Source: a virus. From it: a stretch of DNA of 12,142 nucleotides. This document shows, piece by piece, positions 1 through 12,142 of this stretch. Under the pieces are notes generated by a model. That model ran no database searches. It had not been told where the DNA came from and saw nothing but the letters and a program-made list of their open reading frames with translations. How positions within the stretch are numbered: the stretch's first letter is position 1; every line of letters starts with the position of its first letter. The stretch lies in the UHGV virus genome UHGV-0116081; one strand, given 5' to 3'. The position numbers were made by a program, and so were the translations under genes.

Positions 1-223
1 GCTTATTCAGTACATCAATGGCTTTTTCGTCACTTGGGACGGACTCACTAAGCGGCTCTGCCACTTTGTATTTTTTTACCCCAAAACGGATGAAAGGGTT
101 GAGCATCAATGAAACCATGCTTTGCTCGAAGTCATCCATGTTGGCCAATGCCTCTTTTTTTGCATTGGTTCCCATAGCTTTCATTTCGTCCAGCTTATGC
201 TTAAGTGCGATCAACTTTTTCAT
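1..223 (-). CDS. hypothetical protein, N-terminal part only (ORF continues past window start)
   Basis: Not in the track because it is truncated. Reverse-strand ATG at 223..221 overlaps the TGA stop (222..220) of the upstream 156-aa ORF as ATGA, then reads open for 74 codons to the window edge (hand translation: MKKLIALKHKLDEMKAMGTNAKKEALANMDDFEQSMVSLMLNPFIRFGVKKYKVAEPLSESVPSDEKAIDVLNK...). The N-terminus loosely resembles my recollection of the T4 DNA ligase N-terminus; unverified. Confidence 0.45.
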   Translation of the reverse strand, partial: MKKLIALKHKLDEMKAMGTNAKKEALANMDDFEQSMVSLMLNPFIRFGVKKYKVAEPLSESVPSDEKAIDVLNK

Positions 224-690
224 TGTTGTTTTGCCTCCATATGTTGATCGATTTGCTCATGTGTTTCTTTTGTTGTTTCTTCAAGCAACGCCGCATACAC
301 GTCAGTGATCGCTGTTTGTGATGTGGCGCTCTTCTTAACCATGCTATTAATCGTTACACTGTCACGTTTTCGTTTTATAGTTCTGGCTTGTTTATTCCGT
401 TCTTCAACCTCCTTAATGAGCGCGGTCATATCTTCGAAATACAGAGATTCTCCTTTACGAATCTCTTCAACCATCATTTTTAACGCCTTGCATTTGCCTG
501 CTTTAATAGCGGTTGCGCACGACTGGAAAGAAGTTCGAGGAAGACGGTTTTCTTTGAAGGCAAGAATGGTGTGCTGGCAAACGGAATAGCTGCAATATGT
601 CGACTCACCGTTTATCTTTACTTCCTCACAACGAAGTGAATAACCGTTATTTCCTGAAATAGAAGGGATTTTTGACAAATCAGCTTTCAC
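220..690 (-). CDS. hypothetical Cys-containing protein (possible zinc-binding N-terminal region, charged helical C-terminus)
   Basis: 156-aa ORF with a GTG start at 690..688 and no in-frame ATG until residue 72. Five Cys in the first 67 residues (C21, C33, C37, C58, C67), then a Lys/Glu-rich tail. Stop overlaps the start of the next ORF (ATGA). No family recognised. Confidence 0.55.
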   Translation of the reverse strand: MKADLSKIPSISGNNGYSLRCEEVKINGESTYCSYSVCQHTILAFKENRLPRTSFQSCATAIKAGKCKALKMMVEEIRKGESLYFEDMTALIKEVEERNKQARTIKRKRDSVTINSMVKKSATSQTAITDVYAALLEETTKETHEQIDQHMEAKQQ

Positions 691-757
691 AATTACCGCC
701 AGAAATAATCTTGTGCTTACCTATCATTATTTGCGTAAAAAACGACACACAGAGAGC

Positions 758-1534
758 TTACCAACTTCCCCAGCTAATCATCTTGCGCTGATCGCTTTCT
801 AAGCGATAAGGGGCAAGAAGCTCTGTGACATGATTGGTGGCGTATGATTTAGCCTCTTGCTTAATCATCGGTAATTCGTTAGCAATCCTGACCATCTTCC
901 CAGCAAATTCCGCCATTACGCCATCACAAGCCTTCCCCGCATCAACAACGATATGCACAAGATCCAACTGGCTTTTGCACATATCCCAAAGAGACGCGTA
1001 TTCACTCTCTCTGATTACATTTACGGCACTATTAGCCCCTTTATTAATCAAAACTTCCAACAGATTTTTCGGGGTAACGAAATCTGCTTTCAGAGATAAT
1101 GTCTTTTCACCACTTATCGAACGCAAGTACTCTTCGTAGTTATTCTTCATCAAACCGCTGCTGCGCATTGCTAGAACTGCTTCTTGAATGGCCGCGTCAA
1201 TAGTTTCGTCGTTTGAAAGACAAAAAACGGTATTTGTGTAGATCACTCTGCCATCAAGCCATGCTCCAACCTGCACTTTAAGACTGAGCGGGTTTTCTTT
1301 GCTAATAAAAACAACTAATGCAGAACGCCGTGCACAAGAAGGTTCGCCCCATACGTGTAACTCAACCTTCAGATAAGGCAACCCTGGTAGCGGGATCTCG
1401 TCCATACGAGCAGCGATATGATTCATTGCTGTATTGACGGCCTTTCCAATGATGTCTAGTCGACTGCCCTCGCTGATTTCTAAACCTGTTTTATCAATGA
1501 TGTCACAGGCCAATTTCTGAATTTCGTCTTTCAT
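758..1534 (-). CDS. hypothetical protein
   Basis: 258-aa ORF with ATG at 1534..1532 preceded by AGGAG about 7 nt upstream on the coding strand. No transmembrane segment or motif I recognise. First gene of a three-gene same-strand cluster. Confidence 0.7.
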   Translation of the reverse strand: MKDEIQKLACDIIDKTGLEISEGSRLDIIGKAVNTAMNHIAARMDEIPLPGLPYLKVELHVWGEPSCARRSALVVFISKENPLSLKVQVGAWLDGRVIYTNTVFCLSNDETIDAAIQEAVLAMRSSGLMKNNYEEYLRSISGEKTLSLKADFVTPKNLLEVLINKGANSAVNVIRESEYASLWDMCKSQLDLVHIVVDAGKACDGVMAEFAGKMVRIANELPMIKQEAKSYATNHVTELLAPYRLESDQRKMISWGSW

Positions 1535-1626
1535 ACCAACTCCTAGCTAACAGATGAAAGTATTCTTACAAATAACTAAGTATGTATCTACTTATCATTT
1601 TAGGCGCAATAGTTCCCTATACGAAG

Positions 1627-1653
1627 ATGCCGGGCTTATAGTCTGCCCGGCAT
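1627..1653 (-). other. GC-rich stem-loop just downstream of the lipoprotein stop (9-bp stem ATGCCGGGC/GCCCGGCAT, 9-nt loop)
   Basis: Inverted repeat read directly from the sequence. No U-tract follows on the minus-strand transcript, so it is not a canonical intrinsic terminator; may be an RNA-stabilising or intercistronic structure. Confidence 0.3.
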
Positions 1654-1659
1654 TCACCA

Positions 1660-2073
1660 TTAATGAGCTACAGCCTCACTGTTGCACATCTTTCTGTAGA
1701 CCTGCTTATAACGCTGTAAGTCATGAGGATCATTAGGTGCCAACGACTTCGATAGGATTTTGTATACCACCCCTTTCGAAAACATGCCCTTTGGCTTCAT
1801 TTCGAGTTCAACAACATATGAGTGATAGCCCACGTATGCACCAAAGCCATTTTTGGCGTTCAATTCTCCGCACACAAAGCCTGTCACACTCCCATCGTCA
1901 TGATCAGTCCTGACAAACTTATCTTTCCTAAACATCACCGACGTGGGATCTTTCATATCATCCGCAATTGCTTGTTGGCCCAGAGCAATAGCCTTCTCGT
2001 CTGTAGGCTTACACCCCACTAAAGCAAACAAAGACAATAAAGCTCCTGTTAAAATCAGCTTATTTTTGCTCAT
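1660..2073 (-). CDS. lipoprotein (predicted signal peptidase II substrate)
   Basis: 137-aa ORF with ATG at 2073..2071 and AAGGGAAG upstream. N-terminus MSKNKLILTGALLSLFALVGC has a positive n-region, hydrophobic core and lipobox L-V-G-C. Mature domain not recognised. Confidence 0.7.
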   Translation of the reverse strand: MSKNKLILTGALLSLFALVGCKPTDEKAIALGQQAIADDMKDPTSVMFRKDKFVRTDHDDGSVTGFVCGELNAKNGFGAYVGYHSYVVELEMKPKGMFSKGVVYKILSKSLAPNDPHDLQRYKQVYRKMCNSEAVAH

Positions 2074-2306
2074 GTTGGCTTCCCTTTATTTATATTTATC
2101 GCAGGTATTAGTTAATCAAAACACGAGCAGTGCCACAATAATTAAATGGCGTACTATTTCTTATGGTTATTAGTTTCCTAGTAACTTTACCGACCATAAA
2201 CTAAATCAACAAAGCTGACATATTAACTAAATTTAAGTACCCTTTTTCGCACACTTGACGCTTGCCGCGTCTAAACTGTTCATCCTATATCAACAGAACA
2301 AAAAAT

Positions 2307-3452
2307 ATGAAATACATAAAATCTTCATCGTTGCTGGCATTAACTTTGCTTTTTAGCTCTGGATTCGTTAACGCAGACAATAAACAAACGCTGATAGAAG
2401 CCGCTACCGCAGGGGATACCGCAGCACAAAGTGAGTTAGGGACAAATTATTTTGATGGTGTCAATGGTTTTGATAAGGATGTAGTTGAGGCCAAGAAGTG
2501 GATTGATCTCGCTGCAGAAAAGGGAGACAAAGTAGCATATTATGCACTTGGGGTTATGTACACATTTGGCGAGGGTGTAGATAAAGACTTAAATAAAGCA
2601 GTTGAGTACTACAAACTTGCGGGAGATGCTCGTGAAGGTAGAGCCTATAACAATCTTGGTGCTATTTATCAAAAGGGGATGCTTGGTAAAGTAGATCATG
2701 CGCTCGCCATTAAATACTTCAAACTAGCCTCTGATGCCGGGTATGTTAAAGCTAGCTACCTTCTTGGTGCGTATTACCAATATGGTAAAGGTGTACAAAA
2801 GAGTTATAAAAAAGCTTTTACTTATTACAAAAAAGCGGCGGATCAAGGTAGTTCAGATGGCATGTTCGCATTAGGCACCTTATACGATGACGGTTTAGGT
2901 GTTAAACGCAACGATGCCGAAGCAATTAAGTGGTATAAAAAAGCTGCTGAACTCGGAAACGCCGATGCCATGACAAATCTTGGCATTATGTATGAGTATG
3001 GTGAAGGGGTTAAAAAAGACTATAAAAAAGCAGCTGAGCTTTATCAGGCTGCTTGTGATAAAGAAGATAAAAATGGCTGTGATTACATTGCAGAACTGAA
3101 AGAAAGCGGCAAATATCGAGCGCCGGCTTCCAAAGCCAAAACAAAATCCGCCACCCAGCGACTTATTGCTAAATCCATTGATAAGGGCGTTAACGCTACA
3201 TTTACCTGGCAGGGTGATGATGCTACCTTCACCGCTAATGATGGCAAAGTTGACTGCACCTTCCTGAAGGATTTTTCAGAGAAAGGAGGCAATCTGGCTA
3301 CCTCGTTTGTTTGCACCGATAACGTTCAAATCATACTGAAGCAATTCAGAGATACCAAGAATGCCTACCTCGCGGTAATGACTGACAACTTCAACACAGA
3401 AGTTAAATCATTTTCGGTCAATGTGTACGTGACTAATACTGGTTCAAACTAA
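2307..3452 (+). CDS. secreted Sel1-like repeat (SLR/TPR-like) protein with a non-repeat C-terminal domain
   Basis: Track ORF begins at a TTG (2262); the first ATG at 2307 gives MKYIKSSSLLALTLLFSSGFVNA, a classic Sec signal peptide with a VNA cleavage site. About six tandem ~36-aa Sel1-type repeats (e.g. AEKGDKVAYYALGVMYTFGEGVDKDLNKAVEYYKLA; ADQGSSDGMFALGTLYDDGLGVKRNDAEAIKWYKKAA). The last ~110 aa are non-repetitive with 4 Cys. Sampled lines are AT-rich (about 30-50% G+C by hand count). Confidence 0.85.
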   Translation: MKYIKSSSLLALTLLFSSGFVNADNKQTLIEAATAGDTAAQSELGTNYFDGVNGFDKDVVEAKKWIDLAAEKGDKVAYYALGVMYTFGEGVDKDLNKAVEYYKLAGDAREGRAYNNLGAIYQKGMLGKVDHALAIKYFKLASDAGYVKASYLLGAYYQYGKGVQKSYKKAFTYYKKAADQGSSDGMFALGTLYDDGLGVKRNDAEAIKWYKKAAELGNADAMTNLGIMYEYGEGVKKDYKKAAELYQAACDKEDKNGCDYIAELKESGKYRAPASKAKTKSATQRLIAKSIDKGVNATFTWQGDDATFTANDGKVDCTFLKDFSEKGGNLATSFVCTDNVQIILKQFRDTKNAYLAVMTDNFNTEVKSFSVNVYVTNTGSN

Positions 3453-4628
3453 TGCAGCTATGCCTTTTACCTTGCTTAAAAGTTCAAGCTGTCGTGAATA
3501 AGGTTTTGCGCAATAGTAGGCTTTGATAATCTGCCCCGGTGTCGCATCGCCGGGGTCGAGTCCTTCCTCGCCCAAACACGCTACTTTGACATTAAGACCG
3601 ATACTGGTCAGTCGCCTGGCTGCGGCCATCGTGTTGCGTATAGCTTGCTTTTCACTATCCCACATCATAATCACATTACGTAATCCACGCGCCTTGAGCG
3701 TCAGGAACGCGCCCAACTGATCTTCTGCATCCTGAGTGGTGTTACCAGATAGATGCATCCCGAACGTTCCTATCGGTTCCACGTAATCGCGTAATGTTTC
3801 TTCATCAAAAATAGCTCGTTTAACCCCCATAACATCGAACGCCCCCTCACAGACAACTACAGTCTGTTTGCCGACTGCATTGTGGCCGTTGTAGAGAAAT
3901 TTACCCGATGCTGGCAGCTGCATGGGGAACAGATACCGGCGTTCTGCTGCACCGGTAATGTCACGACCCTGGAAGGTCTTCATCACGCCATCCAGATCGT
4001 AAACCGGTATCAGTATTCGCATATCGAATACCTGTCCTTTGACCTGGTCTGTGTACGGATCGACGTATGCGTGCTTGCCTTCGACGCAGTAACGCAGATC
4101 AAAGTATTTGGCCAGCTCCGGGGAAATCTGGCGCTCCACCAGATAATCAGGAAGACGACCGTCAATGGGGAGTTCGTAATGGCGCGGGAGAGCTACCGGT
4201 CCTTCCAGTTCAACCTTGCTGGCCAGCACGATCTCTTCCTTCTTCGGCGCCCAACCTTGTGAGATCAGCGCGTTCTGGACGTACTCTTCAAAATCGCGAC
4301 GGGATTTGCCGCTGTAATGCTTTAGGAAGACCAGCTTATTGAACTGAATCTCTTCGGGATGATCACCTGCAAAGCATTTGCCGACACCACTGGTCAGGTT
4401 GAAATAAACCTTCCAGTTTGAGCTGCCGCATACCGGACACTCTTTAATGTTGACCTCTCGTCCGCGAGTACTGACTCCACCATGACGGTAGATGATCCCT
4501 TCCATATCGAGCCATTGCTCAAAATCCAGCTCGGTCAGTAATTCTTTCAAGTCGCTCACGTTCTTACCCCTGTTTTTTGCAGGTAATATCTTGATAAGCC
4601 TCGGTATTTGAATACCATAAAGGCTCAT
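3444..4628 (-). CDS. DNA primase (zinc-ribbon + TOPRIM; DnaG / T7 gp4-primase-like)
   Basis: Zinc-ribbon-like CPVCGSS...CFAGDH followed by a TOPRIM signature VVVCEGAFDVMGV and a downstream acidic motif MMWDSEKQ. Start set at ATG 4628..4626 (MSLYGIQ...); the track's longer ORF begins at a TTG at 4655, so the start is uncertain by 9 codons. Lies directly downstream of the helicase gene. Confidence 0.8.
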   Translation of the reverse strand: MSLYGIQIPRLIKILPAKNRGKNVSDLKELLTELDFEQWLDMEGIIYRHGGVSTRGREVNIKECPVCGSSNWKVYFNLTSGVGKCFAGDHPEEIQFNKLVFLKHYSGKSRRDFEEYVQNALISQGWAPKKEEIVLASKVELEGPVALPRHYELPIDGRLPDYLVERQISPELAKYFDLRYCVEGKHAYVDPYTDQVKGQVFDMRILIPVYDLDGVMKTFQGRDITGAAERRYLFPMQLPASGKFLYNGHNAVGKQTVVVCEGAFDVMGVKRAIFDEETLRDYVEPIGTFGMHLSGNTTQDAEDQLGAFLTLKARGLRNVIMMWDSEKQAIRNTMAAARRLTSIGLNVKVACLGEEGLDPGDATPGQIIKAYYCAKPYSRQLELLSKVKGIAALV

Positions 4629-4682
4629 GTGTTTTTTCTTTTGTGGTTTTGGCAAAAGAGAAATTTGTTCTCTTCTGGAGAC

Positions 4683-4709
4683 AGGCGTGGAGAGTGTTTC
4701 CCCACGCCT
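4683..4709. other. stem-loop in the helicase-primase intercistronic gap (8-bp arms AGGCGTGG / CCACGCCT, 11-nt loop)
   Basis: Inverted repeat read directly. On the plus strand it is followed by TCTTTTTT, but no plus-strand gene precedes it; on the minus transcript no U-tract follows. Function unknown. Confidence 0.3.
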
Positions 4710-4715
4710 TCTTTT

Positions 4716-6056
4716 TTAGAGGACGTCCATAATGCGTTCGATGAATCGCATTTGTTCGAGGTTCTGCTTAACGCGGATGCTTACGCCGCCTTTCTGGTTA
4801 CGTGAACCAGCGAAGTAAAGACGCGCTTCGCCTTTCGCTTCTTCTTCTTCCGTTTTGTTGATAGTGATAACGAGGTCAGCGATACGCACCTTCTCGATGT
4901 TGTCCGCTGCGTGCATCATTGTAGCCACCTCAGAAGCGCCACCTTCTCTGTTAGTCTGCGATGCCGTGATGCCGGCAACGTTGTGTTTGTCGTACAGCGC
5001 ACGCAGGTCAGTGTAGATGCTGCGAATGTTAGCGCGGTCGTCGCGGAGGTCGTAGCTGGCACGCATCAGGTCAGCGTAGTCGACCACAACCATATCGGGG
5101 ACCATACCGTTGGCTTTCATGCTGCCCAACATACGGTCCAGATCTGCGGGCGACATGCTTCCGGACGGTCGTTCAACAATCCACAAACTTCCCACGCCTT
5201 TCGTCGCACCCAGCTCCGCCAGTTTGCGATGGACGTCATCGCGACGTTCCACCAGCCTGGACATTTCGGTCTCAGACAGACGGGCGTCAAAGCGATCTGA
5301 CAGAATGGAGGTGTGAACTTCCAGCGACAGATACAGGACGTTGTAACCGGCAAGCGTGGCGTTGATGGAAAACTCCCCCATCGCCGTCGATTTACCAGAC
5401 TTAGCGAAGCCCATAAACAGCACCATTTCACGCTTTGCCCAGCCTTTCTGGTAAAGCAGTTTGTCGAGCAGCGGGAGGCCGGTAGTGATGCTGTTTGGCA
5501 CGTAATCGTCGGACGCTTCGTACTCACGGGCCTTGTAACGCTCCGCTGATTCTGCGAAGTAATCGTAAATGCCGGTCGCTTCGTTAGAGCCAATTTGCTG
5601 GACCTTAGCCATGATTGCCATCGCGCCCTGGAAATCACCCTTCTCTTTCATCTCAGCCGCTTTAATTAGCGCATCGTCGAACGCTACGCTTTTAGCAAAT
5701 GTCGCGACCTGGTCGACCATGTACGCCGTATCTGACAGCTTCTCAGCGAGAATGCGCTTAAACGCCTCAACAACGTCAGGGAACAGCTCTTCGCGGATCG
5801 TCTTATCGCGTTTGGCGCGTTTGAGCATGTCGAGGATGGCTGATGATGATGGTGCGCTCTTATACATTCTGTAGTAGCCCGACACCATGTTAACCAGAAT
5901 GGAGTTAGCCGCATTAGAGAACTGGTTTGGGGCAACCAGATCGCCTGCGCGAGTCAGAAACTCATGGTCGCGACAGAAGTAGGCTGCGAGTCTATTCTGG
6001 AAGTCGTCGTCGAACTCTTCAGACAACCCTCGTCCTGTGTGGCAAAGTTCGGTCAT
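4716..6056 (-). CDS. replicative DNA helicase, DnaB family
   Basis: 446-aa ORF with ATG at 6056..6054 and AAGGAA upstream. Walker A FMGFAKSGKST, a Walker B-like hydrophobic stretch ending in D (MVVVDYADL), and a DnaB H4-like motif ASQTNREG. Length and motif order fit the DnaB C-terminal RecA-like domain plus an N-terminal domain. Confidence 0.85.
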   Translation of the reverse strand: MTELCHTGRGLSEEFDDDFQNRLAAYFCRDHEFLTRAGDLVAPNQFSNAANSILVNMVSGYYRMYKSAPSSSAILDMLKRAKRDKTIREELFPDVVEAFKRILAEKLSDTAYMVDQVATFAKSVAFDDALIKAAEMKEKGDFQGAMAIMAKVQQIGSNEATGIYDYFAESAERYKAREYEASDDYVPNSITTGLPLLDKLLYQKGWAKREMVLFMGFAKSGKSTAMGEFSINATLAGYNVLYLSLEVHTSILSDRFDARLSETEMSRLVERRDDVHRKLAELGATKGVGSLWIVERPSGSMSPADLDRMLGSMKANGMVPDMVVVDYADLMRASYDLRDDRANIRSIYTDLRALYDKHNVAGITASQTNREGGASEVATMMHAADNIEKVRIADLVITINKTEEEEAKGEARLYFAGSRNQKGGVSIRVKQNLEQMRFIERIMDVL

Positions 6057-6116
6057 GTGCTTTCCTTTGGTGCTTAAACAATTTGTTTTCTAATACTAAA
6101 AAAGCCAGATAGGGGA

Positions 6117-6842
6117 TCAACAGAATCGCCGTGCTTCTTCCAGTTCTTCCGGGAAGTGCGCGTAAATCACACGCTCAGGCACGATTTCCATCAACCAGAC
6201 AGCGGAGAAGATGATACGGATGCGTTTATCTCGGGTAATGCCACGCAGACGCTCCAGAATCCACTCAAAATAGCGTTCCTGAATCGGGTCACGCTGCATG
6301 TCTCCAAGATGCTTAAAACTCACCAGAGAGTCATCCAGACGGGTTACAGCGCGTTTGGCTAACTTCTCTTCGAATATCTCGATCAACTCGGGCTGCCAGA
6401 GATGCTGGGGGCGCGGTAATTTGTCCCACAGCCGTCGTGCAGCTGCGGAAAGAACGGTGGAGATAAAGTAGTCGTATGAGCAGCAATAGCGGTCAGCAAA
6501 CTGGCGTGCTTTCCAGAGCGACGTTTTGTTGACCGTCGACAACTCCTGATATGGCACACGCTTCAGACCGGTTGTGAATGGAGCCGTCTCATAGTGTTCA
6601 CGACCATGCGACAGCATGATGTATGAGTACTGGCGCTTGTATGCCTCAGTGAAAAGGCATGTGGCCATGAGCGGGTGCATATCGCGATAGTCAAACCATT
6701 TGGTTTCGAACAGTTCCGCCTCGTCCTTGCAACGTGACAGGCCAATGTTCTCCGCTACCCACTTATCCATGACTGCGGTGTTCCACTCTGTCATGAAATC
6801 GTACTGGTCATTGTCGATAGTGTTGAAGAAGATCTGGCTCAC
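6117..6842 (-). CDS. hypothetical protein, first gene of the helicase-primase operon (candidate initiator or helicase loader)
   Basis: 241-aa ORF with a GTG start at 6842..6840 preceded by AAGGGA; an internal ATG at 6794 has no Shine-Dalgarno. No recognised motif. The functional suggestion comes from position only. Confidence 0.6.
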   Translation of the reverse strand: MSQIFFNTIDNDQYDFMTEWNTAVMDKWVAENIGLSRCKDEAELFETKWFDYRDMHPLMATCLFTEAYKRQYSYIMLSHGREHYETAPFTTGLKRVPYQELSTVNKTSLWKARQFADRYCCSYDYFISTVLSAAARRLWDKLPRPQHLWQPELIEIFEEKLAKRAVTRLDDSLVSFKHLGDMQRDPIQERYFEWILERLRGITRDKRIRIIFSAVWLMEIVPERVIYAHFPEELEEARRFC

Positions 6843-6947
6843 ATGATTCCCTTTAATAGGTATGCACTTACTTATCTAAGTGAGCGAATCATAGCGACTG
6901 GAGATATTTTTGGGAAGTGGAAACGGAAGGGAGTTGTTCTGGTGGGT

Positions 6948-6961
6948 GTCTTTTAAAAGAC
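6948..6961. promoter_or_regulatory. 14-bp perfect palindrome GTCTTTTAAAAGAC in the divergent intergenic region
   Basis: Exact self-complementary sequence read directly, embedded in a 282-bp AT-rich spacer between divergent genes. A half-site-like GTCTTAGAC recurs at about 7024..7032. Candidate operator or origin-binding site. Confidence 0.3.
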
Positions 6962-7124
6962 CTGCTTCCGTATATATTTAATAAGTTACTTATTATTTAT
7001 ATACAGAAACAGGCATAACTTGTCGTCTTAGACACCCAGAAGCTCTACACTTTGAGCCTGTAAAATTGATTAAAAACTTATGTGTAAAATAGAACGCATT
7101 AGTCAGTAGCTAAGAGATGCAATA

Positions 7125-7892
7125 ATGGACGATTTATCGGTATACGCGAGATCATTGGATAAGGCTAAATACTATGTTTACTGTCTCTATGATACAGAAG
7201 ACAAGATGAAAAGACCGTTTTACATAGGAAAAGGCAAATCGACTCGTTGTCTCGATCACATCAAGTATCCCGATGACTCTCCCAAATCCATGCGGATCAA
7301 AGAACTTTTGGCTAATAAAAAATTAGGCATAGATATTCTTCGTCATGGTATGGATGAAACCACAGCCAAACTTGTTGAGGCGACATGCATCGACCTTATG
7401 GGGGTCGGAGAGCTTACGAATAAGGTACGAGGAAGTGGTTCCATGATGGGCAGAATATCACTGGACGCCTACCATCACTTAGTGCTGCAAGAGGAAACTG
7501 AAATTGCTCCTGAGCACGCCGGTCTTGCCTTCCTGCTAAACAGCACCTACAAGTCAGGAATGTCCGCTCTGGCATTATATGAAGCTACGCGTGGCGTATG
7601 GGCAAAGGTTCCAAGAGACGAGAATCTCAAATATGCCTACGCTACATATGGGGGCCTGATAATGGAAGTTTATCAGATTGAATGCTGGGTCAAAGCCGGT
7701 TCTCAGCAGTACTTTACAAGGGATATAGCTCTTGGCCCCGACACAAAACGTTATGAATTTGTTGGCAGAATAGCCGATGAGCATATTAGAAAACTGTATG
7801 TAGGCAAATTAATCAAGAAGCCACCAAGCTACGGCAGCCCTTTTGTGAAGGTTGGGGTGGTTAGGAATGAACATAGTGTTAGCGCGGCATAA
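7125..7892 (+). CDS. GIY-YIG nuclease-domain protein with an unrecognised C-terminal domain
   Basis: N-terminus YYVYCLYDTEDKMKRPFYIGKGKSTRCLDH matches the GIY...YIG...R...H arrangement of GIY-YIG nucleases (compare I-TevI and UvrC N-termini), with a downstream Glu (VEATCID) and Asn (TNKVRG) in plausible catalytic positions. C-terminal ~160 aa not recognised. Sampled lines are about 40% G+C, lower than the neighbouring replication genes. Confidence 0.7.
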   Translation: MDDLSVYARSLDKAKYYVYCLYDTEDKMKRPFYIGKGKSTRCLDHIKYPDDSPKSMRIKELLANKKLGIDILRHGMDETTAKLVEATCIDLMGVGELTNKVRGSGSMMGRISLDAYHHLVLQEETEIAPEHAGLAFLLNSTYKSGMSALALYEATRGVWAKVPRDENLKYAYATYGGLIMEVYQIECWVKAGSQQYFTRDIALGPDTKRYEFVGRIADEHIRKLYVGKLIKKPPSYGSPFVKVGVVRNEHSVSAA

Positions 7893-7906
7893 AGCTGACA
7901 CTGTAC

Positions 7907-7946
7907 TTATGCATTGGCGCGTACATTGCGCCAATGCATAATTTTT
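7907..7946 (+). terminator. intrinsic (Rho-independent) terminator between convergent genes
   Basis: Perfect 14-bp stem TTATGCATTGGCGC / GCGCCAATGCATAA (7907..7920 and 7928..7941) with a 7-nt loop, followed by TTTTT (7942..7946). Starts 15 nt after the GIY-YIG stop; the T-tract abuts the stop of the convergent minus-strand gene. Confidence 0.7.
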
Positions 7947-8304
7947 AACCTTTCTTCATCAACTCTCGTTTGATTTCGTCGGTACGCATCGTGACGTCGG
8001 CAGCAGTGATCGCCTCGTTCAGTTTCACGATGTCTTCGATTTCCTGCGGTGACTTCTCTGCCAGATGGAAAATGGCTGCACGAATCACATCAGAACGGGT
8101 GAACTTCTCAAAACGAGGGATAAACTTCATCATCTCCAACAGTTCGAAGTACTCGTCTTCCAGCGACATTGTGCGGCTTTTAATCTTCTCTTTGCCACGA
8201 GTCGGACGCCCCTGCGGTCTGACTGGCTGGCGCAGTGGAGTGCTGCTTTTGGCCGGTTCTTTAGGCTCATTGCGCTTTGCAAGGTCTCCCATTCTCATGG
8301 ACAT
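7945..8304 (-). CDS. small partition / centromere-binding-like protein (ParG-like, possible ribbon-helix-helix)
   Basis: 119-aa basic protein immediately downstream of parA; its ATG (8304..8302) overlaps the parA stop and is preceded by GGAGGAAG. Disordered Lys/Arg/Pro-rich N-terminus and helical C-terminus (SRTMSLEDEYFELLEMMKFIPRFEKFTRSDVIRAAIFHLAEK). Assignment is by size and context. Confidence 0.55.
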   Translation of the reverse strand: MSMRMGDLAKRNEPKEPAKSSTPLRQPVRPQGRPTRGKEKIKSRTMSLEDEYFELLEMMKFIPRFEKFTRSDVIRAAIFHLAEKSPQEIEDIVKLNEAITAADVTMRTDEIKRELMKKG

Positions 8305-8969
8305 TATTCTTCCTCCAGACTCAAGATGTAATCTACAAACTCTTCGAACTCGGCTTCTGCCTTCTTATCGCGTTCAGCGCCAGTCATTTCAAAGATAGAA
8401 CGACCTGCCTCTTCCGCATCGTCATAAACGTTACGGTTGTACAGATTGACCGGCGCAGCCTCGATGCCGAAAGTTTCGACAATTTCCTTCGCGGCCAGAA
8501 TACGTGATACCTGGGAAGGCAATGACGGACACTGGTTTATTACCGCGCGGATCTTAACTTTCTCGTTCACATTGCGAACGTTGTCGATAATCGGGTCGAT
8601 ATCACGCAGAGATTTCAAATCACGACGTTTAGGGCGCAGCGGGATGATGATTACATCAGCCATAAGCATCGCCAGACGCTGAATTTCGGAGTCAAAGCCA
8701 CCAGCATCTACCACTACATAATCAGTTCGCCCCTGAAGCGATTTAAGATGTTTGACGATGTCGTCCTGCACATAAGCGAACGGGATCAGTTCAAGATCTT
8801 CGTTCTGGCGACGGTCTTCACACCAGCTGGTCGTGGTGCGCTGGATATCGATATCGGTGACGTGAACCTTCTTTTTCTTTTTAACTTTGAGACATACCGC
8901 AATTTGCTGGGCAACGGTAGATTTGCCTGGGCCGCCTTTTGTGCCGCCAACCACAATGATCTTGGTCAT
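8304..8969 (-). CDS. parA: ParA-family partition ATPase (small, type Ib-like)
   Basis: 221-aa ORF with ATG at 8969..8967 and AAGGAAA upstream. Deviant Walker A KGGPGKST within MTKIIVVGGTKGGPGKSTVAQ, and a hydrophobic-D motif YVVVDAGGFD. Contains a lysine run KVKKKKKV encoded by an A-rich tract at about 8867..8884. Confidence 0.9.
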   Translation of the reverse strand: MTKIIVVGGTKGGPGKSTVAQQIAVCLKVKKKKKVHVTDIDIQRTTTSWCEDRRQNEDLELIPFAYVQDDIVKHLKSLQGRTDYVVVDAGGFDSEIQRLAMLMADVIIIPLRPKRRDLKSLRDIDPIIDNVRNVNEKVKIRAVINQCPSLPSQVSRILAAKEIVETFGIEAAPVNLYNRNVYDDAEEAGRSIFEMTGAERDKKAEAEFEEFVDYILSLEEE

Positions 8970-9115
8970 TGGTGAGTTTCCTTTGCGTGAATTATTGTCG
9001 TATGAAACAACTTGTTTTCTTATATGCGATATAGCCTAAATGCCTACGGCTGCGGTGTAAAGGTTATTTAGTAGGTTGTTATTGCCTATTGCTAGTAATT
9101 GTTATCATTTGTCTG

Positions 9116-9144
9116 TTGAAAAAAGTGACAATCATCTCTATATT
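9116..9144 (+). promoter_or_regulatory. candidate sigma70-type promoter (-35 TTGAAA, 17-bp spacer, -10 TATATT) facing the toxin-antitoxin operon
   Basis: Hexamers read directly at 9116..9121 and 9139..9144, each 5/6 to consensus, with a 17-bp spacer. The predicted start lies inside the inverted repeat at 9147..9169. Confidence 0.35.
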
Positions 9145-9146
9145 AC

Positions 9147-9169
9147 GTGTACGGTAAATTGCCGTACAC
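9147..9169. promoter_or_regulatory. inverted repeat GTGTACGG-N7-CCGTACAC overlapping the predicted transcription start (candidate operator)
   Basis: 8-bp perfect arms with a 7-bp spacer, read directly; sits just downstream of the candidate -10. Confidence 0.35.
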
Positions 9170-9190
9170 AATTTGATGACACATACGCAA

Positions 9191-9204
9191 TGGGCTATAG
9201 CCCA
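9191..9204. promoter_or_regulatory. 14-bp perfect palindrome TGGGCTATAGCCCA
   Basis: Exact self-complementary sequence. The core TATAGCC also occurs at 9030..9036, about 166 bp away. Candidate regulator or centromere-type binding site in the parA / TA intergenic region. Confidence 0.3.
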
Positions 9205-9250
9205 GTTAAATAACCTTTGAGTCGAAAACTCAGTTTAAATAGAGAGCAAT

Positions 9251-9277
9251 GATGGCCTTCCTACATCACCGGCCATC
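9251..9277. promoter_or_regulatory. inverted repeat GATGGCC-N13-GGCCATC immediately upstream of the antitoxin RBS
   Basis: 7-bp perfect arms read directly, ending 12 nt before the antitoxin ATG (9289), next to the AGGGGG Shine-Dalgarno. Position fits an autoregulatory operator. Confidence 0.3.
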
Positions 9278-9288
9278 AGGGGGTACAC

Positions 9289-9558
9289 ATGTCCGCACTG
9301 AAAAAGCAGCGCATCGATTTGAGATTAACCGATGACGATAAAAGCATCATCGAGGAAGCTGCCGCAATGTCTAACCAGAGCATTACCCAGTTCATGGTTA
9401 GCAGTGCATCCGAACGTGCCGTGAAGGTGATAGAGCAACACCGTAGACTGGTTCTAAGTGAAGAGTCCTGGAATCTGGTTATGGATGCTATAAGCAATCC
9501 TCCGGCACCGAACGACAAGCTGAAACGAGCTGCCAATCGTCTGAAAAGCATGGAGTAA
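9289..9558 (+). CDS. DUF1778-type (TacA/AtaR-like) antitoxin, ribbon-helix-helix
   Basis: 89-aa ORF with ATG at 9289 and AGGGGG about 5 nt upstream. Sequence pattern (KKQRIDLRLTDDDKSIIEEAAAMSNQSITQFMVSSASERAVKVIEQHRR...) matches the length and layout of DUF1778 antitoxins that pair with GNAT toxins, and it sits directly upstream of a GNAT ORF. Confidence 0.8.
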   Translation: MSALKKQRIDLRLTDDDKSIIEEAAAMSNQSITQFMVSSASERAVKVIEQHRRLVLSEESWNLVMDAISNPPAPNDKLKRAANRLKSME

Positions 9559-9565
9559 TTTACTC

Positions 9566-10087
9566 GTGAGCAATACGACGATCGAGATTTTCTCTGGAGA
9601 GAACGATTATGATCTAAACGGTTTTGATTGCGGCGAAGAGTCACTAAACGCATTTTTGACCAACCACTTAAAAAGACAGCATGAAGGAAAAATTCTTCGC
9701 GCTTATGTGCTTTGCACTAAAGAAGAAATACCAAAGGTATTAGGTTATTACACTTTGTCAGGCAGCTGCTTTGAGAAAGAAACCTTACCTTCAAAGAGTC
9801 AGCAAAAGAAAGTGCCTTATCGGAATGTCCCAAGTATCACTTTAGGCAGACTGGCTTTGGACAAATCTCTTCAAGGTCAGGGGCTTGGCTCAATGCTTGT
9901 AACTCACGCAATGCGTGTTGTGTACAATGCATCTCTTGCGGTAGGCATTCATGGGCTTTTCGTTGAGGCGTTGAACGATAAAGCCAGGGCGTTTTATAAA
10001 AGTTTGGGCTTTATCCAGCTGGTTGGTAACAACGATCGTTCTTTGTTCTATCCAACAAAATCTATCGAAAAATTGTTCGAAGAATAA
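9566..10087 (+). CDS. GNAT-family acetyltransferase toxin (TacT/AtaT/ItaT-like)
   Basis: 173-aa ORF with a GTG start at 9566, 7 nt after the antitoxin stop, with GGAG inside the antitoxin 3' end. GNAT acetyl-CoA-binding region (ITLGRLALDKSLQGQGLGSMLVTHAM) and overall pattern typical of toxin-type GNATs. Confidence 0.8.
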   Translation: MSNTTIEIFSGENDYDLNGFDCGEESLNAFLTNHLKRQHEGKILRAYVLCTKEEIPKVLGYYTLSGSCFEKETLPSKSQQKKVPYRNVPSITLGRLALDKSLQGQGLGSMLVTHAMRVVYNASLAVGIHGLFVEALNDKARAFYKSLGFIQLVGNNDRSLFYPTKSIEKLFEE

Positions 10088-10093
10088 TGTGTC

Positions 10094-10109
10094 CCCCTCA
10101 TTTGAGGGG
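10094..10109. other. short GC-rich hairpin between the convergent toxin and o-spanin genes (CCCCTCA / TGAGGGG)
   Basis: 7-nt complementary arms with a minimal loop, read directly. No clean T-tract on either side, so only a weak terminator candidate. Confidence 0.25.
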
Positions 10110-10119
10110 AACTTCGACA

Positions 10120-10335
10120 TCACCAACCGCAAACTCTCTCTCCCATCGTATTGTGAAAAAGGATTTGGCGTTCGGTTTCTTCGGTCATTACATCGTCATT
10201 GCTGATATAAATAGGTTCAGCGCCATCGCAGAACAACACGCTGGTGGTCTGTGGCTTAATTACGCACCCACTTATCATGCAGCTCACGATGAATGGCAGA
10301 AGCATCTTTCTGACGTATTTCACTGTTCGTCTCAT
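10120..10335 (-). CDS. o-spanin-like outer-membrane lipoprotein (Rz1-like), overlapped with the i-spanin gene
   Basis: 71-aa ORF with ATG at 10335..10333. N-terminus MRRTVKYVRKMLLPFIVSCMISGC has a basic n-region, hydrophobic core and lipobox I-S-G-C; short mature part ends in a Cys (RVCGW). Its 5' end overlaps the 3' end of the i-spanin ORF (10256..10335) in another frame, the classic overlapped spanin layout. Confidence 0.5.
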   Translation of the reverse strand: MRRTVKYVRKMLLPFIVSCMISGCVIKPQTTSVLFCDGAEPIYISNDDVMTEETERQILFHNTMGERVCGW

Positions 10336-10507
10336 TCACCACTTCCACTGTGCTTTGAAGACGCTTGTTATCTTCCCGCCGTTCTTTCTCTTCCATACTG
10401 CGTCTGGCCATATACCCGCCATAGGAGTATGCGCCGACAAGGACTAGAATGACGGCGGCCAGAGTGAACAAAGCGGATTTCATTTTGAACAACAGGCCGT
10501 CGAACAT
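10256..10507 (-). CDS. i-spanin-like protein (Rz-like; N-terminal transmembrane anchor plus charged periplasmic helix)
   Basis: 83-aa ORF with ATG at 10507..10505, 2 nt after the endolysin-like stop. N-terminal TMD (ALFTLAAVILVLVGAYSYGGY) followed by a Glu/Arg/Lys-rich predicted coiled coil. Shorter than typical Rz. Confidence 0.5.
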   Translation of the reverse strand: MFDGLLFKMKSALFTLAAVILVLVGAYSYGGYMARRSMEEKERREDNKRLQSTVEVVNETNSEIRQKDASAIHRELHDKWVRN

Positions 10508-10509
10508 AC

Positions 10510-11202
10510 TTACACTAATCCTTTCTGGTGCTTGCGAACCTGGGACCAGGCAATGAATGCTGCCACAAGAATGGTAGCTACGCCAAAGATGATGCGTACC
10601 GTATCTCCACTGGAGATATTGCCTTGCGCTTTATCCATTGCGGCAGAAACTTGAGGCATAACGTCAGCAATTTGTGCAAGGCCAATACCTGCAGTGACTG
10701 TAGCACCTGTGGTTTCTTTTGTTACAGGAACGGCTTTTACAGCCTTTACCGGTTTGACAATGCCGGCACGTCGCAGACCTTCTTCGATAAGTTCTGGTGT
10801 ATACCAGCTATTGGGAGTTTTCAGCGGACCTCGGCCATTTTCATGTCTAATGATCGCCTCTACCAGCGGTCTTAAGGTCTCGTAGTCATGCAGATCGATA
10901 ATCATATCTGGTGCTACTCCAACGGCTTTGGATACCTCGTTCACATAAGCCAAAGTGTTGTTCTCATGTGGAGGCGCCCAGCGTTCGATGACTTCGCGGA
11001 TCGTATCAATGCTGGAGCCATCTTTTGCGCGGCGCTTGTCGTGGTAAGTAATGAGTGTCACTGCCAATGCCCGAATCCCCCACACGGGGTCTTTAAACGT
11101 GCAGAAGCGCGGTTCTGAAGAGTTGTTGACTAAGCCCTGCCACGGCGCTCCTTTATCAAGATTACCGGGGTTGTTATTACGAATGCCTCTCGGAGTTTTC
11201 AT
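10510..11202 (-). CDS. endolysin-like protein (peptidoglycan hydrolase candidate) with a C-terminal transmembrane segment
   Basis: Start placed at ATG 11202..11200 (MKTPRGIRNNNPGNL...) because AGGAGA lies 8 nt upstream; the track's start at 11229 lacks this. Sits between a holin-like gene and the spanin pair. Contains the motif GIRNNNPGN, which I associate only vaguely with phage lysis proteins; the catalytic family is not identified. C-terminal hydrophobic stretch IIFGVATILVAAFIAW. Confidence 0.45.
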   Translation of the reverse strand: MKTPRGIRNNNPGNLDKGAPWQGLVNNSSEPRFCTFKDPVWGIRALAVTLITYHDKRRAKDGSSIDTIREVIERWAPPHENNTLAYVNEVSKAVGVAPDMIIDLHDYETLRPLVEAIIRHENGRGPLKTPNSWYTPELIEEGLRRAGIVKPVKAVKAVPVTKETTGATVTAGIGLAQIADVMPQVSAAMDKAQGNISSGDTVRIIFGVATILVAAFIAWSQVRKHQKGLV

Positions 11203-11215
11203 CCTTGATCTCCTG

Positions 11216-11551
11216 TTATTGCAATCCATTTTTTACGCCATACGCGGCCAATCCTAAAAGCAGTACGGTAATAATGAACGACGTTATTTTCGAAACAATG
11301 CCGCCAAAGAACCCACTGGAGATGGTGTCGAGCCGGTTAAGAAGTTTGTCCAGATTGGAGTGCTGAATGCTGTGTTGTGCGGGCGTCATATCGCCAAAGT
11401 AGGTTTTGAGCTGGTCATTGACCTCCTGACCAATTTCCTCGCGTATTTCTTTACCTAATTTGCCTACGACTTCCCGAGCAACGATTGAGGCGATGCGCTC
11501 AACCTGTTCAGTTGTGACTCCCGCCATCTCGTTCGACATGTTTTCCTCCAT
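11216..11551 (-). CDS. holin-like small membrane protein (single C-terminal TMD)
   Basis: 111-aa ORF with ATG at 11551..11549, directly upstream of the endolysin-like gene. Hydrophilic N-terminal ~85 aa, then one strongly hydrophobic segment (FGGIVSKITSFIITVLLLGLAAYGV). Assignment is by context and topology, not homology. Confidence 0.4.
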   Translation of the reverse strand: MEENMSNEMAGVTTEQVERIASIVAREVVGKLGKEIREEIGQEVNDQLKTYFGDMTPAQHSIQHSNLDKLLNRLDTISSGFFGGIVSKITSFIITVLLLGLAAYGVKNGLQ

Positions 11552-11599
11552 GAAAAGTCAAATCGGGATGGCGTGTTTATATCATATTTTAACCATTTG

Positions 11600-11623
11600 T
11601 AGTAGGTATGTACTTACCTACTA
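11600..11623. promoter_or_regulatory. 24-bp near-perfect palindrome TAGTAGGTATGTACTTACCTACTA upstream of the lysis cassette
   Basis: 11 of 12 base pairs symmetric about the centre (one T/T mismatch). Lies in the 121-bp AT-rich gap between the tfa stop and the holin-like start, about 50 bp upstream of the latter. Confidence 0.4.
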
Positions 11624-11654
11624 TATATCTTGCAAACTAATCGTTGTTAATAAT

Positions 11655-11669
11655 GCAGATATAATCTGC
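11655..11669 (-). other. short hairpin GCAGAT-ATA-ATCTGC just downstream of the tfa stop
   Basis: 6-bp perfect arms with a 3-nt spacer, starting 4 nt after the tfa stop codon. No U-tract follows, so it is a weak terminator candidate or a protein-binding site. Confidence 0.25.
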
Positions 11670-11672
11670 CCC

Positions 11673-12142
11673 TTACTCTGCTGGTATTGTTGGCCAGTCA
11701 ATATCCGGTGCCGTTGATGTGTCAATGCGGTTCAATAAAACTCTATACTTCTTCCATGCAGTCAGCAACGATGCTTCTTCCTCCGTTGCAATCTCCAAAT
11801 CTACAGCATCCTGAAGTGGCGCAATGTGCTCGCTGGCTACCTGCATCAGACTTTTTTTTGTTTCTTCCGCTTCCCGTACCTGAAACAATTTTTCTGTTTC
11901 CTCATCCTTCTCCCAGGATGTGCCGTCCCACTTCTGATATTCCCCATCCGGTGATAACCAGGTGACATTTTCCGGTAATGGCCCAAGTTCAGAAATAAAC
12001 AACGCGTCCCCTGATTCCACGTCATAGACCGTTTTACCCCTGTGGTCTTCAACGAGACTCCATGATTTATTTTCGCTGTTGAATACGGCCACGAAGCCTG
12101 CCGGAATATCTGGCGGTGCAATATCGGTACTGTTTGCTGGCA
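11673..12142 (-). CDS. tfa: tail fiber assembly protein (Tfa family), N-terminus beyond window end
   Basis: C-terminal sequence ...[61 protein letters not shown] closely matches what I recall of enterobacterial prophage Tfa proteins. The track's GTG start at 12092 is probably internal: the frame stays open upstream to the window edge (...[25 protein letters not shown]...), which also matches the Tfa N-terminal region. Confidence 0.85.

Follow-up and report, generated by a model that had tools for sequence, protein, structure and literature searches.

The stretch of DNA analysed here, in the following called the window, is 12,142 nucleotides long and belongs to an SSU5/pHCM2-type phage-plasmid of E. 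coli. Its identity is 99.7% to plasmid NZ_CP022167 (L001) and 93% to phage Cyrano, and matching records were found for 187 plasmids (PLSDB) and four phages. SSU5, pHCM2 and Cyrano belong to the SSU5 supergroup of phage-plasmids, a description of which is available (PMC7969092). Bases 1..1534 (minus strand) make up the distal end of this element's replication-gene block or operon, in which a helicase is followed by a primase, a strain-specific insert of two genes, a gene for a 258-aa protein, a gene for a 156-aa protein and an ATP-dependent DNA ligase. The helicase (4716..6056, minus strand) is DnaB-like and replicative (Pfam DnaB_C, E 6.5e-13). The primase of the same module (3444..4655, minus strand) is of the DnaG/Toprim type, is annotated as DNA primase in related records and is the upstream neighbour in all relatives; its Pfam scores lie just under the gathering cut-offs (DNAG_N 24.0 versus 26 bits, Toprim_2 22.0 versus 22.1 bits). 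The last three genes correspond to SSU5_042-044 and CYRAN_34-36, and the window belongs to the SSU5 group. It differs from the group in the insert, which consists of a lipoprotein-like ORF and a gene with Sel1 repeats and separates the primase from the trio; the block containing the trio is mosaic relative to Cyrano as well as to SSU5. Accessory cassettes near the trio are a TacA/TacT-type toxin-antitoxin pair and the Sel1 protein. Rfam gave no match, no notable repeats were seen, and no sigma-70 promoter-like or terminator-like sites were found on the minus strand of 1..2400.

A first-pass annotation had described the left edge as a tightly coupled cluster of three minus-strand genes. The three ORFs are real and run in the same direction, at 758..1534 (258 aa), 220..690 (156 aa) and 1..223 (continuing off the window edge). 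The tight coupling applies to the last two genes, which overlap, but not to the first two, which are 67 nt apart (691..757, minus strand). This spacer carries GGCGG, a weak Shine-Dalgarno sequence, before the GTG at 690, whereas in many relatives the two corresponding genes overlap. PHROG matches, full-length homologues reaching down to 33-40% identity, and dN/dS values establish that these are genuine genes and not chance ORFs. All three are under purifying selection, with dN/dS of 0.23-0.29 for the 258-aa gene, 0.04-0.16 for the 156-aa gene and 0.02-0.05 for the ligase.

The ORF at the edge (1..223, minus strand) holds the first 74 codons of the ligase, which belong to its N-terminal DNA-binding domain. 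The first-pass annotation had noted a loose likeness to the start of T4 ligase, and this likeness is borne out. Extension to the left in L001 gives a protein of 440 aa, and not an ORF ending a few codons outside the window, with matches to PF01068 (E 9e-13) and phrog_114 (E 2e-125). The nucleotidyltransferase domain, which lies outside the window, scores 48.8 bits against a PF01068 cut-off of 26.2 in the L001 protein. Motif I reads K164-LDGLR in the L001 and SSU5 ligases and KxDGxR in most relatives. Residues 11-125 align to the T4 DNA-binding domain (5wfy, E 3.6e-6) and residues 11-206 to 6dt1, and the whole protein matches the structures of Pmar-Lig (6rau, E 3e-26), T4 ligase (6dt1, E 1e-24) and 9fzx (E 4e-17). 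Pfam models of the C-terminal OB domain match the L001-type ligase weakly (E 0.07-0.16); the alignment to 6rau reaches residue 427 and related ligases match PF14743 (OB_2). Judged by its sequence, the third ORF is an ATP-dependent DNA ligase of the ordinary T4/Pmar-Lig type. The L001 ligase aligns end to end with the three-domain ligases (helical DNA-binding, nucleotidyltransferase and OB domains) of T4 (gp30), Pmar-Lig and Rhizobium phage P10VF, of which the window itself holds 74 codons. In contrast to the phage-plasmid ligase, T4 gp30 is not accompanied by two putative dedicated partners encoded upstream. T4 ligase is described as having a unique mode of interaction with the sliding clamp (PMC6212786).

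Two A7 runs at the start of the ligase gene had been put forward as slippage sites. The runs are present (T7 on the plus strand), at 71..77 and 155..161 on the minus strand and not at 69..76 and 154..160 as first given, and two of the three A/T runs of at least 7 nt in the window fall within 91 nt at the ligase start. Beyond this clustering little speaks for slippage or phase variation as a control of ligase expression, and we consider it extremely improbable. Both runs encode a conserved Lys-Lys, in GVKKYK and NAKKEA, respectively. They are interrupted synonymously in Cyrano, SSU5 and L014 (the first reads AAAGAAA in Cyrano and GAAGAAG in SSU5, the second CAAGAAA in SSU5) and are missing from distant ligases. 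The runs are not conserved at the nucleotide level. Every +1 and -1 shift reaches a stop within 30-71 codons, at the second run within 30-38, and no conserved alternative frame was found.

The 156-aa gene (220..690, minus strand, GTG start) ends in an ATGA junction at 220..223, in which the ligase ATG (223..221) overlaps its TGA (222..220), as had been noticed before. A GGAGG precedes the ligase start, at 238..234 on the same strand. The start of the 156-aa gene is uncertain by four codons: PGAP places it at 702, which would give 160 aa, where the codon is CTG in the window, ATG in L016 and TTG in L017. The non-ATG start also misled the gene callers, as 85-aa "truncated" versions (282 member sequences) proved to be artefacts of it and not pseudogenes.

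The protein matches phrog_5055 (E 2e-84) and phrog_4558 (E 1.4e-7), as do 56 and 55, respectively, of the 56 aligned family members, and a profile search recovered 183 clusters at E<=1e-3. Five N-terminal cysteines had been pointed out, and they are found at positions 21, 33, 38, 58 and 67; only four of them are invariant in the family, C33 being the exception. We therefore refer to it as the four-cysteine (Cys4) protein. The invariant residues of the 56-sequence alignment are N15, C21, C38, C58, C67 and E76, with the cysteine codons at 628..630 (C21), 577..579 (C38), 517..519 (C58) and 490..492 (C67), spanning 490..630 on the minus strand. The window protein conforms to the family pattern N-x5-C ... 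Y-x-V-C ... C-x2-A-I-x4-C-x-A-x-K-M-x2-E-E. The four cysteines, spaced C-x16-C-x19-C-x8-C, are a presumed metal site (Zn or Fe-S). The sequence contains no CxxC pair, and the PARP-type zinc finger of Pfam (zf-PARP) was not matched among the 56 members. After the Cys4 domain (residues ~10-86) comes the charged tail that had been reported: residues 87-125 are a basic linker (pI 10.3) and residues 126-156 an acidic C-terminus (pI 4.5). The protein also has a conserved amphipathic acidic helix, TDVYAALLEE. Pfam gave no match in any of the 56 members, and a PDB sequence search with the Cys4 protein was likewise negative. The AF2 model (pLDDT 46) is unusable, and both the fold and the metal site are guesses. 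No domain fusions of the family were found. Two candidates were discarded, one as a spurious repeat protein (P0183) and the other as an error-ridden read-through with the preceding gene (P0091).

The 258-aa gene (758..1534, minus strand) starts with ATG, preceded by an AGGAG Shine-Dalgarno sequence (1540..1544) at a distance of 5 nt (TTGGT, 1535..1539). Residues 1-258 of its product align over positions 1-266 of phrog_4248 (E 4.9e-131), and its 29 homologues are all on Enterobacteriaceae contigs of ~100-116 kb. The first-pass annotation had seen no assignable motif in any of the three proteins. This holds for the 258-aa and Cys4 proteins, which have no family in Pfam or NCBIfam and for which neither PADLOC nor sequence searches of the PDB yielded anything, but not for the ligase with its PF01068 domain; the trio as a whole thus does not dissolve into well-known families. 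Weak matches to DUF1133, Cluap1, the Smr domain of 2vkc and 4l8j were well under threshold and were dismissed. The AF2 model of the 258-aa protein (pLDDT 85) predicts an N-terminal alpha/beta domain, with two helices, a four-stranded antiparallel sheet at residues 53-106 and further helices, and a C-terminal helical bundle (residues 158-257). Neither PDB nor BFVD has a significant structural match to the model. The gene evolves with a dN/dS 5-10 times above that of its neighbours, with a hot spot at codons 76-175. Such an elevated value is just as typical of host-interaction or arms-race genes.

In most relatives, the slot ahead of the Cys4 gene, here called the X slot, is filled by a Pfam-positive WGR-domain protein. 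All 14 short forms tested exceed the Pfam WGR cut-off (PF05406, 22 bits), with scores of 22-50 bits for slot proteins from relatives. This raises the question whether the 258-aa protein is itself a WGR protein, an extremely diverged orthologue of the short forms with added N- and C-terminal helices. It occupies the same slot and has the same C-terminal tail, and by eye the model has a WGR-like layout, with the four-stranded antiparallel sheet followed by a helix and a nearly invariant W92-x-D-G95-R96 at the turn between strands 3 and 4. Furthermore, the slot protein of Pseudomonas phage hairong is of the same size (264 aa), has an RWGK motif and matches Pfam WGR weakly (E 0.07), and two small phage WGR proteins appear in the BFVD list (ranks 13 and 31, TMt 0.50 and 0.36). 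However, the BFVD hints to WGR proteins are non-significant (E 0.05-0.09), and the 258-aa protein has no match to PF05406 at E<=1. Alignment of the 258-aa family to phage WGR slot proteins with hhalign gave a probability of 1.4-3%, with only the last five to six residues aligned, and restriction to the N-domain gave 0.1%. A search from the L014 slot protein, which looks intermediate, recovered only itself. Homology to the WGR slot proteins at the level detectable by hmmsearch and three hhalign set-ups is thus ruled out, and a true WGR origin beyond their reach appears unlikely to us.

What the two families do share is the tail, the sole region aligned between them. In the window, the codons for S-W-G-S-W (761..775, minus strand) directly precede the TAA stop (758..760) and form a putative docking motif. 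Every occupant of the X slot, the 258-aa protein included, ends in W-G/A-x-W/F: SWGSW in the window, GWATW in SSU5, WGMF in L014, WGAFG in hairong and WGTW in L015, and a WG[STA]W tail is present in 21 of 21 non-redundant WGR proteins. Per locus, the motif occurs in one of 124-573 stop-to-stop segments. Some loci encode an extra small ORF, Y, with the same tail, at the position of the spacer between the X and Cys4 genes. In the WGR relatives, a nucleic-acid-binding domain is followed by an acidic, Pro/Glu-rich linker (PEPEPERGE) and the terminal WGSW, whereas in the window protein the tail is predicted to end a long helix. C-terminal docking tails that end in an aromatic residue are known from SSB (DDDIPF), T7 gp2.5 and T7 gp4, and in T7 two different proteins, gp2.5 and gp4, have the same tail. 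The situation of X and Y, two proteins of one module with a common tail, is similar. The motif sequence differs, though, and the long helix of the window protein takes the place of an acidic disordered linker.

The gene order primase - X - Cys4 - ligase is conserved across relatives. It was found in SSU5, in hairong (Nickievirus), in divergent metagenomic contigs and in a Paraburkholderia MAG, and hairong differs from the window considerably, with 34% identity in Cys4 (E 5e-12) and 27% in the ligase. Among the IMG/VR loci, which were collected with a five-sequence Cys4 alignment, 26 of 32 carry the four genes in this order; a scan of genome contigs gave a single locus. At every locus with downstream sequence, more than 40 divergent ones, the Cys4 gene lies just 5' of the ligase, often overlapping it, and exceptions to direct adjacency consist of one small ORF or a gap of 300-740 nt in several loci. 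In L005, L006, L008, L010 and L015 the next gene overlaps Cys4 by 4 or 8 nt, and this gene is the ligase in four of the five loci and a small 100-aa ORF in L005. By these overlaps, the Cys4 and ligase genes are frequently translationally coupled. Since L006 has primase, Cys4 and ligase without X, Cys4 and ligase form the invariant pair. We found no paper on WGR domains in phages that describes this module.

The early suggestion of replication or repair accessory genes, rather than defence, fits both this gene order and the absence of PADLOC hits. From the gene order, the 258-aa and Cys4 proteins are probably accessory proteins of the ligase or of the lagging strand. An anti-phage defence or toxin-type cassette carried on the plasmid would be in keeping with the TacA/TacT-type pair at 9289..10087 and the Sel1 protein nearby, but it is hardly credible here. 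The three proteins and two distant homologues had no match in PADLOC-DB at E<=0.1, all three genes are under strong purifying selection, the other two together with the ligase, and the genes sit in a core replication block that is also kept in Pseudomonas Nickievirus phages, which have no enterobacterial plasmid background.

A more serious objection is that the syntenic loci come from one broad lineage of ~105-113-kb phages with the entire PhoH-DnaB-primase-ligase-CobT block in common, so that the conserved order could reflect inheritance and not functional linkage. The 258-aa and Cys4 proteins would then be passengers of an early operon, and their functions would lie away from the ligase, for instance in control of replication initiation or copy number, host takeover, anti-defence or regulation of transcription. 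The common size class and block agree with this, as do the elevated dN/dS of X with its hot spot, and the turnover of the X slot, which has WGR and non-WGR occupants, an additional Y in some loci and no X in L006. With its basic linker, the Cys4 protein could equally be a DNA-binding regulator. Yet no HTH or known regulator domain was found in the 56 Cys4 members, and PADLOC gave no matches. Moreover, the adjacency persists down to ~27% ligase identity while other genes intervening between helicase and primase vary, Cys4/ligase overlaps of 4 or 8 nt recur in separate lineages, and fusions of WGR domains to ligases exist in bacteria. On balance, synteny by descent only seems to us somewhat unlikely, although it is a reading to be taken seriously.

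The bacterial fusions provide a hint of their own. WGR domains are fused to ATP-dependent ligases of the NT-OB_2 type (Williamson & Leiros review, PMC7470946), which offers a Rosetta-stone link between a WGR X protein and the ligase. In both cases a WGR domain accompanies a ligase core, and the related phage ligases (PF01068 and PF14743) stand beside a WGR protein; the domain is fused in the bacteria and separate in the phages, and no WGR domain is detectable in the slot protein of the window. Here a Cys4 protein also lies in between, and none is known from the bacterial WGR ligases.

Taken as a whole, the explanation that the Cys4 and X proteins assist the ligase has, in our estimate, about as much chance of being right as of being wrong. 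The Cys4 protein would bind metal (Zn or Fe-S) and serve the ligase as a subunit or cofactor, its synthesis keeping pace with that of the enzyme. The basic linker, together with the conserved amphipathic helix, would hold on to DNA or a partner. The 258-aa protein would be a lineage-specific replacement, or an unrecognisably diverged form, of a WGR adaptor that binds DNA ends or nicks, and it may dock through its WGSW tail on the partner of that adaptor, as the tails of SSB, T7 gp2.5 and T7 gp4 do on theirs. Both proteins would help to locate and seal nicks, in the joining of Okazaki fragments or in repair, and would do so for a replisome of the element itself, with a Pol III alpha-like polymerase among its components.

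There is a conceptual likeness to nick sensing in eukaryotes, where the WGR domains of PARP1-3 contact the 5' end at DNA breaks and Lig3 carries a zinc finger. As in PARP1 and DNA ligase III, a cysteine-rich, presumably metal-binding module and a WGR domain would meet at DNA breaks. The likeness does not extend to homology: the Cys4 spacing does not follow the CxxC...HxxC signature, and the trio contains no ADP-ribosyltransferase. A wider proposal is that the ATP-dependent ligases of phages have a cofactor system, widely conserved and hitherto undescribed, made up of the Cys4 protein and the WGSW-tailed slot proteins, which are of the WGR type in most phages and of the 258-aa type here. It would parallel the "zinc finger + WGR" nick sensors of eukaryotes in split form and without homology, and the C-terminal WG[ST]W would be a new, SSB-tail-like docking motif common to several proteins of the module. 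We regard this proposal as speculative and would not expect it to hold in full.

Clinical E. coli, Salmonella and Klebsiella commonly carry SSU5-type phage-plasmids, which replicate both as a plasmid and as a lytic phage and bring along a helicase, a primase, Pol III alpha and a ligase for this. The region described here is ordinary in kind and contains a modestly novel conserved module. If the two proteins are not cofactors, it is an unremarkable part of a mobile element that is already well known. If they are, two large PHROG families of "unknown function" would receive a role, the fusion of WGR domains to some bacterial ligases would be explained, and a new short docking motif would be defined. 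The two proteins may then also be accessory factors that alter nick-sealing or end-joining by T4-like ligases, which would be of practical interest, as these ligases are workhorse enzymes.

The last of the three co-directional ORFs on the minus strand of 1..1534 encodes a DNA ligase. Its ATG (223..221) follows a GGAGG (238..234), and the frame exits the window after 74 codons. In the plasmid NZ_CP022167 and in phage Cyrano the complete frame spans 440 aa and carries the annotation DNA ligase. The complete protein matches PF01068 (48.8 bits, cut-off 26.2) and phrog_114 (E 2e-125), carries motif I as K164-LDGLR, and aligns over its full length with Prochlorococcus Pmar-Lig (6rau, E 3e-26), the T4 ligase (6dt1, E 1e-24) and the Rhizobium phage P10VF ligase (9fzx). 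The loose likeness to the T4 ligase N-terminus, noted in the first-pass annotation, was borne out by the 6dt1 alignment and by that of residues 11-125 with 5wfy, the T4 DNA-binding domain on its own (E 3.6e-6). The portion inside the window is the beginning of this helical DNA-binding domain, and the enzyme is a typical ligase of the T4/Pmar-Lig class.

Two A7 runs on the coding (minus) strand of the ligase gene, at 71..77 and 155..161, had been proposed as slippage sites. Both encode conserved Lys-Lys dipeptides, in GVKKYK and NAKKEA, respectively. The runs themselves are broken by synonymous changes in Cyrano (AAAGAAA), phage SSU5 (CAAGAAA, GAAGAAG) and the related locus L014, and are missing from distant ligases, while all +1 and -1 shifts reach a stop within 30-71 codons. 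Slippage is thereby effectively excluded, and the runs are accidents of codon choice, mutational weak spots at most. Elsewhere in the window, A/T runs of 7 nt or longer are limited to one T8 (11852..11859) inside a 139-aa minus-strand ORF (11673..12092).

The ligase ATG overlaps the TGA (222..220) of the preceding 156-aa ORF (220..690, minus strand, GTG start with a weak GGCGG ahead) in an ATGA junction. Upstream, the 258-aa ORF (758..1534, minus strand, ATG start, AGGAG at 1544..1540) is set apart by a 67-nt spacer (691..757), so the tight coupling suggested for all three genes holds for the last two only. Rfam matches, notable repeats, and minus-strand sigma-70 promoter-like or terminator-like sites were searched for in 1..2400, and none were found. 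The GTG at 690..688 is conserved despite a variable codon at 702..700, which is CTG in the window and NZ_CP022167, ATG in locus L016 and TTG in L017. Because of this variable start, public annotations give a 160-aa, a 156-aa or a truncated 85-aa product. The 85-aa versions (cluster P0054, 282 member sequences) are start-codon artefacts, as those contigs retain the full reading frame, N-terminal half included.

Bases 1..1800 match 187 PLSDB plasmids, nearly all non-mobilizable Escherichia coli or Shigella replicons of ~110 kb (top match NZ_CP022167, 99.7%), and four phage records, among them Cyrano and CMS-2020a (~93%). These are phage-plasmids of the well-known SSU5/pHCM2 type (PMC7969092). 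The remainder of the window is consistent with this origin. A DnaG/Toprim-like primase, with weak Pfam matches just under the cut-offs, is annotated as DNA primase in NZ_CP022167 and Cyrano, and a DnaB-like helicase is present; Cyrano has a gene for a Pol III alpha-like polymerase as well. Plasmid-maintenance and accessory genes occupy 7125..10087: a GIY-YIG (LEM-3-like) protein (7125..7892), a ParA/MipZ ATPase (8304..8969) with its 119-aa partner (7945..8304), and a TacA antitoxin (9289..9558) with a GNAT TacT-type toxin (9566..10087). ORFs at the right end correspond in position to the Cyrano lysis genes (holin, endolysin) and a P1-S-like tail-fibre gene. Directly upstream of the helicase, a 241-aa minus-strand protein without Pfam match (6117..6842) could serve as helicase loader or initiator; L005, L008, L010, L011 and L014 each have a ~240-aa protein, likewise without Pfam match, at the corresponding position between PhoH and DnaB.

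The replication block (220..6056), compared with Cyrano and SSU5, is a mosaic. The helicase is close to SSU5 (dS 0.24) and far from Cyrano (dS 2.8), whereas the 156-aa and ligase genes show the opposite pattern, with dS 0.06-0.10 to Cyrano and dS >2 to SSU5, and the primase is equidistant (dS 0.8-0.9). These discordant values indicate recombination breakpoints within the block. The stretch from the primase to the 258-aa gene holds a two-gene insert (1660..3452): a 137-aa minus-strand ORF with a lipoprotein-type signal (…LFALVGC) and no Pfam match (1660..2073), and a 396-aa plus-strand Sel1-repeat protein (2262..3452, Pfam Sel1 E 2e-52) that at its end overlaps the stop of the primase gene. In Cyrano this position is empty (spacer ~75 nt) and in SSU5 it holds a different reverse-strand gene. 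The junction looks like a hot spot for moron insertion.

Near homologues of the 156-aa protein are confined to enterobacterial phage-plasmids. It matches two uncharacterised PHROGs, phrog_5055 (E 2e-84) and phrog_4558 (E 1.4e-7), and nothing in Pfam, NCBIfam, PADLOC or PDB; PADLOC gave no match for the other two proteins either, and a defence reading of the trio is effectively excluded. Searched by profile, 1.8 billion cluster representatives yielded a family of 183 clusters (E<=1e-3), mostly of 170-230 aa. Five N-terminal cysteines had been noted, and five are present (residues 21, 33, 38, 58 and 67), but C33 is unconserved: a 56-sequence alignment leaves N15, C21, C38, C58, C67 and E76 as invariant. 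We refer to this four-cysteine family as Cys4. The spacing C-x16-C-x19-C-x8-C has no CxxC pair and suggests a putative structural Zn or Fe-S site. The signature, S-x2-G-x-N-x5-C ... Y-x-V-C-[LQ]-H ... C-x2-A-I-x4-C-P-A-x-K-M-x2-E-E-x2-A-G-x-A-L-Y-F, is followed by a basic/Pro-Ala linker of low complexity, then by an amphipathic helix, itself conserved (TDVYAALLEE in the window protein, GYAAAINAAI in long forms). In the window protein the linker (residues 87-125) has a pI of 10.3 and the acidic C-terminus (126-156) one of 4.5; the terminal G-x-S-L-L-E-x-A-R motif of the long forms is missing. None of the 56 members carries a Pfam domain, no informative fusions were found, and the AF2 model of the window protein was unusable (pLDDT 46).

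Cys4 is a constant neighbour of the ligase. SSU5 has the order helicase, primase, one reverse gene, 264-aa protein, 158-aa Cys4 and ligase, and Pseudomonas phage hairong (Nickievirus) has primase, 264-aa protein, 213-aa Cys4 and ligase. Identity is 34% (E 5e-12) for its Cys4 and 27% for its ligase. The order recurs in divergent metagenomic contigs, whose downstream ORFs were confirmed as ligases, and the full module is found in a Paraburkholderia MAG. Among 32 IMG/VR loci, with genes called by a local HMM pipeline, primase, WGR protein, Cys4 and ligase follow each other in all 26 that are long enough for four genes; the others are fragments consistent with this order. In one metagenomic contig (L006, 3-2465) Cys4 and ligase directly follow the primase, which makes these two the invariant pair and the protein in the preceding slot dispensable in at least one lineage. 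Besides the window, L005, L006, L008, L010 and L015 show an overlap of 4 or 8 nt between Cys4 and the next gene, which is the ligase in four of these five (a small 100-aa ORF in L005). Small extra ORFs without Pfam match lie between Cys4 and ligase in L005 (6603-6905, 100 aa) and L014 (5147-5638, 163 aa), and gaps of 300-740 nt separate the two genes in many IMG/VR loci.

The slot before Cys4 is more variable. In distant relatives the occupant is 139-168 aa long and has a genuine WGR domain (14/14 tested above the Pfam cut-off, 22-50 bits). The 258-aa protein of the window matches only phrog_4248 (E 5e-131), and its 29 homologues are all enterobacterial (41% identity to SSU5_042, ~33% to Klebsiella versions). 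Its AF2 model is confident (pLDDT 85, pTM 0.73). An N-terminal pair of helices precedes an antiparallel sheet of four strands (residues 53-106); more helices and a single strand then lead to a C-terminal helical bundle whose last helix spans 52 residues. Pfam, hmmsearch and hhalign gave no WGR signal in this family. The only hints are a 'W92-x-D-G95-R96' turn within the sheet and the appearance of two small WGR proteins from phages in a BFVD search, at non-significant E values (0.05-0.09).

All slot proteins terminate in W-[GA]-x-[WF]: SWGSW in the window, GWATW in SSU5, WGMF in L014, WGTW in L015 and WGAFG in hairong. In 21/21 non-redundant WGR proteins a WG[STA]W end follows a PEPEPERGE-type linker. 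In 20/32 IMG/VR loci (L019:3752-3979, L024:3781-3993, L043:3688-3939 and 17 more) the WGR gene and Cys4 flank an additional small helical ORF of 64-95 aa. It ends in RPEWG[ST]W like the WGR protein, so that two proteins per module bear one tail; no equivalent ORF is present in the window. Between these families hhalign aligns the tail segment only, and each locus has the motif a single time among its 124-573 stop-to-stop segments. Aromatic-ended C-terminal tails dock SSB, T7 gp2.5 and T7 gp4 on replisome partners, and the tail described here looks like a putative short docking peptide for a conserved module partner.

The WGR domains of PARP1-3 touch DNA breaks. In many bacteria, a WGR domain is fused to NT-OB_2 ATP-dependent ligases (PMC7470946). 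From gene order and motifs, on which all functional claims for the two proteins rest, Cys4 may be a metal-binding partner produced in step with the ligase, and the 258-aa protein may either replace the WGR adaptor in its lineage or descend from it beyond recognition, and would dock via its WGSW tail. Both would help the element's own replisome to recognise and seal nicks, a joint reading that we give about an even chance.

Purifying selection acts on all three genes, with dN/dS of 0.02-0.05 for the ligase, 0.04-0.16 for Cys4, and 0.23-0.29 for the 258-aa gene, 5-10 times that of its neighbours. Between window and Cyrano, dN in the latter gene peaks at codons 76-175 (1010..1309; 0.15-0.22 vs 0.03-0.07 elsewhere), which map to surface helices 109-140 of the model. 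This faster evolution, together with the turnover of the slot, is compatible with the main rival explanation, namely that the gene order was simply inherited in one large phage lineage and that the two proteins serve other ends, such as regulation, host interaction or anti-defence; we consider this possible but less likely.

The window trio corresponds to SSU5_042-044 and CYRAN_34-36, there annotated as hypothetical proteins. In the literature searched, we found no description of the primase - WGR/X - Cys4 - ligase module (X being the slot before Cys4), of the four-cysteine family as a constant ligase neighbour, or of the shared WG[ST]W tail. The trio would represent a phage ligase with dedicated, uncharacterised partners.

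What the first reader, a model, noticed from the sequence alone, without database searches (positions are those of the whole stretch)
1..12142. Mosaic architecture consistent with a phage-plasmid
Virion and lysis functions (Tfa, holin/endolysin/spanins) are co-located with autonomous-replication and plasmid-maintenance functions (DnaB-like helicase, primase, ParA plus partner, TA), and no integrase is visible. Genes sit in alternating-strand blocks separated by AT-rich spacers, with two AT-rich islands (Sel1/lipoprotein and GIY-YIG) interrupting GC-richer core modules. This is the pattern expected of an extrachromosomal prophage with hotspots for accessory cargo.
Basis: inference. Interest (0 to 1): 0.5.

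Follow-up and report, generated by a model that had tools for sequence, protein, structure and literature searches.

The report
Segment of an SSU5-like phage-plasmid

Summary
The window carries a tail-fibre assembly gene and a lysis cassette next to a ParA-type partition operon, a toxin-antitoxin pair, and a helicase and primase. There is no room for an integrase.

The same gene order occurs in Salmonella phage SSU5, pHCM2 and several hundred closed, non-mobilizable plasmids of about 100-130 kb. In complete E. coli genomes the backbone lies on plasmids in 267 of 270 places.

Three corrections are needed:
1. The helicase and primase are phage-type replisome genes. The plasmid initiator (RepA, Rep_3 family) lies outside the window in the one relative read in full.
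2. Relatives carry a tyrosine recombinase 5-7 kb left of the window. SSU5 lacks it at that position.
3. There are three accessory slots, not two, and comparison defines them better than GC content. They hold a lipoprotein plus Sel1 protein, a PD-T4-3/CMoRE-like GIY-YIG nuclease (anti-phage defence), and an AtaRT/KacAT-type toxin-antitoxin pair.

The window is also a recombinant. Bases 1-3400 are 99-100% identical to one E. coli lineage and bases 3400-12142 to another.

The kind of element is already known. One minor item may be new: a 65-nt block upstream of parA is invariant across genera.

The parts
1..184 (-). 5' part of an ATP-dependent DNA ligase gene, cut by the window start (backbone)
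   Evidence: The frame is open to base 1. It matches phrog_21758 and phrog_114 (DNA ligase). A ligase is annotated at this position in pToe3-1, SSU5 and CP099286.
220..690 (-). Backbone gene of unknown function (156 aa)
   Evidence: phrog_5055 at E 2e-84. Present at this position in SSU5, pHCM2 and the E. coli relatives.
758..1534 (-). Backbone gene of unknown function (258 aa). It exists as two deeply divergent alleles.
   Evidence: phrog_4248 at E 5e-131. It is 99-100% identical at the protein level in the CP099286 lineage but only 41-42% in pToe3-1, SSU5 and pHCM2.
1660..2073 (-). Slot 1 cargo: lipoprotein (137 aa)
   Evidence: Lipobox LVGC at residues 18-21; phrog_2320. Absent from SSU5, pHCM2 and the Klebsiella relative. 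The slot is empty (81 bp) in L010.
2307..3452 (+). Slot 1 cargo: Sel1-repeat protein with an apparent N-terminal signal sequence. The ORF opens at TTG 2262; relatives annotate 381 aa starting at 2307.
   Evidence: Pfam Sel1 174 bits, 6 repeats. The segment 1600-3443 occurs in only 61 PLSDB plasmids, 60 of them Escherichia, against 688 for the backbone.
3444..4655 (-). DNA primase (backbone). It contains the recombination junction at about 3400-4000.
   Evidence: phrog_47 DNA primase at E 5e-62; weak DnaG_N and Toprim matches; TIGR01391. Identity to CP099286 falls from 96% to 76% across 3400-4400.
4716..6056 (-). DnaB-like replicative helicase (backbone, phage-type)
   Evidence: Pfam DnaB_C 49 bits; phrog_19 at E 4e-87; closest solved chains 8due and 8dtp.
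6117..6842 (-). Conserved backbone gene (241 aa), first gene of the helicase-primase operon; function unknown
6961..7013 (.). AT-rich palindrome (26-nt arms) between the divergent hyp241 and GIY-YIG genes, at the edge of slot 2
   Evidence: Inverted repeat I1, 85% complementary. Partly conserved in SSU5 (90% over 50 nt) and pHCM2. Function not tested.
7125..7892 (+). Slot 2 cargo: GIY-YIG nuclease of the PD-T4-3/CMoRE family (candidate anti-phage type IV restriction enzyme)
   Evidence: PADLOC PD-T4-3 at E 1.3e-23, nearly full length. PDB 9u7u and 9u75 at E 2e-15 over residues 12-230. Pfam LEM-3_GIY-YIG 30 bits. Replaced by a KAP/P-loop NTPase or DUF2971 genes in relatives.
7907..7941 (+). Terminator-like hairpin after the GIY-YIG gene
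   Evidence: 15-pair stem followed by a T run; perfect 14-nt arms.
7945..8304 (-). Partner of ParA (119 aa): candidate ribbon-helix-helix, ParG-like centromere-binding protein
8304..8969 (-). ParA-type partition ATPase, small type (221 aa)
   Evidence: NF041546 ParA_partition 118 bits, below its 180-bit cut-off. Pfam AAA_31, MipZ and CbiA; phrog_164. The closest solved chain is ParF of TP228, aligned over its full length at E 5e-12. The KGGPGKS Walker A motif is visible.
8970..9066 (-). Conserved non-coding region upstream of parA: promoter-like hexamers plus the palindrome GAAACAAgTTGTTTC (9005-9019). Candidate operator and centromere.
   Evidence: About 65 consecutive columns are invariant or nearly so in the window, pToe3-1, SSU5, CP099286, pEC21Z137, a Klebsiella plasmid and pHCM2. 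The block is 96-99% identical where the adjacent parA DNA is 78-94%. About 500 further plasmids match only these first 65-81 nt, at roughly 94-100% in the rows listed.
9116..9170 (+). Promoter-like site (TTGAAA-17-TATATT) and palindrome upstream of the antitoxin gene
   Evidence: Best promoter match in the window, 10 of 12. The palindrome GTGTACGG..CCGTACAC can be read.
9289..9558 (+). Slot 3 cargo: DUF1778/TacA-family antitoxin (KacA/AtaR-like)
   Evidence: Pfam TacA1 91 bits. PDB 5zgn chain A (KacA) at E 2.5e-41.
9566..10087 (+). Slot 3 cargo: GNAT acetyltransferase toxin (KacT/AtaT-like)
   Evidence: PDB 6gts and 6ajm at E about 1e-78; KacT (5zgn) at E 6e-76. Pfam GNAT. Replaced by unrelated genes in SSU5, pHCM2, the Klebsiella relative and L010-L012.
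10091..10112 (-). Terminator-like hairpin after the lysis cassette
   Evidence: 9-pair stem with 6 GC pairs on the minus strand, just downstream of the o-spanin stop.
10120..10335 (-). o-spanin (outer-membrane lipoprotein). It overlaps the i-spanin gene by 80 nt.
   Evidence: phrog_1275 Rz-like spanin at E 3e-25. Lipobox ISGC.
10256..10507 (-). i-spanin
   Evidence: phrog_1026 Rz-like spanin at E 4e-22. N-terminal membrane segment at residues 4-34.
10510..11202 (-). Endolysin with a C-terminal hydrophobic segment
   Evidence: phrog_873 endolysin at E 3e-86. PDB 7q47 'Endolysin' at E 6e-56 over residues 3-151. Membrane-like segment at 199-223. Relatives annotate 230 aa.
11216..11539 (-). Putative holin (107 aa), assigned by position only
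   Evidence: Lies immediately upstream of the endolysin gene. One C-terminal membrane segment at 76-106. phrog_5093 has no assigned function. SSU5_026 is annotated 'putative holin'.
11673..12142 (-). Lambda-type tail-fibre assembly protein gene, 5' end cut by the window (variable host-range cassette)
   Evidence: Pfam Caudo_TAP 151 bits. 85% nucleotide identity to lambda tfa. Present in pToe3-1, pEC21Z137 and pGS04EC-1; no match in SSU5, CP099286, pHCM2 or the Klebsiella relative.

Best explanation
The window is an internal 12 kb stretch of an SSU5/pHCM2-type phage-plasmid. This is a temperate siphovirus of Enterobacteriaceae whose prophage is a low-copy circular plasmid of about 105-130 kb.

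**Backbone.** It is read entirely on the minus strand: ligase, two unknown genes, primase, helicase, hyp241, the ParA partner, ParA, the spanins, endolysin, the putative holin, and then the tail-fibre genes.
- The helicase and primase, with DnaE, an SSB, an exonuclease and a ligase elsewhere on the element, form a phage-type replisome. I infer that it serves lytic replication.
- Plasmid-mode replication starts from a Rep_3 initiator that lies outside the window.
- The small ParA and its 119-aa partner form a ParF/ParG-like (type Ib) partition system. I infer that it acts on the invariant promoter and palindrome block directly upstream of parA, segregating the prophage at cell division.
- The holin, endolysin and spanins lyse the cell after induction.

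**Accessory slots.** Three slots interrupt the backbone, and most of their genes are read on the opposite strand.
- Slot 1 (1535-3443): a lipoprotein and a secreted Sel1-repeat protein.
- Slot 2 (6843-7944): a PD-T4-3/CMoRE-like GIY-YIG nuclease, probably restricting phages with hydroxymethylated or glucosylated cytosine.
- Slot 3 (8970-10119): a KacAT/AtaRT-type toxin-antitoxin pair, for post-segregational killing and/or defence.
- The lambda-type Tfa and tail-fibre module is a fourth exchangeable cassette that sets host range.

**Recombination.** Homologous recombination between co-circulating lineages has shuffled the slots and backbone arms, and the window is itself a recombinant.

**Shown versus inferred.** Gene identities, synteny, location on plasmids, slot variability and the mosaic breakpoints are shown. 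The division of labour between the replisome and RepA, the role of the invariant block, and the activities of the cargo genes are inferred.
For: **Identity and synteny**
- SSU5, Cyrano and CMS-2020a match in the phage collection. In the plasmid collection 822 records match, 786 of them non-mobilizable.
- The annotated relatives pToe3-1, SSU5, CP099286, pEC21Z137, a Klebsiella plasmid and pHCM2 share the same backbone order.

**Extrachromosomal state**
- The backbone is present in 263 of 5426 complete E. coli genomes, in 267 plasmid places against 3 chromosomal ones.

**Complete phage**
- pGS04EC-1 carries capsid, portal, large terminase, tape-measure and tail genes. It also carries DnaE, a gp32-family SSB, an exonuclease, RepA and a tyrosine recombinase. 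RepA is Rep_3 family.

**Partition**
- ParA aligns over its full length with ParF. The upstream block is invariant.

**Cargo**
- PD-T4-3; KacT/AtaT and KacA; Sel1 repeats.

**Slots**
- The backbone occurs in 688 plasmids. Slot 1 cargo covers at least 80% of its query in 49, slot 2 cargo in 135 and slot 3 cargo in 143.
- Contigs with an identical hyp258 allele carry different cargo in each slot, in different combinations. Slot 1 is empty in L010.
- Slot sizes are 81-7516, 996-2209 and 1078-1672 bp.

**Mosaic**
- Bases 1-3400 are 99-100% identical to CP099286, and 3400-12142 are 99-100% identical to pToe3-1. Each lineage drops to 68-85% over much of the other arm.
- NZ_CP022167 has slot 1 at 99.8% identity but the primase and helicase at 83.1%.

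**Literature**
- PMC7969092 describes the SSU5 supergroup. PMC9928086 reports Cyrano's copy number and virions. PMC12923530 gives the PD-T4-3 mechanism. Preprint 10.1101/2025.09.12.675607 reports PD-T4-3 in SSU5-type phage-plasmids of E. coli and Shigella.
Against: - The window has no capsid, terminase, repressor or plasmid initiator gene. Its phage-plasmid nature therefore rests on relatives, not on the window alone.
- The replicon it came from was not available. It could be a deleted or IS-ridden derivative that no longer makes virions: CP057716 is only 69.9 kb, and pToe3-1 carries IS26.
- No single record in the collections matches the whole window at 98% or more.
- The partner protein's fold is unconfirmed. 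The centromere assignment and the holin call are also unconfirmed.
Confidence: 0.93

Rival explanations
1. The source is a degraded derivative of an SSU5-like phage-plasmid. It persists only as a plasmid because its structural or regulatory genes were lost or interrupted by insertion sequences.
For: - Some close relatives are shortened or enlarged. CP057716 and CP057895 are 69.9 kb, although they are 98.2% identical to window 1476-12129.
- pToe3-1 is 131 kb and carries IS26.
- pGS04EC-1 has a ligase pseudogene and several IS fragments.
Against: - All 18 genes in the window are intact open reading frames, including the lysis cassette.
- Most relatives listed are 105-115 kb with full structural modules.
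Confidence: 0.15
2. The element is integrated in the chromosome as a conventional prophage, using the tyrosine recombinase found next to this region in relatives.
For: - Relatives encode a Phage_integrase-family protein 5-7 kb left of the window.
- Three of 270 backbone places in complete E. coli genomes are on chromosomes.
- Some window proteins occur on contigs of about 4.9 Mb.
Against: - 267 of 270 places are on plasmids.
- SSU5 lacks the recombinase at that position: CobT lies directly next to tRNA-Asn.
- A partition operon and a Rep_3 initiator are retained.
- Cyrano is present at 5.5 copies per cell as a plasmid (PMC9928086).
Confidence: 0.03
3. The juxtaposition of phage and plasmid genes is an assembly chimera of an unrelated plasmid and a phage.
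For: The window changes its nearest relative at about 3400, and its tfa gene is 85% identical to lambda tfa.
Against: - The same order, from helicase and par genes through the lysis genes to the tail fibre, is seen in hundreds of independently closed circular plasmids and in the SSU5 phage record.
- Identity declines gradually across the junction inside the primase gene (96, 89, 81%), as expected of homologous recombination rather than a join of unrelated contigs.
Confidence: 0.01

Closest known systems
Salmonella phage SSU5 (JQ965645 / NC_018843) and the SSU5_pHCM2 group of phage-plasmids (Pfeifer et al. 2021, PMC7969092)
   Same: - The backbone order is the same from the ligase to the holin.
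- Nucleotide identity is 89% over half the window.
- Protein identity is 93-98% for the primase, hyp241, the ParA partner, ParA and the holin.
- The invariant block upstream of parA is the same.
   Different: - All three slots hold other genes in SSU5: SSU5_041 in slot 1, DUF2971 plus three hypothetical genes in slot 2, and SSU5_031/032 in slot 3.
- SSU5 has cor and membrane-protein genes and a different tail fibre where the window has the lambda-type tfa.
- The hyp258 protein is only 41% identical and the i-spanin 65%.
E. coli plasmids pToe3-1 (NZ_CP069087), pEC21Z137-115K (NZ_CP101235), pGS04EC-1 (NZ_CP079773) and CP099286
   Same: - pToe3-1 is 98.4% identical over 1476-12142.
- pEC21Z137 and pGS04EC-1 are 98-99% identical over 3430-12142.
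- CP099286 is 99-100% identical over 1-3400.
   Different: - None matches the whole window at high identity.
- pEC21Z137 and pGS04EC-1 carry a yehD-type fimbrial operon plus Phd/Doc in slot 1.
- pEC21Z137 has a different par allele, 82-86% identical.
- CP099286 has a primase and helicase 75-85% identical and a different tail-fibre module.
Escherichia phage Cyrano (pLF82, OV696614)
   Same: It is an SSU5-like phage-plasmid of E. coli covering 73% of the window at 85.8% identity. It also carries a KacT-type toxin. It is shown experimentally to be a plasmid at 5.5 copies per cell that produces virions (PMC9928086).
   Different: It belongs to a different lineage and its accessory content differs in part.
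ParF/ParG partition system of plasmid TP228 (type Ib)
   Same: A small ParA with a deviant Walker A motif, aligned with ParF over its full length. A small partner gene lies downstream, and conserved DNA lies upstream of the ATPase gene.
   Different: - Sequence similarity is low (E 5e-12).
- The partner is 119 aa with two extra C-terminal helices, and its ribbon-helix-helix fold is unconfirmed.
- The upstream element shows one 15-nt palindrome. From memory, the TP228 operator is an array of tetramer boxes.
PD-T4-3 / CMoRE (PDB 9U7U, 9U75; PMC12923530) and KacAT/AtaRT (PDB 5ZGN, 6AJM, 6GTS)
   Same: The GIY-YIG protein aligns with CMoRE across nearly its whole length. The toxin and antitoxin are close homologues of KacT/KacA and of the 6ajm/6gts chains.
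   Different: The GIY-YIG protein is a distant relative of the solved CMoRE (60 bits), so its specificity may differ. No activity was tested here.

Membership tests
Phage-plasmid (Pfeifer et al. 2021) | Phage virion and lysis genes on the replicon | tested here: met
   The lysis cassette and tfa are in the window. Capsid, portal, large terminase, tape-measure and tail genes are present in the close relatives pGS04EC-1 and pToe3-1. The window itself holds no head genes.
Phage-plasmid (Pfeifer et al. 2021) | Plasmid replication and/or partition genes on the same replicon | tested here: met
   The ParA operon is in the window. A Rep_3 RepA is present in the relative but outside the window.
Phage-plasmid (Pfeifer et al. 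2021) | Extrachromosomal maintenance of the prophage | not testable with these tools
   The source replicon was not given. By proxy, 267 of 270 backbone places in complete E. coli genomes are on plasmids, and Cyrano has 5.5 copies per cell (PMC9928086).
SSU5 supergroup, SSU5_pHCM2 group | Shared gene repertoire and synteny with SSU5 and pHCM2 | tested here: met
   The backbone is collinear with both. Protein identity is 92-98% for five anchor genes, and nucleotide identity is 89% over 50% of the window.
Type Ib (ParF/ParG-like) partition system | Small ParA (about 200-230 aa) with a deviant Walker A motif and no N-terminal DNA-binding domain | tested here: met
   221 aa with KGGPGKS at residues 11-17. 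It aligns over residues 3-200 with residues 2-190 of ParF.
Type Ib (ParF/ParG-like) partition system | Small ribbon-helix-helix centromere-binding partner encoded downstream | tested here: inconclusive
   [not shown]
Type Ib (ParF/ParG-like) partition system | Centromere and operator upstream of the ATPase gene | tested here: inconclusive
   A 65-nt invariant block with a 15-nt palindrome lies 36-97 nt upstream of parA. Binding cannot be tested here.
GNAT/DUF1778 type II toxin-antitoxin (KacAT/AtaRT/TacAT) | DUF1778 antitoxin gene directly upstream of a GNAT toxin gene, both homologous to characterised pairs | tested here: met
   TacA1 91 bits; KacA at E 2.5e-41. The toxin matches 6gts and 6ajm at E about 1e-78 and KacT at 6e-76. 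The gap between the two genes is 7 nt.
PD-T4-3 / CMoRE type IV restriction endonuclease | [quoted passage not shown] | tested here: met
   The PADLOC PD-T4-3 model matches residues 11-231 against profile positions 11-238 of 256, at E 1.3e-23. PDB 9u7u matches residues 12-230 against 17-243, at E 2e-15. Restriction of modified DNA was not tested.
Two-component spanin, overlapped architecture | An i-spanin with an N-terminal membrane segment, and an o-spanin lipoprotein gene that starts inside the i-spanin gene and extends beyond it | tested here: met
   PHROG Rz-like spanins; membrane segment at 4-34 and lipobox ISGC; the genes overlap over 10256-10335.
Holin | Small membrane protein with one or more transmembrane domains, encoded next to the endolysin gene, with demonstrated or family-level holin function | tested here: inconclusive
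   Its position and one C-terminal membrane segment fit. However, phrog_5093 has no assigned function and there is no Pfam match.

The most novel reading that the evidence does not exclude
The 65-nt block upstream of parA (about 9002-9066) is invariant or nearly so from E. coli to Klebsiella, Salmonella and Enterobacter. The flanking genes in the same elements have diverged to about 80% identity. The block could be the shared centromere and operator of the ParF/ParG-like system. If so, it would act as a single partition-incompatibility determinant for the SSU5_pHCM2/pKpn-type phage-plasmids examined here, and two such elements could not stably share a cell whatever their cargo. As far as I could find, this site has not been defined experimentally.

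A second, weaker lead is that hyp241 is a gp59-like helicase loader.
Probability: 0.35. Interest if true: 0.35.

Novelty: already known. Interest (0 to 1): 0.15.

Why it matters
Little follows for discovery. SSU5/pHCM2-like phage-plasmids are a catalogued, abundant family; the backbone is present in 4.8% of complete E. coli genomes.

The practical value is in annotation:
- The region should be labelled as phage-plasmid backbone with three cargo slots.
- The GIY-YIG gene should be labelled PD-T4-3/CMoRE-like defence.
- The toxin-antitoxin pair should be labelled KacAT/AtaRT-type.

The slot map and the invariant element upstream of parA may help anyone studying cargo exchange, incompatibility or typing in this family.

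Tried and rejected
- **GC content as an island delimiter.** Rejected, because backbone genes at 220-1534 are as AT-rich as the cargo.
- **Palindrome 6961-7013 as a dispersed repeat.** The 'two places per record' for many hits may be the palindrome matching itself on both strands, as it does in the local BLAST. This was not checked in the PLSDB records, and three-place records were not looked at.
- **Iterons or an origin in the window.** Only Sel1 coding repeats and chance pairs were found.
- **RNA genes.** The Rfam hit IS009 lies inside the tfa coding sequence. The ARAGORN tRNA-Lys overlaps the parA start on the opposite strand. I treated both as by-products of coding sequence rather than RNA genes of this element; neither was followed up.
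- **Insertion scars at slot 1.** Comparing the empty site (L010) with the filled site showed no direct repeats.
- **Exact source contig.** Looked for through the hyp258 allele. Contigs with that allele all carry the other primase-helicase lineage.
- **Preprint 10.64898/2026.08.19.745698.** It could not be opened.

Full report
**1. What is in the window**

Eighteen genes fill the 12,142 bases, and the longest non-coding gap is 319 bp.

On the minus strand:
- the 5' part of a DNA ligase gene (1-184)
- two conserved unknown genes (220-690 and 758-1534; phrog_5055 and phrog_4248)
- a lipoprotein (1660-2073; lipobox)
- a DnaG-type primase (3444-4655)
- a DnaB-like helicase (4716-6056)
- a conserved 241-aa unknown gene, hyp241 (6117-6842)
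- a 119-aa gene abutting a 221-aa ParA gene (7945-8304 and 8304-8969)
- an overlapped spanin pair, an endolysin and a putative holin (10120-11539)
- a lambda-type tail-fibre assembly gene, cut by the window end (11673-12142)

On the plus strand:
- a Sel1-repeat protein (2307-3452)
- a GIY-YIG protein (7125-7892)
- a DUF1778 antitoxin and a GNAT toxin (9289-10087)

No integrase fits anywhere in the window. The one weak call is the holin. It rests on position and one C-terminal membrane segment, and its PHROG family has no assigned function.

**2. What it belongs to**

- The phage collection returns Escherichia phage CMS-2020a (80% coverage), Cyrano (73%) and Salmonella phage SSU5 (50% at 89% identity).
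- The plasmid collection returns 822 records, 786 of them non-mobilizable.
- The primase-helicase backbone alone is in 688 plasmids: Klebsiella 281, Escherichia 222, Enterobacter 91, Salmonella 49. Most of those listed are 105-115 kb.
- In complete E. coli genomes the backbone occurs in 263 of 5426 genomes. It is in 267 plasmid places and 3 chromosomal ones.
- I read one close relative in full: pGS04EC-1, 106,228 bp and circular, 99.2% identical over 3430-12142.
  - It has major capsid, portal, large terminase, tape-measure and tail genes.
  - It has DnaE, a gp32-family SSB, an exonuclease and a ligase.
  - It has a RepA of the Rep_3 family about 32 kb from the window's equivalent, and a tyrosine recombinase.
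- The literature calls this family the SSU5 supergroup of phage-plasmids (PMC7969092). For the E. coli member Cyrano it reports 5.5 copies per cell and virion production (PMC9928086).

The interpretation 'phage-plasmid' is therefore supported, and the family is already well described.

**3.

(a) The helicase and primase are not evidence of plasmid-style replication.
- Their closest solved relatives are entries named DnaB-like replicative helicase (8due/8dtp). From memory, these are the T4 gp41 primosome structures.
- They sit with other replisome genes on the element.
- The iteron-type initiator is elsewhere.
- The plasmid-specific signal in the window is the par operon.

(b) 'No integrase' holds for the window only.
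- A Phage_integrase-family gene lies 5.4 kb (CP099286) to 6.7 kb (pToe3-1) left of base 1 in relatives.
- SSU5 lacks it at that position, where CobT lies directly next to tRNA-Asn. It is therefore cargo or a resolvase rather than a core integration function. That reading is an inference.

(c) GC content does not define the islands.
- The Sel1 gene (0.41) and the GIY-YIG gene (0.45) are below the primase-helicase-hyp241 block (0.50-0.54).
- Backbone genes at 220-1534 (0.41-0.44) and the toxin gene (0.41) are equally low.

**4. Cargo slots defined by comparison**

Conserved anchor genes define three slots whose content and size vary.

| Slot | Position in window | Size range among relatives | Content in the window | Content in relatives |
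|---|---|---|---|---|
| 1, hyp258 to primase | 1535-3443 | 81-7516 bp | lipoprotein + Sel1 protein | a yehD-type fimbrial operon plus Phd/Doc (pEC21Z137, pGS04EC-1); one unrelated plus-strand gene (SSU5, pHCM2, Klebsiella); nothing (L010) |
| 2, hyp241 to the ParA partner | 6843-7944 | 996-2209 bp | GIY-YIG nuclease | KAP/P-loop NTPase; DUF2971, with or without extra genes |
| 3, parA to the spanins | 8970-10119 | 1078-1672 bp | toxin-antitoxin pair | unrelated genes |

- Across PLSDB, slot 1 cargo covers at least 80% of its query in 49 plasmids, slot 2 cargo in 135 and slot 3 cargo in 143. The backbone is in 688.
- Contigs that share an identical hyp258 allele carry different cargo in each slot, in different combinations.
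- All plus-strand genes in the window are cargo. All backbone genes are on the minus strand.
- Terminator-like hairpins close the GIY-YIG gene (7907-7941) and the lysis cassette (10112-10091).
- The tfa and tail-fibre module is a fourth exchangeable cassette. It is 85% identical to lambda tfa. It is present in pToe3-1, pEC21Z137 and pGS04EC-1. SSU5, CP099286, pHCM2 and the Klebsiella relative gave no match to it.

**5. What the cargo is**

- The GIY-YIG protein matches the PADLOC model for PD-T4-3 almost end to end (E 1.3e-23). It also matches the solved CMoRE structures 9U7U and 9U75 (E 2e-15).
- PD-T4-3/CMoRE is reported to be a type IV endonuclease that cuts DNA containing 5hmC or glucosyl-5hmC (PMC12923530). 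A 2025 preprint notes PD-T4-3 in SSU5-type phage-plasmids of E. coli and Shigella.
- The toxin-antitoxin pair is close to KacT/KacA and to the chains of 6ajm and 6gts (E about 1e-78 and 1e-41). From memory, 6ajm and 6gts are AtaT/AtaR, a toxin that acetylates initiator Met-tRNA.
- The Sel1 protein and the lipoprotein both carry export signals. Their role is unknown.

**6. Partition system**

- ParA is small and has a KGGPGKS Walker A motif. It aligns over its full length with ParF of TP228.
- The 119-aa partner has an invariant N-terminal MGDLAK motif, a basic tail and a conserved helical core.
- Directly upstream of parA, about 65 nt are invariant or nearly so in seven elements from four genera. 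The block contains promoter-like hexamers and the palindrome GAAACAAgTTGTTTC at 9005-9019.
- It is 96-99% identical where the neighbouring parA DNA is 78-94%.
- About 500 more plasmids match the query only over these first 65-81 nt, at roughly 94-100% in the rows listed.
- I read this block as the par promoter and operator, and probably the centromere. That is an inference.

**7. Mosaicism**

A 200-nt sliding identity profile shows the following.
- Bases 1-3400 are 99-100% identical to CP099286. Bases 1-1000 are only 68-81% identical to pToe3-1, pEC21Z137 and SSU5.
- Bases 3400-12142 are 99-100% identical to pToe3-1. Much of the backbone in this stretch is 75-85% identical to CP099286.
- The switch is gradual inside the primase gene (96, 89, 81%).
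- The GIY-YIG cassette is 97.5-100% identical over 7001-7800 in all three E. coli lineages, despite flanks at about 80-85%.
- pEC21Z137 carries a different par allele (82-86%).
- NZ_CP022167 has slot 1 at 99.8% but the primase and helicase at 83.1%.
- No record in the three collections matches the whole window at 98% or more. The five window proteins that were looked up are all already in public data as exact sequences.

**8. Verdict**

This is a known kind of element. The only mildly new items are the invariant block upstream of parA and the explicit three-slot map.

Rivals:
- A degraded, plasmid-only derivative cannot be excluded from the window alone (about 0.15).
- Chromosomal integration (about 0.03) and misassembly (about 0.01) are unlikely.

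Noticed in passing
window 8970-9066 (core about 9002-9066): A non-coding block upstream of parA is invariant or nearly so in E. coli, Salmonella (SSU5, pHCM2) and Klebsiella elements whose coding backbone is only about 80% identical. It contains a 15-nt palindrome (9005-9019) and promoter-like hexamers. About 500 further PLSDB plasmids match only this stretch of the query.
   Followed up: partly
window 6961-7013: An AT-rich palindrome with 26-nt arms (85% complementary) lies between the divergent hyp241 and GIY-YIG genes, at the edge of slot 2. It is partly conserved in SSU5 and pHCM2. It could be an operator, a lytic origin or a recombination boundary.
   Followed up: partly
window 758-1534: The backbone gene hyp258 exists as two alleles only 41-42% identical at the protein level, in elements whose neighbouring genes are 92-100% identical. 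This suggests allele replacement or strong diversifying selection.
   Followed up: no
[not shown]
   Followed up: partly
window 10510-11202: The endolysin has a catalytic domain like PDB 7q47 (residues 3-151), followed by a roughly 80-residue tail ending in a hydrophobic, membrane-like segment (199-223). This is unusual for an endolysin encoded next to a separate holin.
   Followed up: no
window 11713-11911 (-): The Rfam family IS009 (RF02111) matches at 189.6 bits inside the tfa coding sequence. The 'RNA family' appears to be a conserved piece of lambdoid tfa genes rather than an RNA gene of this element.
   Followed up: no
window 8901-8981 (+): ARAGORN calls a tRNA-Lys (anticodon TTT) that overlaps the parA start codon on the opposite strand. 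It is probably spurious.
   Followed up: no
L001 8730-9833; L003 12460-13563; L007 14848-15951: Relatives carry a tyrosine recombinase, with YafO-type toxin, PhoH or glutaredoxin genes, between CobT and tRNA-Asn. In SSU5 that interval is only 165 bp. This is another cargo hotspot just outside the window.
   Followed up: partly
L010 9926-10000 versus window 1535-3443: An empty slot 1 (81 bp) exists in GCA_021493445. Comparison with the filled site shows no direct repeats. A short palindrome (ATAAGTAGAT..TACTTAT) is kept next to the hyp258 promoter side.
   Followed up: partly
L008 34936-36284 (pGS04EC-1): Two adjacent ParB_N-domain genes sit beside the terminase region of the relative. They are separate from the ParA operon in the window, and their role (partition or a phage function) is unclear.
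   Followed up: no

Follow-up and report, generated by a model that had tools for sequence, protein, structure and literature searches.

Of all the steps in bacterial and phage DNA replication, helicase loading is the least conserved. In phage T4, the replicative helicase and the primase are encoded by separate genes, 41 followed by 61. In phage T7, a zinc-ribbon/TOPRIM primase works with a RecA-fold ring helicase inside one polypeptide, gp4, in which the primase is N-terminal. The helicase loaders lambda P, SPP1 G39P and VdhL1/2 are among the closest known systems for the 241-aa protein considered here. Rep_3 (RepFIB-type) iteron initiators also bear on the locus, because elements of this type carry one, which is responsible for their replication in the plasmid state. 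Direct orthologues of the entire cluster occur in Salmonella phage SSU5 (SSU5_038-040) and the E. coli phage-plasmid Cyrano (CYRAN_31-33), where gene order and an upstream inverted repeat match those described below. Helicase and primase are already annotated in both, and the orthologue of the 241-aa protein (96% and 92% identical, respectively) is listed merely as hypothetical. In Enterobacteriaceae, resistance and toxin genes often travel on phage-plasmids of the SSU5 type; in the phage-plasmid literature we found no discussion of the present cluster, and a literature search for phrog_2500 returned nothing.

We analysed a 12,142-nt stretch of viral DNA (UHGV-0116081), hereafter the window. 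Its DNA matches more than 800 plasmids, as well as SSU5-like phages, at 80–98% identity; identities of 87–98% to SSU5-like phages and plasmids bear on its assignment, and it is syntenic with SSU5, Cyrano and an E. marmotae plasmid. On these sequence grounds, the window is part of an SSU5/pHCM2-type phage-plasmid of Enterobacteriaceae. Three co-directional ORFs (241 aa, 446 aa and ORF 4655..3444) were confirmed on the minus strand at the limits given in a preliminary description. The cluster comprises the following features:

6961..7013, minus strand: inverted repeat with GC-rich outer arms (CCTGYTTCYG / CRGAAGCAGG) and an A/T core of ~33 nt, followed by TCTTTT
6888..6916, minus strand: candidate sigma-70-like promoter, TTCCCA-17 nt-TATGAT, by consensus match only
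6117..6842, minus strand: gene of the 241-aa protein, a PHROG 2500 member, with GTG start and ribosome-binding site AAGGGA
6684-6701, minus strand: conserved K48-W-F-D-Y-R53 of the 241-aa protein (family alignment)
6492-6515, minus strand: conserved W110..R113-Q114..D117 of the 241-aa protein (family alignment)
4716..6056, minus strand: DnaB/T4 gp41-type hexameric replicative helicase, 446 aa (profile matches, motif alignment)
5385-5411, minus strand: helicase Walker A, G216-T224 (K222 conserved in 98% of 89 relatives)
5079-5081, minus strand: helicase Walker B Asp, D326 (conserved in 97% of 89 relatives)
4800-4802, minus strand: candidate arginine finger of the helicase, R419 (R419/N420 conserved in 97% of 89 relatives)
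4683..4709, minus strand: stable hairpin without U-run directly 3' of the helicase stop codon (-21.4 kcal/mol, z = -4.8)
4618..4663, minus strand: near-invariant non-coding block of ~45 nt, CTTTTGCCAAACCACAAAAGAAAAACACATGAGCCTTTATG (four-way alignment with SSU5, Cyrano and the plasmid of E. marmotae)
3444..4559, minus strand: DnaG/T4 gp61-type primase, 371 aa, GTG start at 4559 (profile matches, gene starts of relatives)
4359-4439, minus strand: primase zinc ribbon, C41, C44, C62 and H67 (alignment of relatives)
3555-3848, minus strand: primase TOPRIM residues, E238, D301-x-E303 and D335 (alignment of relatives)

All three genes match PHROG profiles strongly: phrog_2500 for the 241-aa protein (E = 2e-110), phrog_19 (DnaB-like helicase, 4e-87) and phrog_47 (primase, 5e-62). 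Given these matches and a Pfam DnaB_C hit above cut-off, the reading frames are not chance ORFs. We take the primase to be the 371-aa form beginning at GTG 4559 and not the longer, 403-aa version of the ORF (start at 4655), because the orthologues in SSU5, Cyrano and the E. marmotae plasmid are annotated as 1116-nt genes and SSU5 has in-frame stop codons within the stretch matching the extra 32 codons. The 241-aa gene is separated from the helicase gene by 60 nt, and the helicase gene from the primase gene by 156 nt. Co-transcription of the three genes is plausible; however, reads over the helicase gene ~3-fold above those over the first gene in a Cyrano lysogen (PMC9928086, S1 Table) make a single operon less than certain. 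An Rfam search of the cluster matched no known RNA.

The helicase matches Pfam DnaB_C with E = 6.5e-13 (49.1 bits against a cut-off of 27), and its closest solved relative in a PDB search is T4 gp41 (E = 2.5e-10), with the alignment running from residue 55 onward. Its GKS, D326 and Q367/R370 align with gp41 and are 94–98% conserved among 89 diverse relatives, each <90% identical, from which all conservation figures were drawn. By likeness to the DnaB KxRNG motif, R419/N420 is the candidate arginine finger. In helicases of this family, contacts with primase and loader run through a helical N-terminal domain and a linker. An NCBIfam phage_DnaB match spans residues 30-371 at a sub-threshold score, and the match to the fused primase/helicase PHROG family (1e-13) is far below that to the DnaB-like family. 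The protein can thus be assigned to the DnaB/gp41 family with catalytic motifs intact. In the primase, C41, C44 and C62 are invariant among the 89 relatives; position 67, here His, is Cys in 80%. Of the catalytic residues, R181 and E238 are conserved in 100%, D301 in 98%, E303 in 89% and D335 in 97%, so that D-x-E is the norm of this clade. These residues align to B. subtilis DnaG and T4 gp61, the closest solved relatives in the PDB, and the Pfam scores fall barely under cut-off (DNAG_N, 24.0 against 26; Toprim_2, 22.0 against 22.1). With zinc ribbon, RNA-polymerase domain and TOPRIM acidic residues all recognizable, the primase is of the DnaG/gp61 type as judged from its alignment. PHROG, Pfam and PDB matches therefore bear out the helicase and primase calls of the preliminary description and the helicase-then-primase order, and the degeneration of motifs that it named as a possible flaw is not seen. 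Its comparison to a split T7 gp4 does not hold, as the closest solved relatives are T4 gp41 for the helicase and T4 gp61 and B. subtilis DnaG for the primase; whereas T7 gp4 starts with the primase, the window has two genes in the reverse order. The order is that of T4 genes 41 and 61, and the likeness to T4 extends to a gp32-like SSB, a RecA/UvsX-like recombinase and an SbcCD (gp46/47)-like nuclease encoded by the element. SSU5 encodes all three, together with DnaE, FEN, a DnaQ-like exonuclease, RNase H and ligase.

The leading gene had been described as lacking any recognizable motif, and Pfam, NCBIfam and PDB sequence searches with its product were indeed empty. Over its full length (residues 1-241), the protein matches the phrog_2500 profile (E = 2.1e-110), as do 80 of 80 diverse members of the wider family, which has 752 representatives at 50% identity. 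It is predicted to be all-alpha, with 13 helices. Despite 68% mean divergence, the family retains a strictly conserved residue set, which includes Y123, P143 and Q188 in addition to the two motifs given above. The median pI of the family is 8.7, whereas the window protein is mildly acidic (6.1). Among 5.8 billion proteins, family members are labelled hypothetical in every source and show no domain fusion, informative name or Pfam domain; one member contains an HNH insertion, which is uninformative. A BFVD fold search with the model gave a best match of E = 0.24, and family and fold searches returned no unrelated family, such as a metabolic enzyme, which the preliminary description would have taken as a refutation. 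The absence of a Walker A motif, the all-alpha prediction and the lack of DnaC-like families among hits in Pfam, NCBIfam and PHROG place the protein outside the DnaC/DnaI AAA+ loaders. It shows no sequence or fold similarity to lambda P or to the N-terminal domain of G39P. With no Rep3 match and no iterons in 6000-7200, it does not qualify as a Rep_3 or winged-helix initiator. Like the T4 helicase loader gp59, it would be a small, all-alpha protein, and its predicted fold resembles that of gp59 weakly; Pfam T4_Gp59_N/C did not match, and hhalign gave a probability of 0.07%. A phmmer search with gp59 against the SSU5 ORFs (record 21.5-103 kb) and the Cyrano segment gave a best E of 0.59. A gp59-like gene of Vibrio phage henriette was considered as a replacement in the PHROG 2500 slot and rejected; henriette is a T4-type (gp43/44/45) phage of similar genome size, and its gp59-like gene adjoins its SSB.

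In all of 133 divergent loci, a helicase gene lies on the same strand no more than 703 nt downstream of the 241-aa family gene; counted by distinct sequences, the linkage holds in 103 of 106, and among SSU5-like loci in 79 of 80. The two genes share 4 nt in Chitinibacter. The three-gene arrangement is kept in more than 100 divergent siphovirus genomes of ~100–120 kb, with or without plasmid genes. PhoH, not ParA, lies upstream of the module in 100+ phages, and nickie, RHEph10, JGB6 and IMG/VR contigs carry it with no ParA nearby. The plasmid initiators with which it co-occurs differ, being Rep_3, TrfA (Chitinibacter) or an annotated RepC. In mirror-tree comparisons, the 241-aa protein correlates with the helicase at r = 0.885 and with the primase at 0.854, and the gap vanishes among distant pairs. 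All three proteins co-diverge and the difference is too small, and we dropped this analysis as a pointer to the helicase as partner.

The preliminary description saw in the cluster and the adjoining partition genes a basis for autonomous replication. The partition genes (for ParA and a partner of 119 aa) are present, and the element, as an SSU5-like phage-plasmid, does exist outside the chromosome; the cluster itself lies ~1.1 kb from the gene of the 119-aa partner and ~1.5 kb from ParA. The slot between the partner gene and the 241-aa gene varies, holding a GIY-YIG gene on the opposite strand in the window, DUF2971 and two further genes in SSU5, and CYRAN_30 in Cyrano. A Rep_3 RepA is encoded separately, ~25–30 kb from the cluster in SSU5 and Cyrano (~25 kb in SSU5), and the window's own Rep gene would lie beyond its 12 kb; SSU5_069 contains the Rep3_N and Rep3_C domains, the winged-helix features of which the 241-aa protein lacks, and plasmid typing of the relatives rests on the Rep gene (rep_cluster_488). 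In RNA-seq of Cyrano, a relative at ~86% DNA identity sampled in the lysogenic state only, normalized reads were 6.2, 21.1 and 10.6 for CYRAN_31, CYRAN_32 and CYRAN_33, compared with 133 for RepA, 50 for ParA and 7–8 for terminase (PMC9928086, S1 Table). The cluster is therefore as silent as the virion genes in this related lysogen. Because a separate Rep_3 RepA is expressed in the lysogen while the cluster stays near background, and because the very same module is found in phages where PhoH stands upstream and ParA is not nearby, the cluster would be the phage's own lytic replication module and is not the plasmid replicon. The idea that the three genes and the neighbouring partition genes form the autonomous replicon is largely refuted by these observations, and we regard it as highly improbable. 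Two replication systems would thus coexist in the element, a Rep_3 plasmid replicon for lysogeny and a silent T4-style replisome for lytic growth, a division that tells copy-number genes from phage-production genes.

For the cluster as a whole, we propose that it is the primosome of a phage T4-style replisome in which the 241-aa protein, representing a new family, recruits or loads the helicase; we give this proposal about an even chance of being correct. After induction or infection, the cluster would be turned on from its own promoter, and the 241-aa protein would act as assembly partner of the ring helicase, recruiting or loading it onto DNA. The most likely substrate would be single-stranded DNA coated with SSB, located at R-loops or D-loops that the RecA-like recombinase of the element generates. 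Primase would join after helicase loading, and the phage DnaE polymerase would then take over. The protein would thereby fill the slot of T4 gp59 or lambda P while being homologous to neither. Its predicted working surface comprises K48, W49, D51, Y52, R53, W110, R113, Q114, D117, Y123, P143 and Q188. The size of PHROG 2500 (750+ clusters at 50% identity), its confident model without structural match and its near-absolute linkage to a gp41-type helicase make the family a candidate new class of loader or initiator, and the idea can be tested in the existing phages SSU5, Cyrano, nickie and RHEph10.

Some relatives of the 241-aa protein have a longer chain. These long forms, found for example in Bosea sp. 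124 and Bradyrhizobium jicamae, add a Cys-rich, basic tail (a Cys cluster and a basic stretch), and all eight reside on integrase-bearing defence islands that lack a helicase; neither polymerase nor helicase was found on these islands. Directly after the stop codon, each of the eight has inverted GTAACGC-YYYCC repeats around a 30–45-nt A/T core, and one island also carries five iterons phased at 22 nt. The A/T cores hold TATAAT-like hexamers between the inverted repeats, and the elements sit downstream of the long-form gene, between convergent genes. None of the ~160 helicase-adjacent copies has the tail.

The preliminary suggestion of an initiator or loader, based on gene position, is strengthened by the helicase linkage but finds no homology to DnaC, lambda P, G39P or Rep proteins, and the two roles need to be weighed separately. 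In favour of a loader stand the near-absolute linkage, the 752 representatives and the lack of any competing annotation; against it, the mirror-tree fails to single out the helicase, the conserved charged and aromatic set could belong just as well, if not better, to an enzyme or a nucleic-acid-binding site, and the island relatives with no adjacent helicase imply that the core domain could be a DNA-binding initiator or regulator. A sequence-specific initiator of lytic replication, in the role of lambda O or SPP1 G38P, would bind a phage origin near its own gene and melt the DNA, with the helicase entering there. The origin-like elements beside the long forms, the basic pI typical of the family, the first place of the gene in the cluster (a frequent initiator position) and the SSU5-like inverted repeat with A/T core directly upstream would all fit such a role. 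However, no phage copy next to a helicase has the DNA-targeting tail, the window protein is mildly acidic, and no iterons occur in or beside its gene. A survey of 100 distinct divergent phage loci showed enrichment near the family gene for promoter-like words only. The combination of inverted repeat and A/T core is lacking in 153 of 155 loci and is not general in distant phages, its SSU5-type version has a trailing U-run readable as a terminator, and fold comparison of the protein revealed neither a winged helix nor any other known DNA-binding fold. We therefore judge an origin-binding initiator fairly unlikely.

The same promoter-like words, around a promoter-proximal gene, would suit a transcription regulator of early or replication genes, whose island relatives would act on an operator-flanked promoter; the TATAAT-like hexamers in the island A/T cores and the basic, Cys-rich tail point the same way. 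Near-absolute linkage to one enzyme gene at 25–30% identity would nevertheless be unusual for a regulator, no helix-turn-helix or sigma-like fold was matched, and on the islands the elements are located 3' of the gene, between two converging genes. Together, these points render this explanation quite improbable. Alternatively, the protein would be some other replisome accessory or an enzyme, for instance one providing tau-like coupling of the gp41-type helicase to DnaE, binding the SSB tail or acting on nucleic acid or nucleotides. As no similarity to a known enzyme fold or polymerase III subunit was found, and the islands offer their family members neither a polymerase nor a helicase for coupling, we consider such a function distinctly unlikely.

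If the 241-aa protein is instead the helicase-recruiting partner that we favour, the long forms fit a helicase-capturing core domain with an added DNA-targeting module. A bolder and rather doubtful extension is that PHROG 2500 represents a new helicase-capturing domain, used bare by phages and fused in Alphaproteobacteria defence islands to an origin-recognizing tail that hijacks a helicase. Were this true, the bare domain would assemble the gp41-type helicase of large siphoviruses and phage-plasmids, and small integrase-bearing chromosomal islands, without replication enzymes of their own, would hijack the helicase of the host or a helper phage. The zinc/basic tail would recognize the adjacent repeats and A/T core as origin, and the islands would form a novel class of phage satellites or of replicating defence islands. 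The pairing of tail-bearing relatives with origin-like elements suggests that defence islands contain a replication cassette that had so far escaped notice.

Several non-coding elements accompany the cluster. The arms of the inverted repeat at 6961..7013 measure 26 nt and are 85% complementary, and the corresponding RNA hairpin is stable (-27.6 kcal/mol, z = -7.4). In 55 of 87 SSU5-like loci, the arms are conserved while the core drifts, and 55 of 59 such elements in these loci sit at this very site. The repeat may be either an intrinsic terminator insulating the cluster or a protein-binding, origin-like element. Matches of the type found for the promoter candidate at 6888..6916 are no commoner than in shuffled sequence; the candidate overlaps a TTCC-rich tract (CCCTTCCGTTTCCACTTCC) whose conservation extends to SSU5 and the E. 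marmotae plasmid. The hairpin behind the helicase gene shows compensatory changes between window/SSU5 and Cyrano/E. marmotae and is possibly an mRNA-stability or attenuation element. Within the near-invariant block at 4618..4663, an ATG at 4628 opens an upstream reading frame of 23–24 codons.

By its database matches, the window belongs to an SSU5/pHCM2-type phage-plasmid. It has matches in more than 800 Enterobacteriaceae plasmids, the best at 98% identity across 88% of its length; among SSU5-like phages, SSU5, Cyrano, CMS-2020a and PhiR41_1 match at 85-89%. The neighbouring genes agree with this identity.

Genes and matches in the window (241-aa, helicase and primase coordinates from the ORF table)
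Left side of the window: Sel1-repeat gene
4655..3444, minus: primase ORF (phrog_47, DNA primase, E 5e-62)
6056..4716, minus: helicase gene, 446 aa (phrog_19, DnaB-like replicative helicase, E 4e-87)
6842..6117, minus: 241-aa gene (phrog_2500, function unassigned in PHROG, E 2e-110)
7125-7892, plus: GIY-YIG (LEM-3-like) gene, in a variable slot from the ParA partner gene to the 241-aa gene
7945-8304, minus: 119-aa ParA partner gene, following the ParA gene (phrog_5111, SSU5_034 family)
9289-10087, plus: DUF1778 antitoxin and GNAT acetyltransferase toxin pair (KacT/TacT-like)
11713-11911, minus: IS009 (RF02111) Rfam match, 189.6 bits compared with a gathering score of 117
Right side of the window: holin, endolysin and lambda-like tail-fibre assembly genes

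The three co-directional minus-strand ORFs of the preliminary description are present, and their PHROG matches mark them as real genes. The Pfam DnaB_C match of the helicase exceeds its cut-off; DNAG_N and Toprim_2 score slightly under theirs for the primase. Because relatives annotate a primase of 371 aa and in-frame stop codons interrupt the would-be N-terminal extension in SSU5, we place the start at GTG 4559, so that the true protein is 371 aa and shorter than its ORF. Degeneracy of the helicase and primase motifs, named beforehand as evidence against a replication operon, was not found; the motifs are conserved in relatives. Those of the helicase (Walker A GFAKSGKST, Walker B VVVDY and SQ..NR) align with GKS, VDY and AQ of T4 gp41 and are 94-98% conserved among 89 relatives mutually less than 90% identical; we take its R419-N420 pair, conserved in 97%, to be the arginine-finger region. 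In the primase, the zinc ribbon reads C-x2-C...C-x4-H, the RNA-polymerase domain has its R..P..GR motif, and the TOPRIM residues are E238, D301-S-E303 and D335, with D-x-E instead of D-x-D being the norm of the clade (E in 89% of relatives). Both are intact T4-type enzymes, and SSU5-like genomes already carry the helicase and primase annotations.

Among solved proteins, the helicase comes closest to the T4 gp41 chains in T4 primosome structures (E 2.5e-10), and the primase to B. subtilis DnaG and T4 gp61. In T4, gene 41 lies upstream of gene 61 on one strand, an order identical to that of the cluster, whereas T7 gp4 joins both activities in one polypeptide, primase first, rather than having separate genes with the helicase first. 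With T4-type relatives and T4 gene order, the earlier comparison to a split T7 gp4 is not supported. SSU5 further encodes a gp32-like SSB, a DnaE-type polymerase, a RecA-family recombinase, a FEN-type exonuclease, an SbcCD-like pair, a DnaQ-like exonuclease, RNase H and a ligase, together an almost full replisome with tools for recombination-dependent replication. No Pfam support was found for the 'UvsY' label in Cyrano.

Helicase and primase genes beside partition genes had also been taken to point to autonomous replication; that the cluster is the plasmid replicon is contradicted by the position of the plasmid initiator, by expression and by phages that have no ParA nearby. A Rep_3 (WH1+WH2) initiator, SSU5_069, wrongly annotated as 'replication helicase', lies some 25 kb from the cluster with a 0.75-kb non-coding stretch after it; SSU5-like elements are typed as plasmids by this IncFIB-type gene. 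In the LF82 transcriptome of a Cyrano lysogen (overnight LB culture, normalised reads; PMC9928086, S1 Table), RepA stands at 133, ParA at 50, the ParA partner at 89, and toxin and antitoxin at 344 and 592, compared with 6.2 for the 241-aa homologue CYRAN_31, 21.1 for the helicase, 10.6 for the primase, 5.9 for the ligase, 10.1 for DnaE, 9.1 for the gp32-like SSB and 7-8 for the terminase subunits. The cluster is thus silent in this related lysogen and therefore behaves as a lytic gene set. The element, a phage-plasmid, has its Rep_3 replicon apart from the cluster, and that replicon is expressed. The module persists in the ParA-less neighbourhoods of Pseudomonas phage nickie, Rhizobium phage RHEph10 and Xanthomonas phage JGB6, and a PhoH-like gene replaces ParA upstream in 114 of 128 divergent IMG/VR loci. 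While the module is constant, the plasmid initiator varies: SSU5 has Rep_3, RHEph10 an annotated RepC, and a Chitinibacter element TrfA together with ParA.

Coordinates for the pairing of the module with different plasmid-type initiators, in related ~100-kb siphovirus genomes
L248: 15446-17590
L090: 13562-14507
L003: 17429-18493

This pattern suggests that a phage lineage with this module converted to a plasmid lifestyle repeatedly and independently. The division of labour between lytic and plasmid replication follows from published data once these are combined.

Even at very deep divergence, the 241-aa family, PHROG 2500, keeps its linkage to the helicase. Among divergent viral loci with sufficient flank, a gp41-type helicase lies downstream on the same strand within 703 nt in 133 of 133 (median gap 385 nt), and the primase comes next in 115 of 115; the SSU5-like group gives 79/80 and 74/75, respectively. 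With duplicates removed, the helicase lies beside 103 of 106 divergent copies, and in Chitinibacter the two genes share 4 nt. Of the SSU5-like loci with 2.5 kb or more of sequence beyond the 241-aa gene, L039 alone showed no helicase downstream of it, which may reflect a rearrangement or insertion. A small 74-89-aa gene intervenes before the helicase in 70 of the 133 divergent loci, but is not present in the window or SSU5. It overlaps the helicase start in nickie and in L007, a contig from a metagenome, and has sub-threshold Hfq/Sm-like matches in nickie and Morganella (E 8e-6 and 2e-4).

Intervening small gene in two relatives
L089: 7773-8042
L005: 7787-8023

A word-indexed search returned only 35 clusters of the family, all named ones from Enterobacterales; an exhaustive profile search returned 752 representatives at the 50% identity level, of which 472 reached E <= 1e-10. 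All of 80 diverse members match phrog_2500 and none contains a Pfam domain. As the preliminary description had remarked, the protein has no recognisable motif: Pfam, NCBIfam and PDB profile searches were all empty, and a second large search gave no named or fused members. Since profile comparison with gp59 was also negative, the predicted fold is without a characterised relative, and its possible resemblance to gp59 is a lead only. Divergence is faster in the family than in the enzymes (mean p-distance 0.68 compared with 0.54 and 0.51); K48, D51, Y52, R113, Q114, D117, Y123 and P143 are nonetheless invariant, and W49, R53, W110 and Q188 at least 97% conserved. New here is the case for PHROG 2500 as a candidate obligate helicase partner of unmatched fold.

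Some members (18 of 80 sampled) are longer than this core, adding a Cys cluster (P-G-C-F-G-x-P-H-A...C-x2-C...C) and a very basic tail (R-R-E-R-x-R-R-H-R-A-K-K) that is present in none of about 160 helicase-adjacent phage copies. Context was readable in eight loci (L246, L247, L249, L250, L251, L253, L254 and L255), all on chromosomal or metagenomic islands of Alphaproteobacteria, including Bosea sp. 124 and Bradyrhizobium jicamae. No helicase or primase lies within 8-9 kb in any of them. A tyrosine integrase lies at most about 2.5 kb away in seven, and the eighth contig stops at the long-form gene; neighbours are of defence type (restriction-modification, DndB, reverse transcriptase, TIR, McrA/HNH and SNF2). 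In all eight, an element begins 17-70 nt past the long-form stop codon and lies at about 20-140 nt after the gene, consisting of two inverted GTAACGC-YYYCC copies around a 30-45-nt, almost pure A/T core in surroundings of 53-61% G+C. This motif has 20 of its 42 occurrences inside 1.55% of the sequence (p about 2e-25); three of the eight loci were inspected only once it had been defined. L250 has five 19-22-nt iterons in 22-nt phase at 10472-10597. The layout is that expected of initiator sites around an unwinding element; alternatively, given the TATAAT-like hexamers within the cores, these may be operator-flanked promoters. Also new is the case for a putative cassette of gene and origin-like element, formed by the tail-bearing relatives on integrase islands.

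We infer a mechanism that goes beyond what was shown. On induction, the cluster would be transcribed from its own promoter, and the 241-aa protein would recruit or load the ring helicase on SSB-covered ssDNA at R-loops or recombination intermediates; the primase would then bind the helicase, and DnaE would extend. On the islands, the same core, fused to a DNA-binding tail, would guide a borrowed helicase towards the neighbouring origin. We give a helicase-recruiting or loading role, for which gene linkage argues, about an even chance. That the short form, which has no such tail, is itself a sequence-specific initiator seems unlikely, and the remaining probability goes partly to a regulator and partly to some other accessory or enzymatic role.

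Cis elements in the window
6961-7013: inverted repeat upstream of the 241-aa gene; GC-rich arms conserved, A/T core drifting
6916-6888, minus: promoter-like site, which with a TTCC-rich tract comes after the inverted repeat
4683-4709, minus: conserved hairpin with compensatory base changes, helicase-primase spacer
4618-4663, minus: ~45-nt block, helicase-primase spacer

The inverted repeat, almost the sole such element there, occurs in 55 of 87 SSU5-like loci under a strict criterion. Because it folds into a hairpin of -27.6 kcal/mol followed by UCUUUU, and comes after a co-directional gene in SSU5, an insulating terminator is the simplest reading. It is kept in the window though the upstream gene there is on the opposite strand, and, like the island elements, it has arms around an A/T core as well as a core GCTTCC; it may instead be a protein-binding or origin-like element. 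The ~45-nt block is nearly invariant in SSU5, Cyrano and an E. marmotae plasmid, while adjacent coding DNA diverges. ATG 4628 starts an upstream frame of 23-24 codons, in frame with the primase in the window; in SSU5 the short frame is out of frame and its stop shares bases with the start codon (ATGA). Candidate roles are those of a leader peptide, a translational-coupling device or a regulatory site.

Elsewhere in the window, the 119-aa protein looks more like a small centromere-binding partner of a type Ib ParA than a toxin; its Cyrano homologue is annotated 'RelE/ParE putative toxin', and no toxin-family match was found in this analysis. Its start codon shares 1 nt with the ParA stop codon. 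The adjoining variable slot is occupied in SSU5 by DUF2971 and two further genes, and in Cyrano by CYRAN_30 (phrog_1762); it may be a cargo or defence hotspot. In the Cyrano lysogen, no other part of the homologous region is expressed as strongly as the counterpart of the DUF1778/GNAT pair. The IS009 match sits within the lambda-like tail-fibre assembly gene.

What the first reader, a model, noticed from the sequence alone, without database searches (positions are those of the whole stretch)
8970..9288. A 319-bp intergenic hub between parA and the TA operon packed with palindromes and a candidate promoter
Divergent control region containing a perfect 14-bp palindrome TGGGCTATAGCCCA (9191..9204) whose core TATAGCC recurs at 9030..9036; an 8-bp-arm inverted repeat at a predicted transcription start (9147..9169); a 7-bp-arm inverted repeat next to the antitoxin RBS (9251..9277); a palindrome AAACAA-C-TTGTTT (9004..9016); and a reasonable sigma70 promoter (9116..9144). 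Type Ib centromeres usually lie upstream of parA, so some of these are candidate parS sites and others TA operators.
Basis: seen in the sequence. Interest (0 to 1): 0.45.

Follow-up and report, generated by a model that had tools for sequence, protein, structure and literature searches.

The report
Two back-to-back control regions, not parS
The 319-bp gap between parA and the toxin-antitoxin genes of this SSU5-type phage-plasmid is two independent promoter/operator modules placed back to back: one inverted repeat is the known KacA/AtaR-type antitoxin operator, two others are hairpins in the antitoxin mRNA leader, and the parA-side palindrome is one copy of an operator found at a dozen other promoters of the element, so none is shown to be a centromere.

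Summary
All five repeats and the promoter are present (two coordinates differ by 1 nt), and local inverted repeats are enriched (P≈0.003).

The window is an SSU5-like phage-plasmid. The gap is a junction of two separately mobile modules.

**TA side (≈9110-9288)**
- σ70 promoter at 9116-9144, conserved in 127 distinct loci.
- 9148-9168, TGTACGG-N7-CCGTACA, has the same half-sites as the DNA in the KacAT crystal structure. It occurs upstream of 151 of 152 KacA/AtaR-like antitoxin genes.
- The 14-bp palindrome (9191-9204), a hairpin at 9218-9232 and the repeat at 9250-9278 lie in a ~138-nt leader. Pairing is kept while bases change, so they are most likely RNA hairpins. The last one abuts the ribosome-binding site.

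**par side (8970-~9080)**
- A ~66-bp near-invariant block holds a parA promoter (-35 at 9056-9061, -10 at 9033-9038).
- The palindrome at 9005-9017 recurs 13 times in the closest plasmid, at similar promoters. It persists in Yersinia pMT1, which lacks this ParA and its partner. It is therefore a regulon operator, not a par-specific site.

The TATAGCC recurrence is at chance level. No centromere array was found; 3-4 TAGGY boxes are only candidates. Overall this is ordinary, with two modestly new side observations.

The parts
8304..8969 (-). parA: small (221 aa) ParA/MinD-type ATPase without an N-terminal DNA-binding extension
   Evidence: Pfam AAA_31, MipZ and CbiA. phrog_164, 'ParA-like partition protein', E=9e-53. 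NCBIfam ParA_partition 118 bits, below its cut-off of 180.
7945..8304 (-). Partner gene (119 aa): disordered basic N-terminal tail plus helical C-terminal part. Candidate centromere-binding or autoregulatory protein, ribbon-helix-helix (RHH)-like by motif only.
   Evidence: No Pfam hit. phrog_5111, function unknown. Weak hit to aCcr1 (an RHH family), E=2.4e-4, below cut-off. Invariant MGDLAK, SRTMS.EDE and FTRSDVIRAAI in homologs down to 43-49% identity. AF2 mean pLDDT 67, and no fold or sequence match in the PDB.
8979..8983 (-). parA Shine-Dalgarno (AAGGA), 9 nt before the ATG at 8969..8967
   Evidence: Read from the sequence.
8997..9063 (-). Near-invariant par control block, shared with SSU5 and with every relative examined whatever lies upstream of it
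   Evidence: Only a few columns of the block vary, while 89% of parA third codon positions vary (mean diversity 0.31). Homology with SSU5 ends at about 9066.
9003..9019 (.). Palindromic operator GAAAACAAgTTGTTTCA (perfect core 9005..9017), just downstream of the predicted parA transcription start. One member of an element-wide operator family.
   Evidence: 13 perfect AAACANNNTGTTT sites in the 117-kb closest plasmid, against roughly 0.1-0.3 expected, most at promoters of the same build. Kept upstream of parA where the partner is 49-63% identical. Kept in pMT1, which lacks this par system.
9033..9038 (-). Predicted -10 of the parA promoter (TAGGCT).
   Evidence: TTTACA-17-TAGGCT in the window and in L357. 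TTGTCA-17-TAGGCT in L354. TTGACC-17-TACCAT in L358. TTGACC-17-TAACAT in L366. In SSU5 a terminator-like hairpin lies just upstream of the block, so the promoter must be inside it. An alternative, TAGGCA-16-TATAAG (9046..9019), is not excluded.
9056..9061 (-). Predicted -35 of the parA promoter (TTTACA)
   Evidence: As for the -10.
9033..9089 (.). Candidate partner-protein boxes [GTA]TAGG[CT][AT]: 9033..9039(-), 9041..9047(-), 9071..9077(+) and 9083..9089(-, lineage-specific)
   Evidence: 4 boxes within 50 bp, reached by 0 of 300 shuffles, but the pattern was chosen after seeing the data. The inverted box upstream of the -35 is semi-conserved in all upstream contexts. By analogy, the distant par module L364 has six AGCTT[AG]C boxes, found only in the two intergenic regions flanking the operon. 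This is inference, not a demonstration.
9067..9110 (.). Variable junction between the par module and the TA cassette
   Evidence: At least 8 different sequences occupy this position in relatives.
9116..9144 (+). σ70 promoter of the antitoxin-toxin operon (TTGAAA-17-TATATT)
   Evidence: 10 of 12 match. The consensus GTTGAAA-17-TATanT, followed 4-5 nt later by the operator, holds in 127 distinct loci.
9148..9168 (.). KacA/AtaR-type antitoxin operator TGTACGG-TAAATTG-CCGTACA (repeat extends to 9147..9169)
   Evidence: Half-sites identical to the KacAT crystal DNA, AAATGTACGGTTATTAACCGTACATGA (PMC6698736), and to the native ataRT upstream region. Present with at most 1 mismatch upstream of 151 of 152 homologous antitoxin genes. 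DNA-contacting residues R8, D10 and R12 are identical.
9191..9204 (+). Leader hairpin HP1 (the '14-bp palindrome')
   Evidence: Folds in the minimum-free-energy structure. Homologous leaders carry AGGCGAUAAGCCU, CAGGCUCGAAGCCUG, CAGGCGAAUUGCCUG or UAGGUUCUUAACCUA at the same place. 75-77% of cells paired, with compensatory changes in 2-3 of 5 pairs.
9218..9232 (+). Leader hairpin HP2 (UGAGU-CGAAA-ACUCA)
   Evidence: 66-71% of cells paired, with 3 of 5 pairs changed on both sides. This is the weakest of the three.
9250..9278 (+). Leader hairpin HP3 (UGAUGGCC-N13-GGCCAUCA), ending directly at the Shine-Dalgarno
   Evidence: Among 73 distinct leaders of at least 45 nt there are 37 different stems; 64% form an uninterrupted helix of at least 5 bp ending within 3 nt of the SD, and the median z-score is -2.2. 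85-88% of cells paired, with 3-4 of 8 pairs showing compensatory changes.
9279..9283 (+). Antitoxin Shine-Dalgarno (GGGGG); ATG at 9289
   Evidence: Read from the sequence.
9289..9558 (+). Antitoxin, TacA/DUF1778 family, 79% identical to KacA and 75% to AtaR
9566..10087 (+). GNAT acetyltransferase toxin (KacT/AtaT/TacT type)
   Evidence: Annotated as a KacT-type toxin in phage Cyrano.

Best explanation
The 319-bp gap is a junction of two unrelated and separately mobile control regions that face away from each other.

**Right part (about 9110..9288): the TA cassette.** This belongs to a kacAT/ataRT-type GNAT-RHH toxin-antitoxin cassette.
- A σ70 promoter (9116..9144) fires rightward.
- The inverted repeat TGTACGG-N7-CCGTACA (9148..9168) lies over the predicted start. 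It is the operator where two antitoxin dimers, clamped by toxin in an A4T2 complex, repress the operon. That mechanism is shown for KacAT and AtaRT and is inferred here from near-identical protein and DNA.
- The transcript then carries a leader of about 138 nt with three hairpins (9191..9204, 9218..9232, 9250..9278). The last ends exactly at the ribosome-binding site.
- These hairpins most likely act on the RNA, affecting translation or stability of the antitoxin message. Their existence as conserved structures is shown by comparison. Their effect is inferred.

**Left part (8970..~9080): the par module.** This belongs to the parA-partner module of SSU5-type phage-plasmids.
- A promoter (-35 at 9056..9061, -10 at 9033..9038) fires leftward into parA.
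- Just after its start lies the palindrome GAAAACAAgTTGTTTCA. It is one copy of an operator that sits at the same place in a dozen or more similar promoters of the element, mostly in front of small acidic proteins and an orphan methyltransferase.
- It most likely binds an element-wide dimeric regulator, which would tie parA expression to that regulon.
- The partner protein's own sites are unknown. The best candidates are the 3-4 TAGGY boxes around the -35 and -10.

No centromere is demonstrated in the fragment.
For: **Identity of the element and the module boundary**
- 99.6% identity to a 117-kb IncFIB-typed E. coli plasmid that carries phage structural genes.
- Homology to phage SSU5 stops at about 9066.
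- At least 8 different upstream contexts are joined to the same par block.

**TA operator**
- Crystal DNA of KacAT is AAA-TGTACGG-TTATTAA-CCGTACA-TGA. The paper states that the palindrome spans the transcription start and that R8, D10 and R12 read the bases. Those residues are identical here.
- The native ataRT locus and an IncF plasmid locus have the same core right after a -10.
- 151 of 152 loci carry it. It occurs once in the window, against 0.01 expected.
- The promoter consensus is conserved in 127 distinct loci.

**Leader**
- 122 of 147 TA loci have no parA nearby, including the chromosomal loci that carry the homologous ~120-nt leader.
- On a plain MAFFT alignment 84.4% of cells pair, against 29-42% when partners are slid. 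There are 24 double-change cells against 12.3 in shuffles (0 of 500).
- On a covariance-model alignment of 31 sequences the figures are 84.7% against 28-43%, and 48 against 19.7 (0 of 500).
- In an alignment-free test, 73 leaders gave 37 different stems next to the SD, 64% with an uninterrupted helix ending within 3 nt of it.

**par side**
- The block is near-invariant while parA third codon positions vary at 89% of sites.
- The promoter spacing is kept in modules whose partner is 43-63% identical.
- 13 perfect palindrome copies sit at promoters of shared architecture.
- pMT1 keeps 4 perfect and 3 one-mismatch copies, most of them in the same promoter units, yet has no homolog of ParA or the partner.
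- The regulon region is in 55 Yersinia plasmids and the par module in none.
Against: - No transcription start has been mapped. Both promoters and both start sites are predictions.
- The parA -10 (TAGGCT) matches only 3 of 6 positions, and an alternative promoter, TAGGCA-16-TATAAG, fits about as well.
- Covariation support for HP1 and HP2 is moderate: 66-77% of cells pair, and some homologs such as L344 lack HP1.
- The related sequences are not independent, so the shuffle control overstates significance.
- The covariance-model alignment is fitted to the structure.
- The pMT1 argument rests on one lineage, and its sites could be relics.
- In L366 the right arm of the par palindrome is degenerate.
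- The binder of the palindrome is unidentified, so the partner protein is not excluded.
- The TAGGY boxes were defined after seeing the data.
Confidence: 0.72

Rival explanations
1. The partner protein, a ParG/omega-like ribbon-helix-helix protein, binds the AAACAA-N-TTGTTT palindrome. The site upstream of parA would then be both autoregulatory operator and centromere. The other dozen copies would make the protein a global regulator with dispersed, promoter-embedded centromere sites, as with KorB and its OB sites in RK2, omega in pSM19035, or the dispersed centromere sites of N15.
For: - The palindrome is the most conserved element upstream of parA in modules whose partner is only 49-63% identical. 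In those same homologs the putative DNA-reading strand SRTMS.EDE is invariant.
- Type Ib partners usually autoregulate at the parA promoter (established knowledge of ParG and omega).
- No other conserved non-coding DNA travels with the module.
- None of the small proteins encoded behind the other palindromes looks like a DNA-binding regulator.
Against: - pMT1 lacks both ParA and the partner but keeps the palindrome inside conserved promoter units, while flanking bases have diverged.
- L366 keeps the partner but has a degenerate palindrome.
- The distant relative L364 has no such palindrome. It has six AGCTTRC boxes flanking the operon, which suggests the family reads short boxes.
- The RHH fold of the partner is not confirmed.
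Confidence: 0.2
2. The leader palindromes (9191..9204 and 9250..9278) are DNA sites for proteins: extra operators for the antitoxin-toxin complex, or sites for the par partner. The partner reading arises because GGCTATA in HP1 resembles the TTAGGCTATA at the parA -10.
For: - They are perfect DNA palindromes.
- A 13-nt stretch is 85% alike between 9024..9036 and 9190..9202.
- Some TA operons have more than one operator (general knowledge).
Against: - The antitoxin's DNA-reading residues are invariant, but the stems differ completely between loci: 37 different stems were found.
- None of the stems resembles TGTACGG.
- The hairpins occur in chromosomal loci without any par genes.
- Sister phage-plasmids with the same par module have replaced HP1 and HP2 by tandem repeats.
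- The position next to the SD is fixed, which is what an RNA element would require.
Confidence: 0.06
3. The repeats other than the operator are chance features of an AT-rich intergenic region and have no function.
For: Short two-copy repeats are abundant by chance. The leader as a whole folds only slightly better than shuffles (z=-1.9).
Against: - Inverted repeats are enriched over shuffles (P=0.003).
- There are 13 copies of the par palindrome, against about 0.1-0.3 expected.
- The structure is conserved with compensatory changes.
- The par block is near-invariant.
Confidence: 0.02

Closest known systems
kacAT (Klebsiella pneumoniae) and ataRT (E. coli O157:H7) promoter-operators; GNAT toxin with RHH (DUF1778/TacA) antitoxin; PDB 5ZGN, 6AJM, 6GTS
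   Same: - The antitoxin is 75-79% identical, with identical DNA-reading residues.
- The half-sites TGTACGG / CCGTACA are identical, with a 7-bp AT-rich spacer.
- The operator starts 4-5 nt after the -10 and so lies over the predicted start.
   Different: kacAT and ataRT have 25-29 nt between operator and ATG. Here there are 120 nt, carrying three hairpins. That leader class is shared with chromosomal loci of Salmonella, Enterobacter, Lelliottia, Morganella and others, and I found no description of it.
Type Ib plasmid partition loci: parFGH of TP228, delta-omega of pSM19035, par2 of pB171
   Same: A small ParA is followed by a small basic protein with a flexible N-terminal tail. Conserved control DNA lies immediately upstream of parA.
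   Different: - There is no array of iterated short repeats. TP228 has 4-bp boxes, pSM19035 has heptads and pB171 has 6-bp repeats (my knowledge). Here there are only 3-4 TAGGY boxes.
- The partner has no detectable similarity to ParG or omega.
- The conspicuous palindrome is shared with unrelated promoters.
Dispersed operator families of plasmids and phage-plasmids: C1 operators of P1, KorB OB sites of RK2, dispersed centromere sites of N15 (from my knowledge)
   Same: One short site is repeated at many promoters of a single element, and one copy sits at the partition operon.
   Different: The binding protein is unknown. The sites are clustered: 10 lie within 11 kb, in front of small acidic proteins. 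No link to lysogeny control or to segregation has been shown.
Hairpins in 5' leaders next to the ribosome-binding site that set mRNA stability or translation (for example the ompA leader; general knowledge)
   Same: A stable stem ends 0-3 nt before the Shine-Dalgarno and does not include it.
   Different: The effect is untested. There is no Rfam family. In short-leader relatives, the operator palindrome itself occupies that place.

Membership tests
KacA/AtaR-type (GNAT-RHH) TA operator | Downstream gene encodes a DUF1778/TacA antitoxin with the DNA-reading residues R8, D10 and R12, followed by a GNAT toxin | tested here: met
   Pfam TacA1 E=3.5e-26, and GNAT domains. 5zgn_A E=2.5e-41. The columns for R8, D10 and R12 are invariant. 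The roles of these residues are given in PMC6698736.
KacA/AtaR-type (GNAT-RHH) TA operator | Pseudo-palindrome TGTACGG-N7-CCGTACA with an AT-rich centre | tested here: met
   Window 9148..9168. Crystal oligonucleotide. 151 of 152 loci.
KacA/AtaR-type (GNAT-RHH) TA operator | Operator overlaps the transcription start of the operon | tested here: inconclusive
   It begins 4 nt after the predicted -10. The start itself cannot be mapped with these tools.
KacA/AtaR-type (GNAT-RHH) TA operator | Bound by the A4T2 heterohexamer, with repression dependent on the toxin:antitoxin ratio | not testable with these tools
   Needs EMSA or ITC and reporter assays.
Type Ib partition locus with upstream centromere | Small Walker-type ParA (about 200-230 aa) without an N-terminal DNA-binding domain | tested here: met
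   221 aa, with the P-loop at residues 2-60. AAA_31, MipZ and CbiA. phrog_164. NCBIfam ParA_partition is below its cut-off.
Type Ib partition locus with upstream centromere | Partner is a small ribbon-helix-helix dimer | tested here: inconclusive
   The motif SRTMSLEDEY...FTRSDVIRAAI fits an RHH pattern, and there is a weak aCcr1 hit. No Pfam, PDB, hhalign or Foldseek match was found, and the model has low confidence in that part.
Type Ib partition locus with upstream centromere | Centromere is an array of iterated short repeats next to the operon | tested here: inconclusive
   No repeat array in 8970..9110. There are 3-4 TAGGY boxes. The distant relative L364 does have six AGCTTRC boxes flanking its operon.
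Type Ib partition locus with upstream centromere | The cloned site confers partner-dependent stabilisation or incompatibility | not testable with these tools
   Needs plasmid stability and incompatibility assays.
par-specific operator or centromere (the palindrome 9005..9017) | The site occurs only with the par module and co-occurs with the partner protein | tested here: not met
   12 further perfect copies lie elsewhere in the closest plasmid. Copies persist in pMT1, which has no ParA or partner homolog. 55 Yersinia plasmids carry the regulon region and none carries the par module.
Described cis-regulatory RNA family (Rfam) | Match to a curated covariance model | tested here: not met
   Only chance-level hits, E at least 0.18 and far below the gathering scores.
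Conserved RNA secondary structure (the leader hairpins) | Pairing is kept through compensatory changes, more than in controls | tested here: met
   Support is strong for HP3 and moderate for HP1 and HP2. Relatedness of the sequences inflates the shuffle control.

The most novel reading that the evidence does not exclude
The partner protein of this ParA is the binder of the AAACAA-N-TTGTTT palindrome. SSU5/pHCM2-type phage-plasmids would then use a small, family-restricted protein both as a global repressor of an establishment or anti-defence regulon (at least 13 promoters) and as the adaptor of a dispersed, promoter-embedded centromere. In that case parA, the orphan methyltransferase and the small acidic proteins would be switched together after infection.

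A second, more likely but less striking novelty also stands. A structured leader, whose last hairpin abuts the ribosome-binding site, would be a conserved post-transcriptional control element of a large subclass of GNAT-RHH toxin-antitoxin operons.
Probability: 0.2. Interest if true: 0.65.

Novelty: new member of a known kind. Interest (0 to 1): 0.4.

Why it matters
SSU5-type phage-plasmids are common in clinical Enterobacteriaceae, and the closest relative of this window carries a large multidrug-resistance region. It is not known how these elements are maintained as plasmids.

This analysis gives precise, testable targets:
- the antitoxin operator (safe to annotate by homology);
- a defined parA promoter block;
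- a dispersed operator that ties parA to a regulon of a dozen or more promoters;
- a conserved leader structure in a widespread toxin-antitoxin family whose studied members (kacAT, ataRT) lack it.

It also warns against reading every palindrome in a par-TA gap as a protein site or a centromere.

Tried and rejected
- **Bare operator pattern in IMG/VR.** The scan gave over 120 hits, but only 2 of the 80 fetched lay next to an antitoxin gene. These are chance matches in a huge collection and were not used.
- **RNAalifold on the MAFFT alignment.** It missed the hairpins because stems of different sequence were misaligned by one column. It did pair the HP3 loop CUUC with the SD, but with no covariation. 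I replaced it with explicit pair counts, a covariance-model alignment and an alignment-free test.
- **First covariance-model alignment.** It included minus-strand hits to the palindromic operator and was discarded.
- **Fold of the partner protein.** Tried with two AF2 runs, Foldseek against the PDB, a profile search of PDB sequences, a Pfam scan of all family members and hhalign against the KacA family. All were negative or of low confidence.
- **Regulator among the regulon genes.** Pfam and PHROGs scans of the genes behind the dispersed palindromes found no DNA-binding protein.
- **Literature.** I found nothing on SSU5 or pHCM2 partition or regulators, and no paper containing the palindrome string. 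The AtaRT regulation paper is not held.
- **Minus-strand promoter-like site at 9131→9104.** I set it aside. It lies outside the block shared with SSU5, whereas in SSU5 the parA promoter must lie inside that block.
- **A small ORF in the leader.** Considered and dropped, because it is not conserved.
Full report
**What the window is.** The region 7900..10150 is 99.6% identical to a 117-kb, non-mobilizable, IncFIB-typed E. coli plasmid (pJH51-3). That plasmid carries capsid, tail, lysis and DNA-replication genes. The region is 88-94% identical in part to phages Cyrano and SSU5. The window is therefore part of an SSU5-like phage-plasmid.

The genes around the finding are:
- a 221-aa ParA-type ATPase at 8304..8969(-);
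- a 119-aa partner protein without any family assignment at 7945..8304(-);
- a TacA/DUF1778 antitoxin at 9289..9558(+);
- a GNAT toxin at 9566..10087(+).

**Check of the observation.**
- The AAACAA-C-TTGTTT palindrome is at 9005..9017, one base to the right of the stated coordinates.
- The repeat beside the RBS has 8-bp arms (9250..9278).
- The promoter-like site at 9116..9144 matches 10 of 12 consensus positions.
- Local inverted repeats are enriched over dinucleotide shuffles. With arms of at least 7, there are 5 nested counts against 0.42 expected (P=0.003).
- The recurrence of the 7-mer TATAGCC is what chance gives in 319 bp (one search lists many such pairs).

**The gap is a junction of two modules.** Homology with SSU5 runs from the stop codon of the partner gene to about 9066 and then stops. 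In SSU5, two co-oriented genes and a terminator-like hairpin take the place of the TA cassette.

In 80 IMG/VR relatives the same block is joined to at least eight unrelated upstream sequences. On the parA strand the block reads CCTTTACACCGYAGCCGTAGGCATTTAGGCTATATCRCATATAAGAAAACAAGTTGTTTCA.

Conversely, 122 of 147 loci that encode a close homolog of the antitoxin have no parA nearby.

**The TA side.** The antitoxin is 79% identical to KacA and 75% to AtaR, and the N-terminal strand that reads DNA is identical.
- The KacAT paper gives the crystallised operator as 5'-AAATGTACGGTTATTAACCGTACATGA-3'. It says the palindrome spans the transcription start and that R8, D10 and R12 contact G5, C8 and G10.
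- Window 9148..9168 is TGTACGG-TAAATTG-CCGTACA.
- The native ataRT locus of O157:H7 has TGTACGG-TGACATA-CCGTACA. An IncF plasmid locus has TGTACGG-TATTTTT-CCGTACT. Each follows directly after a -10-like hexamer.
- Across 152 loci from genomes and metagenomes, 151 have the motif with at most one mismatch within 320 nt upstream of the antitoxin start.
- The consensus of 127 distinct sequences is GTTGAAA-17-TATanT, then 4-5 nt, then the operator.

Together they make a member of a structurally characterised operator family.

**The leader.** The distance from operator to ATG ranges from 13 to 225 nt in the family. The studied systems kacAT and ataRT have 25-29 nt. The window has 120 nt and belongs to a homologous class of about 120 nt. 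That class is also found in chromosomes of Salmonella, Enterobacter, Lelliottia, Huaxiibacter and Morganella.

At these places relatives have different bases that still pair. For HP3, for example:
- UGAUGGCC/GGCCAUCA
- GACCGCCC/GGGUGGUC
- GACCAUUU/AAAUGGUC
- CUGACCGUUCUU/AAGAGUGGUCAG
- GGCUACUUAA/UUGAGUAGCC
- GCCUCGCG/CGUGGGGC

The quantitative support is as follows.
- Alignment-free test: 73 distinct leaders of at least 45 nt gave 37 different stems. 64% have an uninterrupted basal helix of at least 5 bp ending within 3 nt of the SD. The median z-score is -2.2.
- Unfitted MAFFT alignment: 84.4% of cells pair, against 29-42% with slid partners. There are 24 double-change cells against 12.3 in shuffles (0 of 500).
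- Covariance-model alignment of 31 sequences: 84.7% against 28-43%, and 48 against 19.7 (0 of 500). HP3 is 87.7% paired, with compensatory changes in 4 of 8 pairs.

HP1 and HP2 are less consistent (66-77% paired), and some relatives lack HP1. No Rfam family matches.

The antitoxin's DNA-reading residues do not change while these stems do. The stems also keep a fixed position relative to the SD. They are therefore best read as RNA hairpins of the leader, not as protein sites. What they do is inferred, not shown. Candidates are setting antitoxin translation, protecting the message, or insulating the RBS.

**The par side.** From the -35 to just past the palindrome, only a few columns of the block vary. 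In the same sequences, 89% of parA third codon positions vary (mean diversity 0.31).

A promoter with constant spacing can be read in the window and in modules whose partner is only 43-63% identical:
- TTTACA-17-TAGGCT (window, L357)
- TTGTCA-17-TAGGCT (L354)
- TTGACC-17-TACCAT (L358)
- TTGACC-17-TAACAT (L366)

In window coordinates the -35 is at 9056..9061 and the -10 at 9033..9038. An alternative promoter, TAGGCA-16-TATAAG, cannot be excluded without mapping the start.

**The palindrome is not par-specific.** In the complete closest plasmid, AAACANNNTGTTT occurs perfectly 13 times, against roughly 0.1-0.3 expected. Three one-mismatch sites lie in the same kind of unit.

Ten sites lie within 11 kb. 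Most sit 12-25 nt upstream of a start codon. They share a whole promoter unit: cTTTTACGCC, about 17 nt, an AT-rich -10 such as GATAAT, then CACCAAnAAG-AAAACAAnTTGTTT.

The genes behind them encode small, mostly acidic proteins of unknown function and an orphan DNA methyltransferase. None looks like a regulator.

Y. pestis pMT1 shares much of this backbone but has a P7-type ParAB and no homolog of this ParA or its partner. It still keeps four perfect and three one-mismatch copies. Most sit in the same promoter units, whose flanking bases have diverged. In PLSDB the regulon region is found in 771 plasmids, including 55 from Yersinia. The par module is found in 778 plasmids, none from Yersinia. 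No paper in the library contains the site.

I therefore read the palindrome as an operator of an element-wide regulon into which the parA promoter is wired. Its binder is unknown.

That the partner protein itself is the binder is not excluded. Its putative DNA-reading strand is invariant, and the palindrome is kept upstream of parA in diverged modules. However, pMT1 and the degenerate palindrome in L366 argue against it. So does a distant relative, L364, whose par operon is flanked by six AGCTT[AG]C boxes and has no such palindrome.

By analogy with those boxes, the best candidates for the partner's own sites in the window are the [GTA]TAGG[CT][AT] boxes at 9033(-), 9041(-), 9071(+) and 9083(-). 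Four fall within 50 bp, reached by 0 of 300 shuffles, but the pattern was chosen after seeing the data. The inverted box upstream of the -35 is semi-conserved in every upstream context. This is a lead, not a result.

**The partner protein.** It has a conserved N-terminal MGDLAK, a proline- and arginine-rich disordered stretch, and the segment SRTMSLEDEY-FELLEMMKFIPRFEKF-TRSDVIRAAI. That segment fits the strand-helix-helix pattern of RHH proteins (my reading). There is also a weak sub-threshold hit to the RHH family aCcr1.

The family is narrow: 39 clusters, almost all on contigs of about 100-110 kb, none with a Pfam domain. AF2 models are confident only for the C-terminal helices. Neither sequence profiles nor Foldseek find a relative. 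Phage Cyrano annotates it as a 'RelE/ParE putative toxin', which nothing here supports.

**Comparison with what is known.**
- The TA promoter-operator is a member of the KacAT/AtaRT family by every feature that could be tested.
- The par locus resembles type Ib systems in gene size and order. It lacks the iterated repeat array that defines their centromeres, and its partner cannot be placed in a known fold family.
- The dispersed palindrome resembles the multi-copy operators of P1 (C1), RK2 (KorB) and N15. Its protein is unknown.

**Verdict.** It is partly wrong, in that the other TA-side palindromes are leader RNA hairpins, the par-side palindrome is a shared regulon operator, and the recurring 7-mer is chance.

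No centromere is demonstrated. As a whole the region is an ordinary pair of control regions. The two by-products (a conserved structured leader in a large subclass of GNAT-RHH operons, and a dispersed operator that includes parA) are modestly novel and directly testable.

Noticed in passing
window 9059..9070 and 9207..9218: A perfect 12-nt inverted repeat (AAAGGTTATTTA / TAAATAACCTTT), 136 nt apart. It links the edge of the par block, next to the -35, with the leader between HP1 and HP2. It is absent in phage Cyrano, where both arms differ. No transcript is predicted to contain both arms. It is either chance or a recombination trace.
   Followed up: partly
L086 516..712 (Kluyvera, 108-kb contig); L289-L297: Sister phage-plasmids have the same par block and a related TA cassette. 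In them the middle of the leader (the HP2 area) is expanded into tandem arrays, (CTGAAAA)n or (CCTGAAACTTAGAA)n. Copy number differs between contigs, giving leaders of 135-225 nt. HP3 next to the SD is kept.
   Followed up: partly
pJH51-3 (CP095457.1) 65652 and 101234..112246; loci L360, L361: About 13-16 promoter units share a -35, an AT-rich -10 and the AAACAAnTTGTTT palindrome. They lie in front of small acidic proteins, DUF1380 and DUF5983 proteins and an orphan methyltransferase (DUF4942). The set looks like an establishment or anti-defence regulon. No regulator was identified.
   Followed up: partly
L364 1978..2002 and 3000..3133 (metagenome contig, partner homolog P0040 at 34% identity): Six AGCTT[AG]C boxes, all on one strand, occur only in the two intergenic regions flanking a distant parA-partner operon. 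The arrangement is centromere-like, as with parC1 and parC2 of pB171.
   Followed up: partly
window 9156..9174: A second inverted repeat, AAATTG-CCGTACA-CAATTT, brackets the right half-site of the operator. CACAATTTGATG after the operator is conserved in part of the 120-nt leader class.
   Followed up: no
window 7125..7892 (+): A 255-aa protein with a LEM-3-like GIY-YIG nuclease domain lies just downstream of the partner gene. The homology with SSU5 and most other phage relatives begins only at the partner gene's stop codon (7947), to the right of this gene.
   Followed up: no
L003 2499..2858 (phage Cyrano CYRAN_29): The partner-protein homolog is annotated 'RelE/ParE putative toxin'. Nothing found here supports that name.
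   Followed up: partly
window 9131..9104 (-): A promoter-like site (TTGTCA-16-AATGAT) on the parA strand overlaps the TA promoter. It lies outside the block shared with SSU5, so it is probably not the parA promoter.
   Followed up: partly
L178 2140..2463 (IMG/VR): A DUF1778-like protein only 30% identical to the antitoxin also has a perfect TGTACGG-N7-CCGTACA 60 nt upstream. The operator may therefore be older than the KacA/AtaR subfamily.
   Followed up: no
pJH51-3 24.4-59.9 kb (L353, L360): The closest relative carries a large IS26-bounded multidrug-resistance region: tet(A), floR, sul2, sul3, dfrA12, aadA, cmlA1, blaTEM-1 and mef(B). It is inserted in the phage-plasmid backbone, outside the window.
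   Followed up: no

Follow-up and report, generated by a model that had tools for sequence, protein, structure and literature searches.

Endolysins of the Enc34/M4Lys class (PHA02564) combine a muralytic domain with a C-terminal transmembrane domain (TMD), and their fold, activity and membrane domain were published between 2019 and 2022 (PMC6498227, PMC7143992, PMC8943055). The Enc34 and M4Lys papers describe the class in Chi-like phages and their relatives, with no mention of elements of the SSU5 type. In Enc34 the signature residues are Glu131, Trp79 and Tyr95; the EAD of this enzyme is muralytic and the full-length endolysin is toxic (PMC8943055). M4Lys lyses E. coli by itself, azide does not prevent this lysis, deletion of the TMD abolishes it, and LC-MS points to N-acetylglucosaminidase activity (PMC7143992). 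The topology of these proteins is disputed, the Siskin endolysin having been predicted to be N-in/C-in (PMC6498227) and M4Lys N-out/C-in (PMC7143992), and both the Enc34 and the M4Lys papers explicitly leave open how the enzyme crosses the membrane.

In Chi-like phages the endolysin gene lies between a holin-position gene, whose product has an N-terminal TMD and a C-terminal coiled-coil, and a pair of short overlapped spanin genes. A census of spanins placed the i-spanin of phage SSU5 in a singleton family and its o-spanin in the Chi family (PMC6139136). Our literature search found no experimental work on the SSU5 lysis genes or on tail-anchored holins. Here we describe a lysis cassette from an element of the SSU5 type that resembles the Chi-like arrangement and whose first gene is unrelated to its Chi-like counterpart.

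The lysis cassette and its spanins

The window, i.e. the whole 12,142-nucleotide stretch of UHGV virus genome UHGV-0116081 that was analysed, is 99.7% identical to the E. coli phage-plasmid pEC21Z137-115K and 84% and 80% identical to phages Cyrano and SSU5, both of which have the same four genes. These lie close-packed on the minus strand (11539-10120), all four ORFs being intact, in the order holin-like, endolysin, i-spanin and overlapped o-spanin lipoprotein, just as the first-pass annotation had read them. Since the same cassette is conserved in Cyrano and SSU5, and no fewer than 16 complete E. coli genomes carry it with 99% identity, the arrangement is not a product of chance, and we conclude that this is a real Gram-negative phage lysis cassette of an SSU5-type phage-plasmid. 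The layout is the Chi-like one, in an element of ~100–115 kb as opposed to the ~60 kb of Chivirus.

Scans of all four proteins against Pfam and NCBIfam gave no match above threshold; weak matches, among them SLATT and TraQ, were spurious and fell on hydrophobic helices. The cassette is followed by a terminator-like GC-rich hairpin (10091..10112, minus strand; 9-bp stem with 6 G-C pairs) located 8 nt past the stop codon of the o-spanin gene, between the lysis operon and a convergent GNAT toxin gene. This is a pattern match from a consensus scan that found one terminator-like site where shuffled sequences gave 2.3, fewer than expected, and it is weak support for termination at this point.

The two distal genes encode the spanins. 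The i-spanin (10256..10507, minus strand, 83 aa) has by hydropathy an N-terminal TMD at ~5-28, followed by a charged helical periplasmic domain of ~50 aa, and contains no cysteine. It matched phrog_1026 ("Rz-like spanin") with an E-value of 4.2e-22. The first-pass annotation had remarked on its small size, which is correct and not unusual, given that the phrog_1026 profile has 85 positions and that the Chi-like phage FSL SP-088 carries an i-spanin of 84 aa at the same position. No BLASTP similarity to the Chi-like i-spanin was detected, consistent with the singleton status of the SSU5 protein in the census (PMC6139136).

The o-spanin gene (10120..10335, minus strand) shares 80 nt with the i-spanin gene, read in a different frame, and continues for 136 nt past its end, which puts the pair in the "overlapped" class. 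Its 71-aa product is a predicted lipoprotein with a basic n-region, a lipobox I-S-G-C24 with Val (not Asp) at +2, and a mature length of ~48 aa. It matched phrog_1275 ("Rz-like spanin", E 2.9e-25) and is 40% identical to the Chi-like o-spanin (E 7e-19), the lipobox cysteine being aligned with that of a VSGC lipobox. The combination of an inner-membrane subunit, whose TMD is N-terminal, and an outer-membrane lipoprotein encoded in an alternative frame recalls lambda Rz/Rz1 and P2 LysB/LysC, the latter also sharing the overlapped gene architecture. The subunits here (83 aa and ~48 aa mature) were judged much shorter than the lambda spanins (153 and 40 aa). The lack of cysteine in the i-spanin makes lambda-style intermolecular disulfides impossible in that subunit, and the o-spanin, in contrast to those of lambda and P2, is not rich in proline and contains two more cysteines. 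With this pair architecture, the two proteins would be expected to act in disruption of the outer membrane.

A C-terminally anchored endolysin of the Enc34/M4Lys class

The endolysin gene (10510..11202, minus strand) is contained in an ORF of 239 aa (11229-10510) and likely starts at 11202, after an AGGAG Shine-Dalgarno sequence, to give a protein of 230 aa in which the GIRNNNPGN motif pointed out at first pass occupies residues 6-14. Its catalytic domain, which the first-pass annotation could not place, can now be placed. Residues 1-150 form a glycosidase domain of the Enc34/M4Lys type (PHA02564), followed by a Lys-rich linker. A phmmer search of the PDB matched residues 3-151 to the crystallised endolysin of phage Enc34 (7Q47) with an E-value of 5.9e-56. 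The match is thus not to a non-lytic family, which would have refuted the first-pass reading, but to an enzyme shown to be muralytic, and the protein also matched phrog_873 ("endolysin") at E 3e-86. An AlphaFold2 model had pLDDT values of 80-93 across most core helices (the modelled helices spanning residues 39-56, 68-75, 83-94, 107-122 and 136-145) and was unreliable at residues 156-199 (pLDDT <50). In a Foldseek comparison of this model with the PDB, 7Q47 was the sole strong match (E 4.5e-16, 59% identity, TM 0.81). The modelled fold appears to be all-helical, resembling the alpha-lobe of lysozyme.

W75, Y86 and E121 are invariant in alignments of 12 and of 16 homologues and align with Trp79, Tyr95 and Glu131 of Enc34, respectively. 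The 230-aa protein thus has the domain (59% identity to Enc34) and the Trp/Tyr/Glu signature of Enc34 ORF39, BSPM4 M4Lys and the Siskin-type endolysins, and Chi-like endolysins align with it over the full length, both C-terminal helices included, at 54-58% identity. Judged by these alignments, it can be assigned decisively to the Enc34/M4Lys (PHA02564) class. By analogy with the characterised members it is most likely a beta-N-acetylglucosaminidase, in which Glu121 would be the catalytic residue, positioned by Trp75 and Tyr86.

The first-pass annotation had described a C-terminal hydrophobic helix in place of an N-terminal signal-anchor. The C-terminal location and the lack of a signal-anchor hold; the anchor, however, is a two-helix membrane domain and not a single helix. 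Hydropathy shows a strong TMD at ~201-221, ending in a basic tail (RKHQKGLV) and preceded by a weakly hydrophobic, Gly/Ala/Thr-rich helix at ~164-184, with an acidic loop between the two. This domain aligns through the C-terminus with the endolysin of FSL SP-088, which has the same succession of linker, weak helix 1, strong helix 2 and basic tail. Across 16 homologues the linker has a charge of +1 to +4, the loop of -1 to -2 and the tail of 0 to +3; mean Kyte-Doolittle hydropathy is 0.66-1.17 for helix 1, which is 52-71% Gly/Ala/Ser/Thr, and 1.25-2.4 for helix 2. This charge and hydropathy pattern fits the N-in/C-in topology predicted for the Siskin protein (PMC6498227).

Some of these features are reminiscent of SAR endolysins such as P1 Lyz and R21 of phage 21, namely a membrane tether before lysis, one weakly hydrophobic helix rich in Gly/Ala/Ser/Thr and the partial holin independence of homologues under overexpression. 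SAR endolysins nevertheless have an N-terminal anchor and a different catalytic fold, whereas the anchor here is C-terminal and the N-terminus is not signal-like, and azide, an inhibitor of Sec, does not affect lysis by M4Lys. We rejected a SAR endolysin reading of the 230-aa protein, as there is no hydrophobic segment in residues 1-160.

The holin-position family

The only uncharacterised component of the cassette is its first gene (11216..11539, minus strand), to which the first-pass annotation gave second place. The open frame reaches back to 11551 (111 aa), and the likely start at 11539, with GGAGG 7 nt upstream, gives a protein of 107 aa. An acidic helical N-terminal domain of ~80 aa with the conserved motif FGDMTPxQHxxQH precedes the only TMD, which is C-terminal (~81-102) and leaves a tail of five residues (KNGLQ), so that the tail-anchored arrangement with a soluble N-terminus read at first pass is borne out by hydropathy. 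The protein matched phrog_5093 with an E-value of 6.7e-68, a group annotated "unknown function", and the same held for all 24 family members scanned. It fell in no Pfam or NCBIfam family, matched no described Pfam or PHROG holin family and showed no similarity to the unrelated Chi-type holin. A structure prediction gave three helices with a pLDDT of 49 and a pTM of 0.24, values that made it unusable for a fold search. In SSU5 and Cyrano the gene is labelled "Holin" or "putative holin".

An exhaustive profile search recovered 52 representatives of the family, all with the same architecture, and their alignment shows G49, H56 and H60 (G and H-x3-H) to be invariant. Outside the SSU5 clade, the family gene is directly upstream of an endolysin gene in seven of ten representatives, often abutting or overlapping it. 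Three unrelated families are found among these seven endolysins: Peptidase_M15_3 (n=5), GH108+PG_binding_3 (n=1) and PHA02564+TMD (n=1). Such mix-and-match association with unrelated endolysins is typical of holins, and we count it in favor of a holin role. Other ways of looking for family loci added little. A narrower family alignment used as query recovered only SSU5-like loci (at least 92% identity), and single-protein scans gave nothing new. A degenerate DNA pattern (G-x6-H-x3-H-x15-NFWG) hit nine loci, none encoding a family member by hmmsearch, and these were set aside as chance matches. An Alcaligenaceae prophage (L097) encodes a 99-aa tail-anchored protein upstream of a TMD-endolysin; it scored 2.9 bits, which did not set it apart from negative controls, and was not counted. 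The H-x3-H of this protein does align in register with that of the family.

The protein has the generic traits of holins, being small (107 aa), with at least one TMD and a gene that adjoins the endolysin. It resembles holin classes I-III and the proposed class IV (Siskin/Chi) in being membrane-bound and encoded by the first gene, in close translational coupling to the endolysin, and in that its family pairs with several endolysin types. In contrast to these classes, members of the family have one TMD, placed so close to the C-terminus that only 5-10 aa follow it. A charged hydrophilic C-terminal domain is missing; the charged domain, with its G-D...H-x3-H motif, is N-terminal. Nor is there a conserved dual start, the Met1/Met5 pair of the 107-aa protein not being maintained beyond close relatives. 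Position and architecture are what suggest a holin here. We tentatively advance that the 107-aa protein might belong to an undescribed topological class of tail-anchored holin or lysis-control proteins with a conserved helical domain, presumably cytoplasmic, that bears the invariant Gly and H-x3-H, a class which would serve at least three endolysin types and trigger access of the endolysin to the wall in SSU5-type elements.

The same data can be read differently, with the 107-aa protein as an antiholin, a timing regulator or a chaperone or tether of the endolysin, and with permeabilisation performed by the C-terminal membrane domain of the endolysin itself. M4Lys lyses E. coli alone, the Chi-type holin is dispensable in vitro and the M4Lys TMD alone is bacteriostatic (PMC7143992). 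Canonical holin features are lacking from the family, and its conserved soluble domain with the invariant H-x3-H suggests a role in binding or sensing. In addition, distant members of phrog_5093 co-occur with second holin-like proteins, which could leave an antiholin or regulatory function to the family: in one cassette (L095) a Pfam Holin_2-3 protein is encoded directly downstream (35.6 bits, cut-off 27 bits), and in the M15_3 cassettes a 72-96-aa protein with two TMDs follows the endolysin. On the other hand, the first place in the cassette is that of the holin in lambda, P2 and Chi-like phages, and some partners of the family are soluble endolysins (M15_3, GH108) lacking a membrane domain of their own. 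The lysis genes of P2 are ordered Y (holin), K (endolysin) and lysA (regulator), and by this order a regulator would be the gene after the endolysin. Finally, the holin-independent lysis by M4Lys was seen under overexpression only, a caveat of its authors (PMC7143992). We regard an antiholin, regulator or chaperone role as unlikely, if still a serious contender.

Lysis in SSU5-type elements

Two further readings concern the cassette as a whole and the nature of its enzyme. The closest relatives are deposited as plasmids, in which the cassette genes are labelled only "hypothetical" or "membrane protein", and a consensus scan found no sigma-70-like promoter upstream of the cassette, as might be expected if the cassette were decaying, devoid of any current lysis function, in a plasmid that has stopped making phage. 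However, the four frames are intact and tightly coupled, with good ribosome-binding sites, and the proteins are conserved in many genera, with identities that fall from 99% to ~55-65% and with no frameshifts. SSU5 and Cyrano, with the same cassette, are plaque-forming phages according to their records, and tail, tail-fibre and replication genes lie on either side of the cassette. We hold decay to be very improbable. That the 230-aa protein might be a virion-associated wall hydrolase acting at ejection is brought up by the label of PHA02564 in CDD, "virion protein" (PMC7143992), and by matches of the catalytic domain to K1F-type gp16 ("internal virion protein with endolysin domain"), epsilon15, the core protein Gp29 of phage E1004 (PDB 9vvp, E 1e-20) and tape-measure and head-protein PHROGs, but can be dismissed with near certainty for a small stand-alone protein with a C-terminal anchor, encoded between the gene of a holin-like protein and those of the spanins, whose own full-length homologues in Chi-like phages are experimentally supported endolysins and next to which no other endolysin candidate was found, either in the window or annotated near the locus in SSU5 and Cyrano.

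With good probability the region serves a phage-plasmid of the SSU5/pHCM2 type as its late lysis operon, by which the host would be lysed in five steps. The 107-aa protein would enter the inner membrane via its C-terminal TMD, its ~80-aa helical domain most likely remaining cytoplasmic, and would accumulate there and act as a holin or lysis timer. The 230-aa protein carries the domain of an Enc34/M4Lys-type peptidoglycan glycosidase and, as in its characterised homologues, should have that activity. Its C-terminal helical hairpin would tether it to the inner membrane, and the charge pattern, with a linker and tail that are basic (inside) and a loop that is acidic (outside), is what suggests that both ends are cytoplasmic; the first helix is SAR-like in composition. 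The experiments with M4Lys and Enc34 indicate that this membrane domain may itself be membrane-damaging, so that the enzyme would reach the wall once the membrane is permeabilised or depolarised, by the 107-aa protein or, when much of the enzyme is present, by the TMD of the enzyme itself. With the wall gone, the 83-aa inner-membrane subunit and the ~48-aa outer-membrane lipoprotein would disrupt the outer membrane.

The records of SSU5 and Cyrano already label the cassette genes holin, endolysin, Rz and Rz1, and as the endolysin class is itself published, the novelty implied at first pass for these features does not stand. Conceptually the endolysin is nothing new; the Enc34/M4Lys class, known from Chi-like phages, now takes in phage-plasmids as well as prophages of Pasteurella and of an Alcaligenaceae bacterium. 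What is worth following is the holin-position family, with its unusual tail-anchored topology and its coupling to three endolysin types. If it does form a new tail-anchored class, then in SSU5-type elements an endolysin anchored by its C-terminus and tethered on the cytoplasmic side would gain access to the wall when triggered by the 107-aa protein. The cassette would offer a compact genetic system for the question of how such enzymes cross the membrane. Phage-plasmids of the SSU5/pHCM2 type are widespread in Enterobacteriaceae, some of them with resistance genes, and their lysis genes therefore inform on their induction and spread.

Organization of the lysis cassette and its genomic setting

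The four minus-strand ORFs that the first-pass annotation had read as a lysis cassette were all recovered, and its description proved accurate. From likely start to stop, they are a holin-position gene (107 aa, 11539–11216), an endolysin gene (230 aa, 11202–10510), an i-spanin gene (83 aa, 10507–10256) and an o-spanin gene (71 aa, 10335–10120), the first two starts being favoured by the ribosome-binding sites GGAGG and AGGAG, respectively. The genes are tightly packed, with 13 nt between the first and second, 2 nt between the second and third, and an 80-nt out-of-frame overlap between the two spanin genes. A GC-rich terminator-like hairpin (pattern match only) lies 3' of the o-spanin stop codon, and no sigma-70-like site was detected in the 120-nt spacer upstream of the cassette.

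Both spanins match PHROG 'Rz-like spanin' families. The o-spanin is homologous to that of Chi-like phages (40% identity, E 7e-19), the lipobox cysteines being aligned (ISG-C24 here, with Val at +2, and VSG-C in the Chi-like protein), and carries two cysteines in its mature form besides the lipidated one. The i-spanin has an N-terminal transmembrane domain (TMD) by hydropathy and no cysteines; pairwise comparison with the Chi-like i-spanin gave no similarity, although the two are alike in size (83 and 84 aa) and layout. These findings are in line with a spanin census in which the i-spanin of Salmonella phage SSU5 forms a singleton family and its o-spanin belongs to the Chi family (PMC6139136). 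The i-spanin had been flagged as unusually short but, given its Chi-like counterpart, its size is a feature of this cassette lineage and not an anomaly.

Over its final 2.1 kb the window shares 99.7% identity with the E. coli plasmid pEC21Z137-115K, and no fewer than 16 complete E. coli genomes have this stretch at about 99% identity; the lysis-gene part is 84% and 80% identical to Escherichia phage Cyrano and SSU5, respectively. On these identities the element is an SSU5/pHCM2-type phage-plasmid. In keeping with this, the neighbouring genes include a primase, a DnaB-like helicase, a GIY-YIG nuclease, a ParA-like ATPase and a DUF1778/GNAT toxin-antitoxin pair, and tail-fibre assembly and tail genes lie on the far side of the cassette. 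The four cassette genes are already labelled holin, endolysin, Rz and Rz1 in Cyrano and SSU5, and 'hypothetical' or 'membrane protein' in RefSeq plasmid records.

The toxin-antitoxin pair (9289–10087, plus strand; an 89-aa DUF1778 antitoxin and a 173-aa GNAT acetyltransferase toxin of TacA/TacT or KacA/KacT type, whose toxin homologue in Cyrano is annotated KacT) is convergent with the lysis operon, and its end lies 32 nt away from the stop codon of the o-spanin gene. On the other side, a minus-strand tail-fibre assembly gene runs off the window (11673–12142, about 85% DNA identity to lambda tfa and relatives). Similarity to Cyrano and SSU5 breaks off a short way upstream of the holin-position gene, at about query position 1629, and the tail-fibre module is therefore mosaic relative to SSU5, with a junction in the 11552–11672 spacer. 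This spacer holds an AT-rich 9-bp inverted repeat on the minus strand (TAGTAGGTA-agtaca-TACCTACTA, 11600–11623), with no T-run after it and no sigma-70-like promoter close by, which may have a regulatory role or mark a recombination junction. Two further plus-strand genes are a LEM-3-like GIY-YIG nuclease domain protein (255 aa, 7125–7892), flanked by the replication genes on one side and the ParA-like partition gene on the other, and a Sel1-repeat protein (396 aa, 2262–3452; Pfam Sel1, E 1.6e-52). In pEC21Z137-115K, the closest plasmid, the place 5' of the primase is taken instead by a Phd/Doc pair and by genes for a fimbrial usher and a fimbrial protein, so the Sel1-repeat gene lies in a part of the phage-plasmid whose cargo varies.

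An Enc34-type endolysin with a C-terminal membrane domain

The 230-aa protein's catalytic domain, previously described as unplaceable, groups unambiguously with that of the Hafnia phage Enc34 endolysin (PDB 7Q47), the best match in a PDB sequence search (E 5.9e-56, residues 3–151), followed by the N-terminus of phage E1004 core protein Gp29 (9vvp, E 1e-20). The structure prediction and fold search that had been proposed gave the same answer: an AlphaFold2 model built from an alignment with 16 homologues (pLDDT 80–93 across most of the helical core) had 7Q47 as its sole significant Foldseek match in the PDB (E 4.5e-16, 59% identity, TM 0.81). In Enc34, this PHA02564 domain was shown to have muralytic activity and an all-helical fold (Cernooka et al., PMC8943055), and the equivalents of Enc34 Glu131, Trp79 and Tyr95 (E121, W75 and Y86) are invariant in alignments of 12 and 16 sequences. 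LC-MS data on M4Lys, a homologue from phage BSPM4, indicated N-acetylglucosaminidase activity (PMC7143992); by analogy with these two enzymes, the window protein would be active as well.

The terminal hydrophobic helix noted earlier is, by hydropathy, a strong TMD (~201–221) followed by the tail RKHQKGLV. Such a C-terminal anchor is a known trait of this endolysin class, as in Siskin (PMC6498227), M4Lys (PMC7143992) and Enc34 (PMC8943055), and the endolysin of Chi-like phage FSL SP-088 (58% identity) aligns up to the last residues. Across the 16 homologues the membrane domain has a constant pattern: a basic linker (+1 to +4), a weakly hydrophobic first helix of SAR-like composition (mean Kyte-Doolittle 0.66–1.17, 52–71% Gly/Ala/Ser/Thr), an acidic loop (-1 to -2), a strongly hydrophobic second helix and a basic tail. 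Read by the positive-inside rule, these charges favour a hairpin of N-in/C-in topology, the prediction made for Siskin (PMC6498227); N-out/C-in was predicted for M4Lys (PMC7143992).

For the Enc34 and M4Lys homologues, the full-length protein alone is toxic or lytic and the TMD is required for lysis (PMC8943055, PMC7143992), lysis is not blocked by the Sec inhibitor azide, and the TMD alone is bacteriostatic (PMC7143992). By the same analogy, lysis by the window endolysin would probably depend on its TMD. By what route the enzyme domain gets to the wall has been declared an open question (PMC8943055). A TMD-bearing PHA02564 endolysin (57% identity) also occurs in a Pasteurella-like contig (L096, 2231–3432), preceded by an 85-aa protein without a clear TMD and followed by a 75-aa i-spanin-like protein, which suggests that the class is also present with no recognisable holin gene adjoining.

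The tail-anchored family of the first gene

The holin-position protein is the sole uncharacterised part of the cassette. Hydropathy bears out its tail anchor, a single C-terminal TMD (~81–102). The protein shows no relationship to the Chi-type holin, in which the TMD is N-terminal and a coiled-coil forms the C-terminus. It has no family in Pfam or NCBIfam and matches phrog_5093, annotated 'unknown function'; its predicted structure was uninformative (pLDDT 49). A word-indexed search returned only 28 clusters, all source-named ones from Enterobacteriaceae, and an exhaustive search with a profile, covering 1.84 billion representatives, yielded 52 proteins at E <= 1e-3. In these proteins of 94–141 aa, a charged helical domain at the N-terminus is followed by the conserved block (Y/H)FGDMTPxQHxxQHxRxDxxL, by (N)FWG and by the C-terminal TMD with its short tail; across 24 sequences, G49, H56 and H60 do not vary. 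In an Alcaligenaceae prophage (GCA_013416345.1; L097, 2205–2504), a gene directly 5' of a PHA02564+TMD endolysin gene, and overlapping it, encodes a 99-aa tail-anchored protein with H-x3-H in register with the family and a family profile score of only 2.9 bits; it is a highly divergent family member or else a case of convergence.

Linkage to endolysins is family-wide. Among ten representatives outside the SSU5 clade, the gene immediately downstream encodes a Peptidase_M15_3 endolysin in five and, in one each, a GH108+PG_binding_3 endolysin, a 231-aa PHA02564+TMD endolysin in a distant SSU5-like backbone, a Pfam Holin_2-3 protein and an unassigned hydrophobic 121-aa protein at a contig end; the tenth, on a 2.3-kb contig, has no lysis gene in view. 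A constant first place ahead of swappable endolysin types is holin-like behaviour, and we infer such a role for the first gene. That the protein is instead an antiholin or regulator is a serious alternative, since family cassettes contain second holin-like proteins: the M15_3 cassettes also hold a two-TMD protein of 72–96 aa 3' of the endolysin, and in one cassette a recognised holin adjoins the family gene. The 72–96-aa protein, itself uncharacterised, is always 3' of the M15_3 endolysin (L006 4291–4566, L009 4405–4623, L094 1422–1712, L108 3847–4068) and has two TMDs in all three cases examined (L006, L009 and L094); the gene order of these cassettes is similar to P2 Y-K-lysA.

With the first gene as holin, the operon would be expressed late, the 107-aa protein building up in the inner membrane and the endolysin held there by its membrane hairpin, its enzyme domain probably cytoplasmic. 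Permeabilisation or depolarisation of the membrane by the 107-aa protein, aided or at high dose replaced by the endolysin's membrane domain, would then open the peptidoglycan to the glycosidase, and the spanin pair would disrupt the outer membrane last. The literature or GenBank already covers the endolysin class, the short overlapped spanins and the SSU5 annotation; the interest that remains attaches to the tail-anchored phrog_5093 family and to the question of how C-terminally anchored endolysins are exported, for both of which this cassette would be a convenient test system.

Follow-up and report, generated by a model that had tools for sequence, protein, structure and literature searches.

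The window analysed here, a 12,142-nt stretch of the virus genome UHGV-0116081, carries near one end a run of minus-strand genes in the order tail fibre assembly gene (tfa), holin, endolysin and spanin (Table 1). Positions 11400–11800 are 100% identical to the E. coli plasmid pTB212 (NZ_CP033252.1, 110,417 bp), and phages SSU5 and Cyrano match the same region at about 82% identity; judged by these identities, the source of the window is an SSU5-like phage-plasmid. Relatives of the holin region were found in 797 plasmid records from Klebsiella, Escherichia, Enterobacter, Salmonella, Citrobacter and Yersinia. According to the literature, resistance genes are carried by phage-plasmids, the SSU5-like group included.

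The spacer between tfa and the lysis genes contains a 24-bp near-perfect palindrome, loopless and with 11 of its 12 pairs complementary. The sequence-only reading had pointed to this palindrome, and the sequence itself, the names of the flanking genes (all of them on the minus strand) and its distance from the first lysis gene bear that reading out: it had given about 50 bp, and we count 48 nt from the end of the palindrome to the first in-frame ATG of the holin reading frame (position 11551) and 60 nt to the annotated, RefSeq-equivalent start further downstream (position 11539). Its claim that the palindrome is far longer than chance would produce is, for the window alone, a mild overstatement. 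No second 24-bp palindrome with a single mismatched pair or none occurs in the whole window, and at least one such palindrome appears in 3.5% of 2000 dinucleotide-preserving shuffles of it, which by itself makes the palindrome modestly unlikely and suggestive, no more. Chance is nevertheless excluded, because copies of the site occur elsewhere in the element, because it is conserved in 79 relatives and because SSU5 carries matching sites.

Table 1. Features of the lysis-gene junction and of two further loci that bear on the dyad; positions refer to the window except where pTB212 is named.
Feature	Position	Strand	Basis or remark
24-bp near-perfect palindrome, TAGTAGGTATGTACTTACCTACTA	11600..11623	none	Direct reading of the letters
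20-bp core dyad, GTAGGTAAGT/ACATACCTAC (letters as minus strand)	11602..11621	none	Member of the R-ATARGTAAGT/ACTTACYTAT-Y family
Tail fibre assembly gene (lambda-tfa-like), 3′ part	11673..12142	-	Variable module upstream of the dyad
Extended -10 element, TATGATATAAA (TRTGn plus hexamer TATAAA at 11581-11576)	11576..11586	-	Invariance in 79 relatives
Lysis-operon transcription start, predicted near 11569	11567..11571	-	Inferred, about 7 nt past the -10 hexamer
Conserved 5′ leader, GCCATCCCGATTTGACTTTTCATGGAGGAAA, with Shine-Dalgarno GGAGG at 11544-11548	11540..11566	-	Family alignment
Holin gene	11216..11539	-	Annotated start 11539 (RefSeq); holin in the SSU5 and Cyrano records
Endolysin gene	10510..11202	-	
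Rz-type spanin gene	10256..10507	-	
Promoter-like block TTCCCA-17-TATGAT	6888..6916	-	Family-conserved; ends 12 nt before the second dyad
Second window dyad, ATAAGTAAGTGCATACCTAT (minus-strand letters)	6856..6875	none	Conserved in 31 relatives
CYRAN_45 homologue, 129 aa, XRE-type, WP_003980690.1	pTB212 15725..16114		PHROG family match

The region upstream of the holin gene was aligned across 79 relatives, which between them present 17 unrelated upstream contexts (tfa, cor and various tail fibre ends). All 17 contexts join one and the same block, conservation starts at the dyad, and in several lineages the stop codon of the upstream gene lies inside the left half of the dyad. Downstream of the dyad the 79 relatives share a 17-nt spacer of variable sequence, an invariant T-TG-TATAA, a highly conserved leader and a Shine-Dalgarno sequence, with TATAA following the core at a distance of 20 nt in 78 of the 79 and of 21 nt in pHCM2. 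From this arrangement we infer a dedicated sigma-70 promoter of the extended -10 type, lacking a usable -35 element, which would serve holin, endolysin and spanin. The -10 hexamer is TATAAA, TATAAG or TATAAC throughout the alignment, its last base never being the consensus T, which is why a simple promoter scan called no promoter at the lysis locus; the promoter is probably weak by design, or else regulated. As sigma-70 promoters generally start transcription about 7 nt beyond the -10 hexamer, the start can be placed near 11569, and given this predicted start the dyad would span about -52 to -33, with its centre at -42.5.

Further copies of the half-site had been proposed as a check in the sequence-only reading. 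Taken literally, that search comes back empty: the exact half-site TAGTAGGTA has no other occurrence, because the half-site that is conserved is ATARGTAAGT, and GTAGGTAAG with at most one mismatch has no convincing second copy in the window. Relaxing the consensus changes the result. A scan of the reconstructed, 110-kb pTB212 with ATAGGTAAGTACTTACCTAT, allowing up to five mismatches, returned 23 matches, two of them overlapping and thus amounting to 22 sites, where shuffles yield an expectation of about 0.35. A position table of these sites gives a 22-bp dyad, R-ATARGTAAGT/ACTTACYTAT-Y, as the family consensus, the individual sites being 20–22 bp long and two-fold symmetric, and in a table of all 44 half-sites both halves obey the single consensus R-ATARGTAAGT. 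In SSU5, 19 copies with at most three mismatches (0 expected) stand at matching gene junctions, and the holin site there is a perfect 28-bp palindrome, TTTTGTAGGTAAGCGCTTACCTACAAAA. Within the viral contig collection no more than 31 stretches contain the exact 18-mer, and the holin and phrog_2500 relatives include several of the contigs concerned.

Twenty of the 22 pTB212 sites lie outside annotated genes, 13–130 nt ahead of minus-strand (lytic) genes, and the units that they serve include replication, recombination, nucleotide metabolism, the terminase/portal junction, head, tail, the tail fibre gene and the lysis cassette. The dyad that precedes the tail fibre gene and the one before holin bracket the host-range cassette. 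Genes on the opposite strand of pTB212 (fimbriae, toxin–antitoxin, restriction–modification, FljA-like) have no copy, with the repressor promoter described below as the sole exception. A late-gene activator or a repressor of lysis timing had been suggested from the palindrome alone; the lysis unit does belong to the set, but such a role is too narrow for a set of sites that also covers replication, nucleotide-metabolism and structural units. In four cases the site stops just short of the Shine-Dalgarno sequence, 13–18 nt from the start codon, and one of these is the site at the junction of terminase and portal, two genes that are surely co-transcribed. No common distance between the dyad and a -10-like hexamer was found across the 22 sites in either orientation. 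Several sites lie near hairpins, either with G+C-rich hairpins after them, some with a T run and some lacking one, or with terminators before them.

Besides the lysis promoter, two other conserved promoters hold a dyad in fixed register, that of the replication operon and that of the repressor gene. The replication site is the second dyad of the window, which stands 13 nt before the GTG start of a 241-aa gene heading the helicase–primase block and is directly followed by a Shine-Dalgarno sequence. Thirty-one relatives have in common an invariant block, ACTTCC.AAA...CCAGTCG.TAT(G/C)AT, whose end lies 12 nt ahead of the dyad. Read as a promoter, TTCCCA-17-TATGAT with a predicted start near 6881, this block would place the dyad at about +7 to +26 for an operon with a DnaB-like helicase and a primase. 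The geometry of the lysis promoter is repeated, with one extra base, at position 95059 of pTB212 and 78709 of SSU5, where 18 nt separate the dyad from a downstream TGATACAAT or TGATAAAAT; the roughly 600 nt of non-coding DNA after this promoter have no match in Rfam.

That the palindrome might instead form a cruciform or an RNA hairpin had been offered as an alternative, and as such it could be a tfa terminator, a processing or stabilising element, a translational regulator or a structure in the DNA itself. The window copy is indeed able to fold (predicted at -10.8 kcal/mol with its flanks), the SSU5 version is perfect over 28 bp, and several copies lie just before ribosome-binding sites. What is conserved on both arms, however, is sequence and not pairing. 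Among the 22 copies, Watson–Crick pairs number 165 of 220, as against 164.5 ± 3.9 when the right halves are shuffled among the sites, and in the 31 distinct versions of the holin site the changes are almost all one-sided (G–C to A–C or T–C, A–T to A–A or A–C), those on both sides being isolated, so that compensatory covariation is absent both within the holin-site relatives and among the 22 copies. The predicted RNA stability of the copies ranges from -0.7 to -10.8 kcal/mol, with many between -0.7 and -3, and no intrinsic terminator was called at the window copy, where an A+T-rich stem is followed by ACAAATGG and by no T tract. With transcription starting where predicted, the window copy would also lie upstream of the start and hence outside the lysis mRNA. 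We therefore reject the hairpin, terminator and cruciform readings as extremely improbable. Since both arms are conserved in sequence and their pairing is not selected, a homodimeric protein on double-stranded DNA would be the natural reader of the site, and here the proposal of a dimeric regulator has held up well: 22 copies, one consensus shared by the half-sites and halves that drift independently all point to it. The palindrome is very probably the operator of a dimeric regulator encoded by the phage itself, and part of a genome-wide regulon.

As to which protein binds, the Cyrano genome offers a candidate. Its authors considered CYRAN_45, a helix-turn-helix protein, to be the putative repressor, and reported for it an expression 10-fold over background in the Cyrano lysogen, as well as the induction of Cyrano by genotoxic stress (PMC9928086). 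The homologue in pTB212 is a 129-aa protein of the XRE type that has no match in Pfam or NCBIfam and, among solved structures, one marginal hit to an XRE-type domain. Its gene is a neighbour of the integrase gene, and the first lytic-strand gene points away from it. The repressor–integrase pair is found in about 1000 plasmids, including pHCM2 (85% identity) and pMT1, and the counts by genus run parallel in the repressor and holin-region searches (Klebsiella 348 versus 310, Escherichia 230 versus 286, Enterobacter 92 versus 92, Salmonella 49 versus 50, Citrobacter 25 versus 25). Among five lineages (pTB212, pHCM2, E. coli, Klebsiella and Cyrano) the overall identity of the protein is 64–86% and its helix-turn-helix segment is almost invariant. 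Upstream of the gene the same five lineages share an invariant CTTTACAA...TGTAATATC-R-GTAAG-Y-ACTTACCA, in which the promoter is TTTACA-16-TAATAT and the dyad ATCRGTAAGYACTTACCA starts inside the -10 element and spans about -8 to +12, the usual place of negative autoregulation. On the lytic-direction side of the repressor region, TGATACAAT is directly followed by a half-site, AGGTAGTA.

The free phage SSU5 lacks exactly the repressor–integrase module and yet keeps the dyads at matching positions. This fits SSU5 being a lytic deletion derivative whose dyads are relics of a recent deletion, and with the module lost by deletion the SSU5 dyads would be no argument against the repressor. The ‘repressor-like’ protein SSU5_116 was discarded as the regulator: it bears no relationship to the XRE repressor, and pTB212 does not have it.

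A more distant comparison comes from an Acinetobacter baumannii plasmid that has the same gene order, a repressor only 37% identical and its own variant of the dyad, TATTAGTAAGCGCTTACTAATA. This variant occurs in eight copies with at most three mismatches in 50 kb (0 expected), all of them intergenic; among their locations are the terminase/portal junction, the start of the late operon and the spacer preceding the capsid gene. The inner GTAAG-NN-CTTAC is common to the Acinetobacter and enteric dyads and the outer bases differ; the promoter region of the Acinetobacter repressor reads TTGGGT-17-TATAAT, with a palindrome, ATCAGCACTTACTGAT, in the spacer. By this comparison the dyad arrangement is old and conserved, but since every protein has diverged in that lineage, it does not single out the repressor as the binder.

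Several other candidates were considered and set aside. The S24-peptidase gene encodes a UmuD/HumD-like protein without a DNA-binding domain, and the 186-aa ‘DNA-binding protein’ sits at the position of HicB antitoxin in Cyrano and was taken, on position and length only, to be a toxin–antitoxin component. An FljA-like protein (PF03614) is conserved in all relatives, those in Klebsiella included, but no link between it and the dyad was found, and the literature examined does not give a binding site for FljA. T4-type late promoters (TATAAATA) are not enriched.

For its dispersal, the dyad family finds its closest analogues, as we see it, in the C1 operators of P1, the stoperators of L5 and the KorB operators of RK2, and for its local geometry in the sites of class II activators. 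Like the present element, P1 is a plasmid prophage in which one repressor acts at many dispersed operators, at lytic units as well as at its own gene (PMC10695390). The P1 operators, however, are asymmetric and 17 bp long and C1 is a large, unrelated protein, whereas the dyads here are symmetric and 20–22 bp long and their candidate binder is a small protein of the XRE type. In L5, the repressor gp71 recognizes tens of stoperators, scattered through the short intergenic spacers of lytic operons both early and late and in many cases away from promoters. The likeness is one of dispersal in many copies over such spacers only: L5 stoperators are asymmetric, 13 bp long and strictly oriented, while the present dyad is symmetric, its orientation cannot be read and any block to elongation is putative. 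An L5-type stoperator was rejected on account of the symmetry. KorB of RK2 binds repeated palindromic OB operators at variable distances from promoters, of which those of class I lie just upstream of the -35 element (at about -40) and repress, so that a site centred at -42.5 can be repressive. KorB differs in being a CTP-dependent clamp of the ParB family with a 13-bp site; the dyad is 20–22 bp long, and any link between it and the ParB_N proteins of this element is putative.

The Lpa-dependent late promoters of P1 are similar to the dyads in that a short inverted repeat stands at many lytic promoters of a plasmid prophage, and the P1 box AAGTTACTT resembles the dyad centre AAGTACTT. At 9 bp, central base included, the P1 box is shorter than the 20–22 bp dyad, and its place is about -22, beside the -10 element, not the -42.5 on which the dyad is centred at the lysis promoter; no Lpa homologue was found either (the best tblastn E-value, 0.31, falls in non-coding DNA with no ORF there), and there is no shared dyad-to-(-10) offset, such that a promoter of this type was also rejected. 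Class II activator sites (CRP/FNR at -41.5, Mor and C of Mu at -43.5) share with the lysis promoter a dyad near -42, a good -10 element and no -35, but the dyad family also occupies +7 to +26, -8 to +12 and places between co-transcribed genes, positions from which an activator cannot work. Operators of lambdoid CI and Cro resemble the dyads in being pseudo-palindromes for a helix-turn-helix dimer at divergent promoters of the immunity region, where two proteins may share sites; they are clustered at two loci only, whereas the dyads are dispersed over the whole lytic genome.

Turning to the sign of regulation, the balance tips slightly towards the dyads being the dispersed operators of the prophage repressor, with the 129-aa XRE protein as the candidate binder. 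By analogy with the systems above, repression is favoured because one activity would explain every placement, be it over the -10/+1 region, past the start site, upstream of a promoter without a -35 or, as roadblocks, between cistrons; and a conserved repressor with a conserved recognition helix matches a conserved operator, which favours the prophage repressor as the protein in question. In such a scheme, a dimer of this phage-encoded regulator would bind the two-fold symmetric double-stranded site. In the plasmid-prophage state the bound XRE repressor would keep RNA polymerase off the lysis promoter and, sitting on the other dyads, would stop either initiation or read-through transcription from upstream; once the repressor is lost or inactivated, all units would be freed. 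The link between repressor and dyad is circumstantial, however, and any conserved core DNA-binding protein would give the same comparative pattern. Sites between genes that are surely co-transcribed would, moreover, require the putative roadblock action.

It is also possible, if rather unlikely, that the sites belong to a conserved regulator of the lytic cycle, a Cro-like or dual switch protein and not the prophage repressor, that activates in class II fashion from -42.5 and represses from -10/+1 and from +7 to +26. A class II activator classically sits where this dyad does, centred at -42.5 upstream of a promoter that lacks a -35; the distance from dyad to -10 is invariant across a variable spacer (78 of 79 relatives); the same geometry recurs at the second promoter and is kept between pTB212 and SSU5; and a -10 hexamer that is always suboptimal would suit a promoter that needs help. 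In well-studied phages the late genes, lysis genes included, are under positive control, in P1 by way of 11 Lpa boxes (PMC10695390). SSU5 retains some 19–20 dyads without the XRE repressor, as a function in lytic growth would also predict, and the lysogeny and cargo-strand genes lack dyads apart from the repressor promoter. Against an activator or dual regulator stand the lack of a common dyad-to-(-10) distance across the 22 sites, the four sites so close to a start codon that no room is left for a promoter downstream, and the conserved site that lies downstream of its promoter. Two opposite activities would be needed where the repressor model needs one, and the search for an activator yielded no candidate, given the results for Lpa and for T4-type promoters above. 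A repressor and a Cro-like protein sharing the same sites would reconcile the repressor and the activator readings.

Quite improbable, in our view, is that a global silencer or DNA-organising protein of the plasmid, KorB-like and possibly either of the two ParB_N-domain proteins encoded at the head of the late operon, uses the dyads for loading or nucleation, or that the dyads serve mainly as short conserved linkers for the recombination of modules. Palindromic sites at variable distances from promoters, and also between cistrons, are what the OB sites of KorB look like, and the manner in which 17 unrelated upstream modules join exactly at the dyad, with stop codons in its left half in several lineages and with dyads on either side of the host-range cassette, is suggestive of a linker. 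The partition locus, however, lies elsewhere and has a different palindrome, the strictly intergenic and gene-proximal placement and the fixed overlap with three promoters fit transcriptional control, and breakpoints at the dyad are to be expected anyway, because the constrained part of the lysis module begins with the dyad. The dyads may also form a genome-wide silencing grid, in which one regulator, or a repressor and a Cro-like protein as a pair, would repress from dyads that overlap promoters or stand between cistrons and also activate from -42.5 at the lysis promoter and at one for a non-coding transcript, one family of 22-bp sites then setting the whole lysis–lysogeny programme of SSU5-like phage-plasmids and the dyads doubling as linkers for recombination; as a whole this is distinctly unlikely.

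The control principle is familiar from P1, L5 and RK2. A literature search outside subscription papers found no description of the dyad motif or of the control of plasmid maintenance versus lysis in SSU5-type elements, and the site family is in this sense undescribed for the SSU5-like group. These phage-plasmids are very common in clinical Enterobacterales, and relatives of the locus are found in some 800–1000 sequenced plasmids, Salmonella Typhi pHCM2 and Yersinia pMT1 among them. The absence of the repressor–integrase module may explain why SSU5 is lytic. A role of the dyads as recombination linkers, if true, would explain how 17 unrelated host-range modules came to be joined exactly at the dyad. 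The consensus, the map of about 22 sites, the predicted lysis promoter and a named candidate repressor make the control of plasmid state versus lysis directly testable, and the operator system suggests a way to predict immunity groups among SSU5-like elements, or to induce or cure them.

Upstream modules differ up to the lysis dyad, a 20-22 bp two-fold symmetric site: in an alignment of the holin upstream region of relatives (window 11552-11700 and its counterparts), 17 unrelated modules, among them tfa, cor and tail fibre ends, give way to the lysis module precisely at the dyad, whose left half-site in several lineages holds the stop codon of the upstream gene (GTG TAA GT). The tail fibre gene, too, is preceded by a dyad, at position 43523 of the Escherichia coli phage-plasmid pTB212, so that the host-range cassette is flanked by two dyads. 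Dyads positioned in this way, around this cassette and at module junctions, may act as recombination linkers.

The leader behind the lysis promoter is conserved beyond the needs of a ribosome-binding site alone, and pairing of CCAT with ATGG could partly mask its Shine-Dalgarno sequence (features are listed in the table below). The holin reading frame has an extra in-frame ATG upstream, at 11551, use of which would add four residues. In Yersinia pestis pMT1 (positions 430-600 of record L202) the extended -10 element and the leader are retained, the dyad is degraded, the spacer is shortened and the holin gene is interrupted by IS100; this region is the same lysis module, present as a decayed remnant.

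Features of the window and of related elements
Feature	Position	Context
A+T-rich palindrome, 52 bp	window 6961-7013	divergent spacer, replication operon / GIY-YIG gene
Perfect inverted repeat, 14 nt: TTATGCATTGGCGC, 7 nt, GCGCCAATGCATAA	window 7907-7941	between two convergent genes
Palindrome GTGTACGGTAA-T-TTGCCGTACAC	window 9147-9169	spacer upstream of ParA gene (8304..8969, minus strand)
Leader GCCATCCCGATTTGACTTTTCATGGAGGAAA	window 11540-11566	between predicted start and holin ATG
FljA-type 'repressor of phase-1 flagellin', full-length (PF03614)	pTB212 71301..71828 (21301-21828 of record L083); SSU5_121; CYRAN_114	non-lytic strand
Acinetobacter dyad TATTAGTAAGCGCTTACTAATA	NZ_CP107594.1 (record L207), e.g. 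32311-32332	

Elsewhere, a dyad with an extended -10 promoter sits upstream of some 600 nt free of annotated genes (pTB212 94480-95060, L083 44480-45060; SSU5 78730-79146), a stretch that has no Rfam match and may represent an undescribed phage RNA. The dyad at pTB212 93862 is likewise followed by another conserved leader, this one with four or five short hairpins.

Other inverted repeats also occur in the window. The A+T-rich palindrome by the replication operon, with 26-nt arms that are 85% complementary, is kept across 31 relatives and could be an origin or an additional operator. Its centre, TAAGTAACTTA (in some relatives TAAGTTACTTA instead), resembles that of the dyad with one base added, and contains the late-promoter box of phage P1, AAGTTACTT. 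The perfect 14-nt repeat is probably a bidirectional terminator, while the palindrome upstream of the ParA gene, which is unrelated to the dyad family, is probably a partition or autoregulation site.

Dispersed dyads extend to a distant relative, the Acinetobacter baumannii plasmid NZ_CP107594.1, which has the same gene order and its own dyad, with 8 copies in 50 kb, placed at corresponding gene junctions. All SSU5-like phages of the collection have kept the FljA-type protein (PF03614, E-value 1.5e-95), with identities of 68-98%; among them are phages of Klebsiella, which is non-motile. The module of integrase and XRE repressor, the latter being the candidate binder of the dyad, is found in about 1000 related plasmids, pHCM2 among them; a comparison with pTB212 (15256-17212) and Cyrano (41090-43038) shows that SSU5 itself (NC_018843, 42596-42761) lacks it. 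This absence probably accounts for the behaviour of SSU5 as a lytic phage.
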